Origin: Vitrella brassicaformis CCMP3155
Lineage: Eukaryota; Protista; Chromerida
Assembly (NCBI GenBank): GCA_001179505.1
Contig: CDMY01000646.1
Coordinates: forward strand, 1 to 63,969
DNA: 63,969 nt
Direction: 5' to 3'
Shown here: piece by piece, positions 1-63,969 of the stretch
How the letters are laid out: the number at the start of each line of letters is the position of its first letter
Position numbering within the stretch: position 1 is the stretch's first letter
Position numbers and translations under genes: made by a program
Notes under the pieces: generated by a model
What the model saw: the letters and a program-made list of their open reading frames with translations, nothing else
Told to the model about the DNA's origin: nothing
Databases searched by the model: none

Positions 1-616
1 GATGAAGACCCAATTGAGGCTCGGGGGGATGTGGGAGAGCGTGCCGGGGGGGCGAGAAGGACGCCAGAGGAAGAGCCAATAAGGCTGAGCGATATGATGA
101 GCTGCGGCGGGCAGCATCACGAGGAAAGGTCGGAGACGCCAACCACAGCCAAATGGGCACGGATGAGGACCGGACGAGGACCAACATGACCCCCAGAGGG
201 AGGGGAGCCGATGGCATCCTCAGCCAAAAGAAAACAAGGCTGAGGATGCCTCGAGAGATCTGCCTTGGGATCTGCGAGCTTGGATTCGCAGAAAGGGACG
301 CCTTGGTTGGTTGGTTATTGTGTTTAACGAGACTCGTGTCTGTAACCCCGAGGGGATCCTGTCCAGGTCACGCACTAAACTAGCAGCATGCACATGCATA
401 GAAGCATGCACACGGCCTGTCTCCCCATCCCACCCACCCACCCACTCGACACGCACGTGCCACCCTATGATGGTCAGAAAAATCGCTGTCGACACCGGTT
501 GCCTTGTGGTCGGGGGATAGCGAAAGGGAAGACCAGTTGCTCTAACTCAGATAAGCTCGCAGACCTTTGAGCTCGCACCAAATGGCCGCTGAATGCATGT
601 CCTCTCTGTCTGCTGG

Positions 617-655
617 TGTGCTGTGCTGTGCTGTGCTGTGCTGTGCTGTGCTGTG
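617..655. repeat. (GCTGT)n microsatellite, contracted in the paralog at about 25435
   Basis: Perfect pentamer run. Confidence 0.9.
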
Positions 656-849
656 TGTGTGCAGATCTCTTCGTCAAGAGCAAGATCTCGGCGGTGACTG
701 TCACTGTGACTCATTCGGTGTCGTTATGGGGACGTCGTGGAGATATGCTCCTTTCTGGTGTCGTTATGGGAGGGCCGGCTTGGTATACTGCTCACGGTAT
801 TCCTACAGCTCGTCAGGCTCTGCTGTTCCGCCGTTGTCAGCGCACCGCC

Positions 850-3414
850 ATGAACGGTGAGGTATCCACGTTCACTTTCGCACGCCCCTCCCACACACAC
901 TGACTGAGATCTGCCACTTGTGTTGATTTGCAGCCGGTCTTTCTCCTGGGTGGCGAGCGTTCCTTCTCCGTGGCCTTCACGACCACTGGGACGACATCGA
1001 GCTCGATCGCCAGCGCTCTCAGTCGCTGGCGGACCCGACGGACATGACCGCGCCACCGAAGCATCGCCAAGTGTGGCTCACCGCGGCGAGTGCCGAGCGC
1101 ATCATCGGTCAGCAGGGGTAGCAGCTGGCGCTCCTCCCGGCGGCCATCGACCAGGACGCCCGGGACCGGCCCCTCCGCCACCTGTTCCGCCTGCAGGCCT
1201 TCCGCAAACCGAATATGAACCTGACCGACCAGGCGGCTCATCAGGGCGGCCAGTGCTGCGTCCTCGTGTACTGGGGAGGGGATCTCGTGGATGAGGTGCG
1301 TTACGTGCCGGTCGACAAGGATACCGGTGAGAAGCTGTGTGCGACGTGTTTGGTGCCGTGTGCTGATGGCACCGGCGGCATCTGCGGCAAGCAGAACACC
1401 TTCGGCAACGTCGTCAATTCTCACCTGCGCAAGACACACAAACTGACAGACGAGACTGCGCAGGTGTGTGTGTGATGGGGAAGACATGTCTGCACATTGA
1501 CGGCCTCATGTTTGCTGTGTTGTACTGCGTGGTGTCTGCAGTGGCTTCCTGCCCCTCCTGGGCCATCGGCGGCGCCGATGACTGTCACCAGCGCACGTAC
1601 GATGCGATGCGATGCGATGCGGGGGATTGAATGTGTTGTCCATCCACCGTATCTGTCATTCTGCAGATGTGTACCACCACCAGAACAGAGGGCCCACCCA
1701 TGACCTCAATGCGTCTCGCAGAAGTCTCGGGTCGAGGGGTGAGTGTCGAGGACAGCACAGCCGTCTGCATACGTACGCCGTATTGATTGATGCCTCTGTT
1801 TGTGTGTCAGACGTGGAAGTTCTTAGAATATGGGTGCCGGGAGAGAACACGGTGCAGCAGCTCAGGAACTTCGCCGCCAAGTGGCCCCGCGACATGATCG
1901 TAGAGGAGTTGGTTGTGCAGAGGGACGCACCGATGACCGATGGCCGATACCTCAGGATCACCTACGTGCCAGACAGAGGTACACCCACATACAAGCAGAC
2001 CTGCGAGCACTCTCTATCTCTTTCTGTGGGTGCGTGTGTGTCTCTAGTGCCCTGTCGAGCTTTCCTGAAGTGGCTCAGCCGGGAGATTCCGCATCAAGTG
2101 GATGAGACCATGGCGAGTCCAGTCACGCAGCAACAAGTGGGTTTGCAAGCAGGCAGCCATGCAGCCAGGAGGAAGGGCATAGTCAGGCTGCCATACAGGC
2201 AGAGTGTATCACATTGGTGCAGGCATCTGACCAGGGGGATGCACCCCCTCCCCCAGACGGGCAGCTGCAGACGGGACAGGTACGTGTGAGTGATGTGGGA
2301 AGGCACTGCAGCGCGTCGTGAAGACATCCATCTCTGTGCTGTCTCGCTGTCAGACTTACCTTCTGCAGCCCCAACCCAGCACACAGAGCGGTGAGGAACA
2401 GCACACGCAAGAGTCAGGACAACACGTTCACACGTCTGTCTACTGGCGTTGTGTGCTGCTCGCTGCAGGGCACCCCATCACACGCGACGACATTGCGCGT
2501 GCGCTGCGCGCTGAGCTCGACTACGAGGTCGGCTTCGACACTGTCCGACGGTTGGTGGACATCTTCAACGGTGAGCGTATACAAACAGGTCGACCAGATC
2601 TGCTCACTCCTGGTGATGTCTGCATTTCACCGCAGGCGCCCGACACGCCGTCGTGCAGTTCGTCCGTCAAGGTGAGCATGCAGCAGACGATATAGGCCTA
2701 TACAAATGCGTCTTTTTCTCCGTGTCTGCAGCCGGGTACAGCTGCTCTGAGACAGAGCTCCTGACGATGGCAGCCGCTATGCAGGGTGAGTCTCCAGCAC
2801 AATCGAATGAGGATCGATTGACTGGCGGCCCTTGTGGACACTTTCACGTGTCGTGTGCAGATGCTCCAGTGCATCCTCCATCTGACGCTGGTGAGATTTG
2901 GCCCTCAGAAGCACGGGGGTGCGCCATCCATGTGTTGTTATCCTTGTGCTTCTGTCTACAGATGGCGAACCTCCGTCGCTGGGTGACTTGCTGGACAGCA
3001 AGGAAGGTCCCTTGCCGGCAGGAGACCGGCAGGGACATTTGGCTGCTGCGGCCGCTGGGGAGCAGGGCGGTCACTACGTCACCCCAGCAAGTAGGAACTA
3101 TATGACAGTGTCAGCAAGGCCTTCCCCTTGTCCATGGGACCGTGTCTGCAGGGGACGTCTTCGAGTTCGTCAAGGCCAAGGATGGCCGCCGGCGTGAGAT
3201 CCATGACGCCAGATCCCACAAATCAGTGAATATGGCCTCGTCGTCAGCAGCCGAGCAGGTGGCAAGATACCCCCGTGCCTGCAACTTGAAAGTGTGTTCC
3301 ATCTGTCTACCACAGCCAAGTGCTGCTGCTGCTGCTGCTGGAGATGCTGCCCCTGCTGATTTCCTTATCTCTCCGTTGCCAACCGTCCCGGTGAGGCCAA
3401 ACAGAAACGTTTGA
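850..3414 (+). pseudogene. Multi-exon BED-like zinc-finger gene, copy 1, with in-frame TAG at 1119-1121
   Basis: ATG 850, intron 857-933, exon 934-1463 encoding ...CATCLVPCADGTGGICGKQNTFGNVVNSHLRKTH. Highly similar to 25644-26250, where the codon matching 1119 is TGG. Downstream exons (1810-1979, 2048-2280, 2961-3090, 3151-3414) have plausible splice sites, but their linkage is uncertain. Confidence 0.55.
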
Positions 3415-3451
3415 GCAGAAATGTCGGAAGCTGGATGGCTGACATGCGTCC

Positions 3452-4372
3452 ATGGCTGCATTCTGTGACCGTCTGTCAGGCCGCAGACGGACGCCGTGTC
3501 CATCAGGTGCCCCTGCTGCCTGCCCACCACCACATACAAGGGTGAGCCTCGAGCAACCCACACACACAGCACCACACCCGACCGCTTTGCCTTTGCCTGT
3601 GCCTGTGTCTGTGTCTGCTTTCCATTCAGTTTCCATCGCCATTGGCAGCCATATCCTCACCTGTCGGCACTGAGCAGCGATGCACAGGGAATCGCTGCAC
3701 AGGGACATATGGCGTCACAGGCAAGCCGTCAAGCGAAGACGACAGCGACACGACGGTTAGGTTATTGTGCGTGTGTGTTTCTTTCATTCAGCCGTCGCAC
3801 GTCTATGCTCCAGCAACGGGCCATTCGAACAACGCCCCCCACTCACCCGTCAGTGAGGTACCAATGGGACGAAGCACATTCACACACAGCGGGCCCATCT
3901 GTCCCTGCGGTGCCAGGCTCAGGTGATGGCTGAAGACTCTCCACCGTTGCAGCACCCATTGGGCCAAAATGACCTCCGTTACTCACCACCTCACTTCAAC
4001 GGCGCGGCGCCGGTGATACGACAGCAGCAGTGCGATGGTGCCTTCATGCAGCACTTTCCCGGGGTCCACTGGCAATGCTGGTGAGCTGCAGCTGAATGCG
4101 TGTTTCCATTTCTACGTCTGCCCGTCTCGCTTGAGGGTCAACCAGGTGGCCCCGACATACACATCAGCCGACGTCAATGGGCCTCCAGCCAATCCGTTTG
4201 CCGCGGCATCACAAGCCGGTGGGTTAAGGAGGCACATCACACTGGTCTTTTCTCCATCTCTCTGCTTTCTGTAGGTGTGTGTGAGCCCATCCCAATGTAC
4301 GGCGGCGCTCCACCAGAAGCTTCCCCCGGGCCGCCCTCGCATCCCTACGACAATATGAGCAGTGGCACATAA
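3452..4372 (+). CDS. Hypothetical low-complexity multi-exon protein (may be the 3' part of the upstream gene)
   Basis: Short open segments bounded by cag/gtgag and tag/gttag sites, ending ...PPSHPYDNMSSGT*. No recognisable domain. Confidence 0.3.
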
Positions 4373-5986
4373 ACAGTACGCCACTCACCTCATTTGCAAT
4401 GTATTCGGCGCTCGTCATTGTATCGTTTAGGCTATGGGCGAGGCCGGCGACCGGCCCCAGCTGAGCTGGCATCGACCGCGAAACTCCCCAAGTAAGGAAT
4501 CGGTGTCAACATCCACAAATATGGGATTCACTCTGCTGTCCTTGATCAGTGTTCTCGGGCTGCTCTGGGGTCGACGCTGAAGGAGAGAGGGGGCGCGGCG
4601 ACGACAGCAACTAGTGCTTACATCTGTGACTGTGGGGGTGGGTGCATGATGTTGCTGGTTGGCATGGCTGTGTGTCTGTGGGTGCGATTGCTTCGTCTGC
4701 TTATGTGCCGTGGAGGGCACCAGCTCTACACCTGTATGGAGCCCTCGGTACTTGTGTCGTCTCGTGTGCATTCACACAACGACTTACACATACATACATA
4801 CATCGCTGTGCTGCACAAGTACGAGGCGACACTGTTGTATTATTACCAAGTGAGAGAGGCGCAGCGGATATCTGCCTGCCTACCTTCGGTTGCGATTCTG
4901 TTGGTGCTGTCTGTGCTTTATTCTATACGTCGACAGTGTCTGCCTGGCTCGCTCTCTCTATGGGCACTCTACACGCACGAGGGATTGGCACGTCCGTGTG
5001 GAGATTTTCTTGTGTGTCTGCCTGTCTGGTGTGGTGTGGGGCGCCTTCTTGTTTACCGGTCCTGTGATGCAAGTCTTCCTTCAATTGTGCCATCCTTCGT
5101 GGCATGAGTGTGTGCATGTGTGCATGTACGTGTGGTCCGTATACATGTGGTCCTTCTATTATGACGTGGTGGCCCTCCTGCCGCTCTGACGGGAGAGAGA
5201 GCCGGCCACAACATGTGGATGTGTTGGTAAGGGATGGGCGCTGTCTGCCGTGAGTCGCAGGATGGCACTGCGCCCCTTGCGATGATAGTAGATGTGTGAA
5301 TGGATGTCGAACTTCGTTGGGATCTTTCTCGTCACTGACCCTTTTCATCGCACTTCATTCATGAGGGTCTGAACCCTGAGACCAGCAGCTAATGCGTTCC
5401 CATTTGTCAGCGTGTACTCCAGAGCGTGTGTCACCTTCCTGTTGTCCTTTATTGATGCGTTGAGACGTGTTGCGTTTGTGTATGGGTGGCTGTCTGTCTG
5501 GGAATGACTGTGTGTTTTTGCGTTCTTCTGACTGATTGGATTTGCGTGGGACGCGCTATGCGATGTGTGTGTATGGTCAATCTTGCTCGCACTCCATGCA
5601 CAAGGCCTTCAGAGCAGTCAAGCACACGCATACACACATGTGGGTCCGTTGTCATTACACGAGCAGCATCCATAGACAAACGGGCATGCATGCAGTCGGC
5701 ATCATGCATCATCATACACACCACACACAAGGCATGAGTACACACAGCATGCATCAGTCACAGGGGCTTGCGGCAAGCTGGCTGCCGGCAAGAGAGAGCA
5801 GAAACCAGTCCATGAGCATTCACACAGACACACACACGGACACCCGCGCACACATGAAAGGAACAGAGCAAATGTCACAGCAAACGTCAGCGCAAAGGCG
5901 AAACATCAAACACGGCAAGCTCATCCTGATGAAAGACCAGTGCAAGAGGTCAGCACGTCCCAATCAAATCATATACACACCAAGCT

Positions 5987-8915
5987 TCAGTCCGAAACAG
6001 GAGTCACCTGCGTAATGCTGATCACCTGATCCGAGCTCTTGAGCACTATCTCCTCCCTTTCTACGCCCTTTCCTGCGGCAATGAACTGACTGTCGTAGCC
6101 TTCTGCCTTCCACTTGCGGCAATCACACCCCACAGGGACGTGGCCTCCTTTGCAGGCGCTGGCATCATGGTTCTTGCACCGGCCACAATCGACGACCAGG
6201 GTCATCACCACAGGAGGGCTTTTCATCCTCTCAGCCTTACCCTGAGCGAACACCATCGCCTGCAGAAATGGCAGAAGAAGCAAATGTGTGTGTGCTGTGC
6301 ACACCCCCTTTGCCTGCCCTGCACTAACCTTGCTGTGCTCCCTCGTCACGTAGAGACCACTTACAGACATGTTGTCTTCTCCTTTGCCGACCGAAAGATC
6401 GAATCCCGTCTGACGTATCCCGTCCGCCCCTGCCTCTGTCGTCCCATGGACGACAGTCAGAGGGACAGACTTGCCCGTCAGATTGCACGCTGAGCATCGC
6501 CATCCGCGCCCCTTGCACTTGAAGCAGGGATATGTCGTTTGCGAAGAGGCGCCCTCGAATAACGCCTGCAGTACAGGGGAAAGCAAAAACCCATCATCAT
6601 CACCCTCCACTCAAACTCATCATACTTACCGGACGAAAGGGTGTTCGACCAATTAGTTGAGCACAAGGAAAAGCGGCGGCAGACGTCGAAAACGGCGAGG
6701 GCCACGCACGGCTGACCTCAATGACCTCAATCCTGTCAGCGTCAAATTCAAGGCTTCTACCGAAGAAGGCATGTCCGCTTCCTTCCTGTCGCATGCCCTC
6801 GTATCCGACAAAAAGGTCACGTTTGTCAATAAAGCCGCTACACTTGCGAAGATCACCAGGACCGTCACGGCCAAGGACGAGCTGACCGGCGCCGCCAATC
6901 AAGAGGCATGGGCATCTCCACATCGCTCCTTCCTTGGGCGCCGCCAGCACTCCACGAGCCTCTGGACGTATCCTGATTTTCTTGGGCCGCTCGTATCCAC
7001 CAGACAGCGTGAATGACCACTGCGGGGGATGCCGCATCCCATGCTGAATCCCAGCTGTGGCATCGGTTGGGACGTGGATGCTGTCGTCGATGAAGGCGCC
7101 AAATATAAGCTCCTCCTTGAAGACGGCAATCACAAGGCCTCTCGATGCCTGTGTGTCCTCCTCATTCGAAGGTGCAGCGACGACTTTGAGCTCTGCCTCT
7201 CGCGCTTCAAGGCATCGCAGGAGGTCTGCATACTTTGCCCCATCACGTGTGCTGCTGAAAGCGCAAGTACATACAAAACGATGACACACAGGTTTCAGCA
7301 CTGAATTTCTTTCTCCGACATCGGTCCTTTACCTGTATACAAGCTTGAAATTGTAGCGGTCCGTCCGACTGAAGAAGTCATGCAGAGCAGCTGTCTGACA
7401 CGCATTCAGTCTGCTCCCATCGATACTCTACGAAACATATACACACATGAAATGCGTCCTGTGTGCCTGACCACTATTTTTCTGACCAGTGGTGGGATTG
7501 GCGAGCACCCATCGATCCTGATCACCTCCACTTCGTCGGCCATAAAGTGCCGCACACCAAGAGGCAGAGCCACGCTGTTGTTCTTGTCCCACACGCCTTT
7601 GTAGCCGTCCAGTATATCCCGTGCTGAGAGGGCGCCTCGGTTGATCGACACAGTGCACCTCTCTAGCTCGCGATCTGGACTCGGCTCAAAGTCATCTTCG
7701 CAGCCCAGCGCGAACAGGCCGTCGGCAAGGACCACCTTTGCCCTCTTCCCTCCGCTGTAGGGGAAAATCTCAACCCATCCGTCTCTTCCCGCCACCCGCA
7801 AAGCGCGATGATGTTGCTCAAGCTCGATGCACGTTGGCTGGTCGAAGACTTTCCGATCCAGAATCATGACACGTTGCCGAGTCTCGTGCTGGAAGTCACG
7901 TTGTGGATCATCTGGCTCTTCCAAAGCTCCCTCCACGTGCAAGCAGATCATGTATCCGCCCTTGCGGCGGATGACGAAAAGAAGATCGCCGGCACCCCGC
8001 ACACGTCCGAGCAAGTCAGAGTACTTCCAGCCATGACGCGAAGCCCTGAAATCAAACAGAAAGAATAGACAACAAGCCCTGCCATAAAGGAAGCTGTAGT
8101 TTGTACCTGTAGAGCATTGTGAATGAGCATTGGCTGAACAGCGACGGAACGAGCAGAGAGTGGAGATCATCACACTCAGACGCACTCAAGCTGCTGCCAT
8201 CGATTCTCTGTGGACAACACAAAAGAAACACAGCAGTCAGGAATTCCGTTTGAGTTTAGAGGGGTCTCGCGTACTCTTCTCTGCTGAGACGAGGTACCCT
8301 CGTCGGTGGGGACCTGCAGGTGCAGGAATACAGAGAGAGAGAGAGCAAAGTGAGAGTGCAAAGTGAGAGAGCAAGGTGCTGATCGTTGTGCTGAGAGCAA
8401 AGTGAGGTGCATCTTCTTACGAGGACCAATCGTAGAGCCAAGAGGAGGAAGAGAATGTGGCCGGGAAGAACAGCATTTAAGCTGATCAGGACGACGGAGA
8501 CGATTCCGAGAGCCCACTCTGCTGATCGCTGCGATGTGTTGCCGTCGCCGGTATCTGCCGCGGCAAGAGCAGCTTCCAAGTAAGCTGCACTACTGCTGCT
8601 CTCATCGTCATGCTGATGACATAACATTGATACAAACATTATTTGATCTTGACACATTAGATGGGAGAATGGGCAGGTCTGCTGACCTTTGGCGTGTTAT
8701 TTGGCTGGTCATCAGCAGCGATGGAAGGAGGACACTTGGGCGACGGATGCGACAACACCTGCACACACCAGATAAGCATGTCTGCTCTCTATGTGTTTGT
8801 CTCTAGGTGTGCTCACCGCAGACGGCGGCGCATGAAACTTGGGGAACGCGTCATTCTTGGCGATCTTTGTCGGTCGCCCTCTCTCATTGGTCTGTCTGCT
8901 CGTAGACGGCGCCAT
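5987..8915 (-). CDS. TM hairpin + two TLDc domains + CxxCxGxG zinc motif + Gig2/PARP-like ADP-ribosyltransferase domain
   Basis: TLDc1: YRASRHG...HFMADEVEV. TLDc2: YSSTRDG...FDADRIEVIE. A phase-0 intron (6566-6716) joins in frame to CFKCKGRGWRCSAC, then VVHGT...GFDLS...GLYVTREHSK|AMVF...VDCGRCK...WKAEGYDS...REEIVL (H-Y-E ART pattern). Confidence 0.75.
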
Positions 8916-8940
8916 CTGAATGACGACAGAGGGGGACCGC

Positions 8941-9705
8941 TCAGCCGTCAGAAAGCTCATCCCTCCTGGCTTTCTGTCTTACGCTCATGGTTTGTCGCTC
9001 TGATGGTGTGCCGTAGGCCGGCTGGTCGCTGGCGGCGGCTGCTACCTCGCTTGTTTGGCCCTGCAGTGGCGGTCCAGGTGCAGGCTGGGTGCTGGCTGCG
9101 GCCGTCGGCTGAACCATCGAAGAGGCGAGCGAGACAATGTCATAGTCTATTGGCGGCGGCTCGGCGCCGCCTTCGATTGTCTGGTGTGCTCCTGGGGATG
9201 ATGTCACACCAGAAAGGGCGGCAGTGAGGGGAATGAGGAGGGGATGGGGGTGGGGGGGATGCATTGCGGGAGGGGGGCCCGCAGCGGCTGAAGCCGATGC
9301 GGCCACGGGAGGTGGGGGGCCGTATGCTGGGAAAGCCATCAACGGTGAAGGGAGTCCAGCAGCGGCTGACGGCTGCCAGGCCCTGAACGTGTCGCCAGCT
9401 GACTCGTCATCTCGTAGGCTTCCCCCGAAGGCCATCTGTCCGCCAGCCATGCTGTCGCCGTTGGCAGGGGCGGCAGCAGACGACTCGAATGCGGTCAGGG
9501 GGAGGAGATGGGGACGCCAACCGCTGAACGTGTCATCAGCTGACTCGTCGTCTCGTGGCCAGCCGGTACCATGTTCTTCGCCCATGGCGTCTTCAAGAGC
9601 GGCAGCAGACGACATATCTGTTGCCAGCGGGTCAGTGAGGTAGGGGAAAGGGGAGTAAGACGGCACCACCTGAATGGCAACAGGGGGGGACCGCTCAGCC
9701 GTCAC
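8941..9705 (-). CDS. Hypothetical Ala/Pro/Ser-rich protein with internal repeats
   Basis: 254-codon open frame with a repeated DDESA[DG]DTF motif. The start region duplicates 8915-8950; related pieces at 9714-9985 and 23030-23400. Confidence 0.35.
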   Translation of the reverse strand: MTAERSPPVAIQVVPSYSPFPYLTDPLATDMSSAAALEDAMGEEHGTGWPRDDESADDTFSGWRPHLLPLTAFESSAAAPANGDSMAGGQMAFGGSLRDDESAGDTFRAWQPSAAAGLPSPLMAFPAYGPPPPVAASASAAAGPPPAMHPPHPHPLLIPLTAALSGVTSSPGAHQTIEGGAEPPPIDYDIVSLASSMVQPTAAASTQPAPGPPLQGQTSEVAAAASDQPAYGTPSERQTMSVRQKARRDELSDG

Positions 9706-10344
9706 ATAGTTTATTACTCTTGGCCTTTTGTCTTACGCTCATGGTGTCTTGTTGCGACTGCTGGTGGAGAGGGCGCCGCCGTCAGTAGCCGCATCATCGT
9801 CTGGTTGGTCCTGCAGCAGTGGCAGCGGATATCCTTCCGAGGCAAAGGAGGCAGGTGGGACGCTGCCAGCGGCCGCAGCGGCAGCTGCAGCTGTAGTATA
9901 GACCCTTCTCTCACACTCATGCCATCGGCGTCGTCAGAGGCGGCAGCAGACGACATATTTGTTGCCAGCGGGCCAGTGAGGGAGGGGGAGGGGATGAAGG
10001 ACAGGCGGATGCGTCAGCAAGGCCGGTGGGGGTGAAGAGCAGGGAGCGTCTGGTACGCCAGTCTGAGGCACGGCGCCGATCCACTGATTCACAGTCGCTT
10101 CAAACTCCTCCTCGCTCTACAGGGTGCACACAACAACACACCATTGCCATTAGGCCGGGTGTATACACACACATCCGTCTCTAACCGTCATTCCATCGGG
10201 GTTGTCGGTGCCTGCTGAAGCAGCGGCAGCAGAAGCAGCAGCAGCAGCAGCAGGGGACTCACCAGCTGCTGCGGGAGGGTTCTGACCAGACAATAAAGAG
10301 GTGAGAATCTCAGACCGTGACGGATCTCTTGTTGTGCATCCCTC

Positions 10345-11620
10345 TCATTTTCTGCCCTGTTGGCACCGTCTTCTGAAGTTTGTGATCCATTTGTCGGTGG
10401 CCGGGAAGCCAAGTTCCATCGCCTTTGCCCGGATGTCTCTCGGGCGGACGGTCATTGGGTCACGGCCGGCCATCCACCGCCGCATCGGATCCTCAATCTG
10501 CGGGTACTTGGGCTGTCTGTTGCACTTCTTGTTCGGATCGATAATCTGCTTGCCGTCCTTCCTTTCCTTCTTGATGGTATGGTACCACTGCCTGAATTGC
10601 TCATACTTGAGGCCCTTCTCCTTGGCGAACTTCCGCATGCTGATCTGCTCGCCGGATTTTTGACGTGAAATGAACTCGTCCACCAGCCGCTGCCGCTTGC
10701 CGATAGTGATCTCCGGTGCCCTCTCAGTGGACAACTGCAGGACACACAAACAAAGAGAGGCTATGTGACGGGCAGTGAGTGAATGGATTGCTGGGAGGAT
10801 TCAGAGTCTTACGTCAGGGGCATCTCCCGCAGTGGGCGCCAGCTGGGGAATTTGGTAGGGCGGGTAGCCATGGTGGGGGTGAGGATACTGACTACACACA
10901 AGAGTACGATCACATCAACGAGTGGGCCTCTCTTGTTCGTTCTCTCACCTGAGGTGTCTGCTGATGCATGGAGGGGCTCGCTGTGGGGTGGCCGGGATGG
11001 TCATTGTCTCCAAAGAGGCAAGGCAGGCCATCGGCTGGCTCGTCTAGTAGGCTCACATGTCCCGATGCCTGACTCCCACCGAAGCACTCAGCGTCCCCTA
11101 CAGCCACCAGACAATCGACGGTTGCATCTTCGCCTGCACGGCAATCGGAGCGCCTTGCGTGTCCGCTTACCTGATGCGTATCCGTCGGCTGCAGGGTCAC
11201 TTCGTGATTGCGGCTCTCTGGGATGCGACTGAGTCCCCCATCCGCCAGCGGCACTCCCAGACACATAGCCGGGTGGCTGCAGCAAACACACACACACAGA
11301 GAAAGAGAGAGAGAGGTCAAGTGATGCGATCCAAGGACTGCCGAGTATGCCCACCTGATAAGAGCCGTAGTAAGGAGCTGCAGCTGCGGCAGCGCAACCA
11401 CCATCTGCCACCTGTGAGAAAAGGGTAAGGAACAGAGTCACATCAGCACCACTGACTCCATCGCTGCACACACCTGTGTGTGAGTATCATCATCGTTATG
11501 CTCCTCGGCCGATTCGGTGGCATCCGTGGCCTGGAGAGAAGCACACAGCACATCAGCCAAAGATCTGTGTGTGGCGGCACAGGACGTCACCTGTGGGTGA
11601 GATCTGAACGAGTCGTCCAT
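10345..11620 (-). CDS. CENP-B/pogo-type tandem HTH DNA-binding protein, copy A (no DDE domain)
   Basis: Spliced low-complexity N-terminus from ATG 11620 (MDDSFRSHPQ). Last exon ITIGKRQRLVDEF...KFAKEKGLKYEQFRQW...RQPKYPQIEDPMRRWM...IRAKAMELGFPATDKWITNFRRR matches the psq-like plus Tc5-type HTH pattern. Confidence 0.75.
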
Positions 11621-12056
11621 CAGAAGGCCTCCTTTCGTCTCAGATCTCGAACAGGACGCTCCCGTTTGTTTAGCTCGCAGATGCGTGAGCTCGCAGAAGC
11701 GGGGGAAACAACGCGGGAAGGAATGTGCTGGTGGTGTGCTGTGTGTGTGTGCAGATCTCTTCGTCGAGGGCAAGATCTCGGCCATGACTATCACTGTGAC
11801 TCATTCGGTGTGGTTATGGGGACGTCGTGGAGATATGCTCCTTTCTGGTGTCGTTATGGGAGGCTCCAGCTGCTATACTGTCCGCCTGTCTGTCCCGCTT
11901 CTCGTCATTTGCCCTTCCCAGTGTTCCCTTCTCAGTTTGTTTGTCGTTTCTGTTCCTTTCGTTCGTCATCGTTCCTTCCTGTGGTTGCCGGCCACATCAT
12001 CAGCGACCACCACCAAACCACTCTAGCCACCCGAAGGCACCGCTTGTCCAGTCAGT
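11621..12056. promoter_or_regulatory. Putative bidirectional promoter between divergent HTH and deaminase genes
   Basis: Short spacer between divergent start codons. A block of it (about 11750-11860) is conserved at 655-770 and 25455-25565. Confidence 0.45.
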
Positions 12057-13784
12057 ATGACGACTCCCGCTGACCGTGTGGGCGAGGTGTGTGCGACGTG
12101 TGTGGTTCCGTGTGCTGATGGCACCGGCGGCATCTGCGGCAAGCAGAATTTGGCCACGGGGGGCACATCCACCACTTCTGGGCCGCTGGCGGGAAGCAAC
12201 CGGTGGCTGGTGACGGAGGAGTACACTCGACTGCGGCTTTATGGTGAGATCGACCCCAGGGAACCGCTGAAACGGTGAGTGAGTGAGTGAAGCGAGTACG
12301 GCATCCATCCGTTGATGTTGTGTATTGATGCATCAGTTTGGTGGATGAGATGCGTCGCTTCGTGAATGACTGGAAGTCGTTCGAGGCCGCTGGAGAGATG
12401 GACCCCTTCTGGCACCGCAAGTCGAGCAAGACCGTCCTGGCAGTTGTTATGGTCGTCAACAAAAGCGGCCAGGAGATGTTCTACAGGGGCATGAACTCTG
12501 AGATTTCCCTACCCTCAGGTACCATTTGCACGAACCACTGGCAGGAAATACGTGTGGATGCCTCCGTCTCGGTGTGTGCAGGTTCCAATTGTGCGGAGCG
12601 TTCGGCCATATCGACGTGCATATCGAATTCGCTCGACGTGCGGCGCAGCGACTTCCGCGCTATCGCCGTGGCGGATCCCAAGGACGAGCTCAACCCAATC
12701 GCACCTTGTGGAGTGTGCGACGAATGGCTCCAGAAAATACAGGCAAGGACGCACACAACACACGACACAGACAGAGACGGCCGTGTGGATGCATTGGTTG
12801 ATTGATGATGTGTTCAGGAGGAGTCCCCCGGGTTTTCGATTGTGACGTTCACCACGTCCGAGTGCAACGAGATACGCGAGAGATGCCCCCGGCTCTTCCA
12901 GAAGGAGATGCCGCCCTCAGAGGCCCCGCCGCATCTCCGTGAGAACTGGGCGTGTCGGCTGTGCGCCTTCCAGTACAACCCGCCCCGCGTCGCAAGATGT
13001 CAGCAGTGCCGCGAACCTAGATTCAGATTCAGGTCACACACACGCACACACTAGAACCATTCAGATTCAAATTGACGCGACTGCTTCTAACCTGCAGACA
13101 CTAATGAATGCGTATCTGTGTGTGTGTGTGCAGGCCCAGGAATCGTAAGGAGCGCATCAGGGTGATGGGGTTGATGAAGAGCGACATCAGCGGCGTCGAG
13201 TCGGTGGAGCTCGAGCGTCAGGTGGAGGCGGGGGTGCTCCCCGAGATCGACAGCGAGAGCCTCCAACGAATACTCAACGACCTCAGGTCAGTTCAATCTC
13301 AACACAGACACGCGCGCCCCCATAACGTGCATCCCTCCCTCTCCTTGCGTGCAGGTCGCTCAAGTTCATTGAGAAGGCGTGGCCGCCCGCCTCAACGCCA
13401 CGGCACCGGGGGTCGGGATGCATGGCCTCGACGGGTGCCACCCTTCCCGTCCCGGCACCTGCGGGAGGGGCAGGCGGGGTCAGATATCGGCTGACGGCTT
13501 TGGGGAGGGATTACTTAGAGAGGACGACCGAGCTCAGCGAACTGGCAGTCGTCCCCTATGTGTGTGAGAGACAGAAGACTGCCTCTCCCTGCCCTTTGCG
13601 TGTTGCGCGTCGCCTCTTGCGTGTTGCATGTCGTATTCCCCGTGTCTTGCTGTGTCGATTCACTGGCTTCACTGCATTGCATTCCAAATATTGGTGTGTT
13701 ATGTCAGTCCCGTTGCAAATTAGCAGATGTGGTGTGGATGCGATTACAAGTCTTTTCTCTCTCGCATTCTGCACGTTTTCGTGA
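12057..13784 (+). CDS. Cytidine deaminase-like domain + RanBP2-type zinc finger + C-terminal winged helix
   Basis: Exons 12057-12274, 12337-12518, 12582-12742, 12818-13032, 13134-13286, 13355 onward splice in frame. Motifs GMNSEISLPSG|SNCAERSAI and PIAPCGVCDEWL; WACRLCAFQYNPPRVARCQQC; LQRILNDLRSLKFIE...YRLTALGRDYL. The 3' end is uncertain. Confidence 0.8.
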
Positions 13785-13799
13785 TCTTTTTTCCGATGG

Positions 13800-14230
13800 T
13801 AACCTGTGTGAGTCGTGTCTTCCTCATCACATCGTCCTGTCCATGCGATCGCTGCCGTATGTCGTGTGCCCGGGACCGTCCGCGGTATGTGTTCAGTGAG
13901 AGAGGGAGGAGTACGCGCGTGTCTCGATGATGTCTAGCGACTGACTGACTGAGTGAGGGATTGGTGACGTGTATGTGTGTGTCGTCAATGTGTGCCGTCA
14001 GAGAGGCCGATGGCGGGCAGGCGAAAGATATTGATTGTTGCGTTTTGAGCGTGTTGTGGTCGAAGAGTCAGGCCATCGTTCGATTCAGAAAGGCAGTGAA
14101 AAAGAAACAAGTACATGACAAAGTCAGAGAAGAAAGAAATATAGCAAGGCTTAAGAAAGCAAAGAAAGGAAAGAGAGTAAGAAAGAAAAGAAACGAAAAG
14201 ATCAGGTAAGAGGGATGCGAGACTCATTGC
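13800..14230 (+). repeat. Downstream flank duplicated at about 18655-19150
   Basis: Shared blocks such as CATCACATCGTCCTGTCCATGC, GAGAGAGGGAGGAGTACGCGCGTG and GAAGAGTCAGGCCATC..TCGATTCAGAAAGGCAGTGAAAAA. Confidence 0.9.
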
Positions 14231-14639
14231 GAGTTATCGGTACGAAACTGTTTGTGGTACAAGTTGATGACTGATGGTAACTTGTGTGTGCAGATGTGCG
14301 TGTGCATGCCGTGTGGGGTTGCTACCATATGCTTCTGCCTGTATGGTAGCACCACATTTGACGTGTTGATTCGTTTGATGCATTCGTGTCTACCCTGTCG
14401 ATTGACTTTGCTGATGTCAGTCCCGTTGCTGATTGACAGCAAAGGACGATGTGTGACGTGATATTTATGCACGTGATATTTATGCAATGAACGCATGAAA
14501 GCTCACTCTCAACACGTTTTCATAAGTGCAGCATTCGGTCAGCAATCAGTCAGCTATCACCCCACATACCCCATCGAGGCAGGGCGGGACATGAAGCAGA
14601 GCATACGGCAGCAAACAAAATAGGATGCGAATACATCAG

Positions 14640-15736
14640 TCACATTTTACTCACACCACAGCGAAGGCCCTGATCCAGTTGGGGCTCGCCGAGAAGCCAC
14701 TGACGCCGGACCCGGATGGCCTTCGGAGGGACGCTCATTGGATCAGCATGGTTGGCCATCCACTGCTGCATCACGTCCTCAATTTGGTGGTACTTCGGCT
14801 GTCTGTTGCGCTTCTTGTTTGTGTCGATGGCTTTCTTGCCCGGCGCCGGCTGCTTCTTCAGTTTGTGCCGCCACTGCTTGAACTGGCCAGGCTTGAGGCC
14901 CTTCTCTCGTTCGAACCGGGAAATGGTGATGCGCTCGCCGAACTTCTTCCGCCTTTCGAACTCCTCCACCAGCCGCAGCCGCTCGCCAATCGTCACCTCG
15001 CCGGCCCTCTCAGTGGGCACCTGCAAGACACACACACAAACACAGACAGCATTGGTGAGGCGACAGGCAGTGCGCGTATTTGGCAAGTGTGCATCACCTG
15101 CTGTGACGACTGGGGAGCCCTTCGTCTCGGTGAGTGCCGGAGTGGCGGGAGGGACTCTCCGCGATCTCGTGCGGACGGCTCAGGCGGCGGCCACATGACA
15201 TTGGGATGCATTTGGTAGGGCGGGAAGCCATAGTGAGTACGAGGATACTGACCACACACATGAGAGGACAATCACATCAACGAGTGGGCCTCTTTCCTTC
15301 GTTCTCTCACCTGAGGTGTCTGCTGCTGCATGGAGGGGTCGGCGATGGGGTGGCCGCTTGAATGGTGGCCTCCGCCATAGGGCAGATAAGAAACTGCCAG
15401 AGCACCGGCGTGTCGCTCCCATACATCATCTGTGGAACCACACAGTGCGTGATATCAGCCGTTCAGCTCACATGCGTGTCCATCGCGGCTCACTGTGATG
15501 CGACTGCTGAGTCATCCATTCACCAGCCGCACTCGCATCAAAATCACCTGGCACCTGCGAGGAAAGAGAAAGGAACAGATTCGCATCAGCACCACTGACT
15601 CCATCGCTGCACACACCTGTGTGTGAGTGTCATTGAAATGATGCCAGCGGTAATGATGCTCCTCGGCTCCCGTGGGATCATCATGAAATTCGCAGTCCCA
15701 CATTCCCTGTGGGCCAGATCTGCCTGAATCATCCAT
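14640..15736 (-). pseudogene. CENP-B/pogo-type HTH gene, copy C, frameshifted in the second HTH
   Basis: ATG 15736 (MDDSGRSGPQ); HTH exon paralogous to A and B. A 26-nt deletion relative to copy B near 14708-14714 moves GVSGFSASPNWIRAF out of frame. Confidence 0.6.
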
Positions 15737-16145
15737 CAGATGGCCTCCTTCAGGAAGGCCCTCCTTCCTTCGGCAGCCCTTTCAGGACAGCCTGAAGAGT
15801 CACACAGACATCAGCCAGATCAGCCAACTGGTGTGTGGCGGCAAGGCGCATCACCTGGTGGTCAGATCTGCTTGAGTCCAGTCCTCCATCACTCTCAGAA
15901 GGTGATGTGATCGTTTCTTTTTTCTGTTTTGTTTCTGAGAGGACCAGCGATTTCCTCAATGCGAGCGGTTTCACGGAGAGATTCCTCTCCAGGCTCTCTA
16001 ACCCTAACCCTACTCCTACGCCTGCTACGTCTCCTGCTCTCTCCATTCTCCACGCGGCGTCTGCCCTTGCCTCTTTGCGCTCTGCCCTTTTCCAAAGATC
16101 TCCACGAGTTTCCCTTATTCCTTCGTCGCAACGGTCCCCAACACC

Positions 16146-18286
16146 ATGATGGGTATGTCCTTCCAAGAACTATGGCGACGGGGCATCCGAGGCTTCTCGG
16201 ACAGCACAGCGGACGATGGAGATAGCGATACGCGGTGCGTTGATGCAATGAGTGTGCACACACGCACGAATCTTATGCGTGTGTGGTCTGTGTCTTTGTG
16301 TGTGGTCTATTCCTGTGTGTGGTCTATTCCTGTGTGTGTCTGTTGGTCAGATCAACTAACGAGAACACGGAGAACACAGCCCACAACTTCAAGACCAAGC
16401 TCTGCCAAAAGTGGCTGCGTGGGGCACTCTGCGAGCGAGGCGATCGCTGTCCGTTCGCTCACGGACGGCAGGATTTGCGGCAGCGCATACCGGAGTGGTG
16501 CAAGTTCCACAAACAAGGTACGCCACAGAACGCCACGTTGGCCACACCTCATTCGCTGAAACCGACAGGCCAATGCCGCCATGGCGACGGTTGTCACGCC
16601 GCCCACACTCAGGAGGAACTCGACTACTTGCGGTATGGCAGAGACGAATGGTCGATAACTTCACGATACAATCCACTTGTGCACTTGGTTTGCAGGGACC
16701 ATCCTGAGGTATGTCGGCCTCCACAAGGAACCAGGTGAGATTGGCATCGGTGTGAGGGATACAGCCACTGACCGCTGTGTGTGTCGTGCCTTGTTGCCGC
16801 GTGCAGGAGCTCTGCAAAGGACGACAGTCCGCCCAGACTCGACGGGGCCTCGGCGCCCAACGGTGAGCCACTGTGCATCCCTCGTGTCGGTGTGTGACTG
16901 ACGCCTCTGTGTGTGGTGTGTCCGCTGCGTTTCCCCTCTCTCTCTCTCTTTCTCTCTCCCTCTCTTTGTGTGTGTGTGGTCAGATCTCGGTAGTGGCAGC
17001 TGCTCTGGTCGGCCACAGCAGTTGCGCGGGAATGAGATCGAGACCACGTTCGACATGGAGTCATCGGTGAGATACCCATCCACACACACGCACACACACA
17101 CACACACACGGAACCGGCGGAGCACGTACACACGCGCCTCTCTGTGTGTGTGGTGTATGAGTTCAGGATGTGGCTGGTCTTTACATCGGCAAGGGCGGCT
17201 CGACCGTCACGGCCCTGCGCGATCGATGCGGCGGACGGGGTACGCACAGCACTGGAAGGCCGGATGAACCAAACATATGCACCTTGTGCTGTATGCGCTC
17301 GTGTGTTCAGATGTGATTGACATTGTCATCCCCCACCGAAACGACAACAGCACAATAATCAAAGTCAAAGGTCAGCCCATATAGATAGAGACACACAAAG
17401 GCCACGACAGGCACATGTCCCTTCTGTGTGATAACATTACAGGCCAGCCGGCTGCCGTAGCTAAGTGCCTCGAGGAGCTAGAGGCGATCAAGAAGCAATA
17501 CGAAGGGCGACTGCCTTCCGCTGGCACGCCGCCCCGCACAGCCACACCTACCGCACCCACACCCACGCCGGGGCGTGTGTCTCAACCACCTCTGAACGGA
17601 CCCCCAGCAACGACCATGAACAGGTACCATGACTGCCAGGCAGAGAGAGTGAGTAAGGTGAGTTATGTGTGTGTGTGTGTGCAGTCGAGGAGCTGCTGCC
17701 GTGATCATCGACTCGGCCTTCCTGGACAAAAGGCATGTTGCCCTCACGGGACGTTTCATGACGTCCGAGGGCTTCCAGTACCTAATCAGCTGCTTCGGCT
17801 ACAAATGGCCTCAGTATGAGATCACCCCCAACAGCACCTATGTGGTGAGCACACGGCCCGACGACATGAGCACCATGGCAGCCCAGAGAGCTCTCAAGAA
17901 CTTCCACAAGGGCATTGAACACATGGCCAAGATCCACGAGGCCCGGTATGGGAGATGCGACACACACATCATGGCGAGAGAACAGACGCACCTGCCCCCT
18001 CTTGTGTGTAGGGTGAAGTCAAATGGCAAGCAGAAGGGTGCTGACATCGCAATCGCTGACATGCTGAAAGACATGGCCGACGACCCCGAGATCGCAGCGG
18101 TGGTCTTCGTGGCTGGGGTATGTTGCACACATTCGTTTATCTATGGTCACCCGTGGTCATCTGTCATGCGATCGTTCTCCATTTCTCTTGCACTGAAGGA
18201 TGGCGACTTCGTGGAGACGCTGGAAAAGACTCAAGGTCAGAAGCCGGTCTTCTTGGTGACATCGGACGGGTCATACGAGTAAGTGT
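16146..18286 (+). CDS. Two CCCH zinc fingers + KH domain + NYN (LabA/DUF88-type PIN-like) ribonuclease; 3' end runs into a gap
   Basis: FKTKLCQKWLRGALCERGDRCPFAHG and WCKFHKQG|QCRHGDGCHAAH; spliced KH DVAGLYIGKGGSTVTALRDRCGG...IIKVKG|QPAAVAKCLEEL; NYN VIIDSAFLD...KQKGADIAI...VFVAG|DGDF. The last seen donor at 18279 leads into the N gap. Confidence 0.8.
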
Positions 18287-18586
18287 NNNNNNNNNNNNNN
18301 NNNNNNNNNNNNNNNNNNNNNNNNNNNNNNNNNNNNNNNNNNNNNNNNNNNNNNNNNNNNNNNNNNNNNNNNNNNNNNNNNNNNNNNNNNNNNNNNNNNN
18401 NNNNNNNNNNNNNNNNNNNNNNNNNNNNNNNNNNNNNNNNNNNNNNNNNNNNNNNNNNNNNNNNNNNNNNNNNNNNNNNNNNNNNNNNNNNNNNNNNNNN
18501 NNNNNNNNNNNNNNNNNNNNNNNNNNNNNNNNNNNNNNNNNNNNNNNNNNNNNNNNNNNNNNNNNNNNNNNNNNNNNNNNNNNNNN
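18287..18586. other. Assembly gap (300 N) followed by a G run
   Basis: Run of N. Confidence 0.99.
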
Positions 18587-18654
18587 GGGGGGGGGGGGAG
18601 GGCGGACGTGACACACCCGGACCGCCATTGATACAATGTGACTGTCTGTAATTT

Positions 18655-19150
18655 GTATGAGTCGTGTCTTTATCATTACATCTGTCGCTTTATCATTACA
18701 TCTGTCGCTTGCTTCATCACATCGTCCTGTCCATGCAATCGCTGCCTTGTGTAGCGTGGTATGTGTTCGGTGAGAGAGGGAGGAGTACGCGCGTGCCGCG
18801 ATGACGTCTAGCGACTGACTGACTGACTGAGTGACTGATTGGTGATGTGTATGTGTGCGTCGTCAATGTGTGTTGTCGTCGACTGACGGCCGCATTGGCT
18901 CACTTCACTTCAGAGAGAGGCCGATAGCGGGCAGCCCCGAGAGATATCGATCGGTACGAAACTGTGAGTGGAGTGTGGTTACGTTTTCAATCGGTGTTGC
19001 GTGCTGTGTGCCGAAGAGTCAGGCCATCTTTCGATTCAGAAAGGCAGTGAAAAACAAGGAAGTACAAAACAAAGTCAGATGAGAAAGAAATATAGAAAAG
19101 GAAGGGATGAAAGGTAGGAAGAAAAGAAGAGAAAAGATCAAGTAAAAAGA
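18655..19150 (+). repeat. Second copy of the 13800-14230 flank
   Basis: Direct visual alignment to 13800-14230. Confidence 0.9.
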
Positions 19151-20050
19151 ATGCGTGCTTGGCTGTGACCAGCACCCGATGTTCATCAACGACTCCCTGC
19201 CCAGGGATTTCTTCCTCTTATGCATTTGTGCTCTTGCTGTGGTTGGCTGTTCGTGTATCTGTTGTGGGTGCGTGCGGGTGTGCGTACGTGTGTGTGTGTG
19301 CGCATCGGACTGCATGGACACGGTAGCTCACGTAAGAGCACGCTTCATACAAACTGACGTCAGTTGCGTTCCTCTCCGTCTATTCAAGTGGCGCGAACAG
19401 CTTGCCCGGATATTGTGGTGACAATTTGAAAATGACATCACTCTCGACGAGTCACATTCATTTAGTCATGGACGCATGTCATAATACGCTCAACACACCC
19501 TGACACACACGTGGATGTACCAGATGGGGAGAGATGTGATAAGTGTGTGTGCGTGCGTCCAGCCCCCATCTGCTGCACTTCCCCAAAGTACCACAGATGT
19601 GACGCATGGATGGCAACATGATACGGACTGTACAACAGTGTACAACAGCATGAGAAATGACAGCAGACAGCGCAGACACAAAGAAGAGAAGAGAAGAGAA
19701 GATGCAGCCAATCAACCATACAACCGTAAAATCACAGTAATGCTGCGCCAATACAAACGACCTCAGCCCCAATCCGCACAACCAATAGCCCGATAGACAC
19801 AACAGCGAGCCATGGCATCAATCAATAAAAGCCACATTAAGACCAGTATGTGTGATACGGCATACATACATATATACATGCATCCATATCGGCTGGATGA
19901 ACGCAACACACACACACACCATCAAAGCATGTCATGTCGACATTTCTCACACCACAGTCAGCCTCCAGACTCGCCTCCGTTAGCCATGATGTCTCCGAAG
20001 CACAGCAGACACATTCGGCAAACAAGTGACATCATATACTCGAATTACAC

Positions 20051-22964
20051 CTACCCCGCCTTCGTTTCCCCCACCACGGCAAGCACGTCAACTTCATCAG
20101 CCATGAAGTACTTGCTACCCTCGAACACAGCACAGCCACGCTCATCCCTCACTCCTTCATAGCCCACAGGCACATGACCGCTCGGGATGCAATGACGGCA
20201 GCTGCGCATATCAGCAGCAGGGCCATAGCCGAAACCCAGCCAGCACGGCAGTCTCACACATCCATGCACATTTGAGCGTACAGCAGAGAAGAGAGAAGAC
20301 AATGCGACAGCAACGAAGAGGGGCTCGACACAGGACAGATGGTGAATTCACAAGTTTGCCACAAGTTTCACACACTTTCTTCCGAGGCAACATACAGAAA
20401 GTCACGGGAGGGCAGATGTCATAGCTTCCTGCTCACAGCAGCATAAACACGGAACACTACGCCAAACACCAACGACACACCGCCCCCTGCAAAAATACGG
20501 GCAGAACACCCAGTAGCAAAGTAAATGGCACAGACAGCTACTGCATTCCACAAGAAAATGCAAGAGAAGGCATCGACGTAGTGAGCGTCAAGCCACCGAT
20601 GCACCGGATCAAAAAAGCAGAAAAATGACATACAGCTCGCCATATCATCAGATGCCATCACTCTGAAGCAGAGTAAGGTCATGAACCCGCAGACGAGCGC
20701 TACCATCGGCCACAATACAAGCAATGTCAGTATTCCAGGCATTTCGTGTGGCTCCCACAGCCCCTCCCTAAACATCTTGACTGTCGGTATAATGCAATCA
20801 GTTAGCACCACCGCGCCTGCTATCAGCATCAGCAAGCAAAACCCCAGACGGCCCGAAAGGTGCGTCACATGTGACGAGGCTGATAACACGCCGTCCACGT
20901 GAATCACCTCCACTTCATCAGCCATTAGCACCTTACTGCCACCGAACAGAGCATTACCGCGGTCATCCCTCGGCCCCACATAGCCCTCGGGCGCATAAAA
21001 GCTGGAAATGCACTGCGAGTGTTGGCTGCGGATGAACTGCTGGCAGCTCCGCAGATCGTCCGTAGGGCCACTCCGATAGCAGCCATATCCCAACCACAGA
21101 CCCCCACACCCACCGATTCTGAGCTTTGCTCTCATTCCGAAGCCCGCTCCTTCCCTTCCGGCCACACACACTTGCTGTCTGCACTGCATCATCTTGGCCG
21201 GCTTGTCCGAGGGGCTGGGGAGGGAAAAATGCCACACAATCGTCTCGTACTTCTTCTTGCCTGTTGGAGTCTCCGGCAGCTTGATGCCATCCGCCATACA
21301 GGCCCCAAAGACATACTCGTCCTTCCTGATGACGAACACCAGGCCCTTGGCGTCGTCGACACATCGCAGCAGATCGGCGTAGCGACAGCCATCACGCGTC
21401 GCTCTGCAGTACGTGAAACAGAATGTCACATGAGGAAAGCAACAGATGGCAAACGCACCTGTAGACAAGACTTAGACTGCACTCTGTCGCCGGTCTGAGA
21501 AACTGGTGGAGTGCGCCGCATTGGAAGGGACTCAAACTGCAGCCATCGATAGCCTGCAGCCGATAGAGGTACATCAAACACATGAAAGCAACACTGATGC
21601 ACTCAGTTTTTTGCTGTGGGTGTGTGACCTTAAGCGGTGGGAGTGAGCGTCCATCAACATGAATAACCTCCAGTTCGTCAGCCGTAAGTACTTTCCAGCC
21701 AGCGAATAGAAGGAACTGTGGATCGCCCAGCTTCAAGCTGCGCTTTATACAGCAGCGGCGCATATTAGCTGCGTGGCCACGCCCACCATAACCCATAGAC
21801 AGAGACCGATTCATCAAGCCAATCATCGGCTCAGCTGTCCCCCAAGATCCTGTCCTCTTCTGCCCAGCCACACAAACGTCCTGCAACATTCGGGGGACTG
21901 GGATCTTGGTCGGTTCATCGAAGTATAGACCGGCAAGGGAGAAACACCACGAACTGCAGACGTAGTGGTTGACTCCTGCTGGATTCTCAGGCAGCTTGAT
22001 TCGGTCACTTATTCTGCCGCCGACAACACAGTCACCATCCCTGACGATGAACACCAGGCCCCTCGCATCGCCGACACACCGAAGGAAATCACTGTACAAT
22101 GGCCCGTCACGCGATGCCCTGGCAGACAAACGCACCCAAATGTCACTATCAATGTGTCCTATCAACGTGTCCCATCGTACGTCGTACCTGTAGAGCAGAG
22201 TGAATTCGCACTCGTCGTATTCGGACGGCACGACAAGAGACCGGAGGGCCGCACACTCAGCCGCACTCAGACTGCTGCCTTCGACCAGCTGGACATAGAA
22301 GGAGAGGCAAACAAGATCCGATTGCACGTGTCCATGATCGTATGCCGGTACTTGCCTGTATTGGCTCAGTCGCATCGCCATTCACTCCATCTACGGTGCT
22401 GCAGGCCGGTTGGACTGTCACGGTATCACCAGCCGCAGTCTGACAGCTGCCGACGATGGCCTGCAGGCAACACAGAACAGGCACACAGACAAAGATACGG
22501 CCACCAATTGACACTGCGTTGGCGAGTGGGTGTCGCATACGTGTGGTTGCTTGGCTGATCCTGTTTGTTGCGAGCATTGTGTATGAGGCCCCAGTCCCAG
22601 ACCGCCTTGCGGTGTTTCGTCGTCAGGCATATCAATCACGTAGTCAACATCCTGACGAGAGCGAACATAGAGAGGGACGAGATCAGGCTTATATGGCCAA
22701 CTGGTGCTCTCTCCCTTTGTGTTCTGACCTCTAGTGTGTCGGTCAGGCGCTCTTCGGCAGTGTTGGCGACGACAGACCTGGCCGACGAACGAGGTAGCTG
22801 CACGCATACACCAGACTATAAGCTGCCTGCGTGTCAGCGTGTGATCATTTCCTTAAAGGCCTCACCAGAGACGGCGGACCCTCCCGGTGGTCACGACCCT
22901 CAGGCTTGTGGATCTTGGTCGGTGGCCCTCTCTGGTTGGTCAGTCTCTCCACAAACGGCTCCAT
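20051..22964 (-). CDS. Multi-TLDc protein (two full and one partial TLDc) with an inserted multi-pass TM segment
   Basis: First exon MEPFVERLTNQRGPPTKI is paralogous to the exon at 8915. TLDc motifs YR|ASRDG...ADELEVIHV and YR|ATRDG...ADEVEVIHV; hydrophobic helices at about 20430-20850; half-domain ...FMADEVDVLAV at 20051-20270. Confidence 0.65.
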
Positions 22965-23084
22965 CTGATTGACAACAGGAACAGCTCAGATAAGCTGCTC
23001 GTTTGTCGAGAGGTGAATGGACCCTTTTAGCTTACGCTCGTGGTGTTTCGCTGAGAAGGCGACTGCTGGTCCAGCGGCCCATCG

Positions 23085-25570
23085 CCGTCATCAGCAGCCG
23101 ATTCGTCGTCTGCTTGGCCCTGCTGGGGCGGATATCCTTCCGAGGCAAAGGAGGCAGGTGGGACGCTGCTAGCGGCCGAAGCGACAGCTGCAGCTGCAGC
23201 ATGTGTATCTGGCTCCGGCTGGCCAGTGAGGGGAATGGGGAGGGGAAGGAGAGGGCCCGCAGCGGCTGACGGGCCGCCGAACGTGTCAATCAGCTGGCGG
23301 CCAGGCAATATCATACCCTTCTCTCACACTCGTGCCATCGGCGTCGTCAGGGACGGCAGCAGACGACATATGTGGCTGTGGCTGGTGAGTGAGGGTAAGG
23401 GCAAGGGGGAGATGATGGGGGTGAGGCGGACTTATTTCGGGCAAGGGTGAAGAGCAGGGAGCGTCTGGTACGCCAGTCTGAGGCACGGCGCCGATCCACT
23501 GATTCACAGTCGCTTCAAACTCCTCCTCGCTCTACAGGGTGCACACAACAACACACCATCATCGCTGGGTCTGATGAATGCGTTCATATTCGTCTCTTAC
23601 GGTCATTCCATCGGTGTTGTCGATGCCAGAAGCAGCAGCAGCAGCAGCTGCTGCTGCTGCGGGGAGCTCAGGGGCTGTGGGACGGTGCTGCCCAGACAAT
23701 AAGAGAGTGAGAATGTGAGACAATGGCGGATCTCTTGTTGTGCCTGCCTGCCTGTCATCTTTCTGACCTGTTGGAAGCGTTCTCTGAAACCCCTGACCCA
23801 GCTATCGCTCGCCGAGAAGCCACTGACGCCCAGCCGCATCTTGATCTCCATCGCTTTTTCTCTGATGTCCTTTGTGGGAACACTCATTGGGTCACGCTGC
23901 CCAGCCATCCACTGCCGCATCTCATCCTCGATCGGCTGGTACTTAGGTTGCCTGATGCGCTTCTTGTCTGCATCGGTCACTTGCACACCGACCTCCCTCT
24001 GCTTCATTAGCTTGTAGCGCCACTGCCTGAATTGGCCATACTTGATGCCGTTCTCCTTGGCGAACTGGGCCATGCTGATCCGCTCGCCGGACTGCTTCCG
24101 CCTCTCAAACTCCTCCACCAGCCGCAGCCGCTCGCCGATAGTGGTCTCCGGCGCCCTCTCAGTGGACACCTTCATGACACAGAAACAAAGAGAGGCTATG
24201 TGACGGGCAGTGCGTGAATGGAGTGGTGGGAGGAATCAGAGTCATACGTTAGGGGCATCTCCCGCAGTGGGCGCCAGCTGGGGAATTTGGTACGGCGGGA
24301 AGCCATAGTGAGTGTGAGGATACTGCGCAGACACAGAAGAGGACAATCACATCAACGAGTGTGCCTTTCTCGTTCGTTCTCTCACCTGAGGTGTCTGCTG
24401 ATGCATGGAGGGGTCGGCGATGGGGTGGCTGGCACGGTCGTCGTCTCCAAAGAGCCATTGCAGGCCGTCGAGTGGGTCGTCTGGTGGGCTGACATGTGCC
24501 AATGGCTGACTCCCACCAAAGCACTCAGCGTCCCCTACAGCCACCATGCAATCGACGGTTGCATCTTCGCCTGCACGGCAATCGGAGCGTCTTGCGTGTC
24601 CGCTCACTTGATGCGTATCCGTCGGCTGCAGGGTCACTTCCTGATTGCGGCTCTCTGGGATGCGACTGAGTCCCCCATCCACCAGCGGCACTCCCAGACA
24701 CATAGCCGGGTGGCTGCAGCCAACACACACACACGGAGAAAGAGAGAGAGAGGTCAAGTGATGCGATCCAAGGACTGCCGAGTATGCCCACCTGATAAGA
24801 GCCGTAGTAAGGAGCTGCAGCTGCGGCAGCGCAACCACCATCTGCCACCTGTGAGAAAAGGGTAAGGAACAGAGTCACATCAGCACCACTGACTCCATCG
24901 CTGCATACACCTGTGTGTGAGTGTCATCACAATTATGCTCCTCGGCCAATTCGGTGGCTCCCGCAGCCTGGAAAAAAGCACAAACAGGCACATCAGCCAG
25001 CAGCCAAAGATCTGTGTGTGTGTCGGCAAAGGACGTCACCTGTGGGTGAGATCTGAACGAGTCGTCCATCAGAAGGCCTCCTTTGGGCAGATCTCCGGAA
25101 AAGGACCTCAGATGAGGACGCCTTGGTTGGTTGGTTATTGTATTTCGAGACTCGTGTCTGTAACCCCGAGGGGATCCTGTCCAGGTCACGCACTAAACTA
25201 GCAGCATGCACATGCATAGAAGCATGCACACGGCCTGTCTCCCCATCCCACCCACCCACCCAGTCGACACGCACGTGCCACCCTATGATGGTCAGAAAAA
25301 TCGCTGTCGACACCGGTTGCCTTGTGCTCGGGGAATAGCGAAGGGAAGACCAGTTGCTCTAACTCAGATAAGCTCGCAGACCTTTGAGCTCGCACCAAAT
25401 GGCCGTCGCAGGCATGTCCTCTCTGTCTGCTGGTGTGCTGTGCTGTGTGTGTGTGCAGATCTCTTCGTCAAGGGCAAGATCTCGGCGGTGACTGTCACTG
25501 TGACTCATTCGGTGTCGTTATGGGGACGTCGTGGAGATATGCTCCTTTCTGGCGTCGTTATGGGAGGGCC
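23085..25570. repeat. Segmental duplicate of about 9780-11870 (low-complexity piece + HTH gene + promoter)
   Basis: Long near-identical blocks, e.g. 23447-23560 vs 10033-10145 and 24590-24920 vs 11150-11480. Confidence 0.95.
23603..25069 (-). CDS. CENP-B/pogo-type tandem HTH protein, copy B (no DDE domain)
   Basis: ATG 25069 (MDDSFRSHPQ). Last exon TIGERLRLVEEF...RQPKYQPIEDEMRQWM...IREKAMEIKMRLGVSGFSASDSWVRGFRERF. Confidence 0.75.
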
Positions 25571-26480
25571 GGCTTGGTATACTGCTCACGGTATTCCTAC
25601 AGCTCGTCAGGCTCTGCTGTTCCGCCGTTGTCAGCGCACCGCCATGAACGGTGAGGTATCCACGTTCACTTTCGCACGCCCCTCCCACACACACTGGCTG
25701 AGATCTGCCACTTGTGTTGATTTGCAGCCGGTCTGACTCCTGGGTGGCGAGCGTTCCTTCTACGTGGCCTTCATGACCACTGGGACGATGTCGAGCTCGA
25801 TCGCCAGCGCTCTCAGTCGCTGGCGGACCCGACGGACGTGACAGCGCCACCGAAGCATCGCCAGGTGTGGCTCACCGCGGCGAGTGCCGAGCGCATCACG
25901 GGTCAGCAGGGGTGGCAGCTGGCGCTCCTTCCGGCGGCCATCGACCAGGACGCCCGGGACCGGCCCCTCCGCCACCTGTTCCGGCTGCAGGCCTTCCGCA
26001 AACCGGATATGAACCTGACCGAGCAGTCGGCTCATCAGGACGGCCAGTGCTGCGTCCTCGTGTACTGGGGAGGGGAGCTGGTGGATGAGGTGCGTTACGT
26101 GCCGGTCGACAAGGGTTCGGATGAGAAGCTGTGTGCGACGTGTGTGGTGCCGTGTGCTGATGGCACCGGCGGCATCTGCGGCAAGCAGAACACCTTCCGC
26201 AACGTCGTCAACTCGCACCTGCGCAAGACACACAAACTGACCAACGAGGATGCGCAGGTATGTGTGTGAGGACATGTCTTCTGCGCATGGACGGCCTCGT
26301 GTATGCTGTGTTGTCCTGCGTGGTGTCTGCAGCGGCTTCTTGCCTCTCTTGGGCTATCGGCGCCGATGACTGTCACCAACACACGTACGATGCGACGCGG
26401 TGCGGGGGATGGACTGAATGTGCTGTCTGTCCATCCACCGTGTCTGTCTTTCTGCAGATGTGTACCACCACCATGGGTCG
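25117..26480 (+). repeat. Segmental duplicate of about 297-1680 (promoter + BED gene 5' exons)
   Basis: Direct alignment with scattered substitutions. Confidence 0.95.
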
Positions 26481-27098
26481 CTGCAAGGTCAGGGAGCAGC
26501 CGACGAATATGCAGCAGGTGAGTGGGCAGAGATGCCTGCATGGGCAAGGGTGTAATGGTCGACTGTGTGCCTGCTATAGGTGACGCTGGGTGGTCCGGTG
26601 TGAGTCATCCACCAATGGCTGCGGGCCAGCCGATTATATTTGCCGGCTCGGTGATCTATCAGTCCAGCCACGTCCCCGCTGCTGAGACACCGACCACCGA
26701 CGACGAGAGCGCACCGTGAGTCAGCACATACAACAGCGTGCACATGGCATATGGCAGTTTGTGTATGTGTGTATGCAGGCCACCACTGGGTCTTCTGCGG
26801 GTCGACGACATGGATATGGCGCCTTCCAACAGTGACCTCAACGGAGGCATCGCTCCCTCCTATTTGCAAGGCCATGAGACGCTCCTCGGCCATGAAGTTG
26901 GGGGTTTGATGCAACAGGTGGGACATGACGGACGACACATTCGTGACAGACACGGCGCTGACAACGTCCGTGTGTCTGTTTTCTGTCTGTCGGGATGGAG
27001 ACTTTGAGGATCACAGCAAGTGGCCTGCCGATGAATGGGCCGACAGCCTGATTGGCACCCTGCTGGATCCTGATGGTGCTCTCATGCACCAGTACTGA
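25644..27098 (+). CDS. BED-like zinc-finger protein, copy 2 (open frame)
   Basis: MN|AGLTPGWRAFLLRG...CATCVVPCADGTGGICGKQNTFRNVVNSHLRKTH, then short exons to ...DEWADSLIGTLLDPDGALMHQY*. The 3' exons are unrelated to those of copy 1. Confidence 0.6.
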
Positions 27099-28154
27099 GT
27101 GCAACTTGCGTGCGTGTGTGGTGAGTGGATGTACGTGTGTACGTGTGTGTGTGTGTGTGCATGGATGGATGGATGGATTGACTGGATGCATGGCGACTCA
27201 TTGAATGTATGGGCTGGACTGATTGGCACGCGCACGAAGACAGTCAAATCATCTCCTTCCATACACCATCGGCACGGAAGCGATTGCATGTCCCCCTTCC
27301 CTCCAGCCAAACACTACAGACAGACATACAAAAAATGCACACGAAGAATGGGTAGTACCAAAAACACTGTCAGTGTAAGATGTCATCACAGCCAAAATGG
27401 CCACATATGCATATCAACATGAGGGAAAAATACAACCATAAATGCCCCACGCACACCTCACACCATCTCTCTCTCCTGTAAGCAAGGCTTTTTCTCTCTC
27501 TCTCCTCCGCTTCTCCGCTTCTCTGCTTTTTCGATCGCTGCTGCCGACGAACGACATGTTGTAATGCTTCACAAGTGCACACATACACGCGCACAAAAGA
27601 AGAAGGCTTGCTCGCGGCTGAATTGGCTGTCGTGTTGTTGTCTGCATCGATTGATTAGGCCCTGGCTGCATTGCATTGCATAGATACTATTGGTATAATG
27701 CTTGTGCTGTCTGTCGTGTCAGTGCCGCTGCGAAGTAGCAGCAAAAAGAGGTGTTTGCCGTGGTGTGACGTGGTATGCGGTGTGTATATGTATATCTATC
27801 GTATCAATGCTTCCCACAATCCATCTGCAAGGCCTTGAGGACATTCACACGCACGCATTCACACATGTTGGTCAACACAGGGTGCAGCAGGCCACAACAG
27901 GACGACAGAAAAATAGTGGCATCTACACAGGTCAAATGTCCATACGACAAATAGCTACATCGAAGTCCATTCCCCTCCACCAAGCCGGCAAATACATGAA
28001 AAGCAAAAATAACCGTGCTGCTGGTGAAGGGGGGGAAGAATACCTATACACACCCTTGGCATTTTACTCATATACATACATACAATCCCTCACACCCACC
28101 CCTTTCCTCTCTCAGATTAATCAAACATCGATCGTCACTGTCTTCGTCATCATC

Positions 28155-30435
28155 TCAGTCCTCGTTCATACTACTGTCATCATCACTCTCGCTCTCGCTC
28201 TCGCTCTCGTCCTCTTCAATCTCAGGCACGGCAAAGCGGTCCGCCATCGAGACGAACTCACCCGCCTCATCGACAAAGCCCAGCCCGTCCCACTCGAAGT
28301 CACAATCCCCATCGCCGAGGTGCTGAAAGCCCTTGACCACGCCCCTCGGGTCGTGCTCCGTCGCTTCGTCAAGCCGTGCCCTGTGGACCACCTCTCGAAG
28401 ACCCAGCAGCCGATGCTGCCCACCCTCCTCTCCCCGTATTGCGAAGCACTGCAGTGGTGGGGCATGGACCGTCTGGCCTTGCTCCTCGTGCCTCCCACCG
28501 ACCACCTCTGTGTTGCCGCTGGCGTGAAAGACAGCAGAGGCGACGAAGTGGTCCATTGCCGTGTGGATGCGATGGCCGAGTTTGCTGTGGGACCGCAATT
28601 GGATCGCGTTGACGGTCTCATGGGCGGCGGCGGTATCGAAGCACAATGCCGCAATGTGCCAGGCGATCGCCGCTGCCTCTTGTGGGCCGAAATGGAGGAG
28701 GGAGGGGACGGGATCATCAGGGGGGCCGTCATTGTGAGGCGCGAGGGGCAGCAGATCGGTGAGCAGAGCGGCCAGCTCACGTTGGGGCCTCAAGGCAGCA
28801 TTGACCGTGTTCATGAGCTCATGACGGATACGGTTGAGGACGCGCACATACTCACGCTTGATCACCTGGCGCTCACGGTTAGCTCCGCTGAGTGCTGGAT
28901 CGCCTTTCCTGGTGGTAGCGATGGGGGCAGCTGGTAGAGGAACGCCGGCACGCAACAGCAGTCGGATCCTCTCCTTGGCCGCCTCTGCCCTCCTCTTGTA
29001 GCATTTCTCGAATTCCTTGCATTCAATGCTCGATCGCACTTGACGAGCAAGCTCTTGAGCACACTCAGCCTCACCACTGAAATAGCGCATCAGCTCAGGG
29101 CCTCTCCTCACGAGGACACTCGCCGGCAGACGCTTGCACAGGAACTCCAGTAACCAGGGCTCATGGGCGCCTTCTGCCTGGTCGATCGGCCTCAGTCCAT
29201 TACCCTCTTTGCTGTTGATTGGGGAGCCGAACTCATACAAGAGCTCACAGAAACCAACTGAAAAGTCAACCACACGTTCAATCAGTAACAGTGCTACGTG
29301 TATGTGTCATTCGCCGGCTCACTTGTGAAGTTCCTGGTGAACGACGCATGCTCAGCCACTGAGTGAATGGGCAGCTCTTTGTCACAAAGCTCCTCGGTCG
29401 CCAGACTGCTGTCGTGCTCCAGTAGCCGGCGGATGCAGGGGAGAAGAACGTCGAAGTACTGCTCGTAGACGTCCTCTGGCGGGCAAGGCTTCTGATCCTT
29501 CCCATCTATATCCCAATCATCACCGAAGAAGAGGATGGCGGGGGGAACAGAGGGAGGCTTCCCTCTACTGCCGCCCTTCTGTTCGAACGAGAGACGAACG
29601 ACACAGGTGCATGGGTGGAGTTGGCATCTGTGTTTTGGTGTGTTCACCGATCGTTTGCCGCTCTTCTTGCTAGGAATGCGGGACTGGCTGAGAAGGGTGT
29701 CGAGGGCAGGGAGGTTCGCTTTGTGGAAGGCCGCCTTAATCAACTCGTCGCCTCCACGTGCTCCCCCGGCAAGCAAGGCTTGGAGGACCTCCCTTTGTTG
29801 CTCGGGAGATGGCCACAGGGGCAGAATAAGTGGAAGTCCAACCTTTTCCATCCTCCTTGTATGTCCCCAGTTGAGGCCAGGACATCCACCTAAAGGCAGA
29901 CAACGAGGCAACCAACACAAGGTACGTGACACATGTGATGTAACTGCCTTGTTGGCTTGCCTGTCGGGTCGTCAATTGCCAACTGAAGCACACCCAACTC
30001 CTCCCATGTGGAACGAGGCCATCTGTCCCACCAAGGGCGGTGGTTGGGCCGCTTCATGCCGCTGAGCCTCACTGTCAGCTTCGCATCCGCCCCCTTCTCG
30101 ATGAGCCTCGACACGCCACGCCCCGTGATGTTGCGCCGCAGAATCCGACAAACCAATCGCTCGCTGGCCTCATTCGTGTCGGCGGGGAAGCTGATGCCCA
30201 CCGAGCGGTCGTTGAGTACCACTTGACGCTCGTCATCAACAGCACCAGCCTCTGATGAGTTGCTGCTTGGCGCGCCCGCATCCCCTTCCAAAAAGTTCTC
30301 GACAGAAAGACGGTACCGAAGCCTCTTCCGTTTGCCTTCTTCGTCGGGCGGGAAGTCAGCGATACGCTTGCGAGGGGGAGGTCGCTCGTGCGGGGGAGGC
30401 GCTGGCACGTCCCGGCCGCTCCTCGTGTGCACCAT
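28155..30435 (-). CDS. Lineage-expanded ankyrin-like hypothetical protein
   Basis: Three coding segments (29890-30435, 29294-29932, 28155-29273) with LIEKGAD and LPLWPSPEQQREVLQALLAGGA motifs and C-terminal PPLQCFAI...LGLREVVHRARLDEA...FEWDGLG, a pattern I recall from a large Vitrella family. Confidence 0.7.
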
Positions 30436-30637
30436 GACGGATCCAACAGATGCGATGAATCAGAGAGAGCGATGGATCAGTCTCTGCCGAATAGGGAAGC
30501 GACGCAGAGACGCACAACACTGACCACAGCACATCCCACACTGCGAGCTCAGCTCGCGATCTTGAGCAGGAAGATCTCCACCAAATGTGTCCATCGTGTG
30601 GCCATTTCCAGGCTCTGCATATGGATGCTGAGAGATC

Positions 30638-32090
30638 ATGACCACCTTTTCTCGGCTGCGGGCAGCCGACGTGCTGCTCTTATCGCAGGTCATTCGGGGC
30701 ACCGACGCCTTTGCCCATCCCCTGGCACGCCGCATCGGCCGCAGCTTCCTTCCACACGCGTGGAAATATGGCCCCGCCATCAGTGATGATGACATCATTG
30801 CCAAGAGAGATGCAGAGATCTATGCCGACGTCAGCTCACAAGTGCGGCAGTGCTTCGGATGGCTCATGGCCTACCTGCTGCCAGAACTGAGTGTGGACGA
30901 CTTCCCCCACTACACAAAGCCCCCGGTGCTGTCTGTCCGATTGTCACCTCTGCAGGGGCTGGGCGTGTTCGCGGCCAGCCACATCAGGAAAGGCACCGTG
31001 GCTTGCCTCTACCCGGGCTATGTGTGGCCGTCGACCTCCAAGTCGCTGCCTGCGAGTGACTTTGCGGTGACCAACGTGCATTCACGCGAGAGGGCGGTGA
31101 TCGACGGGGAGGGGTGGCTTTACGAGGGCATGGGTGACGTCATGGCCGAGTGGGGGGTGGATCTGGCGGCGTTCTCTCCAGGCCAGTTCAAGGGCATCGG
31201 GCGGCTGTCGGACGAGGCCGTCAAGCTGCAGATGTCCCGGTGCAAAGCCAAAGACGCGCGGGGAAAAGCGGTAGCACACACATTCACAGAGAGAGAGAGA
31301 CGATGGACACTCGCATCCGTGAGCTGTGTTGTTTGCAGAGGGTGGTCAGCGTGATCCATCGCAACCCGCTGGCTTTGGGCAACTTCATCAACCATCCGCC
31401 TAAGGGCGCCATGCCCAACGTGGCGCCCTTCGCCTTTGACTACCCCTATCTGCCCGACTTCGCCGACATCGACCAGGCCCTCAAGAGTCTGACCGCCGAC
31501 CAACCGAGCACCTCTGCTGCTGATGCTGACGTGCTATCAAGCGGATTCGACAAGAGGCTGGCGGCCGTGTATGTGCAGATGCTGCCACATGCACTTGTCA
31601 AGTCGGGCTCAGAAACAGACACAGCAGAGGGCAGCCAGCCGTCATCGGCCGAGCAGCATTCCGCCCGCATAAAGCGGTCGTCGACTCGTCAGCTGCATGA
31701 CGAGAAGTACCATGGCGAGAGTGTGGGGAGGTTTGTGTGGTCGCCGGGCTATGACGACACGCCGCCGCCGTTTCCTTTTGATGGGATGGCCTTTGTGGCG
31801 CTGAGGGACATAACTGAGAATGAGGAACTGATGTTCAACTACAGGTGCATCCGCTCGCTCACACACACACACGCATGCACACCCACGCGTATCTATGTAT
31901 GTGTCTGTGTACCCATGAGCGGGGTGTGTGTGTGTATAGGTACAGCATGGCCGAGCAGTCGCTGTGGATCGGTTGGCTCTCCGAGAACTCCCCCTTTCTT
32001 GACTCCATCTACCCCAAGTGGTACTCCAAGGTCGACGAGAGACGGTTCTTCCTCGCCCACACACGGCCCTCAACCCAGACAGACAGGTAG
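30638..32090 (+). CDS. SET-domain protein (SETD9-like) lysine methyltransferase
   Basis: SPLQGLGVFA...KGTVACLYPG, NPLALGNFINHPP, FVALRDITENEELMFNYR|Y; two introns. Confidence 0.85.
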
Positions 32091-32568
32091 ATGACATCAT
32101 ATGCATGTGGGTACGTGGGGTGGGGTGCGTTGTCGCGTGTGTTGGTGGACTGACTCTCTGACTTAAGGAGGGGAGGGGCTCCATTGGAGGGGCTGTTGTC
32201 GCACCCCTCACGCGTGTGTGTGTGTGCGTGTTTGGGCGTTTGGGCGTGGCCGGTAGTAGGTGAGTGACAGTGCAGACAGATCCCTGATGTGTTCGCAGAG
32301 GAACGGTATGAGCACCATCCACCGCAAGTCCACTGCAGTGGGCTGTCTGCCCGGCTAAGTGTACTGATTGCAATGCGGCGGTGGTCGGGCCGCTGACAGC
32401 GAAACCATCATGGCAGCGAAAAGGCCTCCTCTCAGAAGAAAGACGCCCCCACAGGCCCCCATGTTCATCCCACGATCGGAGCCCGCAAGGAGTTGCCAGC
32501 CTGCGGACTTTTCTGGTCTGCGTATCGCTCTCTTTGACTCTCAGGGAGGCCGACTGATTGGTTGATCT

Positions 32569-32883
32569 ATGAAGTGTCTGCCCTGCATCTGTGGAGCCGC
32601 CCAAGCGATGACAGACAAGCTGGACTCCTCCTGCCTCCCCGAGGGATACCAGTGTGTGCTCTACGACGGTATGTCTGACACTCTTGCCGCACACACGACA
32701 GACAATCATTATGTCAGACGTGCCGGTGTGTGTGTATGCCTGCAGACTTCCAGAGCGACGGGGTTGACAGGGACAAGTGGGACTTCCGGCTGGACACATC
32801 AAAGGTCGCCAGTAGTGAGTAGTGAGTATCGCATGCGCAGATCTAGGCAGGCACGTGTGTGCACAGGCAAGCCGATACGCCCT

Positions 32884-32915
<32 letters not shown>

Positions 32916-33144
32916 ACCTTGCAGGTATGTCACTGTGATGCCGAGTGCGTGGGTGTGGCGAAGGGCGCGTGCCTCAAGATCAGTCTGCTCGACATGAAGG
33001 ACCTCGCAGCACGCAGACGGCTCACCACCACCGACATCAACACAGAGCAGCCCGAGGCATGCGATGAGAGTCCTGTGGGTGGCAACTGCCCGTTCGCCGG
33101 GGGCGGCATCGTCACCAAACAAGCGTTCAAGGTACGCGCAATGC

Positions 33145-33177
<33 letters not shown>

Positions 33178-33910
33178 GAGGAGTCAGTCGGTCAACCAAT
33201 ACGCTCTCTCTCTCTCTCTCTCTCCCTGCGTGTGGTCAGCATGGCTACTTTGAGATGCGCGCGCGTATGTGGTGTGAGAAGGGGTGGCACCAGGCCTTCT
33301 GGCTGACCACCTCACACGACCTCAGAGCCCCGGCCAGCGGCCCGCGGCAGGAGATCGACATAGTGGAGACCCGCAGCGGACACAAAAGCATGACCTGGAA
33401 CCTGCACAGGCAATGATCTGCACACACACACGCACATGTAGTTCTGCCGCTGTGTGTGTGTTAGGTGGATGCCCCGTCCGCACGAGAAGATCATCGGCAA
33501 GTGCATCCACCCCACACCCGACCTCAGCAAGGACTTCCACACGTGGGGACTCCTCTGGACAGACAGTGAGCTGGTGTGGGACCGAAGCGGCACATACACA
33601 CATAGACAGACAGGCAGACCGACAGAGGCATGCCCCACACAGACACAGAGAGAGAGGCGCAGGCCCCACACAACACATGTGTCTTCAGTGTGATGTCACC
33701 CCCGTGTTGACGTAGGTGTGGTATTTCGACGGCCAAGAGACGGGTCGCGTGGATCTTACCGCCGTCCCCATCGCCGCGGCCGACTGGACGCCCCAGTACG
33801 TGTGGGTGACGGCCATCTCCCTCGAGACGACCTACAAGGACATCGACACCAAGAAACTGCCCGGATGCATGGAAGTCGCATACGTCAAGATCTACCAGAA
33901 ACAGACATAG
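32569..33910 (+). CDS. Glycoside hydrolase family 16
   Basis: HGYFEMRARM, W..AFWL, catalytic EIDIVE, FHTWGLLWTDSELVW|YFDG, LPGCMEVAYVKIYQK; about 6 exons. Confidence 0.85.
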
Positions 33911-34630
33911 AGAGGGGAACTCTTTTCTTGCTGCCAGGGGATGTTTGTTTAGTGGGTGAGTGGGAGGGAAGAAGACTGTTTAGCGCTCGGTGTGCCTGAT
34001 GGATGACTGCTCTTTTCTTAGCCCAATTGCTGCCTGCCTGAGAGACGGTGACCAAATCAGATGGCGTTCATCCACCTCTGGTGAGCATTTTGTCGACAGA
34101 CAGAAATGCTCGTCAAGGGTGGCGGATGGCCATGACATGTGAGCCATTCTCGCATACGGCATGCGAAATTTGAGTAGTGGCGTGTGTCTGCTGCCAAATG
34201 AGTAGTTAAGACAAGACATCTGGAAAGAACTGAATGAATCGATATATCATCCACTGTGTCTCTGTCCACGTACGTTGGCACATGGATCGATGACAGATGT
34301 CTCAAACGGCCCATGGTAAATCAACGACAATCGAGCAAATTCCCTCCCCTGTCAGAGTATCCGTTCACTCAACTTCCCCTCCTTCCTTTGCCCAACACAC
34401 ACTCGTGCGCCAAGATGCGCACACTGCGCATGCAAAATGTTCCCACGGCCCTCCCTCACGCATCATATGCTATTCCCACGCTGCACACATGGATGGCCAT
34501 CCATGCAGCAGCAGCAATCTACAAACACACCCACCCACAGACACAGAGACACGAGTGCATTCCCCTGCTCGTGTGCATCATGTCTCTCTCTCTCCGATAG
34601 CTCCTCCCCGCCGTCTCATACCTGCGCCAA

Positions 34631-36076
34631 TCAAAAGACGACCACCACCGCAATGATGTTGTCCCGGCTGCCCTTCGACAACGCCGCGTACACTAAGTTC
34701 TTGGCCGCCATCTCCGGCCCACTCGCCCCCTCTCCGTCCATCATGCTCCCCAAAGCCGCCCCCGCGATCTCCGCCGCCTCACTGTCGTCCAACACGTCCC
34801 ACAACCCGTCACTCGCCGCGATGAGGAACCGATCCCGATTCGCCGTGACGTCTCTCTTCACCACGTGGGGGAACGCCGTCAGGCCTTCCGACTTGAGGGA
34901 GTGGTCGCCGAGTGCGCGAGACACGGCCAGCTGCCCGCCCACACGATTCCGGAGGATGATGCCGCCGGCGCGTGTGACCCTCTCGGCCTCGTGTGCGTCC
35001 GTGGCTTTGTGCTCTTGGGTGAGACGGAGGGTGGAGTTGTCCGCACGGACCAGGACACCCCGCGAATCCCCCACATTGGCGCAGTAGAGCATCTGCTTGT
35101 TGCTGTGGCCCTCCCTCCGCACCACAAACACGGTCGCTGTCGTGCCGGCGTTCCAGCTGCCGTTCAGCCGCAGCTGGTCGTCGATCTTGAGGAATGTCTT
35201 CTCCAGCGAAGTCTTGACGTCGAAATCCGACCGAACCAGCTCGTGGACCAGCACATCATGCAGCTTCCGGATCACGTAATCCAGCGCCTGTCTCCCGCCA
35301 TGCCCGTCGTACACCGCGAAAAACGCTGTTGTCCGCTCGTTCGCGAAGTTGTCGACGCACACACACGCGTCCTCCATCTGGTTGCGGAATCTCGGGTTCG
35401 TCTCCTCGCAGTGCAAAAACCACCGAACCGCCGACATGGCTCGTGCCGCGCCGCTGAGTGCGTTGGCCGAGGGGATGCCGGGTGGAGGCATCCCCAGTGC
35501 GCGTGTCAACGTGCCGGCCAGGCCTCTGCTCGCAGCTGCGGTGGGTGTGGACCTCACCGAGCCGGGCGAGGGGCTCTCTCTCCCCAGGCCGAAATCCATC
35601 TGCCGACCGACAGGCGAATATGACGGCGGGGGTGTGTGGGCGGCGTCGTGCATGCGGCCGCCTTTCAGTCCCTCGATCGTCGCAGGAAAGGAGCTGCGCT
35701 CGACGGAAGGCGGGCTGGGCGATTGTCCTGCTCGCTGATACCCTCGTAGAGTGGGAGAGTCGCCACCGAAACGCTGCGGCGGTGGCTGCTGGCCGTAGGC
35801 GGCAAATGGCGACCTCCCAGTGGCATTTGAGTGGCCACTGGATGAGGGAGGAGCCTTGTGTCCGGGCGGAGAGCTGCCTCCCGACCTGACGGGCCGTCTC
35901 GCGCCGTGTTGGTCGTGGAGGGCGTGAGACGGCGATGATCTGTGGTGGGGGAGGGCGGAGATGGGCGGGGGTGTGCGTGACGATGGAGTGCTGGACGATG
36001 GAGCGGCGAGGGATGGGCTGATGGGGCTGGCGAGCGACTCGCGCGCCGCGGCCGAGAATGGAGAAGGGCGATGCAT
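34631..36076 (-). CDS. PP2C (PPM) protein phosphatase with a Ser/Pro-rich N-terminus, single exon
   Basis: RNQMED, FFAVYDGHGG, AGTTA, LYCANVGDSR, LAVSRALGD, ASDGLWDV, GSRDNI. Confidence 0.95.
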   Translation of the reverse strand: MHRPSPFSAAARESLASPISPSLAAPSSSTPSSRTPPPISALPHHRSSPSHALHDQHGARRPVRSGGSSPPGHKAPPSSSGHSNATGRSPFAAYGQQPPPQRFGGDSPTLRGYQRAGQSPSPPSVERSSFPATIEGLKGGRMHDAAHTPPPSYSPVGRQMDFGLGRESPSPGSVRSTPTAAASRGLAGTLTRALGMPPPGIPSANALSGAARAMSAVRWFLHCEETNPRFRNQMEDACVCVDNFANERTTAFFAVYDGHGGRQALDYVIRKLHDVLVHELVRSDFDVKTSLEKTFLKIDDQLRLNGSWNAGTTATVFVVRREGHSNKQMLYCANVGDSRGVLVRADNSTLRLTQEHKATDAHEAERVTRAGGIILRNRVGGQLAVSRALGDHSLKSEGLTAFPHVVKRDVTANRDRFLIAASDGLWDVLDDSEAAEIAGAALGSMMDGEGASGPEMAAKNLVYAALSKGSRDNIIAVVVVF

Positions 36077-36734
36077 ATCAGCGGAATGAATGAAGAGAGA
36101 CCGGAAGCGAGAGCGATGTCAGTCAGAGAGCCCCAATCAATCGATGAGAGAGCCTCAATTCAGCCTAGCGCCTGCAAGCAAGACAAAGCATTCATGGAGA
36201 AGCAAACAAAACCCATAGTGATTGTGCTTCAGCCCTCTTTCCTTCATTGCCTCACCTGCCGATGGCCATTTCAACGCACTCGCCGTGGAACAATCGTGCA
36301 CAGCTCCAATCGCTTTTGTTGGAGTCATCGTTCATCGTACAACTGTCCCTCCGTTCGTTTCTTTCTGGCACTTCTTCTCGACCCAGCTCGCAAATACTTG
36401 CGAGCTGAAGGGAGGAAAAGGCTCGGCTTCACAGTGATGAATGCGCCCGTCGGAGCACTCTTCATCACGTCTGATTGCGACTGACTTCGTTTCGCATCTC
36501 GTCGTGACTGCGTGAGGCCTTCCTGACTCGTGAACTGGCTCGTGACTCTCGCGGCTCCTCTATCGGTCCCTGTATCGCTGTCCGCGGCGCACAGCCTCTT
36601 ATTGTGACGAAGAACGAGGCGTCATCAGTTGAATCAGCTCTCTCATCGCAGCAAGGCGGCCTGGCAGCCAACACCAGACACCGAATGCCACGACAAATGC
36701 CGGCGCTCATCCCTTGTTCCATTCCTAGCAGTCG

Positions 36735-37741
36735 GTGATGATGCAGACCAGCAGCAGTGAACCGTCTGCAGCAGCAGCGACCCGGTGCGTCCATCGCCTT
36801 CACAGTGTGCAGCACATGGACTGGCATGGCGAGATGATGGTGAGACGACCGCAGGGAGGGGGTGGAGGGGGGAACAGCGTCATAGCTATCGTACCACTGG
36901 CTAATCCCATCGTCGAATTGTACCAGGTCTGTCTGCATTTGACGCACCCATCATCCACCATCGTGTGTCTGTGTCTGTCTGTCATTCATGTGCTTATGGG
37001 TGTGCTGACTGCAGCCATCGAGCAGTGACGGTGGTGGTGGGTGGGCTCGTGTGGACTCTCCGCAGGCGGACCGACCGGCCGGCGCGTGGCTACGGTTCTC
37101 CGCGAATATCAACTACGCTCCCCTCCACTGCACGCAATTCACTCTCAAGGTACATACACCACACCACCGCAATGCTCGCCCAGCATATCACATAACAATG
37201 CCTCCATTGTGCATTGCAGGCCCGTCACCGCGACAGCCGGTCGCCCACGACCGACATTGAGAAGGTCCGATGGTCCGTGGTGTTTCAGTCGCGCGAGTCG
37301 CACAGCTTCATCCCGTCCAACGACACACCCGCAAAGAAGTGGCAGGCCTTCGGACCGGGCGGTGACCATGTGATGGTCGGGCTGGCGGACGGGAGCGTGT
37401 ATGCGCTGGCGATGGTGGTGGTCGATAATGGCAGAACTGACGGTAAGTGGGGAACAAAGAAAACAAACAAACGAGGAAGAAAGGGAGAGTGTGTCTGTTC
37501 CTTCCTGTGTGTCTGTGTGCGGTCCAGGGTTGTTTTGCGCGGCCGGCATGTTTTCCCGTTCGTGTGTGTCCCTCACCCCTCCACCCCGGCTGCCCGCGCC
37601 TCTCTGTACCTCACACTCACACCCTCAGCACAGCGAGCGGCGGTTGACCAACGAGACGGCAGCGCGCCACCGGCCATCGACGCCATGCAGTGGGGGCGGG
37701 GCGACGTGGCGACCACTCGAGGCCAAATCGGCGTCGTATGA
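36735..37741 (+). CDS. Hypothetical four-exon protein
   Basis: Exons about 36735-36926, 37016-37149, 37220-37442 and 37629-37741 splice in frame; no domain recognised. Confidence 0.45.
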
Positions 37742-37748
37742 CCTCGGC

Positions 37749-40700
37749 ATGAAGGAGAAGGGCAGCGGCGCCCCGCAGGCGTCCATGCCGCCGTCTCTGC
37801 CCATCACGCCTGCTCGTGAGCGTGCCGTGGCGCCCTCACAGGGCTCCACGGATTCCACCCCGGCGAGATCGATGTGTTGGCGGACTGACCGAGAGAGGGA
37901 CCCACACGCCGCACACACAGCCCCCCACCCCCACCCCTGTCAAGGCAAGAGAGTGCAGCGGGGCGCTCATAACGACCCCAAGCACCACCGGCACAGCCTC
38001 TCGGCCACCACGACGTCGACCAGCGCTTCCACGCCCACCAGTGGGGAGATGTCGCCTGACGCGCAGATGTCTACGAAGGAGGCCGGGGGACGCAATGGCA
38101 AGACCAGCACGAACACGACGGTGGTGCCACCGACCGCATCTGAGGGCAGGGGTGGTGGTGGTGGTGACACGGGCACCAGTGAACAGCAGCAGCAGCCGGC
38201 ACACGGCCAGGCGCAAGACGACTGCTCCCCTGCATCAGCAGCATCGCCGGCGTCGGCTCCCGCGATGCAACACGGCAATGGCGACGGCAGCCCTTGCCCG
38301 TCCCCCTTTCCCTCAGCCAGACATCCTCATGACTACTATGCCTATGGCCATGGAGACTATCCCAATCGCAATGGGCCACGCCGCCCGCACACCCACCAAC
38401 GCGTCCAGTATCCGTCGAGGGGCGGCAGACGGGGGAGTGGGCGGGGTGGGCGCGGCTACTATGAGAGTCGGGGCTTCGATCGCGAGCATCATCACCGCGA
38501 CCATCAGCATCAGCACCATCACCATCACACCATGAGCGAGCACCGCCATCGACAGCAGCAGGAGAGGGGCCCGCAGGTGGCTCTCGAAACGCTTGATACG
38601 GCAGTTGTGATGGATCCGCACACAGCCCACCCCCGCCCCTTCTTCCCCTCCCTCAATCACATTGACGAGACCGCCCAGCGGCAGCAGAGAGAGATGGAGG
38701 CGCTGGGGCTGCTTGCCCACGCCAATGGCGCTCACGAGCTGTCTCTGGGCCTCATCGGCCGGGGAGGCATCCTGCCGCTTCCACACGGCGGCGTTGGTGA
38801 GATGCCGGCTGCTGCGGCGGCGGCGTCGGCTGCTGCTGGACGAGGCGCGACCCTGTTGCCGATGTCTCCTTCCCCCTCTCCCTCCCCCCCTCTCGGAGCA
38901 CATCATGACAACGGAGGACTGAGTTTCTTCGGCACTGCGGCCTACGGACAGCACATGCTGGGGTACCAGCAACTGGTCGCCAGCCTCTCACAGGCGGCGC
39001 ACCCACAGCGGCAGCACGCACAGCCCCCGCCCCCCGGACCCACTCTGGCATCTCCCCAGCAGCAGCAGTCGGCGCAGGCCCTCACTGTGTACCCCAAGAC
39101 ACAAGGGCAGACACACGAGCCGCTTTCCCATGGCTATCCGAGCCTATTGGGCAGCCCTGCCACCGACTCGCCCAGCAGCCAGTCACCGTCGCCCTCTCTG
39201 TCATCGTCTCGCCCCCATGTGCCATTCGGCCAGCCGCCCCCGCCCCCCGAGCCAGCCACCACCACCACCACCAGCCCCTCTCAGCACCACCATCAACAGC
39301 AGCAGGGCAACATCGTGATTATGCGGTGCCCTGAGCAGGCTTCGCCACGGGCATGGAAGACCCACCAGGGCGGGGGCGTCCAGCCACACGCGGCTGCTGT
39401 CAGTGGGCGTCGCGCAGTGCCTCGCATCGCTCTGTCTGCAGCAACTGGTGCTGATGCCATTGACGCGTGCTTCACGTCTCGCAGCCAGCAGCTGCCGCCC
39501 TCGTCGCTCTCGCCGTCTTTCTCTCAGCACCATCTGCTGGTGACCACTCCCCGACACGGCCACAGCCCTGACAACGACTCAATCCGCTCAATGCCACCCC
39601 GGGCCAACAACGGCAGACGCCCACACCACCACCAGCACCACCACCACCACTCGCACCACCACAGTCACCACAGGCGGCCCTGCGTGGTGCCCAAGTACAC
39701 GCAGACGCCTTGGGACGACAGTGGGTGCGAGAGGGAGAGGGAGGGATGCGAGGAGCGGACGCCGACCTTCAACATGATGGCCTTCTTCGTCCGCACCACC
39801 CCCCACGCAATGGTGCAGCCAGAGGCCAGAGACAACGTCGTCAATGCGCGTGACGTGCGCTTCACCTACTCGATGCGCGACCTCTGGAAGAGCTATGAAG
39901 AGGCCAGCACATACGGCGTGTCGGTGCCCTTCTGCGACTACGACGGGCGGCTGTGCGAGGCGGCGTACGTGCCGTACCTGAGCGCCATTCAGCTGTTCCC
40001 CCGCTCATCGGATGTGTCCTCCCCTGCCTCTGTTTTCACCTTTGTCGAGACGGCCCCGCCGCACAACCGACGGCCTCTGTGGGCGCAGATACGGCACCTG
40101 ACGGAGGCACCTGCTGAGGGTGGGCAACAGGGGGGAGGGGGCGATGGTGGCAGTGGGGCTCGGCTGGAGGCCACACCACTGGGCCGCTCGCTGCTCATTG
40201 GAGACTCCGGCCAAGTCCACGAGCGATCATGGTGCGCACAGACAGCCACACACACACACGAGCGAGAAGAGGCGACTGCCCGTGTCCATGCGTCCGTCAG
40301 GTTCTCTGTCCTGTGGCACCCCATTGAGCGTCTGTTCCCGTCGACGGCCGCCGCCTCGTTCCTTCTCTACTACACGTTCGTGCCGGAGGTGCCGTCGGCC
40401 GATCAGACGACCACCGGCCTCCCGCAGCTGCAGCGATTTGGCGTGATCCCCTTCAAGGCCGACTTCAGGCTGTGGGGACTCGGTGAGCCATCGATGGTGT
40501 GATGGCTAGGTGCTAGGTGGGCGAGAGATGGCCGTGTGTGCTGTGTGTGGTGTGATCAGATGCGGACGGCAACACGAGCGGCACCGTCGAGCACTACCGA
40601 AAGATGAAGGTACACCAGGACCTGCCTGTGTGTCTCATCGACAATGGCCGTCTGTCTGTCTGGCAGGAGAAGCTGGGTCAGTTTCTGAGTGACTTCAAGT

Positions 40701-40750
40701 GTTGCCATCATGACTTCGAGTTCGTCGCCAAGCGGCTCAATGTGACCTAA
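37749..40750 (+). CDS. DUF789-family protein with a long disordered His/Gln/Pro-rich N-terminus
   Basis: MRDLWKSYEEASTYGVSVP, YVPYLSAIQLF, FVETAPPHNRRPL, FSVLWHPI, FLLYY, FGVIPFK, terminal CHHDFEFV. Confidence 0.8.
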
Positions 40751-41370
40751 GCTCATCGGCCGATCGGTGGATGGATGGATGGAGGGCACACACAAAGAGG
40801 AGAGGGATGGGCACACAGACAGCGGATGTGCGGATGGGCAAGTCGATCGCTCAGAAAGACAGACATCATTCGTACAGCTGACGGACAGATCGATGAGTGA
40901 ATGGCTGGATCGCTCTCTTTCTTTCCCTTTCTGTATTTGTGTGGGGTGGCGGTGGTGGATTTGTTCAGCCATCCACACCTCTCTGTATGTGTGTATATAT
41001 GTGGGTGGGTGGGTGTGGGTGTGTCGGCTACATTGCATGATTGGCATCCGTGTGCAGTGGTCGACCAATCAGTGATGAGACTGATTCATTCACGTGAATG
41101 GCCATCCATGTCTGTGAATGTATCAGACCTCCACACACACACCAGATCAGCAGAAACACGAGTGCAGCCAGGCGCCACGCATCGATCAGTCTGACAATCA
41201 CTCCATACACAATTCACCTCACTCCCATGTTACGCACATACGTGGAGAGGGCGATACTGTCTCACGTTTCGTCTCATACGTTTCTGAATCGCACACGCCA
41301 CGCTTCAGTCGTTTCCCTGTCTGTGTCTGACAGTGGCCAGCTGATGAGTTAATTAATGCCCCCCCCCCCC

Positions 41371-41670
41371 NNNNNNNNNNNNNNNNNNNNNNNNNNNNNN
41401 NNNNNNNNNNNNNNNNNNNNNNNNNNNNNNNNNNNNNNNNNNNNNNNNNNNNNNNNNNNNNNNNNNNNNNNNNNNNNNNNNNNNNNNNNNNNNNNNNNNN
41501 NNNNNNNNNNNNNNNNNNNNNNNNNNNNNNNNNNNNNNNNNNNNNNNNNNNNNNNNNNNNNNNNNNNNNNNNNNNNNNNNNNNNNNNNNNNNNNNNNNNN
41601 NNNNNNNNNNNNNNNNNNNNNNNNNNNNNNNNNNNNNNNNNNNNNNNNNNNNNNNNNNNNNNNNNNNNNN
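41371..41670. other. Assembly gap (300 N) within a C homopolymer
   Basis: C runs on both sides. Confidence 0.99.
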
Positions 41671-42596
41671 CCCCCCCCCCCCCCCGTGTGCTGTGTGCAT
41701 TTGGCGGCTCTCACACTCGTCAATCGGTCAGACGACAGCAAAGAGAGAGAGAGACACAGAACACGCACGCAGCGATCAGTCAGAGAGCTGAACACCCAGT
41801 CACATACGAGTCAGTTCGCCCCTCCCCCTGTCTGTCAGGCAGCGCAAACACGTCCATGGATGAATGCAGCGAGAGAAACGATTTCTGTCTCCCCGCGTGA
41901 AAAATCCCCAGCGCATCTCAGCGGCATATTCGGATGACACAATTCTGCCGCCCACCTGTCTGTCTGTTCGCGATCACTTGTCAATTGCCCCCCCCCCCTC
42001 TGTATACGTATGCAGAGAGGTATGCAGCGGCCAACCTGAAAAAGACACAACGGATCAGATCACCTGCCGGCGTCCATTGAGTCAGACGGATTGTACCAAG
42101 TGGACGACTGAAGCCTTGTGTGTATGCACCACTCATCGATGCACGTATGCAGCAAAGAAAGAGAGACACAAATAGCGGACAAAGAAAGCCAACCAGCCAT
42201 ATATCAATCGCCAAGCTGAAGAATACTCAACGGATCAGATCACCTGCCGGCGCACATAAGTGAACGGACCAAAGCCCCCCACATACTCACCACAGATGAA
42301 TGCAGGTATGCAGGAAAGAGAGAGAAACACACAAACGGCCAGACTCGCACACACCACCTTGCTGCATGCACACCTACGAGAAGGAGTAAGCCAGCCAGTC
42401 AGACGTACATCAATCAACATACCCCATCCCCTCTGTCAGACAGTTCCCCACACACACCTGTGAGCCCACTCCCCCGTCGGGCACATCTGTTGTGTGCCTG
42501 TGTGGTCTACACATAAGAAAAACACCAGCATGCAGCCGTCACTTGATGGCCTCTCTGAACCGCCCTCACGCCACGCCGATGTCGCCCCCCCCCCCC
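41671..42596 (+). repeat. Non-coding segment duplicated, diverged, at about 46999-47800
   Basis: Shared GGCTCTCACAC...ATCGGTCAGA, TATGCAGAGAGGT.TGCAGCGGCCAA and CTACACATAAGAAAA motifs. Confidence 0.75.
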
Positions 42597-42896
42597 NNNN
42601 NNNNNNNNNNNNNNNNNNNNNNNNNNNNNNNNNNNNNNNNNNNNNNNNNNNNNNNNNNNNNNNNNNNNNNNNNNNNNNNNNNNNNNNNNNNNNNNNNNNN
42701 NNNNNNNNNNNNNNNNNNNNNNNNNNNNNNNNNNNNNNNNNNNNNNNNNNNNNNNNNNNNNNNNNNNNNNNNNNNNNNNNNNNNNNNNNNNNNNNNNNNN
42801 NNNNNNNNNNNNNNNNNNNNNNNNNNNNNNNNNNNNNNNNNNNNNNNNNNNNNNNNNNNNNNNNNNNNNNNNNNNNNNNNNNNNNNNNNNNNNNNN
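42597..42896. other. Assembly gap (300 N); flanks overlap (GTCGCCCC...)
   Basis: The same sequence lies on both sides of the N run. Confidence 0.99.
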
Positions 42897-43806
42897 GTCG
42901 CCCCCCCCCCCCCCCCTCCTCCCTCTCATGTGTGGGGTATACACAGAGAAGAACAATTGACCCACAGTTTCTCATTGCACGCAATGCTCTCATGGCACAG
43001 CACACAATATATAGAAAACGGCCACATGGACCCCTTGCACCCTCTCTCTCTCCCTGTGTGGCTGCTGGCTGCTGGCGATGATTAAAGTGTAATAATGCAC
43101 CGCTCCCGCTCTCACCCACACCCAGACAGACAGAGAGACAAACACAGACACGCCAACGTGCAGCCAAGACAATAGGTGGGTGGGTGAGTGGCTAAGTGGA
43201 CGTCATGCCAGAGATCAATCGCCACACCCCCCCCCTCAGCCAGACCTCCGTCTCGCTGACACGTTCACTCCTGTCCCACGGGAGACAACACGAGACATAT
43301 CGCTCTCTCTTCTCGCTCTCTCTTCTGGCACTGTGTGTGTGTGTGTGTGTATGCGGTGTGTATGCGGTGTGTATGTATTCGCCAGACGACAGACACATCT
43401 CCCTCTCTCTCCCTCCCGGCATTTCTTTGACCCTCACTCAGGCACATGTGCTGCCGACGCAATTCAGGCTGCAGCGTTCCTTGGCGGCCGTGCAGGACTG
43501 TGACGGTCCACTTGGTTTACAGCCTGCATGCAGCACGGGACACAATTAGTGTGTGCACATGAAAACAGCGTTCGTGCGGGCGTTCGTGCGAGCTGCTTCT
43601 CTTCGCTTTATTTGGCTCACTTACATCTTCCTTCGAAGCAGTCGTCGCCACCATCAAAATCGCAGTCAACGGTCACAGCCTCGCATGCACGGCACGTGCC
43701 GTCAGAGTCATTGCAGAAACGGCTGCAGCATTCGTCGTCATTACTGCAGGAGGAGCCATTCTCAATACAGCCTGCATGAATGAGAATGAAAACAATGAGA
43801 CGGCTG

Positions 43807-45062
43807 TCAACAGGTATGCAGATGGCCTTTTGTTCGCTTACATTCTCCAGAGCCGTCGGGAAACTCTATCTCGCCCGTCGGGCATTGGCCCGCACTCGGT
43901 CCGCACGAGCCGGCCCTACACACTGGAGTGGCGGGGCGGTCGGTGCAGTCGGTGTCGAACAAGCATGGCCCGCACGTGCCGGCTTCGGTGTTACACACTG
44001 GAGAGCTCGGTGGGCAGTTGGTGTTGGACGTGCATTGGGCCTCAGCCGACCCGCATACGAAAGTGAGTCTGTTACACACTGAGCTGCCGGGGCAGTCGCC
44101 CTCGTTGAAGCAATAGCCGCATTGGCGCCTGCCGTCGATTTCGGCGAGACAGGTTTGTCCTTCGACGAGGCAGTCGGCATCTGCTTCACACGTCTCGTCG
44201 CAGGGGGCGCACAAGCCGCCTTTGCAAGTCCTGGAGCAGCAGTTCTCCCCTCCGTCGGTGCAGACGTCGCCCGTCTGCGCACAGGGGACACCTGAGAGCA
44301 CACACAAACACAGACACCCAGACACACGATGGAGGGAGAGCTGTGTGTGCCCACGGAGGGTGGTGTGTGAGTGGACTGTGTGGGGCGTACACAGGCCGTT
44401 GCCTCCGCCGCTGCATCTGTGTGTGGCCGGTGGGCAGGGGTCTTTGTCGTCTTCTGCCTCGCTGCAGCTGCGCACACACTCGCCCGACACTCCGTCCGAA
44501 TTCGGCTTGCAGTGAAAGCCGAAGAGACCTTCCGTAGAGCAGTCGGTATCAAACATGCAGGGGAGGTTCACCGCTGACACACACAGCGATCAGGACACAC
44601 ACACAGGTCAAAGAGGCCACCGACAGACAGAGTGCCTTAGTAGCGGTGTGCGCACTTACGCTGCTCATCTTGAAGCGGTCCGTTGACTTGGTTGGTGGCA
44701 TTGAGTCCGGCCTCTTTGGGCGACGGCTCTAGGGGCATAATGAGGACCTCAGTGTGGTTGGCTGTGTCGCCAGTGGTATTCTGTGGAAGCTGCCCGGCCG
44801 TCTGCTGCTCAGCTGGCCCGTTGGTCACCTCATTGGCGTCGTCGTGCAGCGAGCGGGTGAGAGGCGCGGCCGGCGGCTGCGGTGCGCCCACACACACCAA
44901 CGCTGCTGAGGGAGGAGGGACACACAGACAGACAGACAGATGTGTGAGAGGCCTTTCCTTTCTCTCCCTTCAGGTCGTGTGGTGTGGTGTGTGGGGGCGG
45001 TGCTCACCGGCCAGTGAGATGGCGAGTCACAGGAGGGCGGGGCACAGCACAGGCGAAAGCAT
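43807..45062 (-). pseudogene. Cys-rich secreted protein gene with TGA in the signal-peptide exon
   Basis: ATG CTT TCG...CTC CTG TGA (45027-45029), where the paralog at 48535 has TGG. Downstream exons encode repeated C-x-x-D-x-D-C modules (PCMFDTDC, CEADADC, CTSNTNC, PCLFDTDC). Confidence 0.65.
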
Positions 45063-45418
45063 CGAGGCCTCCTTGGTCAGCTCAGGGGAGGGAGGGAGGG
45101 AGGGAGGGAGGGAGGGAAGGGCGACTGAACCGAAGAGAACAAAAACTGCTTCGCTGAGGTACACACAGAGGCGGGAAGGAACGAAAACCCAAAAGAGCTT
45201 TGGCTCACGTGGACCGTTGAATGGTGTTATGCTATTATTTCAAGGCCTTTCCTTCGACCAGCCGCCTGGCGTTGACTTCGTCTCTGCAATTTGTTTGGGT
45301 TTCTTTCCTTTCGTCTGTCGACGCGCCTGCTTTGTTCCTTTGGGTTTTTCTGCCTGTCCGTTCCTCCCTCCTCCCCGTTCTGTCCCCCGGGAAGCCAATT
45401 GCAGGAAGCCAGCAGCAG

Positions 45419-46690
45419 ATGCACTCGCCTGTTGGCTCCCGTTGTTCATGGCCCTGCTGCTCGTCATCAGACCAGCCGGTGAGCTCTCACGTCGTCACGA
45501 CGCGCCACCCCGAAAAGGGCAGCACATCGATGACACACCTGTGTGTGTCCCTTGGCAGCGGTGCTCCCTCACGCGGCCATCGATGTCCCTTTCCCCTTCG
45601 CCGAGAGACAGAAAGGGCAGAGAACGCATTAAGGCGAGGGCAACAAGCAGCTGCCACCAAGCAGAGTGACCGCAACGCCACTCGCCCAGCTGACGATGCC
45701 GACTCTCCGCCACCAGCCACAGCCAGTCACCATCGCCCTCTCTGTCATCGTCTCGCCCCCATGTGCCGTTCGGCCAGCCGCCCCCTCCCCCCGACCCAAC
45801 CACCACCACCAGCCCCACTCAGCAGCACCATCAACAGCAGCAGCAGGACAGCATTGTCATCATGCGGTGCCCTGAGCAGCCTTCGCCACGGGCATGGAAG
45901 ACCACACCAGGGCGGGGGCGTCCAGCCACACGCGGCTGCTGCCAGTGGGCGTCGCCTCATAGCTGTCGGCCTCTGTGGGCGCAGATACGGATCCTGACGG
46001 AGGCAACTGCTGAGGGAGGGCAACAAGAGAGTGACTTCAAGTGTTGCCATCATGACTTCGAGTGCATCGCCAAGCGGCTCAATGTGACCTAAGCCCATCG
46101 ACCCATCGATGGATCGATGGAGGGCAGCGCAGCGCACACACAAGGGGCAGACACAGACAGACTGACAGACATCATTTGTACAGCTGACGGACTGATGAGT
46201 GAGTGACTGGATGGCTGTCTCTTTTTTGCCCCTCTTTCTCCCTCATTCTCTGTGTGTGTGGGTGTGGAGGGGGGGATTGTGCATTTGTCCAGCCATCTAC
46301 GCCTCTCTGTGTGTGTGGTGTACACTATGCGTGTTAGCATCCGACCAGTGATGAGACCAATTCATTCACGTGAATGGCCGTTCGTCTGTGTCTCAGTGTG
46401 TGAGACCCCCCACCACAGTAGATCAGAGCAACATCAGTGCAGCCAGGTGCCAAACATCGATCAGTGTGACAACCACTCCACTGAATGAGTCCGTCACACA
46501 GCACACAGAAGAGATGTCACCCATCCACCGTCCACCGAACCTGAGCCCACTCGCATCTCAGTCATATTATCTGGTTTATGGGAGTGGGCCTCACCTGCCT
46601 CTCTGAACCGCGCACACGCCACGCTCATATCGTCCCCCTCACTCTGTGTTTATCTGTGGCTGCCTGATGAGTTAATCAATGCCCCCCCCC
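45419..46690 (+). repeat. Mosaic at a duplication junction: fragments of the plus-strand Cys-rich gene joined to three DUF789 fragments and its 3' UTR
   Basis: 45419-45500 matches 48913-49000; 45640-45705 matches 49270-49340; 45710-45955 matches 39170-39410; 45968-46027 matches 40072-40128; 46030-46690 matches 40688-41370. Confidence 0.85.
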
Positions 46691-46698
46691 CCCCTCTG

Positions 46699-46998
46699 NN
46701 NNNNNNNNNNNNNNNNNNNNNNNNNNNNNNNNNNNNNNNNNNNNNNNNNNNNNNNNNNNNNNNNNNNNNNNNNNNNNNNNNNNNNNNNNNNNNNNNNNNN
46801 NNNNNNNNNNNNNNNNNNNNNNNNNNNNNNNNNNNNNNNNNNNNNNNNNNNNNNNNNNNNNNNNNNNNNNNNNNNNNNNNNNNNNNNNNNNNNNNNNNNN
46901 NNNNNNNNNNNNNNNNNNNNNNNNNNNNNNNNNNNNNNNNNNNNNNNNNNNNNNNNNNNNNNNNNNNNNNNNNNNNNNNNNNNNNNNNNNNNNNNNNN
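46699..46998. other. Assembly gap (300 N); flanks overlap (ATCAATGCCCC...CTCTG)
   Basis: The same sequence lies on both sides of the N run. Confidence 0.99.
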
Positions 46999-47798
46999 AT
47001 CAATGCCCCCCCCCCCCCTCTGTGTGTCTCTGTGCGCACTCGCCGGCTCTCACACACATTAATCGGTCAGATGTCACATGACATCACCACAGGCCACTCA
47101 TGGAGGCAGCCAAGAGAGGAGACAGAGAGAAAGACACGTGGCAGACACATACCTGGACACCCAATCACATGGAAGGGTCAGTTCAGCCCAGACACACCCA
47201 TGGTTGAATGCATCGAGAGAGACTGTACACGTGTGTGTGGGTGCATTGCACGGGCGGTTTGGTATGTACCTATGCAGAGAGGTGTGCAGCGGCCAAGGTA
47301 AAGAACACACAACGGATCAGATCACCTGCCGGCGTACACAACTGAACGGGTCATCATTGCATCAACTGACTTAACCTCAACTCCCCTCAGCCAGTCTCTC
47401 GAGTGTCACTACACACAGTACGACAGACGTCGTGTCTCACTGATCGTTGCTCAACCGTTCACACAAGTGGCTCTATCATTCCTCTCTCACCCTGTGTGTG
47501 CATTTGCCAGCTCATATCCTACACAATTTTACATTTCCTAAATGGTCACACGCTTCGAACCAGCGGCACTACACATGGCTAAGACACGCACACCACCTTC
47601 CTTGCTGCTTGCACCCTCATATGACACGGGAGAGAGAGCCAGCCATCAACCGCCCGCCACACCCACCACCTGCCATCCAGCGAGTCAGTTCCCCGGGGAC
47701 ACATACCTGAGCTCACTCACTCGTCACGCACATCCGTCTGTCATGTGTGCCTGCCTGCGTGTCTACACATAAGAAAAGCAACAACATGCAGCCAGCCC

Positions 47799-48535
47799 TC
47801 AACCCCGCCACATCGCCCTTCGTCCCCTCGGCGGGCGACCTGAGATACCACACACGCATGAACACACACGATGGAGGGAGGCAGTGCAGGGAGGTGTGCA
47901 GGGAGTGCTGAGGTGGCGAGGTGTACCACTCTTACATCTGCCTCTCTGACAGCTCAGAAGCTCCGCCAGCTTTGAGCAGTCGGCGTCGTCATCACACCGG
48001 AGTCGCCGACATCGCCGCGGCTCAGTCTCAGTCTCTCCACAAACGAACCCCTTGTCAGTGGCGCAGTCGTCATCACTGTCGCAGGGCCCGAACGGCTCTG
48101 AGGCCCACAGCACAAACACAAGACATGGCTGCCTGTCGGCCGACAGGTAGATAAGCGGCCGCTTACCCTGCTCATATTCGGGGTCTTCTGAGGCCGTGTC
48201 GTTTGCTGGGCGGGTAGTGTTGCCTTGAGCCGAGGTTGGCACCTGCTCTTTCTCGCCGCTGTCCTGCTCAGCCGCGGCTGGGCCTTCGGCCGCCTCGTTG
48301 GCGTCGTCCTGCAGCGATCGGGTGAGAGGCGCGGCCGGCGGCTGCGGTGCCGCGCGCACACACACCAACGCTGCTGAGGGGAGGGAGGAGGGACACACAG
48401 ACAGAGGTGTGTGTGACAGGCCTTTTCTTTCTCTCTCTCTCAGCAGGTCGTGTGGTGTGGTGTGTGGGGGCGGTGCTCACCGGCCAGTGAGATGGCGACC
48501 CACAGGAGGGCGGGGCACAGCACAGACGAGCGCAT
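47799..48535 (-). CDS. Small Cys-rich secreted protein
   Basis: Signal peptide MRSSVLCPALLWVAISLAG|; exon PQPPAAPLTRSLQDDANE; Cys exon PCDSDDDCATDKGFVC...CDDDADC...CQRGRC. Confidence 0.65.
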
Positions 48536-48912
48536 CGAGGCCTCCTCGGTCAGCTCAGGGGAGGGAGGGAGGGGCGACGGAAGCCGACAAAGAGAGGAAA
48601 GAACAAAACTGTTTCGCCGAAAGGGAACGAAAACCCGAGAAAGGGAGTGAAAGAGAGCGCCTTTTGAAAACCCTGGACCGTAACGCAAATAGTCCATTGC
48701 GCTATTATTTCGTGCCTTTCCTTCTCGACCTCAGAAACGCCACAAAACGCCTGCGTGGCGTTGCGTACGTTGCGGGATTCGGGGATTCCTTTCTGCTCTC
48801 CGCTTGTCGTTTTCTTTTCTGCCTTCGAGTTTTCTTTTCTGCCGGCTCTTCCTCCTTCCTTGCCTTTCTCTGGGCAGCTCCTCTGTGTTCCTGCCAGTTC
48901 GCTCAGCCCACG

Positions 48913-50027
48913 ATGCGCTCGACGTGTCTGTCGGCTCCCGCCGCCACGGCCCTGCTGCTCCTCATCACGTCAGCCGGTGAGCTCTCACGTCACGACACGC
49001 CTGGCCGCCCACAGAACGGCCAAACACCGAACACACCTGGGTCTGTCTGTGTCTGTGTCTCTGCGTTTCTCTCTGCGTCAGTGCTGCTGTGCGCGGCCAT
49101 CCCGTCCGACGCCTCGCCCGCATTGACCCGCTCTCTGCAGGACGACACACAGGCGCTGAAAGGAACTGGCGCAGGGGGGCAAGACAAGGGCGAGAAGCAG
49201 CAGCCGGCTCCTGCCCCAGCGAAGCCCCAGCCACCGAAGGCGCAGCCGCCCAGCGAGCAGCAGTCCCCAGCCAAGCAGCAGCCGCCAAAGCAGGGTGACC
49301 ACAACGCCACCCGCCCTGCCAACGACGCCGACTCTGACCCGCTGGGTAACCACACAGACCCACAGCCACACACACACAGTGTACCCTGTTTCCCTCCCTC
49401 TCCCTCTCTCTCGTGTGTGTGTGTGTGTGTGTGGTGTCTGCAGAGGATTTTACGACGTGCGGAGACAACAGTCCCTGCACTGACCCAGGATTCCACTGCC
49501 GTCCGAGCGGTTCAAGTGCCGGGCAGAGCCGATGCGTGCGCTGCTGCGACACTGAGAGGAGTCCCTGCCCAAGCGCGTTCTTCTGTGGAAGCGCCTCGCA
49601 GGACGGTTTCTGTGGATTGGGCCAGTGTACGTGTCAACGCACCACGCCACGCCACACCACACCACACCAAACCTCACACCTTCGCCGCTGTGTGTCTGCG
49701 TGTGTGCTGTTTGTGTGCTTTCTGTATTTGTCAGGCAAGAATCGCAGGAAGATTAATGACTCCTGCTCTCGCTTCTCCCAGTGCCTCTCCGGGACTTGCA
49801 AAGACGCCAAGTGCGTCGCGCACCAACCACCCAACGAAGGCCCAGGGAACCGGGGAAAGGACAAGGGCGGCAAGGGCAAGGGTGTGCCGACCGACGGCAC
49901 AGGCAAGGGCAAGACCCCTTCGCCGCAGCAGCCGAAGCCCAAGGCTGACGGGGCTGCGGGGGGCAAGGGCAAGGAGAAGCAGCAGGAGTGGGAGGGACAG
50001 GGACAGGGAGAGGGATGGGAGGCATGA
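48913..50027 (+). CDS. Cys-rich secreted protein, divergent paralog
   Basis: MRSTCLSAPAATALLLLITSAG|VLLCAAIP...LTRSLQDD...; Cys exons CGDNSPCTDPGFHC... and CSRFSQCLSGTCKDAKC; Lys/Gly-rich tail. Confidence 0.7.
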
Positions 50028-51757
50028 TCACTCAGGTGTCTGATTTATCGTGTTTTTATGGGAAGGTTATGGGAAGGTAAGTGCTCTGTCCATTTCATCC
50101 CACCCAAGCAACACCGTTTTACTTTCATCTCACGGTGGCGTCGCGTACACACAACACATTGAGGGGAGGGGAGGGCAGAGGAGCGTGATGTGTGTGTGCG
50201 CGCGTGTGATTTCATGATGTCATGTGCGTGTGGCCTAGCCCGCGGCAGGTATACACGAACATGGGCTGGCTGATGCTTGTGGCCCCGCAGGTAGCCTGAT
50301 TGCTTGATCGTCTTTCGTGCACACACTTGAGCCAGACAGACAGACAGAGAGGCAGACGGACAGAGAGACAGACAGACAGGCACCACTAATGGATCTGGGA
50401 AGTGTTTCTGGCTGGCCAGCCAGCCGGGCCCCCCTCTTTTCGTCTGTTGTGTGCGCACATCCATCCATTCATCCGTTTCATGTTGTCTCCCGCAGCTGGC
50501 TGCATTATGTTCAACAAACACTCAGTGATGCCATTCATGTGTGTCAGTCAGGTAAGTGTATGCACGCTGCTGCTGCTGTTGAGGGGGTGGGTGGGGGAGC
50601 GTGTTTCTCGGAAGTTTCTCGTGCCGTCGTTTTCATCATCAGCCAGCCATTCTTGTAGATGTGTGAGACAAACAGAAAGTAGGAAGGTGCATGGCATAAT
50701 CGGACAGTTGGGAGAGCGAGACGAGACACTGATGTGCAAAGCAAAAAGACAATCAAGGTGTGCCATCTTCAAACCCAACTACCAGACACGAGAAATGGCG
50801 TCATCTTCCGGGCACCAAGTCACCTCATCAACCGATCGTTGCCCTTGGTGTGGGGATGGTGTGCAGTGGTCACTGAGTGATTGATGGATGGATGGAGGAA
50901 AGATGTCGGGACCATGAGAGAGGGAATGGCTGACGAGCAGCAAGTTTGAGCGAAGTGTCTTGTGTCAATGATCGGTCGCCATTCAAGCCAAGGAAGGATG
51001 TATACACGAGAACTCCAACCTTCACTGCACACAACCACGCACCACGCACCGACAGACACCACACATGCGATTTGGTCTCCTTACGTTACGAATGCAGTCG
51101 AAGCGGCTTCTGCCGATCGACATCCAATGCACCAACCAACCGCATGAACCAACTTCTACACAAAAATCAACAACTTGCCCCTTGCCTCTCTCCGCTCGGC
51201 TCCATCGTGCGTGTTTTGTGATGTGCTATGCACCCCACTCAGCCATACACAACACAGGTTACCGGCCATATCACATACATTGATTCAGATCTGTCTTGTC
51301 TTTGTGTGTAGGGGTGCCACTGCACACCGCACCAGCACCAGCACCAGCACCAGCGACACCAGCAGCAGCAGCAAGATCCATCTCTTGTCGTTCGAGTAAG
51401 CAAACAAGCAGACAGCAAGCACGGACGGCCACGGTATGGTACGGTACGGTTCGAGTGTCCGGGAGGGTGGAAAAAGACAGCCATGCCGCCGCGCTATTAC
51501 ACACATACAAACTACACACGAAAGAGAAACAAAGTCAAAGCCGAGAGAAAAATACGACTGAGTACACAACACAACAGCCGTGGTTACGTCACGCATCATG
51601 CATTCCTGTGTTGACGAGAAATCGAACACGTAAGCTAAGCTGACTGCTGGCTGCTATGCACAAGAAAATGGAGAAATTGGAGACATGGACAGCGGGATGT
51701 GTGGACGGACGAAGGCCACACGGCCTGCCCTGTCTGCCTTGTGGACTTGTGTGTGTG

Positions 51758-53844
51758 TTAGTGACAGTGCAGCTGGACGAATTTGCGGGTGTGGAGCTGC
51801 GTGGAGACCTGTTTGGACAGGAGGCCGTGCTTGCGCGCCTTGCCGTAGTGATCCGCCATGCGCATCGCCTACATCAGGACACACACACACATACAAAGGT
51901 CCACCTCTCCCCCCCTCTCTCTCTGTGTGTGAGTGGATGGATGGATAATGGGTGCGTGTGTTACTCACCCTGACGATAGCCTCCGCGTCGATGGGGTATG
52001 GTTCGTTGATCATGCTGTCCCCGGGCTCCAGGCTCCTCTTGGCCACGATCATCAGCTCATCGTCAGTCACCTCTCGCAGACCGATGTCGTCTGCACTCAA
52101 CACACATACACATGGACAGATGTTCCTTCCTTTGTGTGGTGTGTGTGTGTGCGATGGTTGCTGACTGAGTTGTGTGGGCAGTCCGATGGCCTCGCAGAAG
52201 GTGTAGACCTCATCCACGATCTCCTGGCCCTTGCCGGTCAGGAACAGCGACGCCTGCACACACACACACACACACATACACACAGGGAGAGAGAGAGAGA
52301 GAGAGATCCACACTCGGTGTGTGGTGGCTTGCCTCACCTGCAGTCCGATGGCGACTTTCTCCCCGTGGACGTTGTGGTGTGTCTGCGGCAGCTGCGTCAG
52401 CCCGTTGTGAATCGCATGGGCGGCAGCCAACCCTGACAAAACACAAATGAACGGGCAAACCACACTCTCCGAATGCATCTCCCTGTGTTTGTGAGGGTTT
52501 GTGTGTGAGGGTTTCTGTGTGTGTGTGTACCGGCGGATTCGAACCCCAGTCCGCTGAGCAGTGTGTTGGCCTCGATGATCTTCTCCAGCGCTGGGGTGAC
52601 CGTCTGCGCCTCGACCGCACACTTCGCCTGACTGAACGCGTGACCCACATCGCGTAACACCATTGACAGAACCACATGTGCCGTTTGTGTCCGTGTGTGA
52701 GTGCGCTCGTGTAGTTGATGACTTACACGCCCCATTCGAGCAGCGTGTCGTAGCATAGCCGTGCTGACCACACACACAGAGAGGGGAGAGAGAGAGAGAG
52801 GGATTTCCGCACGTCAATCTCTCTGTCTGTGTCTGTGCTGACCGAGTGCGTATGCGGTGAGGCTGCCCGGGCGGCCACTGTTGGTCGAGTTGGGTGCGTT
52901 CTTGATCTTGCAGCTCTCGGCCTCGAACCAGGTGGCCAGGGCGTCGCCCATGCCCGCCACTATCATGCGCACGGGCGCCTTGGACACCGTCACGCTGTCC
53001 ACTATCACCACATCTGGTCAATTGGATCGACACATACACGCACACAGACAGCCGTATGTAGGGGTGAGTGTGTGTGTGTGTGTGTGTGTGTGACGTCCAA
53101 GCATGGTTACCTGGGTTCTTCCTGTGGTACTGAATTCGCTTGACGGCTCCGTCGGCGGTGTAGACGATCGACAACGCACTGCAGGGGGCGTCGGTGCTGG
53201 CCATCGTCGGACACTAACACGCAGAACCACACAGACGGCACAGAAGCAGACAAACTCTGTCCGTGTGTGTTCATGCCCCTCTCTCCCCCCCCCACCCCTC
53301 CCTCTCCCTCTCCCTCTCGTGTGTGAGTACCATGATGCAGGGCAGGCCCATCTTGTCGGCCACACACTTGATGGTGTCCAGCGCCTTGCCCCCGCCCATC
53401 CCCAGCAGGACATTCGGCTTGTGTGTGTTGGCCAGCTGCACCAATCGGTCGATCTCCTCGTCGGTGCACTCGTTGTTGAACTCAGTGGCGTCAAACAGGT
53501 CGAGGGCGGCGTGGAGCGGCTGCTTGATGGTGGGCAGGATCACCTTGGTCGAGAAGGGGCAGAGGAGGGCCTGAGGGACGGAGGGAGGGAGGGAGGGAAC
53601 AGACATAGACCACATGCATAAATCAGGTGGTCTGGCAGACAGACAGACAGACGTACAATGCATCGCGGGCCAAACCGCTTGATCTCCTCGGGCAGCGTCT
53701 TGAAAGCCTGCAGACCACACACACAGACGGGGATGGGGAGAGAGGCAGAGGCAGCGCTCCGAAGTGGTGATTGGTTTGATGCACACTCACATTCGGCCCT
53801 TGGATGTAGCGGCCTGGGAAGATGTTGGTGATGATGGTGCTCAT
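51758..53844 (-). CDS. gldA: Glycerol dehydrogenase (GldA-like, metal-containing ADH family), about 11 introns
   Basis: PGRYIQG, GMGGGKALDT.K, PTMASTDAPCSALS, AGMGDALATWFEA, ANTLLSGLGFES, AAAHAIHNGLT, HGEKVA, AMRMADHYG. Confidence 0.92.
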
Positions 53845-54038
53845 GGTGTTGCTTGGTAGCTGCTCGTCGCCTGTTTTCCTCTCCTTCCGCTCGAAGATCT
53901 GAGCTCGCAAATCTGAACGATCCTCAGGTTCTTCTCGCGTTGGTTTTTTCAAAGTCTGGGGCTCTCACACATCGCACCCCATCGCACTGTATCGCATCTA
54001 TCGCATTTCTGCCTGATCTGATCTCTGATCTCATCAGC

Positions 54039-55324
54039 ATGACCCGCGCCGTCTCATTGATCTGCGCGTTGCTGGCCTTCCACAGGTGCGGCAATGAGTG
54101 CGGATCCGTGTAGATGCGACGGATGAACTGACAAACCGGCATTTTCCATCTCTGCGTGTGTGCGCGTTGTGTGTTGTTCTCTCTCAGTGTGGTGGATGGC
54201 CATGTGCGCCGGCAGCTGCAGAGTGAAGAGGGTAGGTACCAATCACACTGACTCCTGCAGAGAGAGAGAGAGAGAGAGAGATTCGCACCCCACACGCACA
54301 GTCGCCTGTCCGTCTCTGTGTGTTCCCTACCGATGTGTGTGTGTGTGTGCAGCCGCCCAGCCCTTTTCCGTTGACGACAGCGGCATCATCCGCACTTCCG
54401 ACAACCTCCGCACCGTCGTCCGCACCGCCCCTCACCTCCACCACCTGGACCTGTCGTCGCTGCTGACACTCAACTTCAACGGCGTGTCGCAGCTCGAGAC
54501 ACTCCACTTGATGTTCGACGACGAGAACGAATCTGAGGTGCGCTGCACGAGGGGAAAGAGAGGGGTGGGGTGAAAGGGGCGTCATGCTGGTATGTGCGTG
54601 TGTGTCAGTTCATTGGCCGCATTGATGCGGTGGTTCGGTCGATCAAGGATGCAGAGGCCGAGATATACCTCGCTGGCGGGTTCAAGGCCACCATGGGCAC
54701 CGGTCAGCGGCGATGAGACAGACAGACAGACCCACACGACCCGCAGAGAGCCTCACGTGTGTGCATTTGCATTTCTGTCTGTGTGTGCGTGTGTGGGGCA
54801 GATGGGCTGGTGCTGTACGATCCTGCCGGCAAGGAGATGAAGCGCATGACGCGCACACCTGCATCCGGACAAAACGACACAGACACAGACGAGGGCGACA
54901 CACGACGGATGCAGGGAGTGAGGCATACACACACGCAGACGGACAGAGAGAGAGAGAGAGAGGCACAGCACGACGCACGGCACGCATAACATCTCTCTCT
55001 GTGCAACCGGTGTGTTGTCGTGGTCGTCAGGCGTTCTTCGGTCCCGGCTCGTCGTTTGACTCTGCCTTCGGCGGCCCCGGCCCCGCCATATACGGCGACC
55101 ACCAGCTGGACGGATGCCCCGCTATGGGCTGCGGCAGTGTCAGAGGTAGGTACCGACACTCACCACCCACTACGCCAACACACGTAAGTAATCGTCTGTG
55201 TGTGTTTGCAGTTGGTTTGGGCGCCCGCACGCGCGGCCGCAACGAGAACTGCGAACTGCAGACGGGGGTCGAGGGCGGGTGAGTGACCTCATGCACCACT
55301 CACCAGACACATCACATGACACAC

Positions 55325-55355
<31 letters not shown>

Positions 55356-55585
55356 AAGGTATGACCCCTGCCAGACGCCAGCCGTCAACACGGCCAACTT
55401 CGCCAACCCCGTGCGCGACTCGATGCTGGGCATCGACCCTGTGGACTGCAACTACTTCATGCACATGGGGTGCGCAGACAAACAAAACACACCGACAGAC
55501 ACACAGACAGACGTATTTATGGGCACATTGCTGTGTGTGTGTGTTTAGGTGTTCGTTCGAGCAGCGCAACGGCTGGGGCAGCTGA
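54039..55585 (+). CDS. Hypothetical secreted multi-exon protein
   Basis: MTRAVSLICALLAFH|SVVDG signal-like start; exons splice in frame to AAQPFSVDDSG...; ends ...CSFEQRNGWGS*. No domain recognised. Confidence 0.55.
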
Positions 55586-56220
55586 GTGAGTGAGTGTGTG
55601 TGAGTGTTTGTGCCTTGAGTGTTTTTCACGACTCATTGAGTGATTGAATGAGCGAGTGCGTGGCTGTGAGTATTGTAGTCATTTTACGGTGTTGGCCCAC
55701 CTGCTTGGGTCAGTCAGGGCGCCATGTTTCCATCCATCCATCCATGCGTTTTTCGCAGAGGCCATCGACGGACGGGGATCGTGTGTTGTGCATGTGTCGG
55801 GTAGTCAGGCGCATGAGAGTCAGTCAGGTCATGCAGGACGCTTTATGAGTCCAGACCAGGCGGGAGTCACCACTCATGAGTGAGTAAAGCCTGTTGGTTG
55901 CGTGCGTTACACTGTGTTATCTGTGCCTGCGCGAGAGCGCGGCTGTTGTGTGTTCCGTTGCATAGTGTTGTGTTGGTGAGTGAGGCGAGGGAAAGATGAC
56001 ACTCTTCACAGTGAGTGGGTGGCGCGAGACTAAGTGGTCTGTCCGTCGCCGAGTGCGGCCTTCGTTGTCATAGGCATAAACCCAAACATCTCTGTATTTA
56101 CCAAAGGCCTGATGTCCAGATCATGCGGGCTTGGCTCGCAGTCAGCCGCAGAGCAAATACGACGAGCAGAGACCGGCAGGTGGCTCACACACACACACAC
56201 ACACACACGCAGAGAGATCG

Positions 56221-57237
56221 ATGCCGAGGATGGCGGGTGTCGTGACGCCCATCATGGGCAAGTCGTACAATGAGGACGGCAGCCACTGGCAGCAGGTGCC
56301 TGCCGACACACACACTCAGATAGACAGACACACTTGCCGGCATCCTTCCTTTGCTGCATTCAGTCATTCACCTTATGATTTGCTGTGTGCTGCAGGGTAT
56401 GATTCGTTGTGAGGTGCTCGGCGACGGTAACGACCCTCTTGGCTTCGGCTTCCTTGCCGCCCCGAAGATCCTGGTCACGGCGGCGCACATCGTGCCCGAC
56501 GCGACCAGGACCAAGCTCGGGAATGAGAGGCTCGTGGAAATCGACAAGCGCTACATCATTCCCGCCTACATCCGCAACGGCCACCCCGACATCGCCATCC
56601 TCAGCCTGAAGAAGGAGGTGGCGTCCTTCCCCAACCAGCTCCCCATCGCAATTCGTGTGCGGCCTCGCAACACCCTCAGCTGCGACATCAGCACCCACAA
56701 CCGCTACTTCGGAGGCACCGTGGTCAAGGTGCACGAGGAGACAGTCGAAGGCACGAAGATGCCCGTCTGGCTGCAGCTGCAAGGCACCAGCTCTCAAGAG
56801 GGCGATTCGGGGAGCGACCTGACGCTGTCCGGCAGTGCGGCAGCGATTGTGCAGGGGCTTTCCCCACACCGCTGTCCCCACGCCGGCCAACTGCCCACTG
56901 AGCATCCCCGGGCATTCCTTTACGTTTGCCCGCTCGACAGCTTGCAGCACCCAGCGCTATTCCATCAGATCCCCGAGGATCTCCTGCCTCTGCTCAAGGC
57001 ACTCGAGACGCTCCCGCCCTCCTTCTACCGGAGCAATTCCCAGCAGACGAGCATCACACGGTGGCTGTCTATCGTGAAGTTCGTGCCCCCACGAAGGAAG
57101 ACTCCGACACAGGAGACCGCGGGTGGCGGCGCTGCGGGGGCCAATGGTGACGCTGCGGAGGGTGCCTGTGCTGCAGAAGCGAAGCCAAAGGTGCGAAAGG
57201 GATACCAAAAGGGATGCGAATGCAGTGATGGGTACAC

Positions 57238-57270
<33 letters not shown>

Positions 57271-57924
57271 CGTGTGTGTGTGTGTGATGGAAAGGCGCGT
57301 GACTTCCTTTGCGGGCTGGGAGTTGCCTTCAGGAGCCGTGCCAGTGAGCCCGATGTGGGCCAGGTAGTGAGGGAGGGGCTCGAGTCGGTGAGCAAGGAGC
57401 TCGAGTCGGTGAGCAAGGAGATCAAGGAGATGTTCAAGGAGATGAAGACGGAGATCAAGACGGAGATTAAGAAGGTGACGGAGCGGCTCGACACGGTGAC
57501 GGAGCGTTTCGACGCGTTTGACACCCGTTTTGATCAGGTGACCTCCAGGCTGGACAAGCAGTATGAGGTGCTCACTGGCTATCCCGATCCCGACCGACCG
57601 CCATCACCCCAGCACTGGGCGACATTCAAGGGCGAGGCAAAACAGATGCTGAACCTGACTGACGAGAAATTCGACGACATGAAGATCGGCGACCTCTTGA
57701 ACGACATCACAGCCGTCATCAAGAGAGGGCGGGCCGACATAGAACAGCAACAGGTATATTTGCGGCATACAAGTGAGGCCCACACAAGCACTCGCACAGA
57801 GAGAGGCGAATGGTGTTGTTGCTGGCTGCGTTCGCCTTTTGCAGCTTCCTGCGTTGGTTTTCAGCAAGGCCGCTTCCGAATAGCACCTGTCAGTCATAGC
57901 ATAGGTGCGTCACACGGAGGTTGA
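56221..57924 (+). CDS. Trypsin-like serine protease + coiled coil, with a SABATH-derived first exon
   Basis: Complete triad LVTAAH, PDIAIL, EGDSGS in exon 56396-57231. Exon from 57333 has heptads (ESVSKELESVSKEIKE). The first exon nearly matches 63069-63143. The 3' end is uncertain. Confidence 0.8.
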
Positions 57925-57943
57925 TGGATGGCGTCTCCACCTG

Positions 57944-57974
<31 letters not shown>

Positions 57975-58834
57975 TGAGTATGTGGATGATTCAACAGACT
58001 GCCGTCAGAGATCGGTGTGTGTATCATGTTGCGATGTGCTGTTGCAAGGAACCGAAAAGTATGATGCGTTGACATTCACCTCAACTCAGTGCGAGATTCG
58101 TTTGGTCTTTGGTATCACAAAAGTGTGGCAGCATCAGTCCACACACACACCTCCCTCCCTCAGCCCCCATGGCAACCACACGTCCTCAACGGCCGTCCTC
58201 CATCGACTGGTAGGTCGTCCATCGGCCGGGCGCCACCTAAAGAGCCCTCTTCATCTTCGAGCCACTCCTCTCAGCCTCTCCCTCGGCCGATCTACGCACC
58301 AAGCTGCCCCCCTCTCGTCGCTTTCAGCCGGCTGTCTGTCTCTTGCCTGCGCCCGTCGCCCCGCCCCAGCCTCCTTCCCACCCATTGCCACCCAGCGCGC
58401 CGGTGGGGCCGCATGACAGGCAGACAGCCGCATGGACTCGTCGGGCGGGGAAGGCGTGGCGCATCGGGTGAGACCAAACCTGTGCGCAGGATGAAATCAT
58501 CACCCACCAGAAGAAGCAGTGTGCGCACACACTCACACACGTGCCCCCCTGCCTGCCTCCCTCCCTGCCTCATTGCCTTCATCTTTCTTACTTGAGAGTC
58601 CGGACGCTAAGCAGCCCAGCGACGGACGGCCTGACTGCGACAGCCGTCGGCCAGCCACCCACGGGCTCACAAGTCCGAAGCCCAGTGGTCGGTCGCCAAT
58701 AAATGAATGGCATAAAGGGGGGCGGGCAGCTCGAGCGAAGGTCAGTCACGCCGAAGGGATTCGTCCTCCTTTCTGGCCGGCAGGGTGGCAGGCAGGGAGC
58801 CAGCTATGTGCGTGTTTGTCAGTCAGGGCTGTCC

Positions 58835-59052
58835 TTATACGACCAGGTCGCCGTGGGGGGCCAGGAGTGGCTGGTGGTCCTCTGTGGGTGCCCGTCGCTC
58901 CGGCCTCCGCTCGCTGAGGTTGCGACGCAGCCACTTGACCCACGAGGGGGCGTTCTCTCGCCGCCACACCTCCTGCTCAGCCGTCCACAGCGGACCTGCA
59001 CACACACACACGGGGGAGAAAGAAGGCTGTTGACTATCGACGTCTGTCTGTG

Positions 59053-59089
<37 letters not shown>

Positions 59090-59448
59090 GTGTGTCGCGA
59101 ACAGCACTGACCGAGCCAGAGTGCCACCCTGTCATAAGAGTACAAATGCAAAGGCCGCACAACCTCCTTTGAGGCACTGACAAACCGCACGAGTCGGTTG
59201 GGCTCCAGCCCATGTGGCCCGAACTTCTCCCGTACGACGACCATGAAGTCCTCCGCCCTGCCCAATCTTGGAAAGCGGCACACCTCTGCGTGGCCCTTGT
59301 AGTGCACCAGGACGTGGTCACCCCGGTTGTTACACCTGGGAGATGGCATCTCGGGATAGTCAGGCCCCTTCCACGCAGGGCAAGACGATGGCCAATCGGC
59401 AACGTTGAACACGTCACGCCATCCGGGAAGTGGAAGTGGCCTCCACAT
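58835..59448 (-). CDS. Small two-exon protein with a possible ubiquitin-like/PB1 fold, copy 1
   Basis: HVLVHYKGHAEVCRFP...EDFMVVVREKFG...RLVRFVS...VALWLG. Ends at TAA, 4 codons earlier than copy 2 (CAA). The fold call is tentative. Confidence 0.5.
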
Positions 59449-59612
59449 CGGCAACTCAGCTCTCCACAGTTGACAATCTTGTCCACGCTGGTTGGGAAAT
59501 CTGTGTTTCAATCTTCAGCGCTGAAGAGCTCCAATCGTTTAGCTCGCAAGGCGGTTAAAGCTCGCAAAGCGTTAAGTTCGGAACTTTACGTGAAAAGTAG
59601 TTGCTTGAATCC

Positions 59613-60281
59613 ATGTACTTTGACTGCGAAGGTTGTGTGATCGCGTGCTGGGACACAGCCTGCACTCGCCCGCTCCGATCTTCAGGATGGCAAGCGCTGG
59701 TGTGGCAGCTCATGGCCCTTGGGGTCATTGTGGTGAACATCGCTGATACTTGGCTGGTCATTGGGATATTCGACCTCCCCCCTGACGTCAAGCGGCTGCT
59801 CAATGTCGGCACGGTTGTCGGCTGGTTCTACCTCACGTCTAGAGCGGTCATGGCCACCACCTTCGCGGACATGGTGGTCCGGCGTCTTTTCGGACTGGAT
59901 GTTGATCCGGCTCAGGAGCCCATCTGCAAGCTTATCTTCGTGTTCATAGCCGAGTTCGTGTGCATCTGGTGCCAATGGTTGCTGTGTCCGACTCTGGTTA
60001 TCCTCGTCGTCATCTGGTCCATCTTCTGGCACGGCTGGTTGTAGGAACATGCTGCAGCCCAACTCCCAGACTACGAGCTCATGAACGCAACAGCATCTCT
60101 CAGGGGCGTCCTCTGGACCCTCAACAAGACTGAGGCTGTGTTCAGGAACGTGACCTCGGCCACGTTTAATGATGGGAGAAATGCAACGGCTGCAGTGCAA
60201 AACGGGACGGTGGAGATTGGGAACGTCACATTGGTCATTCAGAATGTGACGTGGTTCCTAGCGAACCGCACGCAGGACTGA
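59613..60281 (+). CDS. Multi-pass membrane protein with an N-glycosylation-rich tail beyond TAG 60042-60044
   Basis: Three to four hydrophobic helices; the same-frame continuation has 8 N-X-T sequons in 66 aa. Confidence 0.5.
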
Positions 60282-61184
60282 CTGTCCCGCTTGCTCTCTC
60301 TCTCTCTCTGTCTCTCTCTGTGAGTGTGTGTCTGGGTGGGTGTGTGGGTGTCCGTCTCTGTGACTGTGGGCGTGCCTTTCTATGTGTTTGTCTGCCTTTG
60401 CTGTAGGTCGTTTTGTTGATAATCCGTTATATCGCGCGTCTCTGCAGATATGGCACAATGTCAGACGGGGTCAGACGGGTGGTGCCTTTCTCATGATTCG
60501 TGCGTGCATGTGATCTGTATATGTTCGAAGGTAGGTATAGTGTGCGCTGCGATGCCTTCGTGTGCTCTCAAATGTGCCCTCAAGGGGAGGGAGGGAGGGA
60601 AGTTTGGGAGGTTTCTCTCCGTGTCTGCTTTCATGCGCTGAGTGTTCATGCGAGATATCAACAGAAGCGAACACTCACAACGGAGGGCAAAATCCCTTCC
60701 GTCGGATTCTCTCTCTGTCGTCACTCACTTACTCTAGATGTGACCGATCACTGTGCGTTCATTTGTTCATCAACGTACATGCACACGGTCAAGCGATGTA
60801 CCGACACGCAGACTCAAAAACACACACAGACACACATAATAAACCAGAGGCGAGGCATGAACGAATCGTCGACCCACCCACGCTCCGCGTGCACGCCACT
60901 TGCCACACACACATTAAACACGCACAAACATTGGGTTGGACCGACCGCTGTGCTGCCTGTCTGGACACATTAACACCGTAATGCACGGACGCATCAAAAC
61001 CCGCCACAGCAGCATGTGATGTGCTCTGCACTCACACGCACGCCGACACACAAACTCCATCCATCCATCCATCCGCACACACACAGACACACCCACATCG
61101 ACCCACGCTTCGCGTGCCACACACAGCCAGCCCTCCATCCACACGCACATGTGCAAAACACAAACACCGATCGATACGCACAGA

Positions 61185-61376
61185 CTACTTCTGCCCGCCC
61201 TCTAGCTCCAGCAGAGCGTCGCGTATGTTGTGTGCGAGGGCCTTGACGTGCGGCTCGACGATGAAGGTGTAGTGTGACCCCGCAAACTGCCGCACGTCCA
61301 CCTTGTCGGCGTCCATGATGGCGAACAGCTTCACCCACACCAGCTGAGGGTCGGGCGCGTGCAGGTGCTTCTCCAT
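61185..61376 (-). pseudogene. Orphan terminal exon resembling the C-terminus of a type I thioesterase
   Basis: After an acceptor (ctaacag): ...VDVRQFAGSHYTFIVEPHVKALAHNIRDALL. No upstream hydrolase exons are seen. Confidence 0.4.
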
Positions 61377-61815
61377 CCTGTTAGTTACAGCGAGTGGGGT
61401 GTGGACATACAGAGAGAGGCGCATTCAGCACGACTCACTCACTCAAACCTGACAAGACCAGACCAACAACACCAAGACACACACGTTTGTTGATTAGGGC
61501 GCGGACCCTCCCTCCCTCCCTCCCTCCCTCTAGCCATGTGTGTGTAGTGTACCCTTCGTTCATCGACCTACACGCCTCTCCTCGGCCGTCTCTCCGCAGC
61601 CGTCCCTCCCTCTTTGCTGTCGGCCGGTCAGCCACGCAGCCAGCACAATCGCAACTAACTGCATGGACGCATCCATCCACCGGCAAAACACAGAAAGGTT
61701 GTATCTTCAAGGAAAGGACACACAACTGTGTGTGAGCATTTGTGCAGTGCAGCACCTGGCTGCATTTGTGTGGCCAAGCGGGTGGCAGGCAGGCAGCCAT
61801 GTGCGTGTTTGTCAG

Positions 61816-62425
61816 TCAGGGCTGTCCTTGTACGACCAGGTCGCCGTGGTGGGCCAGGAGTGGCTGGTGGTCCTCTGTGGGTGCCCGTTGCTCGACCTTC
61901 TGCCCCCTGAGGTTGCGGCGCAGCCACTTGACCCACGAGGGGGCGTTCTCTCTCCTCCACACCTCCTCCTGCTCAGGCGTCCACAGCGGACCTGCACACA
62001 CACACGCACACGCGGGGAAGAGAGAAGGCTCTTGACTGTCGACGTCTGTCTGCCTGTCTGTCTGTCTGTCCCGAAGAGCACTGACCGAGCCAGAGTGCCA
62101 CACTTTCATAAGAAAACAAGTGCAAAGGATCCACAACCTGCCCATAGGGACTGACAAACCGCACGAGTCGGTTGGGCTCCAACCCATGCGGCCCGAACTT
62201 CTCCCGTACGACGACCATCGTGTCCTCCACACTGGCCCGTAGTGGAAAGCGGCACACCTCTGCGTGGCCCTTGTAGTGCACAAGGACGTGGTCGCCCCCG
62301 CGGTTGTTACACCTGGGAGATGGCTTCTTGGGATAAGCAGGCCCCTTCCACGCAGGGCAAGACGATGGGCAACCGGCGACGTCGAACACGTCACGCCATC
62401 CCAGAATAGGAAGGGGCCTCCACAT
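61816..62425 (-). CDS. Small two-exon protein with a possible ubiquitin-like/PB1 fold, copy 2
   Basis: Direct paralog of 58835-59448; the duplication spans about 61600-62470 vs 58640-59490. Confidence 0.5.
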
Positions 62426-62884
62426 TGGCAGTTAACTCAGCTCTCCACAGTTGACAATCTTGTCCACGCTGACACTCGAAGGAATGAGCTTGGCAGAGGA
62501 CCGGGACTCTAAGGAAGCGGCAGTAGGAGAGCAATGAATCAGTCGCTTGCCGAGAGATCTTGATCTTGGTCAGAAGAGCCTCTCCCATGGGTCGTGAGGC
62601 CTCGTTGAGGAGAGATCTTGAGAATCACGACGCCGACAGACGCCGATCGGCATCTGCGCGCTTGGCTCGCAGTCGACAGGGCTGATTGTTGCTTTGGTGG
62701 CTCAGAGGGCGCTCATTTTTCTACTTCCCCCTTCTGGCTTCTGTACACTTGCCATGGCTCTTGCTGGGCGACAGCGCCCGTTCTTGTGTATGTAGCCGGA
62801 ATCGGTGTTTGTCAACGTTCTACAAGGCAGCCAGTGCTCTCTGTTGCCATCTGTTTGTCCGCCGGTGCCAGTGCAGGGCGGGGT

Positions 62885-62999
62885 AGACAGGCCGTGTGCA
62901 TGCTTTGCATGTACATGCTGCTAGTTTAGTGCGTGAGACAACAGGATCCCTCCGGGGTTACAGACACGAGTCTCGTTAAACACACTAACCAACCAACCA
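62885..62999 (-). repeat. Inverted copy of a 115-bp module also at 304-422 and 25124-25240
   Basis: Its reverse complement matches TGGTTGGTTGGTT..TGTGTTTAACGAGACTCGTGTCTGTAACCCC...CACGCACTAAACTAGCAGCATG...CACGGCCTGTCT. Confidence 0.9.
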
Positions 63000-63068
63000 G
63001 TGCAGAGAGAATACGACAAGCAGAGGCCGGCAGGTGGCTCACACACACGCTCTGAGGGAGAAAGATCC

Positions 63069-63936
63069 ATGGCAAGGATGGCGGATGTCGTGACGCCCAT
63101 CATGGGCAAGTCGTACAATGAGGACGGCAGCCACTGGCAGCAGGTGCCTGCCGACACACTCAGACAGACAGACAGACACGCTTGCCGGCATCCCTTGCTG
63201 CATTCACTCATTCACCTTGTGATTTGCTCTGTGCTGCAGGGTGCGGCGCGTCTGTGGCACTCAGTGGTGTCCGAGGGGCTCATCAAGACGCTCGTGGAAG
63301 AGCGGCAGAGAGGCAACAAAGGCCCCGTGTGGGCCCTCGACTGCGGGTAGGTTGGCACGCCACACCTGTGTCTTGACTTTCGTGTGTCGGCTCGATTGCT
63401 TGGACCGTGCAGGTGTGGTCACGGCAAGGCGTCCGACGGAATGATGGCGGCCGTCCTCAAGGCCATGCAAGAGCACCGAGATGAGATCGGCGGCAATCGG
63501 TGTCTGTGTGTCATCCACAACGACCTGCCATCCAACCACTGGGCAGAGCTCTTCAACACGGTCAATGCGCCGTCGGGCTACGCCGCTGAGGGGCCGCCGA
63601 GAGCCATGGCCTTTGCGTCCGGGAAGACAATGGTGAGGAACGGGGAGGGGAGGGCAACACGGGCGGCATTCATCGACTGTGTATGTGTGTTGTCTGCAGT
63701 ACGAGCGTCAGGCGCCCGACGAGAGTCTCCACTTGGTGGTCGCCATCAACTGCACACACTGGTACTAGTGTAGTGTGCATCTGAATGTGTGTGTGCGTGT
63801 CCATCCATCCATCCATCCATCTGTGTGTGTGTGTATGTGATGCACACACAGGATGGCTCACCAGCCGAGGCCCTTGTCTGATGGGCTGGTCTTCCAGTGC
63901 TCGACTGACACAGAGACCATACAAACATGGTTGCAG
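63069..63936 (+). CDS. SABATH-family SAM-dependent carboxyl methyltransferase, 5' part
   Basis: MGKSYNEDGSHWQQ, WALDCG|CGHG, IHNDLPSNHWAELF, ASGKTM|YERQAPDESLHLVVAINCTHW; continues beyond the window. Confidence 0.85.
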
Positions 63937-63969
63937 GTAGGTATGGCCCCCCCCCCCCCTTCCCCCCCC

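What the first reader, a model, noticed from the sequence alone, without database searches (positions are those of the whole stretch)
5987..27098. Tandem cassette array: conserved HTH gene head-to-head with interchangeable nucleic-acid/NAD-acting effector genes
Seen: three paralogous HTH genes (ATG 11620, 15736, 25069) each face a plus-strand gene 400-580 bp away, and the partners are unrelated: a deaminase, a CCCH-KH-NYN RNase and a BED-finger gene. Two units continue leftward into TLDc genes with homologous first exons but different C-termini (ART vs TM). A fourth copy of the promoter block at 297-850 pairs with a BED gene and a non-HTH left side. Known: ART, deaminase and PIN/NYN nuclease domains are recurrent effectors in antiviral and anti-transposon defence. 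Inference: a mix-and-match, co-regulated defence or conflict locus in a chromerid, with fixed regulator and promoter modules and polymorphic effectors.
Basis: partly seen in the sequence, partly recalled or inferred. Interest (0 to 1): 0.85.

Follow-up and report, generated by a model that had tools for sequence, protein, structure and literature searches.

The report
Mosaic duplicated HTH-TLDc gene cluster
This stretch of the alga Vitrella brassicaformis holds three diverged copies of a lineage-specific DNA-binding (CENP-B/pogo-type HTH, usually TLDc-fused) gene whose differing head-to-head neighbours are best explained by patchwork segmental duplication, not by a dedicated swap-in defence cassette system.

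Summary
The repeats are real. Three HTH paralogs start at minus-strand ATGs 11620, 15736 and 25069, and each faces a plus-strand gene about 410-650 bp away. The deaminase (Pfam 7e-26, intact CAE and PCxxC motifs) and the CCCH finger are confirmed. NYN and ART are language-model leads only. KH and BED are not confirmed.

- The HTH is the N-terminal module of a Vitrella-only family with at least 33 loci. It is annotated as fused to two TLDc domains in unit C and in at least 8 paralogs.
- The only recurrent head-to-head partner is a small zinc-finger gene family (6 of 33 loci).
- Other loci face CTP synthase, a TLDc gene or unrecognisable genes; at one, GH81 is the only gene recognised upstream.
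- The "promoter block" has 4 genomic copies, always beside the finger gene, and unit B lacks it. Next to it lies a 200-bp dispersed repeat with at least 40 copies.
- The deaminase gene starts with an in-frame relic of the finger gene. Its paralog on C282 has no HTH or finger-gene homology in the 1.3 kb upstream that was fetched.
- The HTH/CCCH-NYN pair is duplicated on C260.
- RNA contigs cover HTH2 but not HTH1 or the deaminase.

The assembly gap hides the NYN gene's last intron and exon. Another follow-up in this scan reached a similar verdict on a different Vitrella piece.

The parts
304..500 (.). Unit 0: copy of a ~200-bp dispersed repeat. The left edge of unit 0's homology to unit C (296) lies 8 nt before it.
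   Evidence: window 25123-25320 has at least 40 genomic copies at 84-98% identity. 296-613 is 97% identical to unit C.
632..790 (+).
   Evidence: there are 4 copies in the genome (window 632, 11726, 25428 and C260:143002), at 90-92% identity.
927..1472 (+). Unit 0: first exon of the finger-family gene, with an in-frame TAG at 1119-1121.
   Evidence: An RNA contig with the unit-0 variant of the finger was seen in run X1.
5990..8185 (-). Unit A: TLDc-TLDc open frames followed by a C-terminal PARP-like ART exon (5990-6610).
   Evidence: Pfam TLD is weak here (0.03-0.07). tblastn to the TLDc part of P0005 gives 4e-20. The ART call rests on a language-model lead of 0.88 and H/Y/E-like motifs read by eye.
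8944..9732 (-). Unit A: 263-codon open low-complexity frame, homologous to the linker between HTH and TLDc in the unit C gene model.
   Evidence: also 84% identical to C260:129040-129537.
10191..11620 (-). HTH1 gene (annotated CEM27912.1, 311 aa). It stands alone because the donor used in HTH3 is GG here (10352-10362); a donor 11 nt upstream shifts the frame to a stop at 10191.
   Evidence: No RNA contig lies on it.
11726..11880 (+). Unit A: copy of the block.
12057..13784 (+). Chimeric deaminase gene. It runs from ATG 12057 through the finger relic (12085-12148), in frame into the first deaminase-homologous exon (12168-12287), then the CDA exon (12329-12802, CAE and PCxxC motifs).
   Evidence: The body 12177-13538 is paralogous to C282:100794-102938 (72-78%). 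No RNA contig covers 12400-12599 or 12800-13399.
13824..14219 (.). Non-coding conserved element, transcribed, most likely part of the HTH2 3' UTR.
   Evidence: The MMETSP transcript is 2582 nt for a 276-aa ORF.
14643..15736 (-). HTH2 coding region (276 aa from ATG 15736; annotated CEM27935.1 starts 11 codons later). Introns at 15018-15094 and 15552-15613 (each cut may lie 3 nt further right), 15248-15310 and 15430-15493. A 26-nt deletion truncates the Tc5 HTH.
   Evidence: RNA joints in two runs, local spliced translation, alignment A1, MMETSP transcript.
16146..18286 (+). CCCH and NYN-like gene. The CCCH exon is 16244-16735 and the NYN-like exon is 17662-18279, which ends at a GTGAGT donor. 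KH is not confirmed.
   Evidence: It is 90.8% identical over 2.1 kb to C260:124758-126796.
18287..18586 (.). Assembly gap. It hides the last intron and the ~20-codon last exon of the NYN gene.
18714..19155 (.). Second copy of the non-coding element (67% identical to 13824-14219).
20422..25069 (-). Unit C: HTH3-linker-TLDc-TLDc gene (annotated CEM27972.1, 915 aa, 25069 to about 20932). The open frame continues to 20422 through a conserved TLDc end motif into hydrophobic segments.
25123..25320 (.). Unit C: dispersed ~200-bp repeat inserted 54 bp upstream of the HTH3 ATG. It is absent from unit A.
25428..25584 (+). Unit C: copy of the block.
25721..27326 (+). Unit C: finger-family gene. The first-exon frame is 25721-26266, with no ATG at the annotated start position and an internal Met homologous to the start of P0004. 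Homology to the C260 copy runs to 27326.

Best explanation
The region is a young, mosaic cluster of segmental duplications built around members of a Vitrella-specific gene family.

The family's N-terminus is a CENP-B/pogo-type DNA-binding module (psq-like plus Tc5 HTH) that has lost the transposase. Its C-terminus is usually two TLDc domains plus a variable tail.

The ancestral local units appear to be these:
- HTH(-TLDc) head-to-head with a small zinc-finger gene.
- HTH-TLDc head-to-head with a CCCH/NYN-like gene.
- A deaminase gene tail-to-tail with an HTH(-TLDc) gene.

Duplication, deletion and recombination or gene conversion between the repeated HTH sequences and a dispersed 200-bp repeat then joined these units with different breakpoints.
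- Unit C keeps the HTH-TLDc and finger-gene pair.
- Unit A lost the splice donor linking HTH1 to its TLDc-ART part. Its finger gene was cut inside the finger and now reads in frame into a deaminase gene.
- Unit B is an HTH copy truncated by a frameshift, without TLDc, and it is the only copy shown to be expressed.

Shown: the duplication structure, the breakpoints, the domain content, the family distribution and HTH2 splicing.

Inferred: that recombination between repeats made the junctions; that the HTH proteins bind DNA; and that head-to-head pairs share promoters.

Under this reading the variety of partners is a by-product of rearrangement in a fast-evolving paralog cluster. It is not the output of a cassette-exchange or regulator-effector design.
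For: - Diverged repeats with different end-points.
- Intron positions and intron sequence are shared by the three HTH genes and the C260 copy only, with patches at 85-91% identity beside exons at 71-77%.
- The HTH family has at least 33 strong six-frame loci, in clusters on C268, C908, C718, C260 and C646.
- All 17 representatives with E<1e-30 that were looked up are Vitrella 'HTH CENPB-type' proteins. The nearest outsiders are animal pogo-like proteins at 24-28% identity.
- The annotated proteins carry no DDE domain, and the genome has only one DDE_1 locus.
- TLDc lies downstream on the same strand at 13 of 33 loci and is annotated in the same protein in at least 9 models.
- The finger family lies head-to-head at 6 of 33 loci despite 58-71% protein identity between copies.
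- The block has 4 copies, always with the finger gene.
- The finger relic is in frame with the deaminase exon. The deaminase paralog on C282 lacks the relic and lies tail-to-tail with a TLDc-HTH gene.
- C260:122-131.5 kb is an inverted paralog carrying the HTH/CCCH-NYN pair.
- The left end of unit 0 coincides with a dispersed repeat.
- dN/dS is 0.2-0.6 for all paralog pairs, with no overall sign of positive selection.
- Other HTH loci face CTP synthase or a TLDc gene; at C887 the nearest recognised divergent-strand gene, about 4.7 kb upstream, is GH81. No recurrent family appears in 15 upstream regions.
Against: - Two units (window unit A versus C260) have homologous flanks, an HTH on one side and the non-coding element plus a truncated HTH on the other, around non-homologous genes (deaminase versus CCCH-NYN). 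That does look cassette-like.
- Two of the three deaminase loci in the genome lie within 10 kb of HTH-TLDc genes.
- Another piece of this genome is reported to have ART-like genes head-to-head with HTH/TLDc genes (earlier finding s1-242729, not tested here).
- So nucleic-acid- or NAD-acting enzymes do recur near this family.
- My survey of partners used crude open frames and Pfam only, and most partner ORFs were unrecognisable.
- The single-gene status of HTH-TLDc rests on annotation, not on reads I could lay.
Confidence: 0.68

Rival explanations
1. One reading: a co-regulated defence or conflict locus. A conserved HTH regulator and promoter module is paired with interchangeable effector genes (deaminase, RNase, finger gene), and TLDc genes carry polymorphic C-termini.
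For: - The deaminase has intact catalytic motifs.
- NYN-like and PARP-like leads exist.
- Flanks are homologous around different genes in unit A versus C260.
- 2 of 3 deaminase loci lie near HTH-TLDc genes.
- The family is lineage-specific, expanded and architecturally variable.
- Silence of HTH1 and the deaminase in standard-culture RNA is compatible with inducible genes.
Against: - The block is not a general module: it has 4 copies, is tied to the finger gene and is absent from unit B.
- The commonest partner is a non-enzymatic finger gene.
- Housekeeping partners exist, with CTP synthase head-to-head and GH81 about 4.7 kb upstream.
- No partner family recurs in 15 further loci.
- The HTH/partner pairs that recur were inherited by duplication.
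- HTH2, the only copy shown expressed, has a broken second HTH.
- dN/dS is below 1.
Confidence: 0.17
2. The HTH/finger unit is, or recently was, a mobile element: a composite DNA transposon relic with pogo-type and BED-like DNA-binding genes. It copied itself around the genome and captured neighbouring genes.
For: - Both domain types are typical of transposases.
- The nearest outside relatives of the HTH are pogo-like transposon proteins.
- The unit occurs at 6 or more loci.
- The finger gene plus block was copied without the HTH to unit 0 and C260:143 kb.
Against: - No DDE or hAT catalytic domain is present in any family protein, and there is a single DDE_1 locus in 72.7 Mb.
- Copies are 45-70% identical at protein level, with conserved introns and host-domain fusions, unlike an active transposon family.
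- No Pfam BED match was found.
- No terminal repeats were found at the one boundary examined.
Confidence: 0.08
3. The repeats are largely assembly artefacts, such as mis-scaffolded or uncollapsed copies.
For: A 412-bp stretch (17875-18286) is 100% identical to C260:123313-123724, and both abut N gaps. Short-read contigs of public DNA runs break inside the repeats, and none bridges the finger-relic/deaminase junction with 31 or more letters on both sides.
Against: The copies differ by 8-30%, with indels and different neighbours. DNA contigs from two further studies reproduce 9800-15799 piecewise with 0 differences, including single contigs across 12119-13216 and 13188-14994. An independent MMETSP transcript matches HTH2.
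Confidence: 0.05

Closest known systems
CENP-B / pogo-derived (Tigger-like) domesticated DNA-binding proteins (CENP-B, JRK, TIGD, fission-yeast Abp1/Cbh)
   Same: An N-terminal psq-like plus Tc5-type HTH module. UniProt names the family members 'HTH CENPB-type'. The nearest outside relatives are pogo-like proteins.
   Different: No DDE-derived domain remains. The module is fused to TLDc, alpha-kinase, SH3, RING or OHA domains. The family is expanded to at least 33 loci in one alga.
TLDc proteins (OXR1, NCOA7, TBC1D24 and similar)
   Same: Pfam TLD domains are present. Some paralogs are automatically named 'Oxidation resistance protein 1'.
   Different: Here there are two tandem TLDc domains behind a DNA-binding N-terminus, with ART-like or hydrophobic tails. 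TLDc has at least 130 six-frame matches in this genome.
LmjF365940-type CDA-like deaminases (Pfam PF14421)
   Same: A strong profile match, plus CAE and PCxxC zinc-binding motifs.
   Different: The 5' end is chimeric, made from a zinc-finger gene relic. There are only 3 loci in the genome. Substrate is unknown.
Bacterial polymorphic-toxin / Rhs-CDI cassette arrays and defence islands
   Same: Conserved parts sit next to non-homologous enzyme genes, with truncated 'orphan' copies nearby.
   Different: These are nuclear, intron-bearing genes. There is no immunity gene, no fixed recombination site and no enrichment of effectors at other family loci. The pairings are inherited by segmental duplication.
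Regnase-1 (ZC3H12A) / N4BP1 / MARF1-type RNases
   Same: A CCCH finger is combined with a putative NYN/PIN-like nuclease domain in one gene.
   Different: No Pfam NYN or Zc3h12a match and no KH match were found. The domain order is CCCH first. The 3' end is hidden by the gap.

Membership tests
HTH_Tnp_Tc5 / CENP-B-type HTH (PF03221) | Profile match above the Pfam gathering score | tested here: met
   The HTH3 exon scores 29.0 bits against a cut-off of 22.2. P0005 scores 25.1, and paralogs score up to 49 bits. The HTH1 exon scores 20.5 bits, just below cut-off. HTH2 has no match because a 26-nt deletion shifts the frame.
pogo/Tc5 transposase | DDE_1 catalytic domain after the HTH | tested here: not met
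   None of 20 family proteins has a DDE_1 match. The genome has a single DDE_1 locus, at C458:4113-4610.
TLDc (PF07534) | Profile match above the gathering score | tested here: met
   Unit C exon 20422-21471 scores 28 bits and P0005 scores 55 bits, against a cut-off of 24.5. Unit A exons score only 13-15 bits but are homologous to the TLDc part of P0005 (4e-20).
LmjF365940-deam (PF14421), CDA fold | Profile match, plus the [H/C]AE and PCxxC zinc-binding motifs | tested here: met
   91.7 bits against a cut-off of 27.1. CAE and PCGVC are read in frame 12329-12802.
zf-CCCH (PF00642) | Profile match above the gathering score | tested here: met
   33.7 bits against a cut-off of 20.5 at 16244-16735.
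NYN (PF01936) or RNase_Zc3h12a | Profile match and conserved acidic residues | tested here: inconclusive
   No Pfam hit at E<=0.1, and the six-frame PF01936 search does not touch the window. The language-model search returns only NYN clusters, at 0.89. IID, ADIAIAD and TSDGSY motifs are read by eye. The domain's end lies in the gap.
KH domain | Profile match | tested here: not met
   No Pfam hit for 16911-17264 or 17385-17816.
zf-BED (PF02892) | Profile match | tested here: not met
   No Pfam hit for the window exons or for annotated paralogs P0001-P0004. These carry a precomputed PF26910, which is not in the local library. A CxxC...HxxxxH pattern is read by eye.
PARP-like ADP-ribosyltransferase | Profile match and H-Y-E triad | tested here: inconclusive
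   No Pfam or PDB sequence hit. The language-model search returns PARP/ART clusters at 0.88, with all ten best hits in one clan. HGT, LYV and EEI motifs are read by eye.
Cassette-type defence / conflict locus | The same regulator and promoter module is paired with varied effector genes at many loci, beyond what common descent of whole units gives | tested here: not met
   The block has 4 copies and is tied to the finger gene. Partners at other loci include CTP synthase, a TLDc gene and unknown ORFs, with GH81 nearest at one. No family recurs in 15 regions. Recurring pairs are duplicates.
Cassette-type defence / conflict locus | Co-expression or induction of the pairs | tested here: inconclusive
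   Only transcript contigs of two runs could be laid on 9800-15799. HTH2 is covered; HTH1 and the deaminase body are not.
Conserved bidirectional gene pair (HTH and finger gene) | Head-to-head arrangement kept across diverged copies | tested here: met
   6 of 33 HTH loci have a finger-family exon on the opposite strand 0.5-1.5 kb upstream. Finger copies are 58-71% identical, and HTH copies 54-60%.

The most novel reading that the evidence does not exclude
Vitrella has evolved a lineage-specific conflict or immune-like gene system. In it, DNA-binding CENP-B-type HTH modules are fused to tandem TLDc domains and variable enzymatic or membrane tails. The genes sit in rapidly rearranging clusters that recruit nucleic-acid- and NAD-modifying enzymes (deaminase, NYN RNase, ART) as neighbours under shared bidirectional control. 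This would be a eukaryotic analogue of defence islands.
Probability: 0.13. Interest if true: 0.75.

Novelty: new variant of a known kind. Interest (0 to 1): 0.4.

Why it matters
Neither of my two literature searches pairing TLDc with Vitrella or with chromerids found a paper, and no paper seen describes the family. It is a domesticated transposase DNA-binding module fused to TLDc domains, with at least 33 loci, sitting within a TLDc expansion of at least 130 matches.

The locus also gives a clean example of how segmental duplication with breakpoints inside genes creates chimeric genes, here a finger relic reading in frame into a deaminase, and how it splits fusion genes.

It serves as a caution too. 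Repeated 'regulator plus different enzyme' geometry in a eukaryotic paralog cluster can be inherited rearrangement rather than a designed defence system.

If the family does prove to act in genome or virus conflict, it would be a new eukaryotic system. That remains untested.

Tried and rejected
- AlphaFold2 of the finger-family domain, from a 5-sequence alignment, gave pLDDT 43. That is unusable, so no fold search was made.
- PDB sequence searches with the ART and NYN exons gave nothing.
- The look-up of encoding contigs does not serve the window's own genome, so the official neighbour gene models could not be listed.
- PF26910 is not in the local Pfam copy.
Smaller stretches were used instead.
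- A home-made codon-usage score did not separate coding from non-coding frames. The partner survey therefore relied on the longest divergent frames plus Pfam and BLAST, which is crude.
- The 200-bp dispersed repeat has no terminal inverted repeat and no unusual hairpin, so calling it a MITE was rejected.
- An idea that scaffold ends are enriched for the family was dropped. With 1064 scaffolds, most of the genome lies within 25 kb of an end.
- An idea that conserved HTH introns encode small RNAs was not pursued. The conservation is limited to the four closest copies and fits gene conversion.
- Four literature searches (Vitrella or chromerid with TLDc, Vitrella with transposase or domain expansion, and TLDc with ART, deaminase and conflict) found nothing relevant.
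- Spliced (joined) protein models were not sent to any search tool. Exons were searched separately by reference. The only joined translation, for HTH2, was computed locally.

Full report
**Origin and setting.** The window is G000:C646:1-63969, from a 72.7-Mb genome in 1064 scaffolds. Proteins encoded here and by the paralogs are deposited as Vitrella brassicaformis CCMP3155.

**Are the repeats real?**

Self-comparison shows diverged direct repeats:
- 9902-11657 ~ 23315-25106 (83%)
- 10428-10994 ~ 14711-15356 (71-86%)
- 296-1682 ~ 25116-26473 (92%)
- a 155-bp block at 632-790, 11726-11880 and 25428-25584 (90-91%)
- a 64-nt stretch at 1333, 12085 and 26127 (95-97%)
- a non-coding element at 13824-14219 ~ 18714-19155 (67%)

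The copies differ by 8-30%, with indels, so they are paralogs and not duplicated assembly. Contigs of DNA runs from two further studies reproduce 9800-15799 in pieces without differences. They break inside the repeats.

**The three HTH genes.**

- Minus-strand ATGs lie exactly at 11620, 15736 and 25069, with conserved MDDS starts.
- The large exon matches HTH_Tnp_Tc5 at 1e-6 for HTH3 and 4.6e-4 for HTH1.
- Transcript contigs of two runs give the HTH2 structure. There are four GT-AG introns of 62-77 nt and a last exon from 15017 down to at least 14503. RNA cover continues to 13493.
- An MMETSP transcript of 2582 nt carries the complete 276-aa ORF from ATG 15736.
- The alignment of the three genes shows the same intron positions.
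- HTH2 has a 26-nt deletion in the Tc5 helix-turn-helix that shifts the frame to an early stop.
- HTH1 (annotated, 311 aa) has GG where HTH3 has the GT donor (10352-10362 vs 23763-23773). The model uses a donor 11 nt upstream, which shifts the next exon's frame to a stop at 10191.
- HTH3 is annotated as one 915-aa gene that continues through a low-complexity linker into two TLDc domains, from 25069 to about 20932.
- The 263-codon open frame 8944-9732 in unit A is homologous to that linker.

It recurs in at least 9 paralog models.

**The family.**

- The HTH exon has at least 33 strong six-frame matches, clustered on C268, C908, C718, C260, C238 and C646.
- An exhaustive profile-free search finds 17 representatives below 1e-30. 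All that were looked up are Vitrella 'HTH CENPB-type' proteins. The next relatives are animal pogo-like proteins at 24-28% identity.
- None has a DDE domain, and the genome has a single DDE_1 locus.
- C-terminal parts vary within the same polypeptide: two TLDc (most), alpha-kinase, SH3, RING plus SH3, OHA plus DUF7602, or nothing.
- TLDc itself has at least 130 six-frame matches. It lies downstream on the same strand at 13 of 33 HTH loci.

**The partners.**

It belongs to a Vitrella family of 247-296-aa proteins ending in a CxxC...HxxxxH finger, with about 17-19 loci. It is the only recurrent head-to-head partner, present at 6 of 33 HTH loci although the copies are only 58-71% identical.

The 155-bp block has 4 copies in the whole genome, and every one is upstream of a finger gene or its relic. 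Two of those (unit 0 and C260:143002) have no HTH beside them. Unit B has no block. The block therefore belongs to the finger gene and is not a shared regulator module.

Between the HTH3 ATG and the block lies a 200-bp dispersed repeat (25123-25320) with at least 40 copies at 84-98% identity. It is present in unit 0 and absent from unit A. Unit 0's homology begins 8 nt before it.

*The deaminase.* The CDA exon matches LmjF365940-deam at 7e-26 and keeps the CAE and PCxxC motifs. The ORF from ATG 12057 first reads the 64-nt finger relic, then continues in the same frame into an exon conserved with the paralog on C282.

That paralog (C282:100794-102938, 72-78%) has no relic. It lies tail-to-tail with a TLDc-TLDc-HTH gene, just as the window's deaminase lies tail-to-tail with HTH2. 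The head-to-head position opposite HTH1 is therefore secondary, created by a breakpoint inside a finger gene. There are only 3 deaminase loci in the genome. No RNA contig covers the deaminase body or HTH1.

*CCCH and NYN.* CCCH is confirmed (3e-8). NYN is a language-model lead (0.89) supported by motifs read by eye. KH is not confirmed. The whole gene and its HTH neighbour are duplicated, inverted, at C260:124758-128656. The gene is 90.8% identical and the HTH is 81-83% identical. There the HTH still has TLDc downstream.

*Other loci.* In 15 upstream regions of 6.5 kb there is no homolog of any window partner and no family shared between loci. Recognisable genes on the divergent strand are GH81 (C887, about 4.7 kb upstream of the HTH exon), CTP synthase (C908:144718, head-to-head) and a TLDc gene (C268:121745). 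The caveat is that my ORF picking was crude.

**The gap.**

- The NYN frame ends at 18279 in a GTGAGT donor.
- The C260 copy continues with a ~75-nt intron and a ~20-codon last exon with a fitting NYN end motif. The window's gap therefore hides the gene's 3' end.
- The distance from the NYN exon to the non-coding element is 438 bp (including 300 N) against 451 bp on C260. This supports collinearity and the estimated gap length.
- One warning remains. Window 17875-18286 is 100% identical to C260:123313-123724, and both stretches abut N gaps, so one of them may be misplaced.
- The C260 NYN copy is frameshifted.

**Selection.** Pairwise dN/dS of the HTH, finger, CCCH, NYN and deaminase exons is 0.2-0.6. 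That indicates relaxed purifying selection, with no overall sign of diversifying selection. Intron-containing patches are more alike (85-91%) than the HTH exon (71-77%) among the four closest copies only. This fits gene conversion.

**Verdict.**

One comparison does look cassette-like: unit A versus C260 has homologous flanks around different genes. Even so, every recurring pairing I could trace was inherited by duplication. The supposed promoter module is the finger gene's own upstream region plus a dispersed repeat. The family's variable 'effector' parts sit mainly in cis. Expression does not couple HTH1 with the deaminase. Partners elsewhere include housekeeping genes.

An earlier follow-up in this scan, on another Vitrella piece (s1-242729), reached the same kind of conclusion for ART-like genes beside HTH/TLDc genes. 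I did not test that locus.

I therefore read the region as a fast-rearranging paralog cluster of a new HTH-TLDc family (confidence about 0.7). About 0.15-0.2 remains for a true conflict-system role.

Noticed in passing
window 25123-25320; 304-500; 62881-62999 (inverted): A dispersed repeat of about 200 bp with at least 40 genomic copies (133 candidates) at 84-98% identity. It has no terminal inverted repeats and is unclassified.
   Followed up: partly
window 17875-18286 and L031 (C260:123313-123724): A 412-bp stretch is 100% identical between two scaffolds, and both copies abut a 300-N gap. One of them may be a misplaced contig end.
   Followed up: partly
whole genome: The TLDc domain is greatly expanded in Vitrella. 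There are at least 130 six-frame matches (235 candidates), often in tandem arrays on C242, C802, C326, C217 and C268.
   Followed up: no
window 15545-15644 and 15210-15354, with their copies in units A and C and on C260: Two 62-63-nt introns and their exon edges are 85-91% identical among the four closest HTH copies. The neighbouring coding sequence is much more diverged. This is probably gene conversion.
   Followed up: partly
window 20422-20931 (minus strand): The annotated 915-aa model leaves the open frame at about 20932. The frame itself continues through a conserved TLDc end motif into several hydrophobic segments, so the deposited model's C-terminus may be wrong.
   Followed up: no
window 39176-49047 and 56148-63242: Further diverged segmental duplications lie elsewhere in the window: 39176-39413 ~ 45720-45955, 44812-45100 ~ 48277-48573, 58783-59490 ~ 61780-62471 and 56148-56398 ~ 63002-63242. 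Three more N gaps lie at 41371, 42597 and 46699.
   Followed up: no
L031 (C260:124758-125400): The C260 copy of the NYN exon is split over two frames, by a frameshift or a sequencing error, unlike the window copy.
   Followed up: partly
G000:C458:4113-4610: This is the only DDE_1 (pogo-type transposase core) match in the genome. It may be the last relic of the element family that donated the HTH module.
   Followed up: no
L051 (C908:146447-147900): A CTP synthase gene lies head-to-head with an HTH-TLDc family gene (C908:144718).
   Followed up: partly
window 1119-1121: The unit 0 finger gene has an in-frame TAG where unit C has TGG. Even so, an RNA contig with the unit-0 variant of the finger was seen.
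   Followed up: partly

Follow-up and report, generated by a model that had tools for sequence, protein, structure and literature searches.

The minus strand of Vitrella brassicaformis carries, at positions 9742–5987 of the window (the whole 63,969-nucleotide stretch of DNA that was analysed), a spliced and expressed 12-exon gene whose 994-amino-acid product, CEM27896.1, alone among the loci examined joins a pair of TLDc domains to a predicted zinc knuckle and an ADP-ribosyltransferase (ART) domain. From its N terminus, the product consists of about 320 low-complexity residues, a hydrophobic stretch, two TLDc domains, a flexible linker of about 40 residues, a four-cysteine knuckle and a compact ART. 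Taken as a whole, the locus is best explained as a spliced TLDc–TLDc–zinc–ART gene that arose by gain of a cassette and whose ART modifies a partner held by the TLDc pair, a reading that we consider probable but hold with reserve. The ART would attach ADP-ribose from NAD+ to a partner, probably as single units; the tandem TLDc module would bind or sense that partner, and the flexible linker would allow the enzyme to reach it. The first candidate partner is the V1 sector of the V-ATPase, since no other TLDc ligand has been established by experiment. If the hydrophobic stretch is translated, it would tether CEM27896.1 to a membrane; the simplest arrangement would be a monotopic hairpin with both ends in the cytosol. 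The features of the locus are:

9724–11600, minus strand: 5′ module (upstream region, HTH, start of the linker), by DNA identity to a neighbouring paralog
10348–10740, minus strand: relic of a CENP-B/Tc5-type HTH head, probably non-coding and outside the annotated coding sequence on its upstream side (paralog identity, Pfam)
5987–9742, minus strand: complete coding region in 12 exons, with 994 codons and a TGA stop (the exon translation tiles P0163 exactly)
9742–9737, 9669–8983, 8915–8817, 8758–8687, 8612–8421, 8313–8275, minus strand: exons 1–6
8207–8107, 8045–7487, 7427–7333, 7254–6630, 6565–6329, 6259–5990, minus strand: exons 7–12
8983–9742, minus strand: exons 1–2, Ala/Pro/Ser-rich low-complexity region, residues 1–231, with the family motif MHPPHPHPL (public model, paralog homology)
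8687–8915, minus strand: exons 3–4, residues 232–288, homologous to internal segments of paralogs
8421–8612, minus strand: exon 5, residues 289–352, of which the last 32 (8516–8421) are hydrophobic (hydropathy, codon-position GC, GTAAGA donor)
8275–8313, minus strand: exon 6, 13-residue connector, residues 353–365, aligning with the acidic stretch that precedes TLDc1 in the paralogs
7487–8207, minus strand: TLDc domain 1, exons 7–8, residues 366–585 (Pfam, HMM, tblastn)
6705–7427, minus strand: TLDc domain 2, exons 9–10, residues 586–800 (transcript L001, HMM, AlphaFold)
6527–6704, minus strand: linker, residues 801–838, split by intron 6629–6566 (junction on the transcript; pLDDT <50)
6485–6526, minus strand: predicted zinc knuckle, CxxCxGxG then CxxC, residues 839–852, a DnaJ-type motif (sequence motif; pLDDT ~93)
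5990–6463, minus strand: predicted ART domain, PARP fold, Gig2-like, residues 860–994, split by intron 6328–6260 (model and family searches)
6448–6446, minus strand: H865
6352–6350, minus strand: Y897
6187–6119, minus strand: Cys/His-rich insert, residues 929–951
6055–6050, minus strand: E973–E974
5989–5987, minus strand: stop codon
5597–5986, minus strand: 3′ untranslated region, to the limit of transcript L001

All 11 introns are canonical (GT–AG) and the 994 codons are open across them. An exon-by-exon check matched the 12-exon translation residue for residue to the database protein P0163 (CEM27896.1, A0A0G4GEQ7); whole-protein analyses were carried out on the database proteins P0001 and P0163. 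CEM27896.1 is a public protein that had previously gone unstudied. A transcript contig, L001 (1,713 nt), is identical to the genome save for a 10-N scaffold gap and lacks introns 7486–7428, 7332–7255, 6629–6566 and 6328–6260, confirming the last four introns of the model. Since these introns have been spliced out, one mRNA holds in a single frame the last 91 nt of TLDc1, the whole of TLDc2, the knuckle (CxxC..CxxC) and the ART, as the original prediction of in-frame splicing had proposed; the named elements are all on the minus strand in one frame, and the contig argues against transcripts that end after TLDc2 or begin only after it. Several details of that prediction needed correction. The intron between TLDc2 and the ART, formerly placed at 6716–6566, is 6629–6566 with a GTAAGT donor, which lengthens the linker by 29 residues, and the ART open reading frame contains a second, in-frame intron of 69 nt (6328–6260). 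The ATG at 8915, taken as the upstream end of the gene, begins exon 3 and is internal, because an AG acceptor lies directly before it and an in-frame GTAAGA donor (8982) lies 67 nt upstream; the annotated start is the ATG at 9742. The reading frame of L001 is open up to the 5′ end of the contig. Scans of metagenome contigs by protein and by exact 30-mer found no transcript for anything upstream of 7577, and everything upstream of that position, including the hydrophobic exon, rests on annotation and splice-site logic. The 5′ third of the gene is without RNA support, and its 6-nt first exon (9742–9737) is present in the annotation only.

Paralogs P0017 and P0039 have linkers homologous to the region of exons 1–2. 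Exon 5 resembles the confirmed exons in GC by codon position and ends in a strong GTAAGA donor; the metagenome-contig scans found no transcript covering it. Its hydrophobic stretch (residues 321–352; Kyte–Doolittle 19-residue means of 1.7–2.3), the only one in CEM27896.1, consists of two runs of about 13 residues flanking an N..PGH break. The stretch is missing from P0017 and P0019 and is unique to CEM27896.1 among the paralogs compared. A hydrophobic pair and membrane anchor had been envisaged near the N terminus; the stretch turned out to be internal, 320 residues from the annotated N terminus and 13 residues before TLDc1.

Both of the predicted TLDc domains are supported by profile matches and by the predicted fold. 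Pfam TLD (PF07534) matched P0163 in two stretches (38.4 bits against a cut-off of 24.5; E 1.5e-9), with single exons alone scoring 13.6–14.9 bits, and an HMM built from the paralogs only matched TLDc1 with E 5e-25 and TLDc2 with E 7e-33. TLDc1 also matches the Pfam-positive paralogs P0017–P0020 (tblastn). The AlphaFold model of TLDc2 (pLDDT 77, pTM 0.75) adopts the TLDc fold and superposes on the V-ATPase-bound structures of Oxr1, NCOA7, mEAK7 and Rtc5p, and mEAK7 and OXR2 ranked first, weakly, when a profile of the Vitrella TLDc family was compared with PDB sequences. TLDc2 retains the DG, FG and E-V motifs of the family; TLDc1 lacks several conserved residues of the family consensus, the FG glycine among them. 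CEM27896.1 thus shares its TLDc fold and Pfam TLD match with the V-ATPase-binding TLDc proteins (OXR1, NCOA7, mEAK7/TLDC1, TLDC2 and TBC1D24; Oxr1p and Rtc5p of yeast), but differs from them in its tandem TLDc domains, in belonging to a lineage-specific expansion and in being fused to a different class of enzyme.

All five mammalian TLDc proteins and those of yeast bind the V-ATPase (PMC8608904, PMC9263379, PMC11066047). By analogy, the TLDc pair might dock on the V1 sector of this pump, with the ART modifying either the pump itself or one of its endomembrane neighbours, as the superposition of TLDc2, its retained motifs and the position of the hydrophobic stretch next to TLDc1 would allow. 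However, the Vitrella genome has at least 147 TLDc places, mutually only 30–40% identical, a diversity that fits many ligands better than one and forbids taking V-ATPase binding for granted in any single copy. In addition, the isolated TLDc domains of TBC1D24 and TLDC1 failed to bind the pump in pull-downs, and TLDc1 of CEM27896.1 lacks the FG glycine. We therefore regard docking on V1 as unlikely and prefer the broader reading, in which the TLDc pair would hold a partner that the ART modifies.

The zinc-type motif anticipated as CFKC..CSAC is present at residues 839–852. Its first half is exact (CFKCKGRG) and its second is a CxxC followed by NLTG; Pfam gave no match for it on CEM27896.1. Relatives have one to several such knuckles, and the comparison of P0009 with Pfam DnaJ_CXXCXGXG gave E 1.4e-5 and 25.7 bits, below the cut-off of 32.7. 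The core motifs expected of the ART all follow in one frame (HGT 865–867, GLYVT 895–899, W954, GYDS 958–961 and EE 973–974), and the C-terminal part models as an ART fold, again as foreseen. AlphaFold assigned pLDDT >90 across most of the domain, and Foldseek found 210 PDB matches to the model at E <= 1e-3, those listed all being catalytic domains of PARP1, PARP2, PARP4 or tankyrase. Direct family and PDB sequence searches with the ART open reading frame yielded nothing useful; the link came through phmmer against representative proteins (19 of the 29 hits carry Pfam PARP) and then through a profile. Pfam PARP (PF00644) did not match the ART open reading frame, P0001 or P0163, and its scores in the nearest relatives were 27.3 (P0002), 28.8 (P0005) and 39.0 bits (P0006) against a cut-off of 26.7. 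Compared with the PARP catalytic domain (ARTD, H-Y-E clade), the ART of CEM27896.1 is without a helical regulatory domain, spans about 135 residues rather than about 230 and has, by motif alignment to PARP1, alanine at the nicotinamide-binding serine position, as does the whole Gig2-like family.

As judged from alignment and model, the H-Y-E triad (His, Tyr, Glu) is intact in the ART. H865, Y897 and E973/E974 occupy, in the predicted structure, the strands where the triad would be expected; they were equated with PARP1 H862, Y896 and E988 (E973 for the last) by family alignment and strand position, not by residue-level superposition. The corresponding columns, and with them the other core positions (H138, G139, T140, Y170, W227, G231-Y232-D233, E246 and E247 in P0001 numbering), are kept in 46–54 of the 55 family members. 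Column 166 is valine in CEM27896.1 against glycine in 53 of the 55 relatives. This substitution, the missing Pfam PARP match and the fact that the literature searched holds no demonstration of biochemical activity for any Gig2 protein would suit a pseudo-enzyme or an NAD+/ADP-ribose-binding module, in which case CEM27896.1 would act by binding only. Against this, the His, the Tyr and both Glu residues have been kept on long branches at about 50% identity to the nearest paralog, and the fold is predicted with pLDDT >90. Retention of the catalytic residues despite a divergence of about 0.8 substitutions per site from that paralog suggests constraint on the ART; loss of catalysis thus seems improbable, and we continue to read the domain as a putatively active enzyme.

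The specific likeness to Gig2 that had been suggested is borne out by the family profile, which retrieved hundreds of proteins named GCRV-induced gene 2 at the top of its list, and by direct BLASTP matches to tilapia gig2p (E 1e-7) and Danio gig2q (E 5e-8). The similarity covers the PARP-like N-terminal part and the W..GYD..EE C-terminal part, with one Danio gig2q alignment reaching the EE. In the tree, CEM27896.1 falls in a protist clade (97/95) separate from the vertebrate clade (99/98). By this phylogeny the ART is a member of a protist clade sister to vertebrate Gig2, and because it lies outside the vertebrate clade we call it Gig2-like rather than Gig2. Gig2-like ESTs from a dinoflagellate and a haptophyte had already been reported in 2013 (PMC3617106). 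CEM27896.1 and the Gig2 proteins of non-amniote vertebrates have in common a compact ART unit of about 140 residues and the motifs HGT, G.G.Y, KA..[YF], W...GYD[ST] and EE. In contrast to Gig2, the Vitrella/protist branch has a Cys/His-rich insert (C..H....C...H....C.C) and, before the ART, predicted DnaJ-type zinc knuckles, and in CEM27896.1 a TLDc pair is fused on as well; Gig2 proteins are interferon-induced and occur as stand-alone or tandem ART units, with ubiquitin fusions in lamprey.

Homology across the locus indicates that the gene descends from a large Vitrella HTH–TLDc–TLDc family with a CENP-B-type HTH head, a descent absent from the original prediction. Members of this HTH(CENP-B/Tc5)–TLDc–TLDc family (for example, CEL98338.1 and CEL98344.1) align collinearly with the gene over its 5′ module, linker motifs and TLDc pair, and 9724–11600 is 78–83% identical in DNA to 23023–25049, the 5′ module of a neighbouring HTH–TLDc–TLDc paralog, with identity to that module reaching 92%. 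The HTH relic aligns with the head of P0019 (55% identity, E 5e-39) and scores 21.0 bits against Pfam HTH_Tnp_Tc5 (cut-off, 22.2). The ATG of the neighbouring paralog is CTG here, its GTGAGA donor is GGCAGA, and no GT occurs before the stop at 10345. CEM27896.1 thus differs from its HTH–TLDc–TLDc paralogs in being without their start codon and first donor, and in its extra hydrophobic exon. The public model leaves out the HTH region, so that CEM27896.1 has no HTH head, and a shortest-path search over GT–AG introns from the HTH open reading frame to the downstream exons found no path retaining the whole HTH; many arbitrary intron paths start from other ATGs, so such a search cannot fix the 5′ end. 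The HTH head has decayed and probably lost its coding capacity, which shows that part of the locus is degenerating. Another HTH copy, at 14640–15086, was considered as the head of a neighbouring cytidine-deaminase gene and rejected, the deaminase open reading frames being on the plus strand.

At the other end of the gene, the zinc knuckle and ART are 48–54% identical to stand-alone zinc-knuckle–ART paralogs (CEM22860.1 and CEM11115.1), and the ART tree pairs CEM27896.1 with P0002 (97/88). An HTH–TLDc–TLDc family member may thus have gained the C-terminal zinc-knuckle–ART cassette of these small paralogs and later lost its HTH head. Two observations that seemed to bear on this origin were set aside. 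P0039, a transcript-derived protein with an HTH–linker–zinc–ART order, is probably an assembly chimera across the shared linker, because its residues 49–652 map to contig C22 and residues 507–909 to C314. On C561, a TLDc gene lies some 7 kb upstream of, and in the same orientation as, the nearest ART paralog; it gives no support for an ancestral adjacency, because CEM27896.1 has no detectable similarity to its TLDc protein.

Zinc knuckles are often nucleic-acid binders. Together with the DNA-binding HTH head of the ancestral family and the weak precomputed Pfam PTS_2-RNA (Tpt1/KptA) matches that many Gig2 relatives show besides PARP, this would be in line with an ART that, like Tpt1/KptA and some PARPs, modifies RNA or DNA phosphate ends and not proteins, the TLDc pair serving to regulate or localise it. 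The HTH head has decayed at this locus, however, and the best structural matches are PARP1, PARP2 and PARP4, not Tpt1; we judge modification of nucleic-acid ends to be very unlikely. Least convincing of all is the view that segmental duplication left a decaying chimera here, transcribed without maintained function, for although the start codon and first donor of the HTH head are gone, the linker frame is shifted relative to the paralog proteins, TLDc1 is divergent and only a partial transcript was found, the 994 codons are open over 11 canonical introns, correctly spliced RNA exists and catalytic and core residues have been retained over a long divergence, which together make it a most improbable account. 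The reading that we favour is still that of a TLDc pair holding a partner for a Gig2-type ART.

The claim that no TLDc–ART fusion had been described agrees with our searches. No such fusion was found among 1.84 billion representative proteins (the word search being limited by protein length) or in the literature searched, no Atlas cluster combined TLDc and ART families, and no sequence-search match covered both halves. Of seven ART loci in the genome, none but that of CEM27896.1 was found to have a TLDc immediately upstream, and the flanks of the four ART paralog loci that were read contain no TLDc. The twin TLDc plus Gig2-like ART is thus a new combination among the proteins and papers searched; Gig2-like algal sequences as such were already known.

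We know of no agreed molecular role for TLDc domains beyond V-ATPase binding, and the pairing of two such domains with an intact-looking Gig2-type ART poses a testable question: does the TLDc pair select the substrate of the ART? The TLDc expansion in Vitrella, previously unreported, contrasts with a handful of copies in most eukaryotes, and such a pattern is usual in conflict or stress families. Gig2 proteins are antiviral in fish. By analogy, the expansion and the vertebrate parallels (Gig2, IFI44 and NCOA7-AS) hint at a role in stress or antiviral defence. The fuller scenario suggested by the same analogies, that the tandem TLDc would bring the Gig2-type ART to the V-ATPase or another endomembrane complex in an algal stress or antiviral response, we consider quite unlikely. 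If it were true, the gene would be a Rosetta stone for two families that act separately in vertebrates as interferon-induced genes (Gig2 on one side; IFI44, NCOA7-AS and similar TLDc proteins on the other), and both enigmatic families would gain a testable biochemical partner. The value of the finding is limited in that it concerns one gene in one species. A parallel in architecture is offered by IFI44/IFI44L (TLDc plus GTPase), in which a TLDc module is likewise joined to an enzymatic or NTP-binding module; in CEM27896.1 the partner domain is an ART and not a GTPase, and the sequence kinship is limited to the TLDc part. An Atlas cluster of chordate TLD plus MMR_HSR1 proteins is among the structural neighbours.

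The gene under study (minus strand, 9742–5987) is a genuine domain fusion, and the original prediction had read it correctly: two TLDc domains, a zinc knuckle and an ADP-ribosyltransferase (ART) domain are joined in one frame. The region has a GC content of ~56% and short GT–AG introns, and minus-strand open reading frames (ORFs) follow in series from 8960 down to 5987. The C-terminal ORF, used in a word search, matched a single protein, P0001 (267 aa), from the 1713-nt JGI contig L001. The five blocks in which L001 aligned to the window at 100% identity (sole exception, a 10-N scaffold gap) indicate that it represents spliced RNA from this gene. The transcript frame is open from base one and covers the end of TLDc1 and TLDc2; rather than ending there, it continues as P0001, which takes in a linker, then the zinc knuckle and ART domain, up to the stop at 5989–5987. 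The 90%-identity cluster of P0001 includes P0163 (CEM27896.1, UniProt A0A0G4GEQ7; 994 aa), which is public under no assigned name, only as an 'uncharacterized protein'; whole-protein analyses were run on these two database proteins. Exon-by-exon translation tiled P0163 exactly with 12 exons, all AG/GT-flanked, and a hand-built model based on splice sites and on homology to paralogs was identical. The main features of the locus are as follows.

9742, minus strand: annotated start ATG (public model; first exon of 6 nt)
7577–7487, 7428–7333, 7257–6629, 6566–6328 and 6261–5597, minus strand: alignment blocks of L001
6187–6119, minus strand: Cys/His-rich insert C..H....C...H....C.C (P0163 residues 929–951)
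10740–10348, minus strand: upstream helix–turn–helix (HTH) head, 55% identical to that of paralog CEL98338.1

L001 confirms the last four introns. Contig scans by protein and by exact 30-mer found no transcript of the gene upstream of 7577, so the model there reflects annotation and sequence logic, and ATG 9742 is uncertain as the true start. Details of the prediction required correction. The TLDc2–ART intron, placed at 6716–6566, is 6629–6566 (64 nt, donor GTAAGT), and a second, in-frame intron (6328–6260, 69 nt) lies within the ART ORF; ATG 8915, taken as the 5′ end, opens exon 3 and is preceded by AG, with an in-frame GTAAGA donor at 8982.

Both predicted TLDc domains are present. Pfam TLD matched P0163 in two stretches at 38.4 bits (cut-off, 24.5), with weak matches on lone exons, and a hidden Markov model built from 31 paralog sequences alone recovered TLDc2 (E = 7e-33) and TLDc1 (E = 5e-25). 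The Vitrella paralogs P0017–P0020 and P0027, which match Pfam TLD down to E = 3e-19, are collinear with both domains. When the main exon of TLDc2 was modelled with AlphaFold (pLDDT 77, pTM 0.75), the top-ranking Foldseek matches of the model were all TLDc structures. TLDc1 is the more divergent domain, with, for example, I-C replacing the family F-G.

The C-terminal ART ORF matched nothing in Pfam, NCBIfam or PDB sequences. Searching 1.84 billion representatives with P0001 (phmmer) gave 29 matches, of which 19 have Pfam PARP, six have TLD (these six match the TLDc half) and none has both; the closest are Vitrella paralogs and protist transcripts, followed by lamprey and frog proteins. A profile built from these matches retrieved 562 proteins, topped by fish, amphibian, shark and lamprey sequences, many named GCRV-induced gene 2 (Gig2). 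Because two frog sequences were in the profile, we compared P0001 directly by BLASTP, which supported the proposed likeness to fish Gig2 (tilapia gig2p, E = 1e-7; Danio gig2q, E = 5e-8). The ART fold was likewise borne out: with a 55-sequence alignment, AlphaFold modelled P0001 residues ~105–267 mostly at pLDDT >90, and Foldseek matched 210 PDB chains (E ≤ 1e-3), those listed all being PARP1, PARP2, PARP4 or tankyrase catalytic domains.

In a maximum-likelihood tree, the ART of P0163 pairs with that of CEM22860.1 (97/88) within a protist clade (97/95), whereas vertebrate Gig2 forms a separate clade (99/98). The protist clade also differs from Gig2 in conserving the Cys/His-rich insert, which occupies the same columns in the relatives P0002–P0012 and is absent from Gig2; N-terminal of it these ARTs carry at least one CxxCxGxG knuckle. 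The insert may provide a second zinc site, located in the loop before the W..GYD strand. Terminal branches measure ~0.8–0.9 substitutions per site, so the fusion is not recent.

The architecture of P0163 is intact in its folds and key residues. The HGT histidine, G.Y tyrosine, tryptophan, GYD and both glutamates, kept in 46–54 of the 55 family sequences, all occur in it (H865, Y897, W954, G958–D960 and E973–E974) and have persisted despite the long branches. It departs from the family in a valine where 53 of 55 relatives keep glycine, and our own motif alignment places alanine, throughout the Gig2-like family, at the PARP1 nicotinamide-binding serine position. The domain would probably be an active enzyme; that it is a pseudo-enzyme we consider unlikely, and that it acts on nucleic-acid targets less likely still. 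A decaying chimera is the most improbable reading of this locus.

The TLDc pair would select the partner of the ART. V-ATPase, the target originally proposed, is the sole established TLDc ligand (PMC8608904, PMC9263379) and is a candidate here; with a Vitrella TLDc family this large and divergent, varied ligands are favoured. In the 72.7-Mb, 1064-contig assembly, where the window belongs to contig C646, the TLDc2 exon matched at least 147 places (E ≤ 1e-5), often in tandem clusters (contigs C802, C268, C217, C242, C326, C306, C315, C718 and others), and we found no literature report of this expansion. The CENP-B/Tc5-type HTH head matched ~30 places, also often in tandem, and in annotated paralogs the order is HTH, low-complexity linker and then two TLDc domains. 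A neighbouring copy in the window (minus strand) comprises:

20419–24175, minus strand: HTH-TLDc-TLDc paralog (5′ module, 23023–25049)
23603–24175, minus strand: its HTH head ORF
21392–22381, minus strand: its TLDc1 ORF
20419–21468, minus strand: one ORF of TLDc2 plus a C-terminal tail containing several hydrophobic stretches

With this tail, the C-terminal module of the family varies between none, ART and multi-pass. The 5′ module of the fusion gene (9724–11600) shares 78–83% DNA identity with that of the neighbour (92% around the start), and its head scored 21.0 bits against Pfam HTH_Tnp_Tc5 (cut-off, 22.2). Given that CTG replaces the paralog's ATG and GGCAGA its GTGAGA donor, that the stop at 10345 has no GT ahead of it, that the linker shifts frame relative to paralog proteins and that CEM27896.1 excludes the head, we conclude that it is a relic. 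A third, shorter copy of the HTH head together with its upstream region (14640–15086, minus strand, with 15210–15633; 72–90% DNA identity to 10428–11490) has no TLDc downstream, where plus-strand cytidine-deaminase ORFs fill the space. Upstream stretches of the heads of the fusion gene and its neighbour are also duplicated (10783–11471 and 24218–24878), with similar plus-strand ORFs (149 and 215 codons) that may be genes or merely part of a duplicated promoter region. A run of N marks an assembly gap at ~18283–18600.

Six further loci carry the zinc-knuckle-ART cassette as a small gene in its own right (C409, C561 with CEM22860.1, C424, C314 with CEM01961.1, C206 and C738); TLDc was absent directly upstream at the four whose flanks were read (C409, C561, C424 and C314). 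Most simply, an HTH-TLDc-TLDc gene would have captured such a cassette at its 3′ end. The HTH-linker-zinc-ART transcript protein P0039/P0016 (MMETSP and JGI) was set aside as a probable assembly chimera that does not attest an HTH-headed ART, mapping to two contigs (C22:206069–208399 and C314:78894–80502) that have a near-identical linker segment in common.

The fusion appears undescribed, as predicted: no protein among the 29 phmmer matches matched both halves, no nearby Atlas cluster held both families, and literature searches for the accessions, Vitrella with TLDc or a TLDc-ART fusion found no mention. Gig2-like sequences were listed in 2013 from a dinoflagellate, a haptophyte and marine metagenomes (PMC3617106), so an algal Gig2-like ART has precedent, and what is novel is the fusion together with its family setting. 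Lamprey proteins P0014 and P0036 (735 aa) fuse Gig2-like ART units to several ubiquitin repeats ('polyubiquitin-like').

The hydrophobic pair predicted near the N terminus exists but is internal: residues 321–352 (8516–8421), two ~13-residue runs separated by N..PGH, form the sole segment with a 19-residue hydropathy mean >1.6. Codon-position GC of their exon is coding-like, its donor is strong and the flanking introns are typical (74 and 107 nt); paralogs P0017 and P0019 have no counterpart. Membrane association is plausible, with the balance tilting slightly towards it. Hydrophobic segments lie elsewhere in relatives: C-terminal and multi-pass in the neighbouring paralog, C-terminal in P0007, and N-terminal in the C409 ART paralog (L005:1498–2136, minus strand; CEM11115.1 spans part), where the segment immediately precedes the CxxCxGxG knuckle and may make a membrane-tethered, stand-alone version.

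What the first reader, a model, noticed from the sequence alone, without database searches (positions are those of the whole stretch)
12057..13784. Cytidine deaminase fused to RanBP2 finger and winged helix: candidate nucleic-acid-targeted deaminase
Seen: CAE and PCxxC zinc ligands (three-Cys type), then W-x-C-x2-C-x4-N-x6-C-x2-C and a wHTH ending YRLTALG. Known: free-nucleoside CDAs are usually stand-alone; some RanBP2 fingers (ZRANB2) bind ssRNA, and wHTH domains bind nucleic acids. Inference: the appended binding modules suggest a polymer substrate (RNA or DNA editing or mutagenesis) rather than pyrimidine salvage.
Basis: partly seen in the sequence, partly recalled or inferred. Interest (0 to 1): 0.75.

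Follow-up and report, generated by a model that had tools for sequence, protein, structure and literature searches.

The report
Cytidine-deaminase-like enzyme with finger and winged helix
This is a real, expressed six-exon gene of the alga Vitrella brassicaformis that joins an intact cytidine-deaminase-type domain of an already described family to a small zinc finger and a winged helix; its substrate is untested, and the evidence does not favour RNA or DNA editing over a nucleoside or nucleotide substrate.

Summary
Positions 12057-13784 (+) hold a six-exon gene. Spliced contigs from two runs remove all five introns at the borders I modelled.

- **Deaminase:** exons 2-3 encode a Pfam PF14421 (LmjF36.5940-like, CDD/CDA-derived) deaminase with intact CAE and PCxxC motifs.
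- **Finger:** exon 4 carries a RanBP2-type finger.
- **Winged helix:** exons 5-6 encode a MarR/PadR-like winged helix.
- **Annotation:** the database protein (CEM27920.1, 333 aa) splices out the conserved wing. The RNA contigs support a 452-aa product instead.
- **Distribution:** the three-domain architecture recurs in Chromera, Colpodella, gregarines and dinoflagellates.

The family, and its fusion to a "ubiquitin-binding Zn ribbon" in Perkinsus, were described in 2011, together with the editing or mutator speculation. This scan had already noted a gene with the same architecture elsewhere in this genome.

- The finger lacks the ZRANB2 ssRNA signature and looks most like NZF and Nup153 fingers.
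- The catalytic domain is closest to free-nucleoside deaminases and keeps their sugar-binding Asn-x-Glu.
- A related clade in the same half of the family tree is fused to a CTP-cytidylyltransferase-like domain.
- A published base-editor screen did not list this family among the ssDNA-active clades.

Verdict: a new member of a known, uncharacterised family.

The parts
11724..11880 (+). 5' UTR/promoter-proximal segment shared with two other genes of the window
   Evidence: 90-91% identical to 632-790 and 25428-25584. RNA contigs cover 11834 onward without a splice.
12057..12274 (+). Exon 1 (ATG 12057). Residues 1-41 are predicted disordered. The conserved family part starts near RWLVTEEYTRLRL.
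   Evidence: First in-frame start codon. AF2 pLDDT is below 50 for residues 1-41. Donor GTGAGT at 12275.
12085..12148 (+). 64-nt Cys-rich coding patch borrowed from another gene family
   Evidence: 95-97% identical to 1333-1396 and 26127-26190. Absent from paralog P0002.
12275..12336 (+). Intron 1, 62 nt, GT-AG
   Evidence: Skipped in contigs of X6 and X7.
12337..12518 (+). Exon 2: N-terminal half of the deaminase domain. Holds the FWHRKS motif and the invariant Asn (12494-12496) and Glu (12500-12502).
   Evidence: PF14421 hit at E 4e-10 for this exon alone. Invariant N126/E128, aligned to B. subtilis CDA CNIEN.
12519..12581 (+). Intron 2, 63 nt, GT-AG, in frame and without a stop
   Evidence: Skipped in contigs of X6 and X7. 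Absent from P0001 and all relatives.
12582..12742 (+). Exon 3: catalytic core. CAE at 12590-12598, PCGVC at 12704-12718.
   Evidence: PF14421 and PF00383 hits. C137/A138/E139/R140/C176/C179 invariant.
12743..12817 (+). Intron 3, 75 nt, GC-AG, contains an in-frame stop
   Evidence: Skipped in contigs of X6 and X7; within the 4-nt ambiguity the borders read GC..AG.
12818..13032 (+). Exon 4: last strands of the deaminase fold, a linker, the RanBP2-type zinc finger (12947-13009) and a basic RFRF tail
   Evidence: PDB hits to TAB2/3, Npl4, HOIP and RanBP2 fingers. Family alignment and profile. AF2 pLDDT 84-91 over the finger.
13033..13133 (+). Intron 4, 101 nt, GT-AG
   Evidence: Skipped in contigs of X6 and X7.
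13134..13286 (+). Exon 5: basic linker plus helices 1-3 of the winged helix
   Evidence: Aligns with H1-H3 of relatives. P0001 residues 259-333 match WH domains at Z 5.2-6.0.
13287..13354 (+). Intron 5, 68 nt, GT-AG
   Evidence: Skipped in contigs of X6 and X7.
13355..13784 (+). Exon 6: end of helix 3 (LKFIEK), a 35-aa low-complexity insert, the wing strand VRYRLTALGRDYL (13482-13520), a non-conserved tail of about 80 aa, and stop TGA at 13782-13784
   Evidence: Contigs run unspliced from 13352 to 14300. The wing motif is conserved in relatives.
13412..13707 (+). Intron of the public annotation (CEM27920.1) that removes the wing. Not seen in the RNA contigs.
   Evidence: P0001 ends ...RHRG-PVAN, which requires this splice. 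X6 and X7 contigs are continuous here.

Best explanation
The gene encodes a catalytically competent zinc deaminase of the LmjF36.5940-like family (Pfam PF14421), a branch of the CDD/CDA cytidine deaminases.

Chemistry (inferred from the family). Cys137, Cys176 and Cys179 hold a zinc-bound water. Glu139 shuttles the proton. Cytosine C4 is hydrolysed to uracil.

Substrate (inferred). The most likely substrate is a cytosine on a monomer-like sugar: free (deoxy)cytidine, a cytidine nucleotide or CDP-compound, or at most a residue with a free 3'-OH. The pocket keeps the invariant Asn126-x-Glu128 that grips the sugar 3'-OH in classical CDAs.

Appended modules (inferred). The RanBP2/NZF-type finger, the basic linker and the MarR/PadR-like winged helix would then place or regulate the enzyme, for example on a ubiquitin- or Ran-like partner or on nucleic acid, rather than define a polymer substrate.

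What is shown: the gene structure, its expression, family membership, the three domains and their conservation. What is inferred: substrate class and the role of the modules.
For: - **Gene and transcript:** five introns are removed at the modelled borders in contigs of two runs from two studies, and contigs that overlap in exon 5 link exon 1 to exon 6.
- **Family membership:** PF14421 scores 91 bits on the window and 121.8 bits on P0001, against a cutoff of 27.1.
- **Catalytic and sugar-binding residues:** both are invariant in 37 members and align with B. subtilis CDA N42/E44/C53-E55.
- **Fold:** the 50 best Foldseek hits are tetrameric CDAs and blasticidin S deaminase. VIA gives Z 12.6/11.2/10.3/9.7/9.4 for CDA/BSD, against 7.8 or lower for every other deaminase class.
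- **Related branch:** in the core-domain tree the finger+WH lineages share one half with a clade (100/99 support) fused to a domain that matches ethanolamine-phosphate and choline-phosphate cytidylyltransferases (3elb E 7.5e-16; PF01467 above cutoff).
- **Finger class:** NZF/Nup153-like rather than ssRNA-type.
- **ssDNA screen:** LmjF365940 clades were in the set screened as nCas9 base editors and are not among the clades reported active on ssDNA.
Against: - Nothing about the substrate is measured.
- Fusions of this deaminase family to nucleic-acid-type modules arose at least twice: CCCH fingers in kinetoplastids, and winged helix plus RanBP2 finger here. That is unusual for a salvage enzyme.
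- It scores far below the NCBIfam cytidine deaminase equivalog cutoff (27.8 against 113.65 bits).
- It has family-specific conserved basic residues (WHRKS-x-K) that could bind phosphate of either a nucleotide or a backbone.
- Asn at this position is also kept in polynucleotide deaminases (my own knowledge), so only the Glu is discriminating.
- The base-editor screen used truncated domains and is weak negative evidence.
- The tree does not resolve whether the cytidylyltransferase-fused clade is the closest relative of the finger+WH lineages.
Confidence: 0.45

Rival explanations
1. Nucleic-acid-targeted deaminase. The winged helix, the basic linker and perhaps the finger bind RNA or DNA and present an internal cytosine to the CDA-like pocket, giving C-to-U editing or mutagenesis.
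For: - The three-domain architecture is conserved from chromerids and gregarines to dinoflagellates.
- The winged helix is of the MarR/PadR/HxlR type, and most of its solved look-alikes bind DNA.
- A strongly basic stretch follows the finger.
- Kinetoplastid members carry CCCH RNA-binding fingers.
- The catalytic site is intact.
Against: - The finger lacks the ssRNA-binding signature.
- The fold is nearest to free-nucleoside enzymes, with a Z gap to TadA, ADAT and DddB, and no APOBEC hit.
- The Asn-x-Glu 3'-OH dyad is invariant.
- The clade was not reported ssDNA-active in the base-editor screen.
- No RNA-DNA differences were seen at this locus, which says nothing about targets elsewhere.
- Winged helices in eukaryotes often bind proteins (cullin, ESCRT-II and Rpa2 hits).
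Confidence: 0.3
2. Adaptor or sensor role. The finger binds ubiquitin or Ran and the winged helix binds a protein partner. The deaminase-like domain serves mainly as a cytidine-nucleotide-binding or regulatory module rather than as a flux-carrying enzyme.
For: - The closest single-sequence finger matches are ubiquitin-binding NZFs (TAB2/3, Npl4, HOIP, TRABID).
- Iyer et al. called the Perkinsus finger ubiquitin-binding.
- WH matches include cullin WHB and ESCRT-II.
Against: - All catalytic residues are invariant across the family, which argues for catalysis.
- The NZF Thr-Phe dipeptide is Ala-Phe here and is not conserved in dinoflagellate members.
Confidence: 0.1
3. Gene-model artefact: the finger and winged-helix exons belong to a different transcript from the deaminase exons.
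For: No single contig spans the whole gene.
Against: - One 797-nt contig joins exons 1-5.
- A 1740-nt contig joins exons 5-6.
- The two overlap in exon 5, in two runs of different studies.
- Relatives in five other lineages have the same domain order in one protein.
Confidence: 0.03

Closest known systems
[quoted passage not shown]
   Same: Same deaminase family (121.8 bits on P0001). Same CAE/PCxxC three-Cys site. The same kind of RanBP2/NZF-type finger follows the deaminase. Same alveolate lineage. The same speculation about mRNA editing or DNA mutagenesis applies.
   Different: The paper does not mention a winged helix after the finger (the terms 'winged' and 'wHTH' occur 0 times). Here the winged helix is conserved in Vitrella, Chromera, Colpodella, gregarines and dinoflagellates. 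I did not examine whether Perkinsus also has it.
Homotetrameric free-nucleoside cytidine deaminases (B. subtilis 1JTK, human 1MQ0, B. pseudomallei 3DMO) and blasticidin S deaminase
   Same: Closest solved folds (Z 9.4-12.6; Foldseek E about 1e-6). Three-Cys zinc site, CAER, PCxxC, and the Asn-x-Glu sugar 3'-OH dyad at identical spacing.
   Different: Far below the NCBIfam equivalog cutoff (27.8 against 113.65 bits). Extra N-terminal strand and helix, the family-specific WHRKS and SLPxGS motifs, and about 240 extra residues carrying the finger and winged helix. Oligomeric state unknown.
NZF and RanBP2-type zinc fingers (TAB2/TAB3, Npl4, HOIP, Nup153, RanBP2; ZRANB2 as the ssRNA-binding subclass)
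   Same: Trp plus four Cys zinc ribbon with the central Asn. TAB2 E 1e-4 with the single sequence. Nup153 and TAB3 about 1e-6 with the family profile.
   Different: One extra residue between Cys2 and Asn. Ala-Phe instead of the ubiquitin-binding Thr-Phe. No Leu-Val Ran motif. No aromatic after the Asn and no C-N-x-C as in ZRANB2. The ligand class is therefore open.
ADAR1 (Z-alpha winged helix plus deaminase), as a functional analogy only
   Same: A winged helix combined with a zinc deaminase in one chain.
   Different: Different deaminase clade and different domain order. The Z-alpha match was not significant (E 1.3). This is an analogy, not homology.
APOBEC/AID, TadA/ADAT and DYW polynucleotide deaminases
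   Same: Same deaminase superfold and zinc chemistry.
   Different: No APOBEC hit in the top 50 of either structure search. TadA and ADAT2 score only Z about 7. C-A-E rather than H-A/V-E. The CDA-type Glu after the Asn is retained.

Membership tests
LmjF36.5940-like CDD/CDA deaminases (PF14421) | Score above the Pfam gathering threshold | tested here: met
   91.1 bits for window 12338-12742 and 121.8 bits for P0001, against a cutoff of 27.1.
LmjF36.5940-like CDD/CDA deaminases (PF14421) | C[H]AE in helix 2 and PCxxC in helix 3 | tested here: met
   CAE at 12590-12598 and PCGVC at 12704-12718. Invariant in 37 members.
LmjF36.5940-like CDD/CDA deaminases (PF14421) | Deaminase fold closest to CDD/CDA | tested here: met
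   AF2 core pLDDT above 90. CDA/BSD at Z 9.4-12.6, other classes at 7.8 or lower.
LmjF36.5940-like CDD/CDA deaminases (PF14421) | Deaminase activity and substrate | not testable with these tools
   I found no characterised member in the searchable literature.
RanBP2-type zinc finger (PF00641) | W-x-C-x2-4-C-x3-N-x6-C-x2-C pattern | tested here: inconclusive
   The window has x4 before the Asn, one residue more than the pattern. Dinoflagellate-type and other compact relatives have the canonical x3, while Chromera Cvel_2011 and Colpodella share the longer spacing. Trp and four Cys are invariant.
RanBP2-type zinc finger (PF00641) | Profile match | tested here: inconclusive
   Pfam gave no hit at E<=1 for the window. 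Relatives are sub-threshold (23.3 bits against 27). The family profile hits Nup153 and TAB3 fingers at about 1e-6, and UniProt names P0001 a RanBP2-type domain-containing protein.
NZF (ubiquitin-binding subclass) | Thr-Phe after Cys2 and a hydrophobic residue between Cys3 and Cys4 | tested here: not met
   Ala-Phe and Gln here. The dipeptide is not conserved in dinoflagellate members. TAB2 also has Gln at the second site.
ZRANB2-type ssRNA-binding finger | Aromatic residue after the Asn, Arg-Arg, and C-N-x-C (signature recalled from my own knowledge of Loughlin 2009 and Nguyen 2011) | tested here: not met
   The sequence after the Asn is P-P-R-V-A-R, then C-Q-Q-C. The ZRANB2 PDB match is only E 1.8e-3 with the profile.
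Winged helix-turn-helix (MarR/PadR/HxlR-like) | H1-b1-H2-H3-b2-wing-b3 topology | tested here: met
   Model of relative P0041:212-304, with all 50 best Foldseek hits being wHTH. The window's exons 5 and 6 align to its two halves. P0001 residues 259-333 match WH domains at Z 5.2-6.0. The window's own joined domain was not folded.
Winged helix-turn-helix (MarR/PadR/HxlR-like) | Nucleic-acid binding | not testable with these tools
   Fold matches include both DNA-binding regulators and protein-binding WH domains.
Free cytidine deaminase (TIGR01354 equivalog) | Score above the NCBIfam cutoff; stand-alone protein of about 130-150 aa | tested here: not met
   27.8 bits against a cutoff of 113.65. 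The product is 452 aa with two extra domains.
Polynucleotide deaminases (APOBEC/AID, TadA/ADAT, DYW) | Sequence or fold membership | tested here: not met
   No Pfam hit. No APOBEC in the top 50. TadA and ADAT2 at Z about 7, well below the CDAs.

The most novel reading that the evidence does not exclude
The finger plus winged-helix branch of PF14421 is a conserved myzozoan polynucleotide C-to-U editor or DNA cytosine deaminase. It would be the first CDD/CDA-clade enzyme with dedicated targeting modules, and a candidate for the still unassigned mRNA editing activities of dinoflagellates.
Probability: 0.2. Interest if true: 0.8.

Novelty: new member of a known kind. Interest (0 to 1): 0.35.

Why it matters
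No member of PF14421 that I could find has a measured substrate, yet the family is widespread in protists and has an intact active site. If the finger plus winged-helix branch acted on RNA or DNA, it would be a new class of eukaryotic editing enzyme and a possible base-editing tool. If it acts on cytidine nucleotides, it points to an unrecognised, locally tethered step of pyrimidine or CDP-lipid-precursor metabolism in alveolates.

For annotation, the public protein of this gene lacks the conserved wing because of an unsupported intron. Domain searches on it therefore miss the winged helix.

Tried and rejected
- **Pfam and NCBIfam on exons 4, 5 and 6 alone:** no hits. PDB sequence search with exon 6: only chance hits.
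- **Word search with P0001:** only 7 proteins and no 452-aa version of this gene, so the correct product has no database reference.
- **The search for related loci with the broad alignment A2:** Repeated with the trimmed core A3.
- **Bacterial gene neighbourhoods of PF14421 members (L002-L009):** neighbours are heterogeneous (kinase, Usp, peroxiredoxin, RHS). No operon clue to the substrate.
- **PADLOC defence models:** no hit for P0001 or the bacterial fusions.
- **N-terminal domain of the bacterial and algal branch:** no PDB sequence hit. Only a weak Atlas lead to Csm6 CARF domains (score 0.77, below the level the tool calls meaningful), so I do not rely on it.
- **Exon-1 Cys cluster as a fourth zinc module:** rejected. 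It is a 64-nt patch copied from another gene family, absent from the paralog, and predicted disordered.
- **ADAR Z-alpha-like winged helix:** E 1.3, not significant.
- **Literature on kinetoplastid CCCH-deaminase members:** no functional data.

Full report
**Gene structure and expression**

The region is eukaryotic and spliced. From the sequence I modelled six exons on the + strand:
- E1 12057-12274
- E2 12337-12518
- E3 12582-12742
- E4 12818-13032
- E5 13134-13286
- E6 13355-13784

The introns are 62, 63, 75, 101 and 68 nt. Four are GT-AG and the third is GC-AG.

Laying Logan contigs of four runs on 11700-14300 showed all five introns skipped at these borders in X6 and X7, which come from two different studies. 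Their library kind is not on record. Contigs that lack five introns at GT/GC-AG borders indicate cDNA.

A 797-nt contig joins exons 1-5. A 1740-nt contig joins exons 5-6 and runs unspliced to beyond 14300. The two overlap in exon 5. No single contig spans the gene, but the 'other transcript' objection is largely refuted. The main contigs show no base differences from the genome.

**Organism and annotation**

A full HMMER search with the exon 2-3 read-through returned P0001 at 97% identity. The shortfall from 100% reflects intron 2, which the read-through query retained. P0001 is CEM27920.1 / A0A0G4GFE1 of Vitrella brassicaformis CCMP3155, named 'RanBP2-type domain-containing protein'.

P0001 has 333 aa. 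It is identical to E1-E5 plus the first 19 residues of E6, then ends PVAN. That ending requires an extra intron at 13412-13707, which the RNA contigs do not show.

The unspliced reading gives 452 aa. It contains VRYRLTALGRDYL, a motif conserved in relatives. I therefore take the annotated 3' end to be wrong, or at best a minor isoform. Contigs cannot exclude rare variants.

A paralog, P0002 (CEL99527.1), is 66% identical. Paralog-like contigs also touched exon 5 and the wing region.

**Deaminase domain**

- Pfam PF14421 (LmjF365940-deam) scores 91 bits on the window and 121.8 bits on P0001, against a cutoff of 27.1.
- NCBIfam cytidine deaminase equivalogs are hit far below their cutoffs (27.8 against 113.65 bits).
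- In a 37-member alignment, N126, E128, C137, A138, E139, R140, C176 and C179 are invariant, and the WHRKS motif is nearly so.
- The HMMER alignment to B. subtilis CDA (1JTK) places N126-x-E128 on the enzyme's CNIEN motif and CAER on CAER, at identical spacing. From my own knowledge of CDA structures, that Asn and Glu hydrogen-bond the ribose 3'-OH. The Asn is also kept in APOBEC and TadA enzymes, but the Glu is not.
- The AlphaFold model of P0001 has a core pLDDT above 90 and a disordered N-terminus, residues 1-41.
- Foldseek's 50 best PDB hits are all tetrameric CDAs or blasticidin S deaminase.
- An exhaustive VIA search gives Z 12.6, 11.2, 10.3, 9.7 and 9.4 for CDA/BSD. The next scores are 7.8 (guanine deaminase), 7.2 (TadA, dCMP deaminase), 7.1 (ADAT2) and 6.7 (DddB). 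No APOBEC is listed.

**Finger**

The exon-4 peptide hits TAB2/TAB3 NZF (E 1e-4 and 2.6e-4), then Npl4, HOIP, RanBP2 and TRABID. In 17 relatives the Trp and four Cys are invariant. The family profile hits single Nup153 and TAB3 fingers at about 1e-6, RBM10 at 2e-4 and ZRANB2 at 2e-3. It is a RanBP2-type zinc ribbon, although Pfam's model gives no hit for the window's own finger and stays below threshold in relatives.

The ligand class is not settled by sequence:
- The ubiquitin-binding Thr-Phe is Ala-Phe here and is absent in dinoflagellate members.
- The ZRANB2-type aromatic after the Asn and the C-N-x-C are absent.
- The Nup153 Leu-Val is absent.

**Winged helix**

Exons 5 and 6 align to the two halves of the post-finger region of relatives. 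The order is a basic R-F/Y-x-F stretch, H1, a variable insert, H2, H3 ending in LKFIE, a variable insert, then Y-x-LT-x-LG.
- The profile's best PDB hits are MarR (E 0.0047), HpaR, PadR, MecI, RPC6 and cullin.
- Relatives give sub-threshold Pfam hits to Rio2_N and Replic_Relax.
- The AlphaFold model of compact relative P0041:212-304 has the canonical topology at pLDDT 78.6.
- All 50 best Foldseek matches are winged helices of the HxlR, PadR, MarR, ArsR or Rpa2 type, at TM 0.44-0.66.
- P0001's own residues 259-333 match WH domains at Z 5.2-6.0.

**Distribution and relatives**

The three-domain architecture occurs in:
- Chromera (Cvel_2011, Cvel_5494)
- Colpodella
- gregarines (Gregarina, Blabericola, Digyalum, Lankesteria)
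- dinoflagellates (Effrenium, Crypthecodinium)

A tree of 97 core domains splits the family into two halves at 93/94 support. One half holds the bacterial and algal members with an unknown N-terminal domain. The other half holds the finger+WH lineages, which are unresolved among themselves, together with a 100/99-supported clade fused to a C-terminal domain.

That C-terminal domain exceeds the PF01467 cutoff. It matches ethanolamine-phosphate cytidylyltransferase (3elb, E 7.5e-16) and choline-phosphate cytidylyltransferases. This associates the window's half of the family with CTP-type ligands. It is an inference by domain fusion, not proof.

Bacterial members are Myxococcota and other proteobacterial MAGs with 40-49% core identity. 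They have no conserved neighbourhood and no PADLOC hit.

**Literature**

Iyer et al. 2011 (PMC3239186) defined the LmjF36.5940-like clade. [quoted passage not shown] They suggested possible mRNA editing or DNA mutagenesis. They do not mention a winged helix.

Huang et al. [quoted passage not shown] LmjF365940 was one of their families. They reported ssDNA activity for five other clades and did not list LmjF365940. This is weak negative evidence. I found no functional study of any member.

**Verdict**

The family and the finger fusion are known, so this is a new member of a known, uncharacterised kind. The conserved winged helix and the corrected gene model are modest additions.

**Limits**

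I did not search or fold the joined 452-aa product.

Noticed in passing
window 13412-13707: The public annotation (CEM27920.1, 333 aa) places an intron here that removes the conserved wing of the winged helix. RNA contigs of two runs are continuous across it, giving a 452-aa product.
   Followed up: yes
window 11724-11880 and 12085-12148, compared with 632-790/1333-1396 and 25428-25584/26127-26190: The 5' UTR region and a 64-nt Cys-rich patch of exon 1 are 90-97% identical to the 5' parts of two copies of an unrelated, unnamed gene family in the same window. There the patch continues as ...TF-x-NVVNSHLRKTH. The two segments lie 205 nt apart here and 543 nt apart there, which suggests a chimeric or gene-converted 5' end.
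   Followed up: partly
window 12743-12817: Intron 3 is a GC-AG intron, confirmed by spliced contigs. Intron 2 (12519-12581) is 63 nt, in frame and stop-free, so retaining it would insert 21 residues next to the catalytic CAE.
   Followed up: partly
P0028, P0031, P0155 and relatives (dinoflagellate and MMETSP proteins): A well-supported related clade of PF14421 deaminases is fused to a C-terminal ethanolamine-/choline-phosphate cytidylyltransferase-like domain. In P0155 the usual HxGH motif appears replaced, so the domain may only bind nucleotide. This fusion is not mentioned in the 2011 family description.
   Followed up: partly
L002:5185-6363, L006:4918-6363, L009:4900-6351 (Myxococcota and other proteobacterial MAGs): Bacterial PF14421 members carry an unassigned N-terminal domain of about 250-330 aa. 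The only lead is a weak Atlas similarity to Csm6 CARF sensor domains (0.77), below a meaningful level.
   Followed up: partly
P0002 (CEL99527.1, Vitrella paralog): The annotated paralog lacks the first half of the finger, and its sequence after helix 1 diverges completely. RNA contigs of a paralog keep LKFI(E/D) and the wing region at about 91% nucleotide identity. Its gene model is probably also wrong.
   Followed up: no
window 13824-14219 compared with 18714-19155; contig running about 694 nt beyond 14300: The A/G-rich 3' UTR region is 67% similar to a stretch downstream of the neighbouring gene. The transcript contig continues far past the stop, towards a minus-strand ORF at 14640-15086, so there may be a long 3' UTR or convergent overlapping transcripts.
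   Followed up: no

What the first reader, a model, noticed from the sequence alone, without database searches (positions are those of the whole stretch)
16146..18286. CCCH-CCCH-KH-NYN protein: RNA sensing and RNase in one chain
Seen: only after manual splicing do a TTP-like CCCH pair, a KH domain with GKGG loop split over four exons and an NYN domain with its four acidic motif residues appear in one frame. Known: animal ZAP (CCCH) recruits KHNYN (KH + PIN-like nuclease), and MARF1 uses a LabA-type NYN against retrotransposon RNA. Inference: a convergent single-polypeptide RNA-surveillance nuclease, within about 12 kb of an ART gene and a deaminase gene.
Basis: partly seen in the sequence, partly recalled or inferred. 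Interest (0 to 1): 0.75.

Follow-up and report, generated by a model that had tools for sequence, protein, structure and literature searches.

The report
Zinc-finger, KH and NYN nuclease gene
This is a real spliced gene of the alga Vitrella brassicaformis that puts two RNA-binding zinc fingers, a KH domain and a MARF1/LabA-type NYN nuclease domain in one reading frame. It is already in public databases but unstudied, it probably cuts RNA, and no transcript yet shows the full-length protein being made.

Summary
Twelve GT-AG exons (16146-18278, + strand) keep one frame. From the third ATG on, they equal the public 417-aa model CEM27946.1 (P0007) of Vitrella brassicaformis CCMP3155. On P0007, zf-CCCH (36.2 bits), KH_1 (29.9) and NYN PF01936 (25.7) all pass Pfam's cut-offs. 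Its predicted NYN domain matches LabA-type 2qip (Z 14.7) and MARF1 NYN (Z 13.3). All four catalytic-position aspartates are present.

The gene ends in a short 13th exon inside the N gap, so no further domain is missing. It is one of two paralogous copies (91% identical; the other lies on contig C260). It belongs to a CCCH-NYN family that my searches found only in Vitrella.

The scan has already flagged this architecture on other DNA (s1-197165, probably the C260 copy).

Caveats:
- Every public transcript or ORF is the C260 copy, and none is the window's copy.
- Those transcripts put the CCCH, KH and NYN exons on one mRNA. However, they retain intron 2 or use an alternative acceptor, and either breaks the full-length frame.
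- Joining an RNA-binding module to a NYN nuclease in one chain is well known (Regnase-1, KHNYN/N4BP1, MARF1). The resemblance to ZAP-KHNYN is an analogy.
- The ART and deaminase neighbours are not conserved at the paralogous locus.

Verdict: a new domain combination of a known kind, of modest interest.

The parts
16146..16234 (+). Exon 1. An out-of-frame ATG lies further down the exon; its counterpart in the C260 copy starts the MMETSP ORF P0001.
16351..16517 (+). Exon 2: FKTKLC lead-in, CCCH finger 1 (16403-16462) and the first Cys of finger 2.
   Evidence: Pfam zf-CCCH 4.9e-9 on the exon alone. The CCCH frame has the fewest amino-acid changes against copy A: 3 from 8 nt differences, against 6 in the other frames.
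16518..16568 (+). Intron 2: 51 nt, a multiple of 3 and stop-free in this copy. It lies inside finger 2. Its counterpart in copy A (62 nt, with a stop) is retained in assembled transcripts.
   Evidence: P0009
16569..16632 (+). Exon 3: the rest of CCCH finger 2 (finger spans 16499-16606). An alternative acceptor AG at 16611-16612 gives a short exon starting at 16613, 44 nt shorter and therefore a frameshift.
   Evidence: 1 amino-acid change from 5 nt differences against copy A
16696..16734 (+). Exon 4 (linker).
   Evidence: splice confirmed on copy A cDNA
16807..16862 (+). Exon 5 (linker; 3-nt indel against copy A).
16984..17066 (+). Exon 6: linker and first beta strand of KH.
17167..17239 (+). 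Exon 7: KH helices with the GKGG loop (17188-17199).
   Evidence: KH_1 0.0044 on the exon alone; 29.9 bits on P0007
17311..17370 (+). Exon 8: KH beta strands.
17443..17623 (+). Exon 9: C-terminal KH helix (the KH Pfam match ends at 17483), then a Pro/Thr-rich linker.
17685..17945 (+). Exon 10: N-terminal half of the NYN domain; first catalytic-position Asp at 17710-17712 (IIDSA).
   Evidence: Collinear matches in paralogs; alignment A1; fold
18012..18117 (+). Exon 11: NYN middle part; second Asp at 18043-18045 (GADIA).
18199..18278 (+). Exon 12: NYN GDGDF motif (Asp at 18199-18201 and 18205-18207) and the next strand. The exon ends in phase 2 before donor GTAAGT at 18279. The public model instead stops at TAA 18280-18282.
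18287..18586 (.). N gap. By homology with copy A it hides the rest of intron 12, the short last exon 13 (about 20 codons to a TGA) and the first part of the 3' UTR.
18587..19333 (+). Probable 3' UTR, 74-89% similar to the 3' UTR of the copy A cDNA. The RNA-like run X1 has exact contigs at 18855-19074 and 19215-19368, which could also belong to the convergent downstream gene.

Best explanation
A genuine nuclear protein-coding gene of Vitrella brassicaformis. It is one of two diverged paralogous copies. Its product joins a tandem CCCH zinc-finger pair and a type-I KH domain, both single-stranded-RNA binders, to a C-terminal LabA/MARF1-type NYN (PIN-like) domain with a complete four-aspartate metal site. 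The most likely mechanism is that the fingers and KH select RNA targets and the NYN domain cuts them as a Mg2+/Mn2+-dependent endoribonuclease. That would make it a sequence-directed mRNA decay or regulation factor, working like Regnase-1, KHNYN/N4BP1 or MARF1. It belongs to a CCCH-NYN family found here only in Vitrella. Shown: exon structure, domain identities, fold, conserved aspartates, the paralog family, and one mRNA spanning all domains in the sister copy. Inferred: RNase activity, RNA targeting, and production of the full-length protein.
For: Gene model: 11 GT-AG introns and an open frame, identical to public P0007. In copy A all splice sites are kept, exon indels are only 21 and 3 nt, and dN/dS is 0.46. 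The model frame has the fewest amino-acid changes in every exon, or ties for fewest. Ten introns plus intron 12 are spliced exactly as modelled in a copy A cDNA contig running from 5' UTR to 3' UTR. Domains: three Pfam families pass their cut-offs on P0007. A profile of the family hits TTP 1m9o (1.5e-9) and TIS11d 1rgo (6e-9) across both fingers, and 2qip at 2e-6. In the AF2 model of P0007 the NYN domain has pLDDT 77-94, with VIA Z 14.7 to 2qip and 13.3 to mouse MARF1 NYN, followed by FEN/PIN-like nucleases. The P0008 model gives Foldseek 2qip 6.3e-7, MARF1 TM 0.79 and hnRNP K KH3 at 3e-3. The four Asp positions are kept in all paralogs. They match the spacing of MARF1 Asp358/426-427/452, whose mutation abolishes RNase activity (PMC6294520).
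Against: There is no RNA evidence for the window's own copy. All public ORFs and transcripts are 100% the C260 copy, and the RNA-like run X1 has no contig on the coding exons. No assembled transcript of either copy encodes the full fusion. The NYN Pfam score is only just over the cut-off (25.7 against 24.2). The KH and finger parts of the models have low confidence. The last exon of this copy is unseen, and a chimeric contig hints at a 1-nt deletion there. No biochemical data exist for any member of this family.
Confidence: 0.6

Rival explanations
1. The window's copy is a silent or decaying duplicate of the expressed C260 gene. It would still be readable as an ORF but no longer make a functional protein.
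For: All seven cluster members with transcript origin match copy A at 100% and the window's protein at only about 93%. X1 has no contig on 16091-17470. A contig piece 100% identical to window 17875-18286 continues into an exon 13 that is one A shorter than copy A's. That shift would replace the conserved last 19 residues with 4 residues and a stop.
Against: Twelve exons are intact with no stop and all splice sites are kept. Exon indels are multiples of 3 and dN/dS is 0.46, with derived changes on both copies. That contig piece is demonstrably chimeric and carries an artefact-like 184-nt tandem duplication, so the 1-nt difference may be an assembly error. X1 is small, and it does have exact contigs in the probable 3' UTR.
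Confidence: 0.25
2. The gene mainly yields split or shortened products and not the full fusion. Processing of intron 2 and exon 3 would gate the outcome. One product would be a short peptide with finger 1 only; another would be a KH-NYN protein without working fingers. This could be unproductive splicing that limits a dangerous nuclease.
For: Transcript_18993 and the JGI cDNA L016 retain intron 2. Transcripts 47361 and 47362 use an acceptor 44 nt inside exon 3. The ORFs called on them are 86-87 aa (finger 1 only) and 279-402 aa (KH-NYN). The same alternative acceptor exists in the window (16611-12).
Against: The finger 2 frame is under constraint, with 1 amino-acid change from 5 nt differences in exon 3. 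Finger 2 is also conserved in the paralog P0013. The KH-NYN ORF in those isoforms starts from a downstream out-of-frame AUG. In the window's copy intron 2 is 51 nt and stop-free, so retention would not separate the parts. Instead it would insert 17 residues into finger 2. Short-read assemblies over-represent retained introns.
Confidence: 0.2
3. The NYN domain is not a nuclease here. It would act as an RNA-binding or protein-docking module, making the protein a plain RNA-binding regulator.
For: In 2017 a survey of the PIN-like superfamily found that no PF01936 (LabA-type NYN) member had been studied for nuclease function, LabA included (PMC5499597); MARF1's activity was shown only in 2018. The Pfam score here is marginal.
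Against: All four acidic positions are retained in this protein and in every paralog. The closest eukaryotic structural match, MARF1 NYN, is a proven endoribonuclease that depends on those residues.
Confidence: 0.12
4. It is a dedicated antiviral or anti-transposon RNA-surveillance effector working with the neighbouring ADP-ribosyltransferase and deaminase genes in a eukaryotic 'defence island'.
For: Both neighbours lie within about 12 kb (notes s1-199347 and s1-199348). The family is lineage-specific, expanded and fast-evolving. Scan notes list many other NYN fusions in this genome (unchecked).
Against: The paralogous locus keeps the gene and the flanking blocks but lacks the 4-kb deaminase segment. 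It matches only the 3' end of the ART gene. Gene order in eukaryotes rarely implies shared function. No virus, transposon or induction data were available.
Confidence: 0.07

Closest known systems
MARF1 (limkain b1) NYN endoribonuclease, animals
   Same: Same NYN subtype (Pfam PF01936, LabA-like). The predicted fold matches mouse MARF1 NYN at Z 13.3, rmsd 2.8 over 128 residues, and at TM 0.79. The four-Asp site has the same spacing. The nuclease is joined to RNA-binding modules in one chain.
   Different: MARF1 uses RRM and LOTUS/OST-HTH domains, and neither is detected here. Here the RNA-binding parts are two CCCH fingers and a KH domain. Sequence identity is 10-15%. This gene is not an ortholog.
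LabA / VPA0982 (PDB 2qip), bacterial LabA-like NYN proteins (COG1432)
   Same: The best sequence-profile match (2e-6) and the best structural match (Z 14.7). The GDGDF motif is identical.
   Different: These are single-domain bacterial proteins with no demonstrated nuclease role (PMC5499597). They have no fingers and no KH.
Regnase-1 / ZC3H12A (MCPIP1)
   Same: A PIN-like NYN RNase and a CCCH finger in one polypeptide, giving RNA-directed endonucleolytic mRNA decay. This is the nearest functional analogue for 'sensor and RNase in one chain'.
   Different: Its NYN is of the Zc3h12a type (a different Pfam family, not matched here). It has one finger placed C-terminal to the nuclease and no KH.
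KHNYN / N4BP1 (with ZAP)
   Same: KH-type module and NYN nuclease in one chain. ZAP supplies CCCH fingers in trans (PMC6615859, PMC11670115).
   Different: The KHNYN nuclease is Zc3h12a-type and its KH is an extended di-KH that may not bind RNA. The fingers sit on another protein. The resemblance is architectural only, and no homology of the nuclease subtype was found.
TTP / TIS11 tandem zinc-finger proteins
   Same: The profile aligns across both fingers with 1m9o (1.5e-9) and 1rgo (6e-9). Finger 1 has the FKTKLC lead-in and C-x8-C-x5-C-x3-H spacing.
   Different: The inter-finger linker is 12 aa, not 18. Finger 2 is C-x7 and has no lead-in. TTP recruits deadenylases and carries no nuclease of its own.
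Vitrella CCCH-NYN paralogs (CEM24643.1 = P0013, loci on C291, C718, C393) and the sister copy CEL98007.1 = P0008
   Same: The same NYN subfamily, with collinear exon 10-12 matches at E 1e-14 to 1e-5. P0013 and the C291 locus also carry CCCH fingers upstream, and P0013's second finger is nearly identical in sequence.
   Different: Only this gene and its C260 sister show a KH domain between the fingers and NYN within the loci I examined. Scan notes mention other KH-NYN genes elsewhere in the genome; I did not check them.

Membership tests
zf-CCCH (PF00642) | HMM score over the gathering cut-off; C-x7/8-C-x5-C-x3-H ligand spacing | tested here: met
   36.2 bits against 20.5 on P0007 for finger 1, and 4.9e-9 on exon 2 alone. 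Finger 2 has the C-x7-C-x5-C-x3-H pattern across intron 2. It aligns with finger 2 of TTP/TIS11d in the profile search but gives no separate Pfam stretch.
TTP/TIS11-type tandem zinc finger | Two C-x8-C-x5-C-x3-H fingers, each with a (R/K)YKTELC lead-in, separated by an 18-residue linker (my knowledge of the family) | tested here: not met
   Finger 1 fits (FKTKLC, C-x8). The linker is 12 residues, and finger 2 is C-x7 without a lead-in. The pair is related to TTP but is not a canonical member.
KH type I (PF00013) | HMM over the cut-off; GXXG loop; beta-alpha-alpha-beta-beta-alpha topology | tested here: met
   29.9 bits against 21.5. GKGG lies at residues 171-174. The model of P0008 shows E146-152, H155-162, H165-176, E182-186, E194-200 and H203-220. 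Foldseek hits hnRNP K KH3 and PCBP KH1 at E 3e-3 to 1e-2, TM 0.6-0.7. Model confidence is only moderate (pLDDT 42-67).
NYN, LabA-like (PF01936) | HMM over the cut-off | tested here: met
   25.7 bits against 24.2 on P0007, 28.4 on P0008, 30.1 on P0013. This is marginal for the window's protein. It is strengthened by the family profile against 2qip at 2e-6.
NYN, LabA-like (PF01936) | PIN-like alpha/beta fold closest to solved NYN domains | tested here: met
   P0007 model residues 265-417: 2qip Z 14.7 (135 aligned, rmsd 3.1) and MARF1 NYN 5yaa Z 13.3 (128 aligned, rmsd 2.8), followed by FEN/PIN-like nucleases at Z 10-11.
NYN, LabA-like (PF01936) | Four conserved acidic residues forming the metal site | tested here: met
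   D277, D366, D391 and D393 of P0007 are conserved in all Vitrella paralogs. They align to the D and GDGDF of 2qip. Their spacing matches MARF1 Asp358/426-427/452. Spatial clustering in the model was not measured.
NYN, LabA-like (PF01936) | Metal-dependent endoribonuclease activity | not testable with these tools
   Needs a recombinant protein assay.
KHNYN / N4BP1 / Regnase (RNase_Zc3h12a-type NYN) | Match to the Zc3h12a-type NYN family | tested here: not met
   No such family appears among Pfam hits at E <= 0.1 on P0007 or P0008. The best structural matches are LabA/MARF1, not MCPIP1.
MARF1 orthologs | NYN followed by RRM and LOTUS/OST-HTH repeats | tested here: not met
   No RRM or OST-HTH hit. 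The protein ends about 20 residues after exon 12.

The most novel reading that the evidence does not exclude
Vitrella has built its own lineage-specific set of RNA-guided NYN nucleases: the CCCH-NYN family, plus this pair with an added KH. The intron placed inside the second zinc finger would act as a switch. Canonical splicing would give a targeted nuclease, while retention or the alternative acceptor would give an untargeted, truncated or no product. That would make this a self-limiting RNA-level defence or transposon-control effector that evolved independently of animal ZAP-KHNYN and MARF1.
Probability: 0.1. Interest if true: 0.6.

Novelty: new variant of a known kind. Interest (0 to 1): 0.35.

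Why it matters
If the protein is made and active, it would be a compact natural example of a nuclease whose target choice is set by two different single-stranded-RNA readers (a tandem CCCH pair and a KH domain) on the same chain as a MARF1-type NYN domain. It would come from a free-living relative of apicomplexan parasites, where post-transcriptional control dominates gene regulation. It would also extend the recurring theme of an RNA-binding module joined to a PIN-like nuclease to a new domain combination and a new lineage.

The variable intron inside finger 2 offers a testable link between splicing and nuclease targeting. As it stands this is an unstudied member of a known class, and it answers no open question by itself.

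Tried and rejected
- **NYN exon by exon.** Pfam on exons 10, 11 and 12 separately, and a six-frame PF01936 scan of the genome, gave no NYN hit in the window. The domain is too finely split. This was resolved through the public protein P0007.
- **Exon 10 against PDB sequences and the ESM Atlas.** Only chance-level hits.
- **RNA evidence by read laying.** Three of the four runs turned out to be DNA. The one RNA-like run (X1) covers both neighbours but not the coding exons.
- **Relatives outside Vitrella.**
  - The exhaustive phmmer search with exon 10 gave only two real hits, both Vitrella.
  - Word-based searches with P0001, the NYN region of P0008 and the family profile returned only Vitrella NYN proteins plus two CCCH-only proteins.
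  - Those three word-based searches are limited in sensitivity and candidate length, so together these blanks are weak evidence of absence.
- **Haplotig hypothesis for the C260 copy.** Rejected. The flanks are only 75-86% identical, rearranged and partly absent.
- **Closing the gap with the C260 piece that is 100% identical to 17875-18286.** Only partly usable. That contig is chimeric: window type at first, then 100% copy A. It also carries a 184-nt tandem duplication.
- **UniProt entry A0A6U4H9C8 (P0001) as the 'true' protein.** Rejected. Its N-terminus is an out-of-frame reading of exon 2, caused by the alternative-acceptor isoform.
- **Joined spliced model.** Local scripts joined exons only to check the frame, to compare the two copies and to verify identity with P0007.
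Full report
**What is there**

The window comes from Vitrella brassicaformis CCMP3155. The assembly has 72.7 Mb in 1064 contigs, and the names of the matching public proteins confirm the organism.

- It has twelve exons and eleven introns, all GT..AG.
- One frame is kept throughout, with 420 codons and no stop.
- Exon 12 ends at 18278 in front of a consensus GTAAGT donor, so the gene runs into the N gap (18287-18586).

Exon by exon, only the first zinc finger (zf-CCCH, 4.9e-9) and a weak KH signal (0.0044) were visible. NYN was not detected at all, either in the exon scans or in a six-frame scan of the genome.

**A public protein equals the spliced model**

Instead I searched with exon 10 by reference, which led to a 90% cluster of seven proteins. 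One member, P0007 (CEM27946.1, UniProt A0A0G4GEV7, 417 aa, 'C3H1-type domain-containing protein'), is exactly the splice of 16155..18279. A script assertion verified this.

It stops at the TAA at 18280 only because the gap hid the next exon.

Pfam results on P0007:

| Family | Score (bits) | Cut-off (bits) |
|---|---|---|
| zf-CCCH | 36.2 | 20.5 |
| KH_1 | 29.9 | 21.5 |
| NYN (PF01936) | 25.7 | 24.2 |

The KH match spans exons 6 to 9, with GKGG at 17188-17199.

**The fingers**

- Finger 1 (16403-16462) has an FKTKLC lead-in and C-x8-C-x5-C-x3-H spacing.
- Finger 2 (16499-16606) is C-x7-C-x5-C-x3-H and is split by intron 2.
- The linker between them is 12 residues.

A profile of the family aligns over both fingers with TTP (1m9o, 1.5e-9) and TIS11d (1rgo, 6e-9). 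The pair is therefore TTP-related but does not meet the canonical TTP definition.

**The nuclease domain**

- A profile of the Vitrella NYN domains hits the LabA-like structure 2qip at 2e-6, with GDGDF aligned to GDGDF.
- In the AF2 model of the window's own protein, the NYN domain has pLDDT of about 77-94.
- That domain aligns with 2qip at Z 14.7 and with mouse MARF1 NYN at Z 13.3. FEN/PIN-like nucleases follow at Z 10-11.
- The sister protein's model gives the same answer, plus hnRNP K KH3 for the KH part.
- The four acidic positions (D277, D366, D391, D393) are kept in every paralog.
- They have the spacing of MARF1's Asp358, Asp426/427 and Asp452. MARF1 is a proven endoribonuclease that depends on those residues (PMC6294520).
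- There is no match to the Zc3h12a/KHNYN-type NYN family.

**The missing end**

Contig C260 carries a second copy of the gene (P0008, CEL98007.1, 431 aa). The two copies compare as follows:
- 91% nucleotide identity, and 374 of 422 aligned residues identical.
- All splice sites are kept.
- Exon indels are only 21 and 3 nt.
- dN/dS is 0.46.

In every exon the model frame has the fewest amino-acid changes, or ties for fewest. In particular, the CCCH frame of exons 2 and 3 shows 3 changes from 8 nt differences and 1 from 5.

In copy A, a 74-nt intron 12 is followed by a short exon 13 that adds about 20 residues and a TGA. A cDNA contig confirms this junction. No further domain is therefore hidden in the gap.

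A C260 contig piece that is 100% identical to window 17875-18286 continues into an exon 13 one A shorter than copy A's. Read as written, that would frameshift the last 19 residues. However, the piece is chimeric: after a 184-nt tandem duplication it becomes 100% copy A. I leave the state of the window's last exon open.

**Paralogs, not alleles**

The flanks of the two loci are only 75-86% identical and are rearranged. The 4-kb block that carries the deaminase gene is absent from the C260 locus, and only the 3' part of the ART gene has a counterpart there.

**Family**

Exon-by-exon tblastn finds collinear exon 10-11-12 matches at loci on C585, C718, C393 (two tandem copies) and C291. CCCH fingers lie upstream at C585 and C291, and none of these loci has KH.

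P0013 (C585) has four CCCH fingers plus NYN. P0014 (C393), by its precomputed Pfam annotation, has NYN only.

Outside Vitrella I found no relatives:
- The exhaustive exon 10 search gave only two real hits in 1.84 billion representatives.
- Three word-based searches returned only Vitrella NYN proteins.

These searches have limited reach. Full-text searches found no paper linking Vitrella with NYN, and none describing this domain combination.

**Transcripts**

All public transcript-derived ORFs in the cluster are 100% copy A.

The JGI cDNA contig L016 (2278 nt) runs 5' UTR, exon 1, exon 2, retained intron 2, exon 3 and on to exon 13, followed by more than 800 nt of 3' UTR. Every other intron is removed exactly as modelled.

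Intron 2, which sits inside finger 2, is processed variably:
- It is retained in L016 and in Transcript_18993. The ORFs called there are P0009 (87 aa) and P0010 (279 aa).
- It is removed with an acceptor 44 nt inside exon 3 in Transcripts 47361 and 47362. The ORFs called there are P0011 (86 aa) and P0001, whose N-terminus is an out-of-frame artefact.

No assembled transcript encodes the full fusion.

In the window's copy, intron 2 (51 nt) and intron 3 (63 nt) are both multiples of three and stop-free. Retention there would keep KH-NYN in frame and would only disrupt finger 2.

For the window's copy itself there is no coding-exon RNA evidence. Run X1 is RNA-like, since it shows spliced contigs of the upstream gene. 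It has no contig on 16091-17470, and only exact contigs in the probable 3' UTR, which might also belong to the convergent downstream gene.

**Interpretation**

The most likely function is an RNA-directed, metal-dependent endoribonuclease. The fingers and KH would choose single-stranded RNA targets and the NYN domain would cut them. It would work like Regnase-1 (NYN plus CCCH), KHNYN/N4BP1 (KH plus NYN) and above all MARF1 (the same NYN subtype). It is not a member of any of those families.

The surveillance or antiviral role and the link to the neighbouring genes remain unsupported.

**Relation to earlier scan notes**

Note s1-197165 describes the same architecture on another piece of this genome (probably the C260 copy), with the same caveat about an intron that breaks the frame. 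I reached the same conclusion independently for copy A. I add that the window's copy has no transcript support, a stop-free intron 2 and an unresolved last exon. Notes s1-201664, s1-201702 and s1-205542 describe related CCCH-NYN and KH-NYN genes. I checked only the family's existence.

Noticed in passing
G000:C260:122156-124848 (loci L002, L004, L005): Scaffold C260 is redundant around its N gap (123725-124024). The 3' end of the gene copy is assembled twice. The second time it appears as a chimeric contig: 412 nt of window type, a 184-nt tandem duplication of intron 12 plus exon 13, then 100% copy A. The public 153-aa model P0015 ('NYN domain-containing protein') is built on this artefact and reads through the duplicated intron.
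   Followed up: partly
window 10100-11529 and 23515-24963: Two copies of a roughly 1.4-kb element within the window. Both are 80-83% identical to C260 127243-128656, suggesting a repeated gene or element that flanks the nuclease gene at both loci.
   Followed up: no
window 25369-30526: Further blocks 82-86% identical to C260 133509-144793. The order and orientation differ from those around the nuclease gene, so these are old, rearranged segmental duplications between the two contigs.
   Followed up: no
window 1-280 and 62680-62974: Short stretches 97-99% identical to C260 119357-119635 and 120705-120999. These are near-identical repeats, or possibly shared assembly pieces.
   Followed up: no
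window 15500-15923 (- strand): The upstream gene is transcribed. An RNA-like contig of run X1 shows two introns, skipping 15552-15613 and 15791-15853 (CT..AC on the + strand, i.e. GT..AG on the - strand). It has an 80% identical counterpart next to the C260 copy.
   Followed up: no
window 20419-22381 (- strand): Two tandem, mutually similar long ORFs (349 and 329 aa), each ending in hydrophobic stretches. They are convergent with the nuclease gene. X1 has an unspliced 1129-nt contig at 19420-20548 covering the end of the first ORF and its 3' UTR. Domain identity was not tested.
   Followed up: no
UniProt A0A6U4H9C8 (P0001), copy A transcript: This public MMETSP-derived entry has an N-terminal 60 residues that are an out-of-frame reading of the zinc-finger exon. 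The cause is an alternative acceptor 44 nt inside exon 3, so the entry hides the CCCH fingers.
   Followed up: yes
window 17573-18188: DNA-run contigs (X3, X4, X6) differ from the window at many positions, including 1-nt and 9-nt deletions in intron 11. Each contig is a different mosaic of window-type and copy-A-type variants. The likely cause is graph assembly across two 91-95% identical copies; real recombinants seem less likely.
   Followed up: partly
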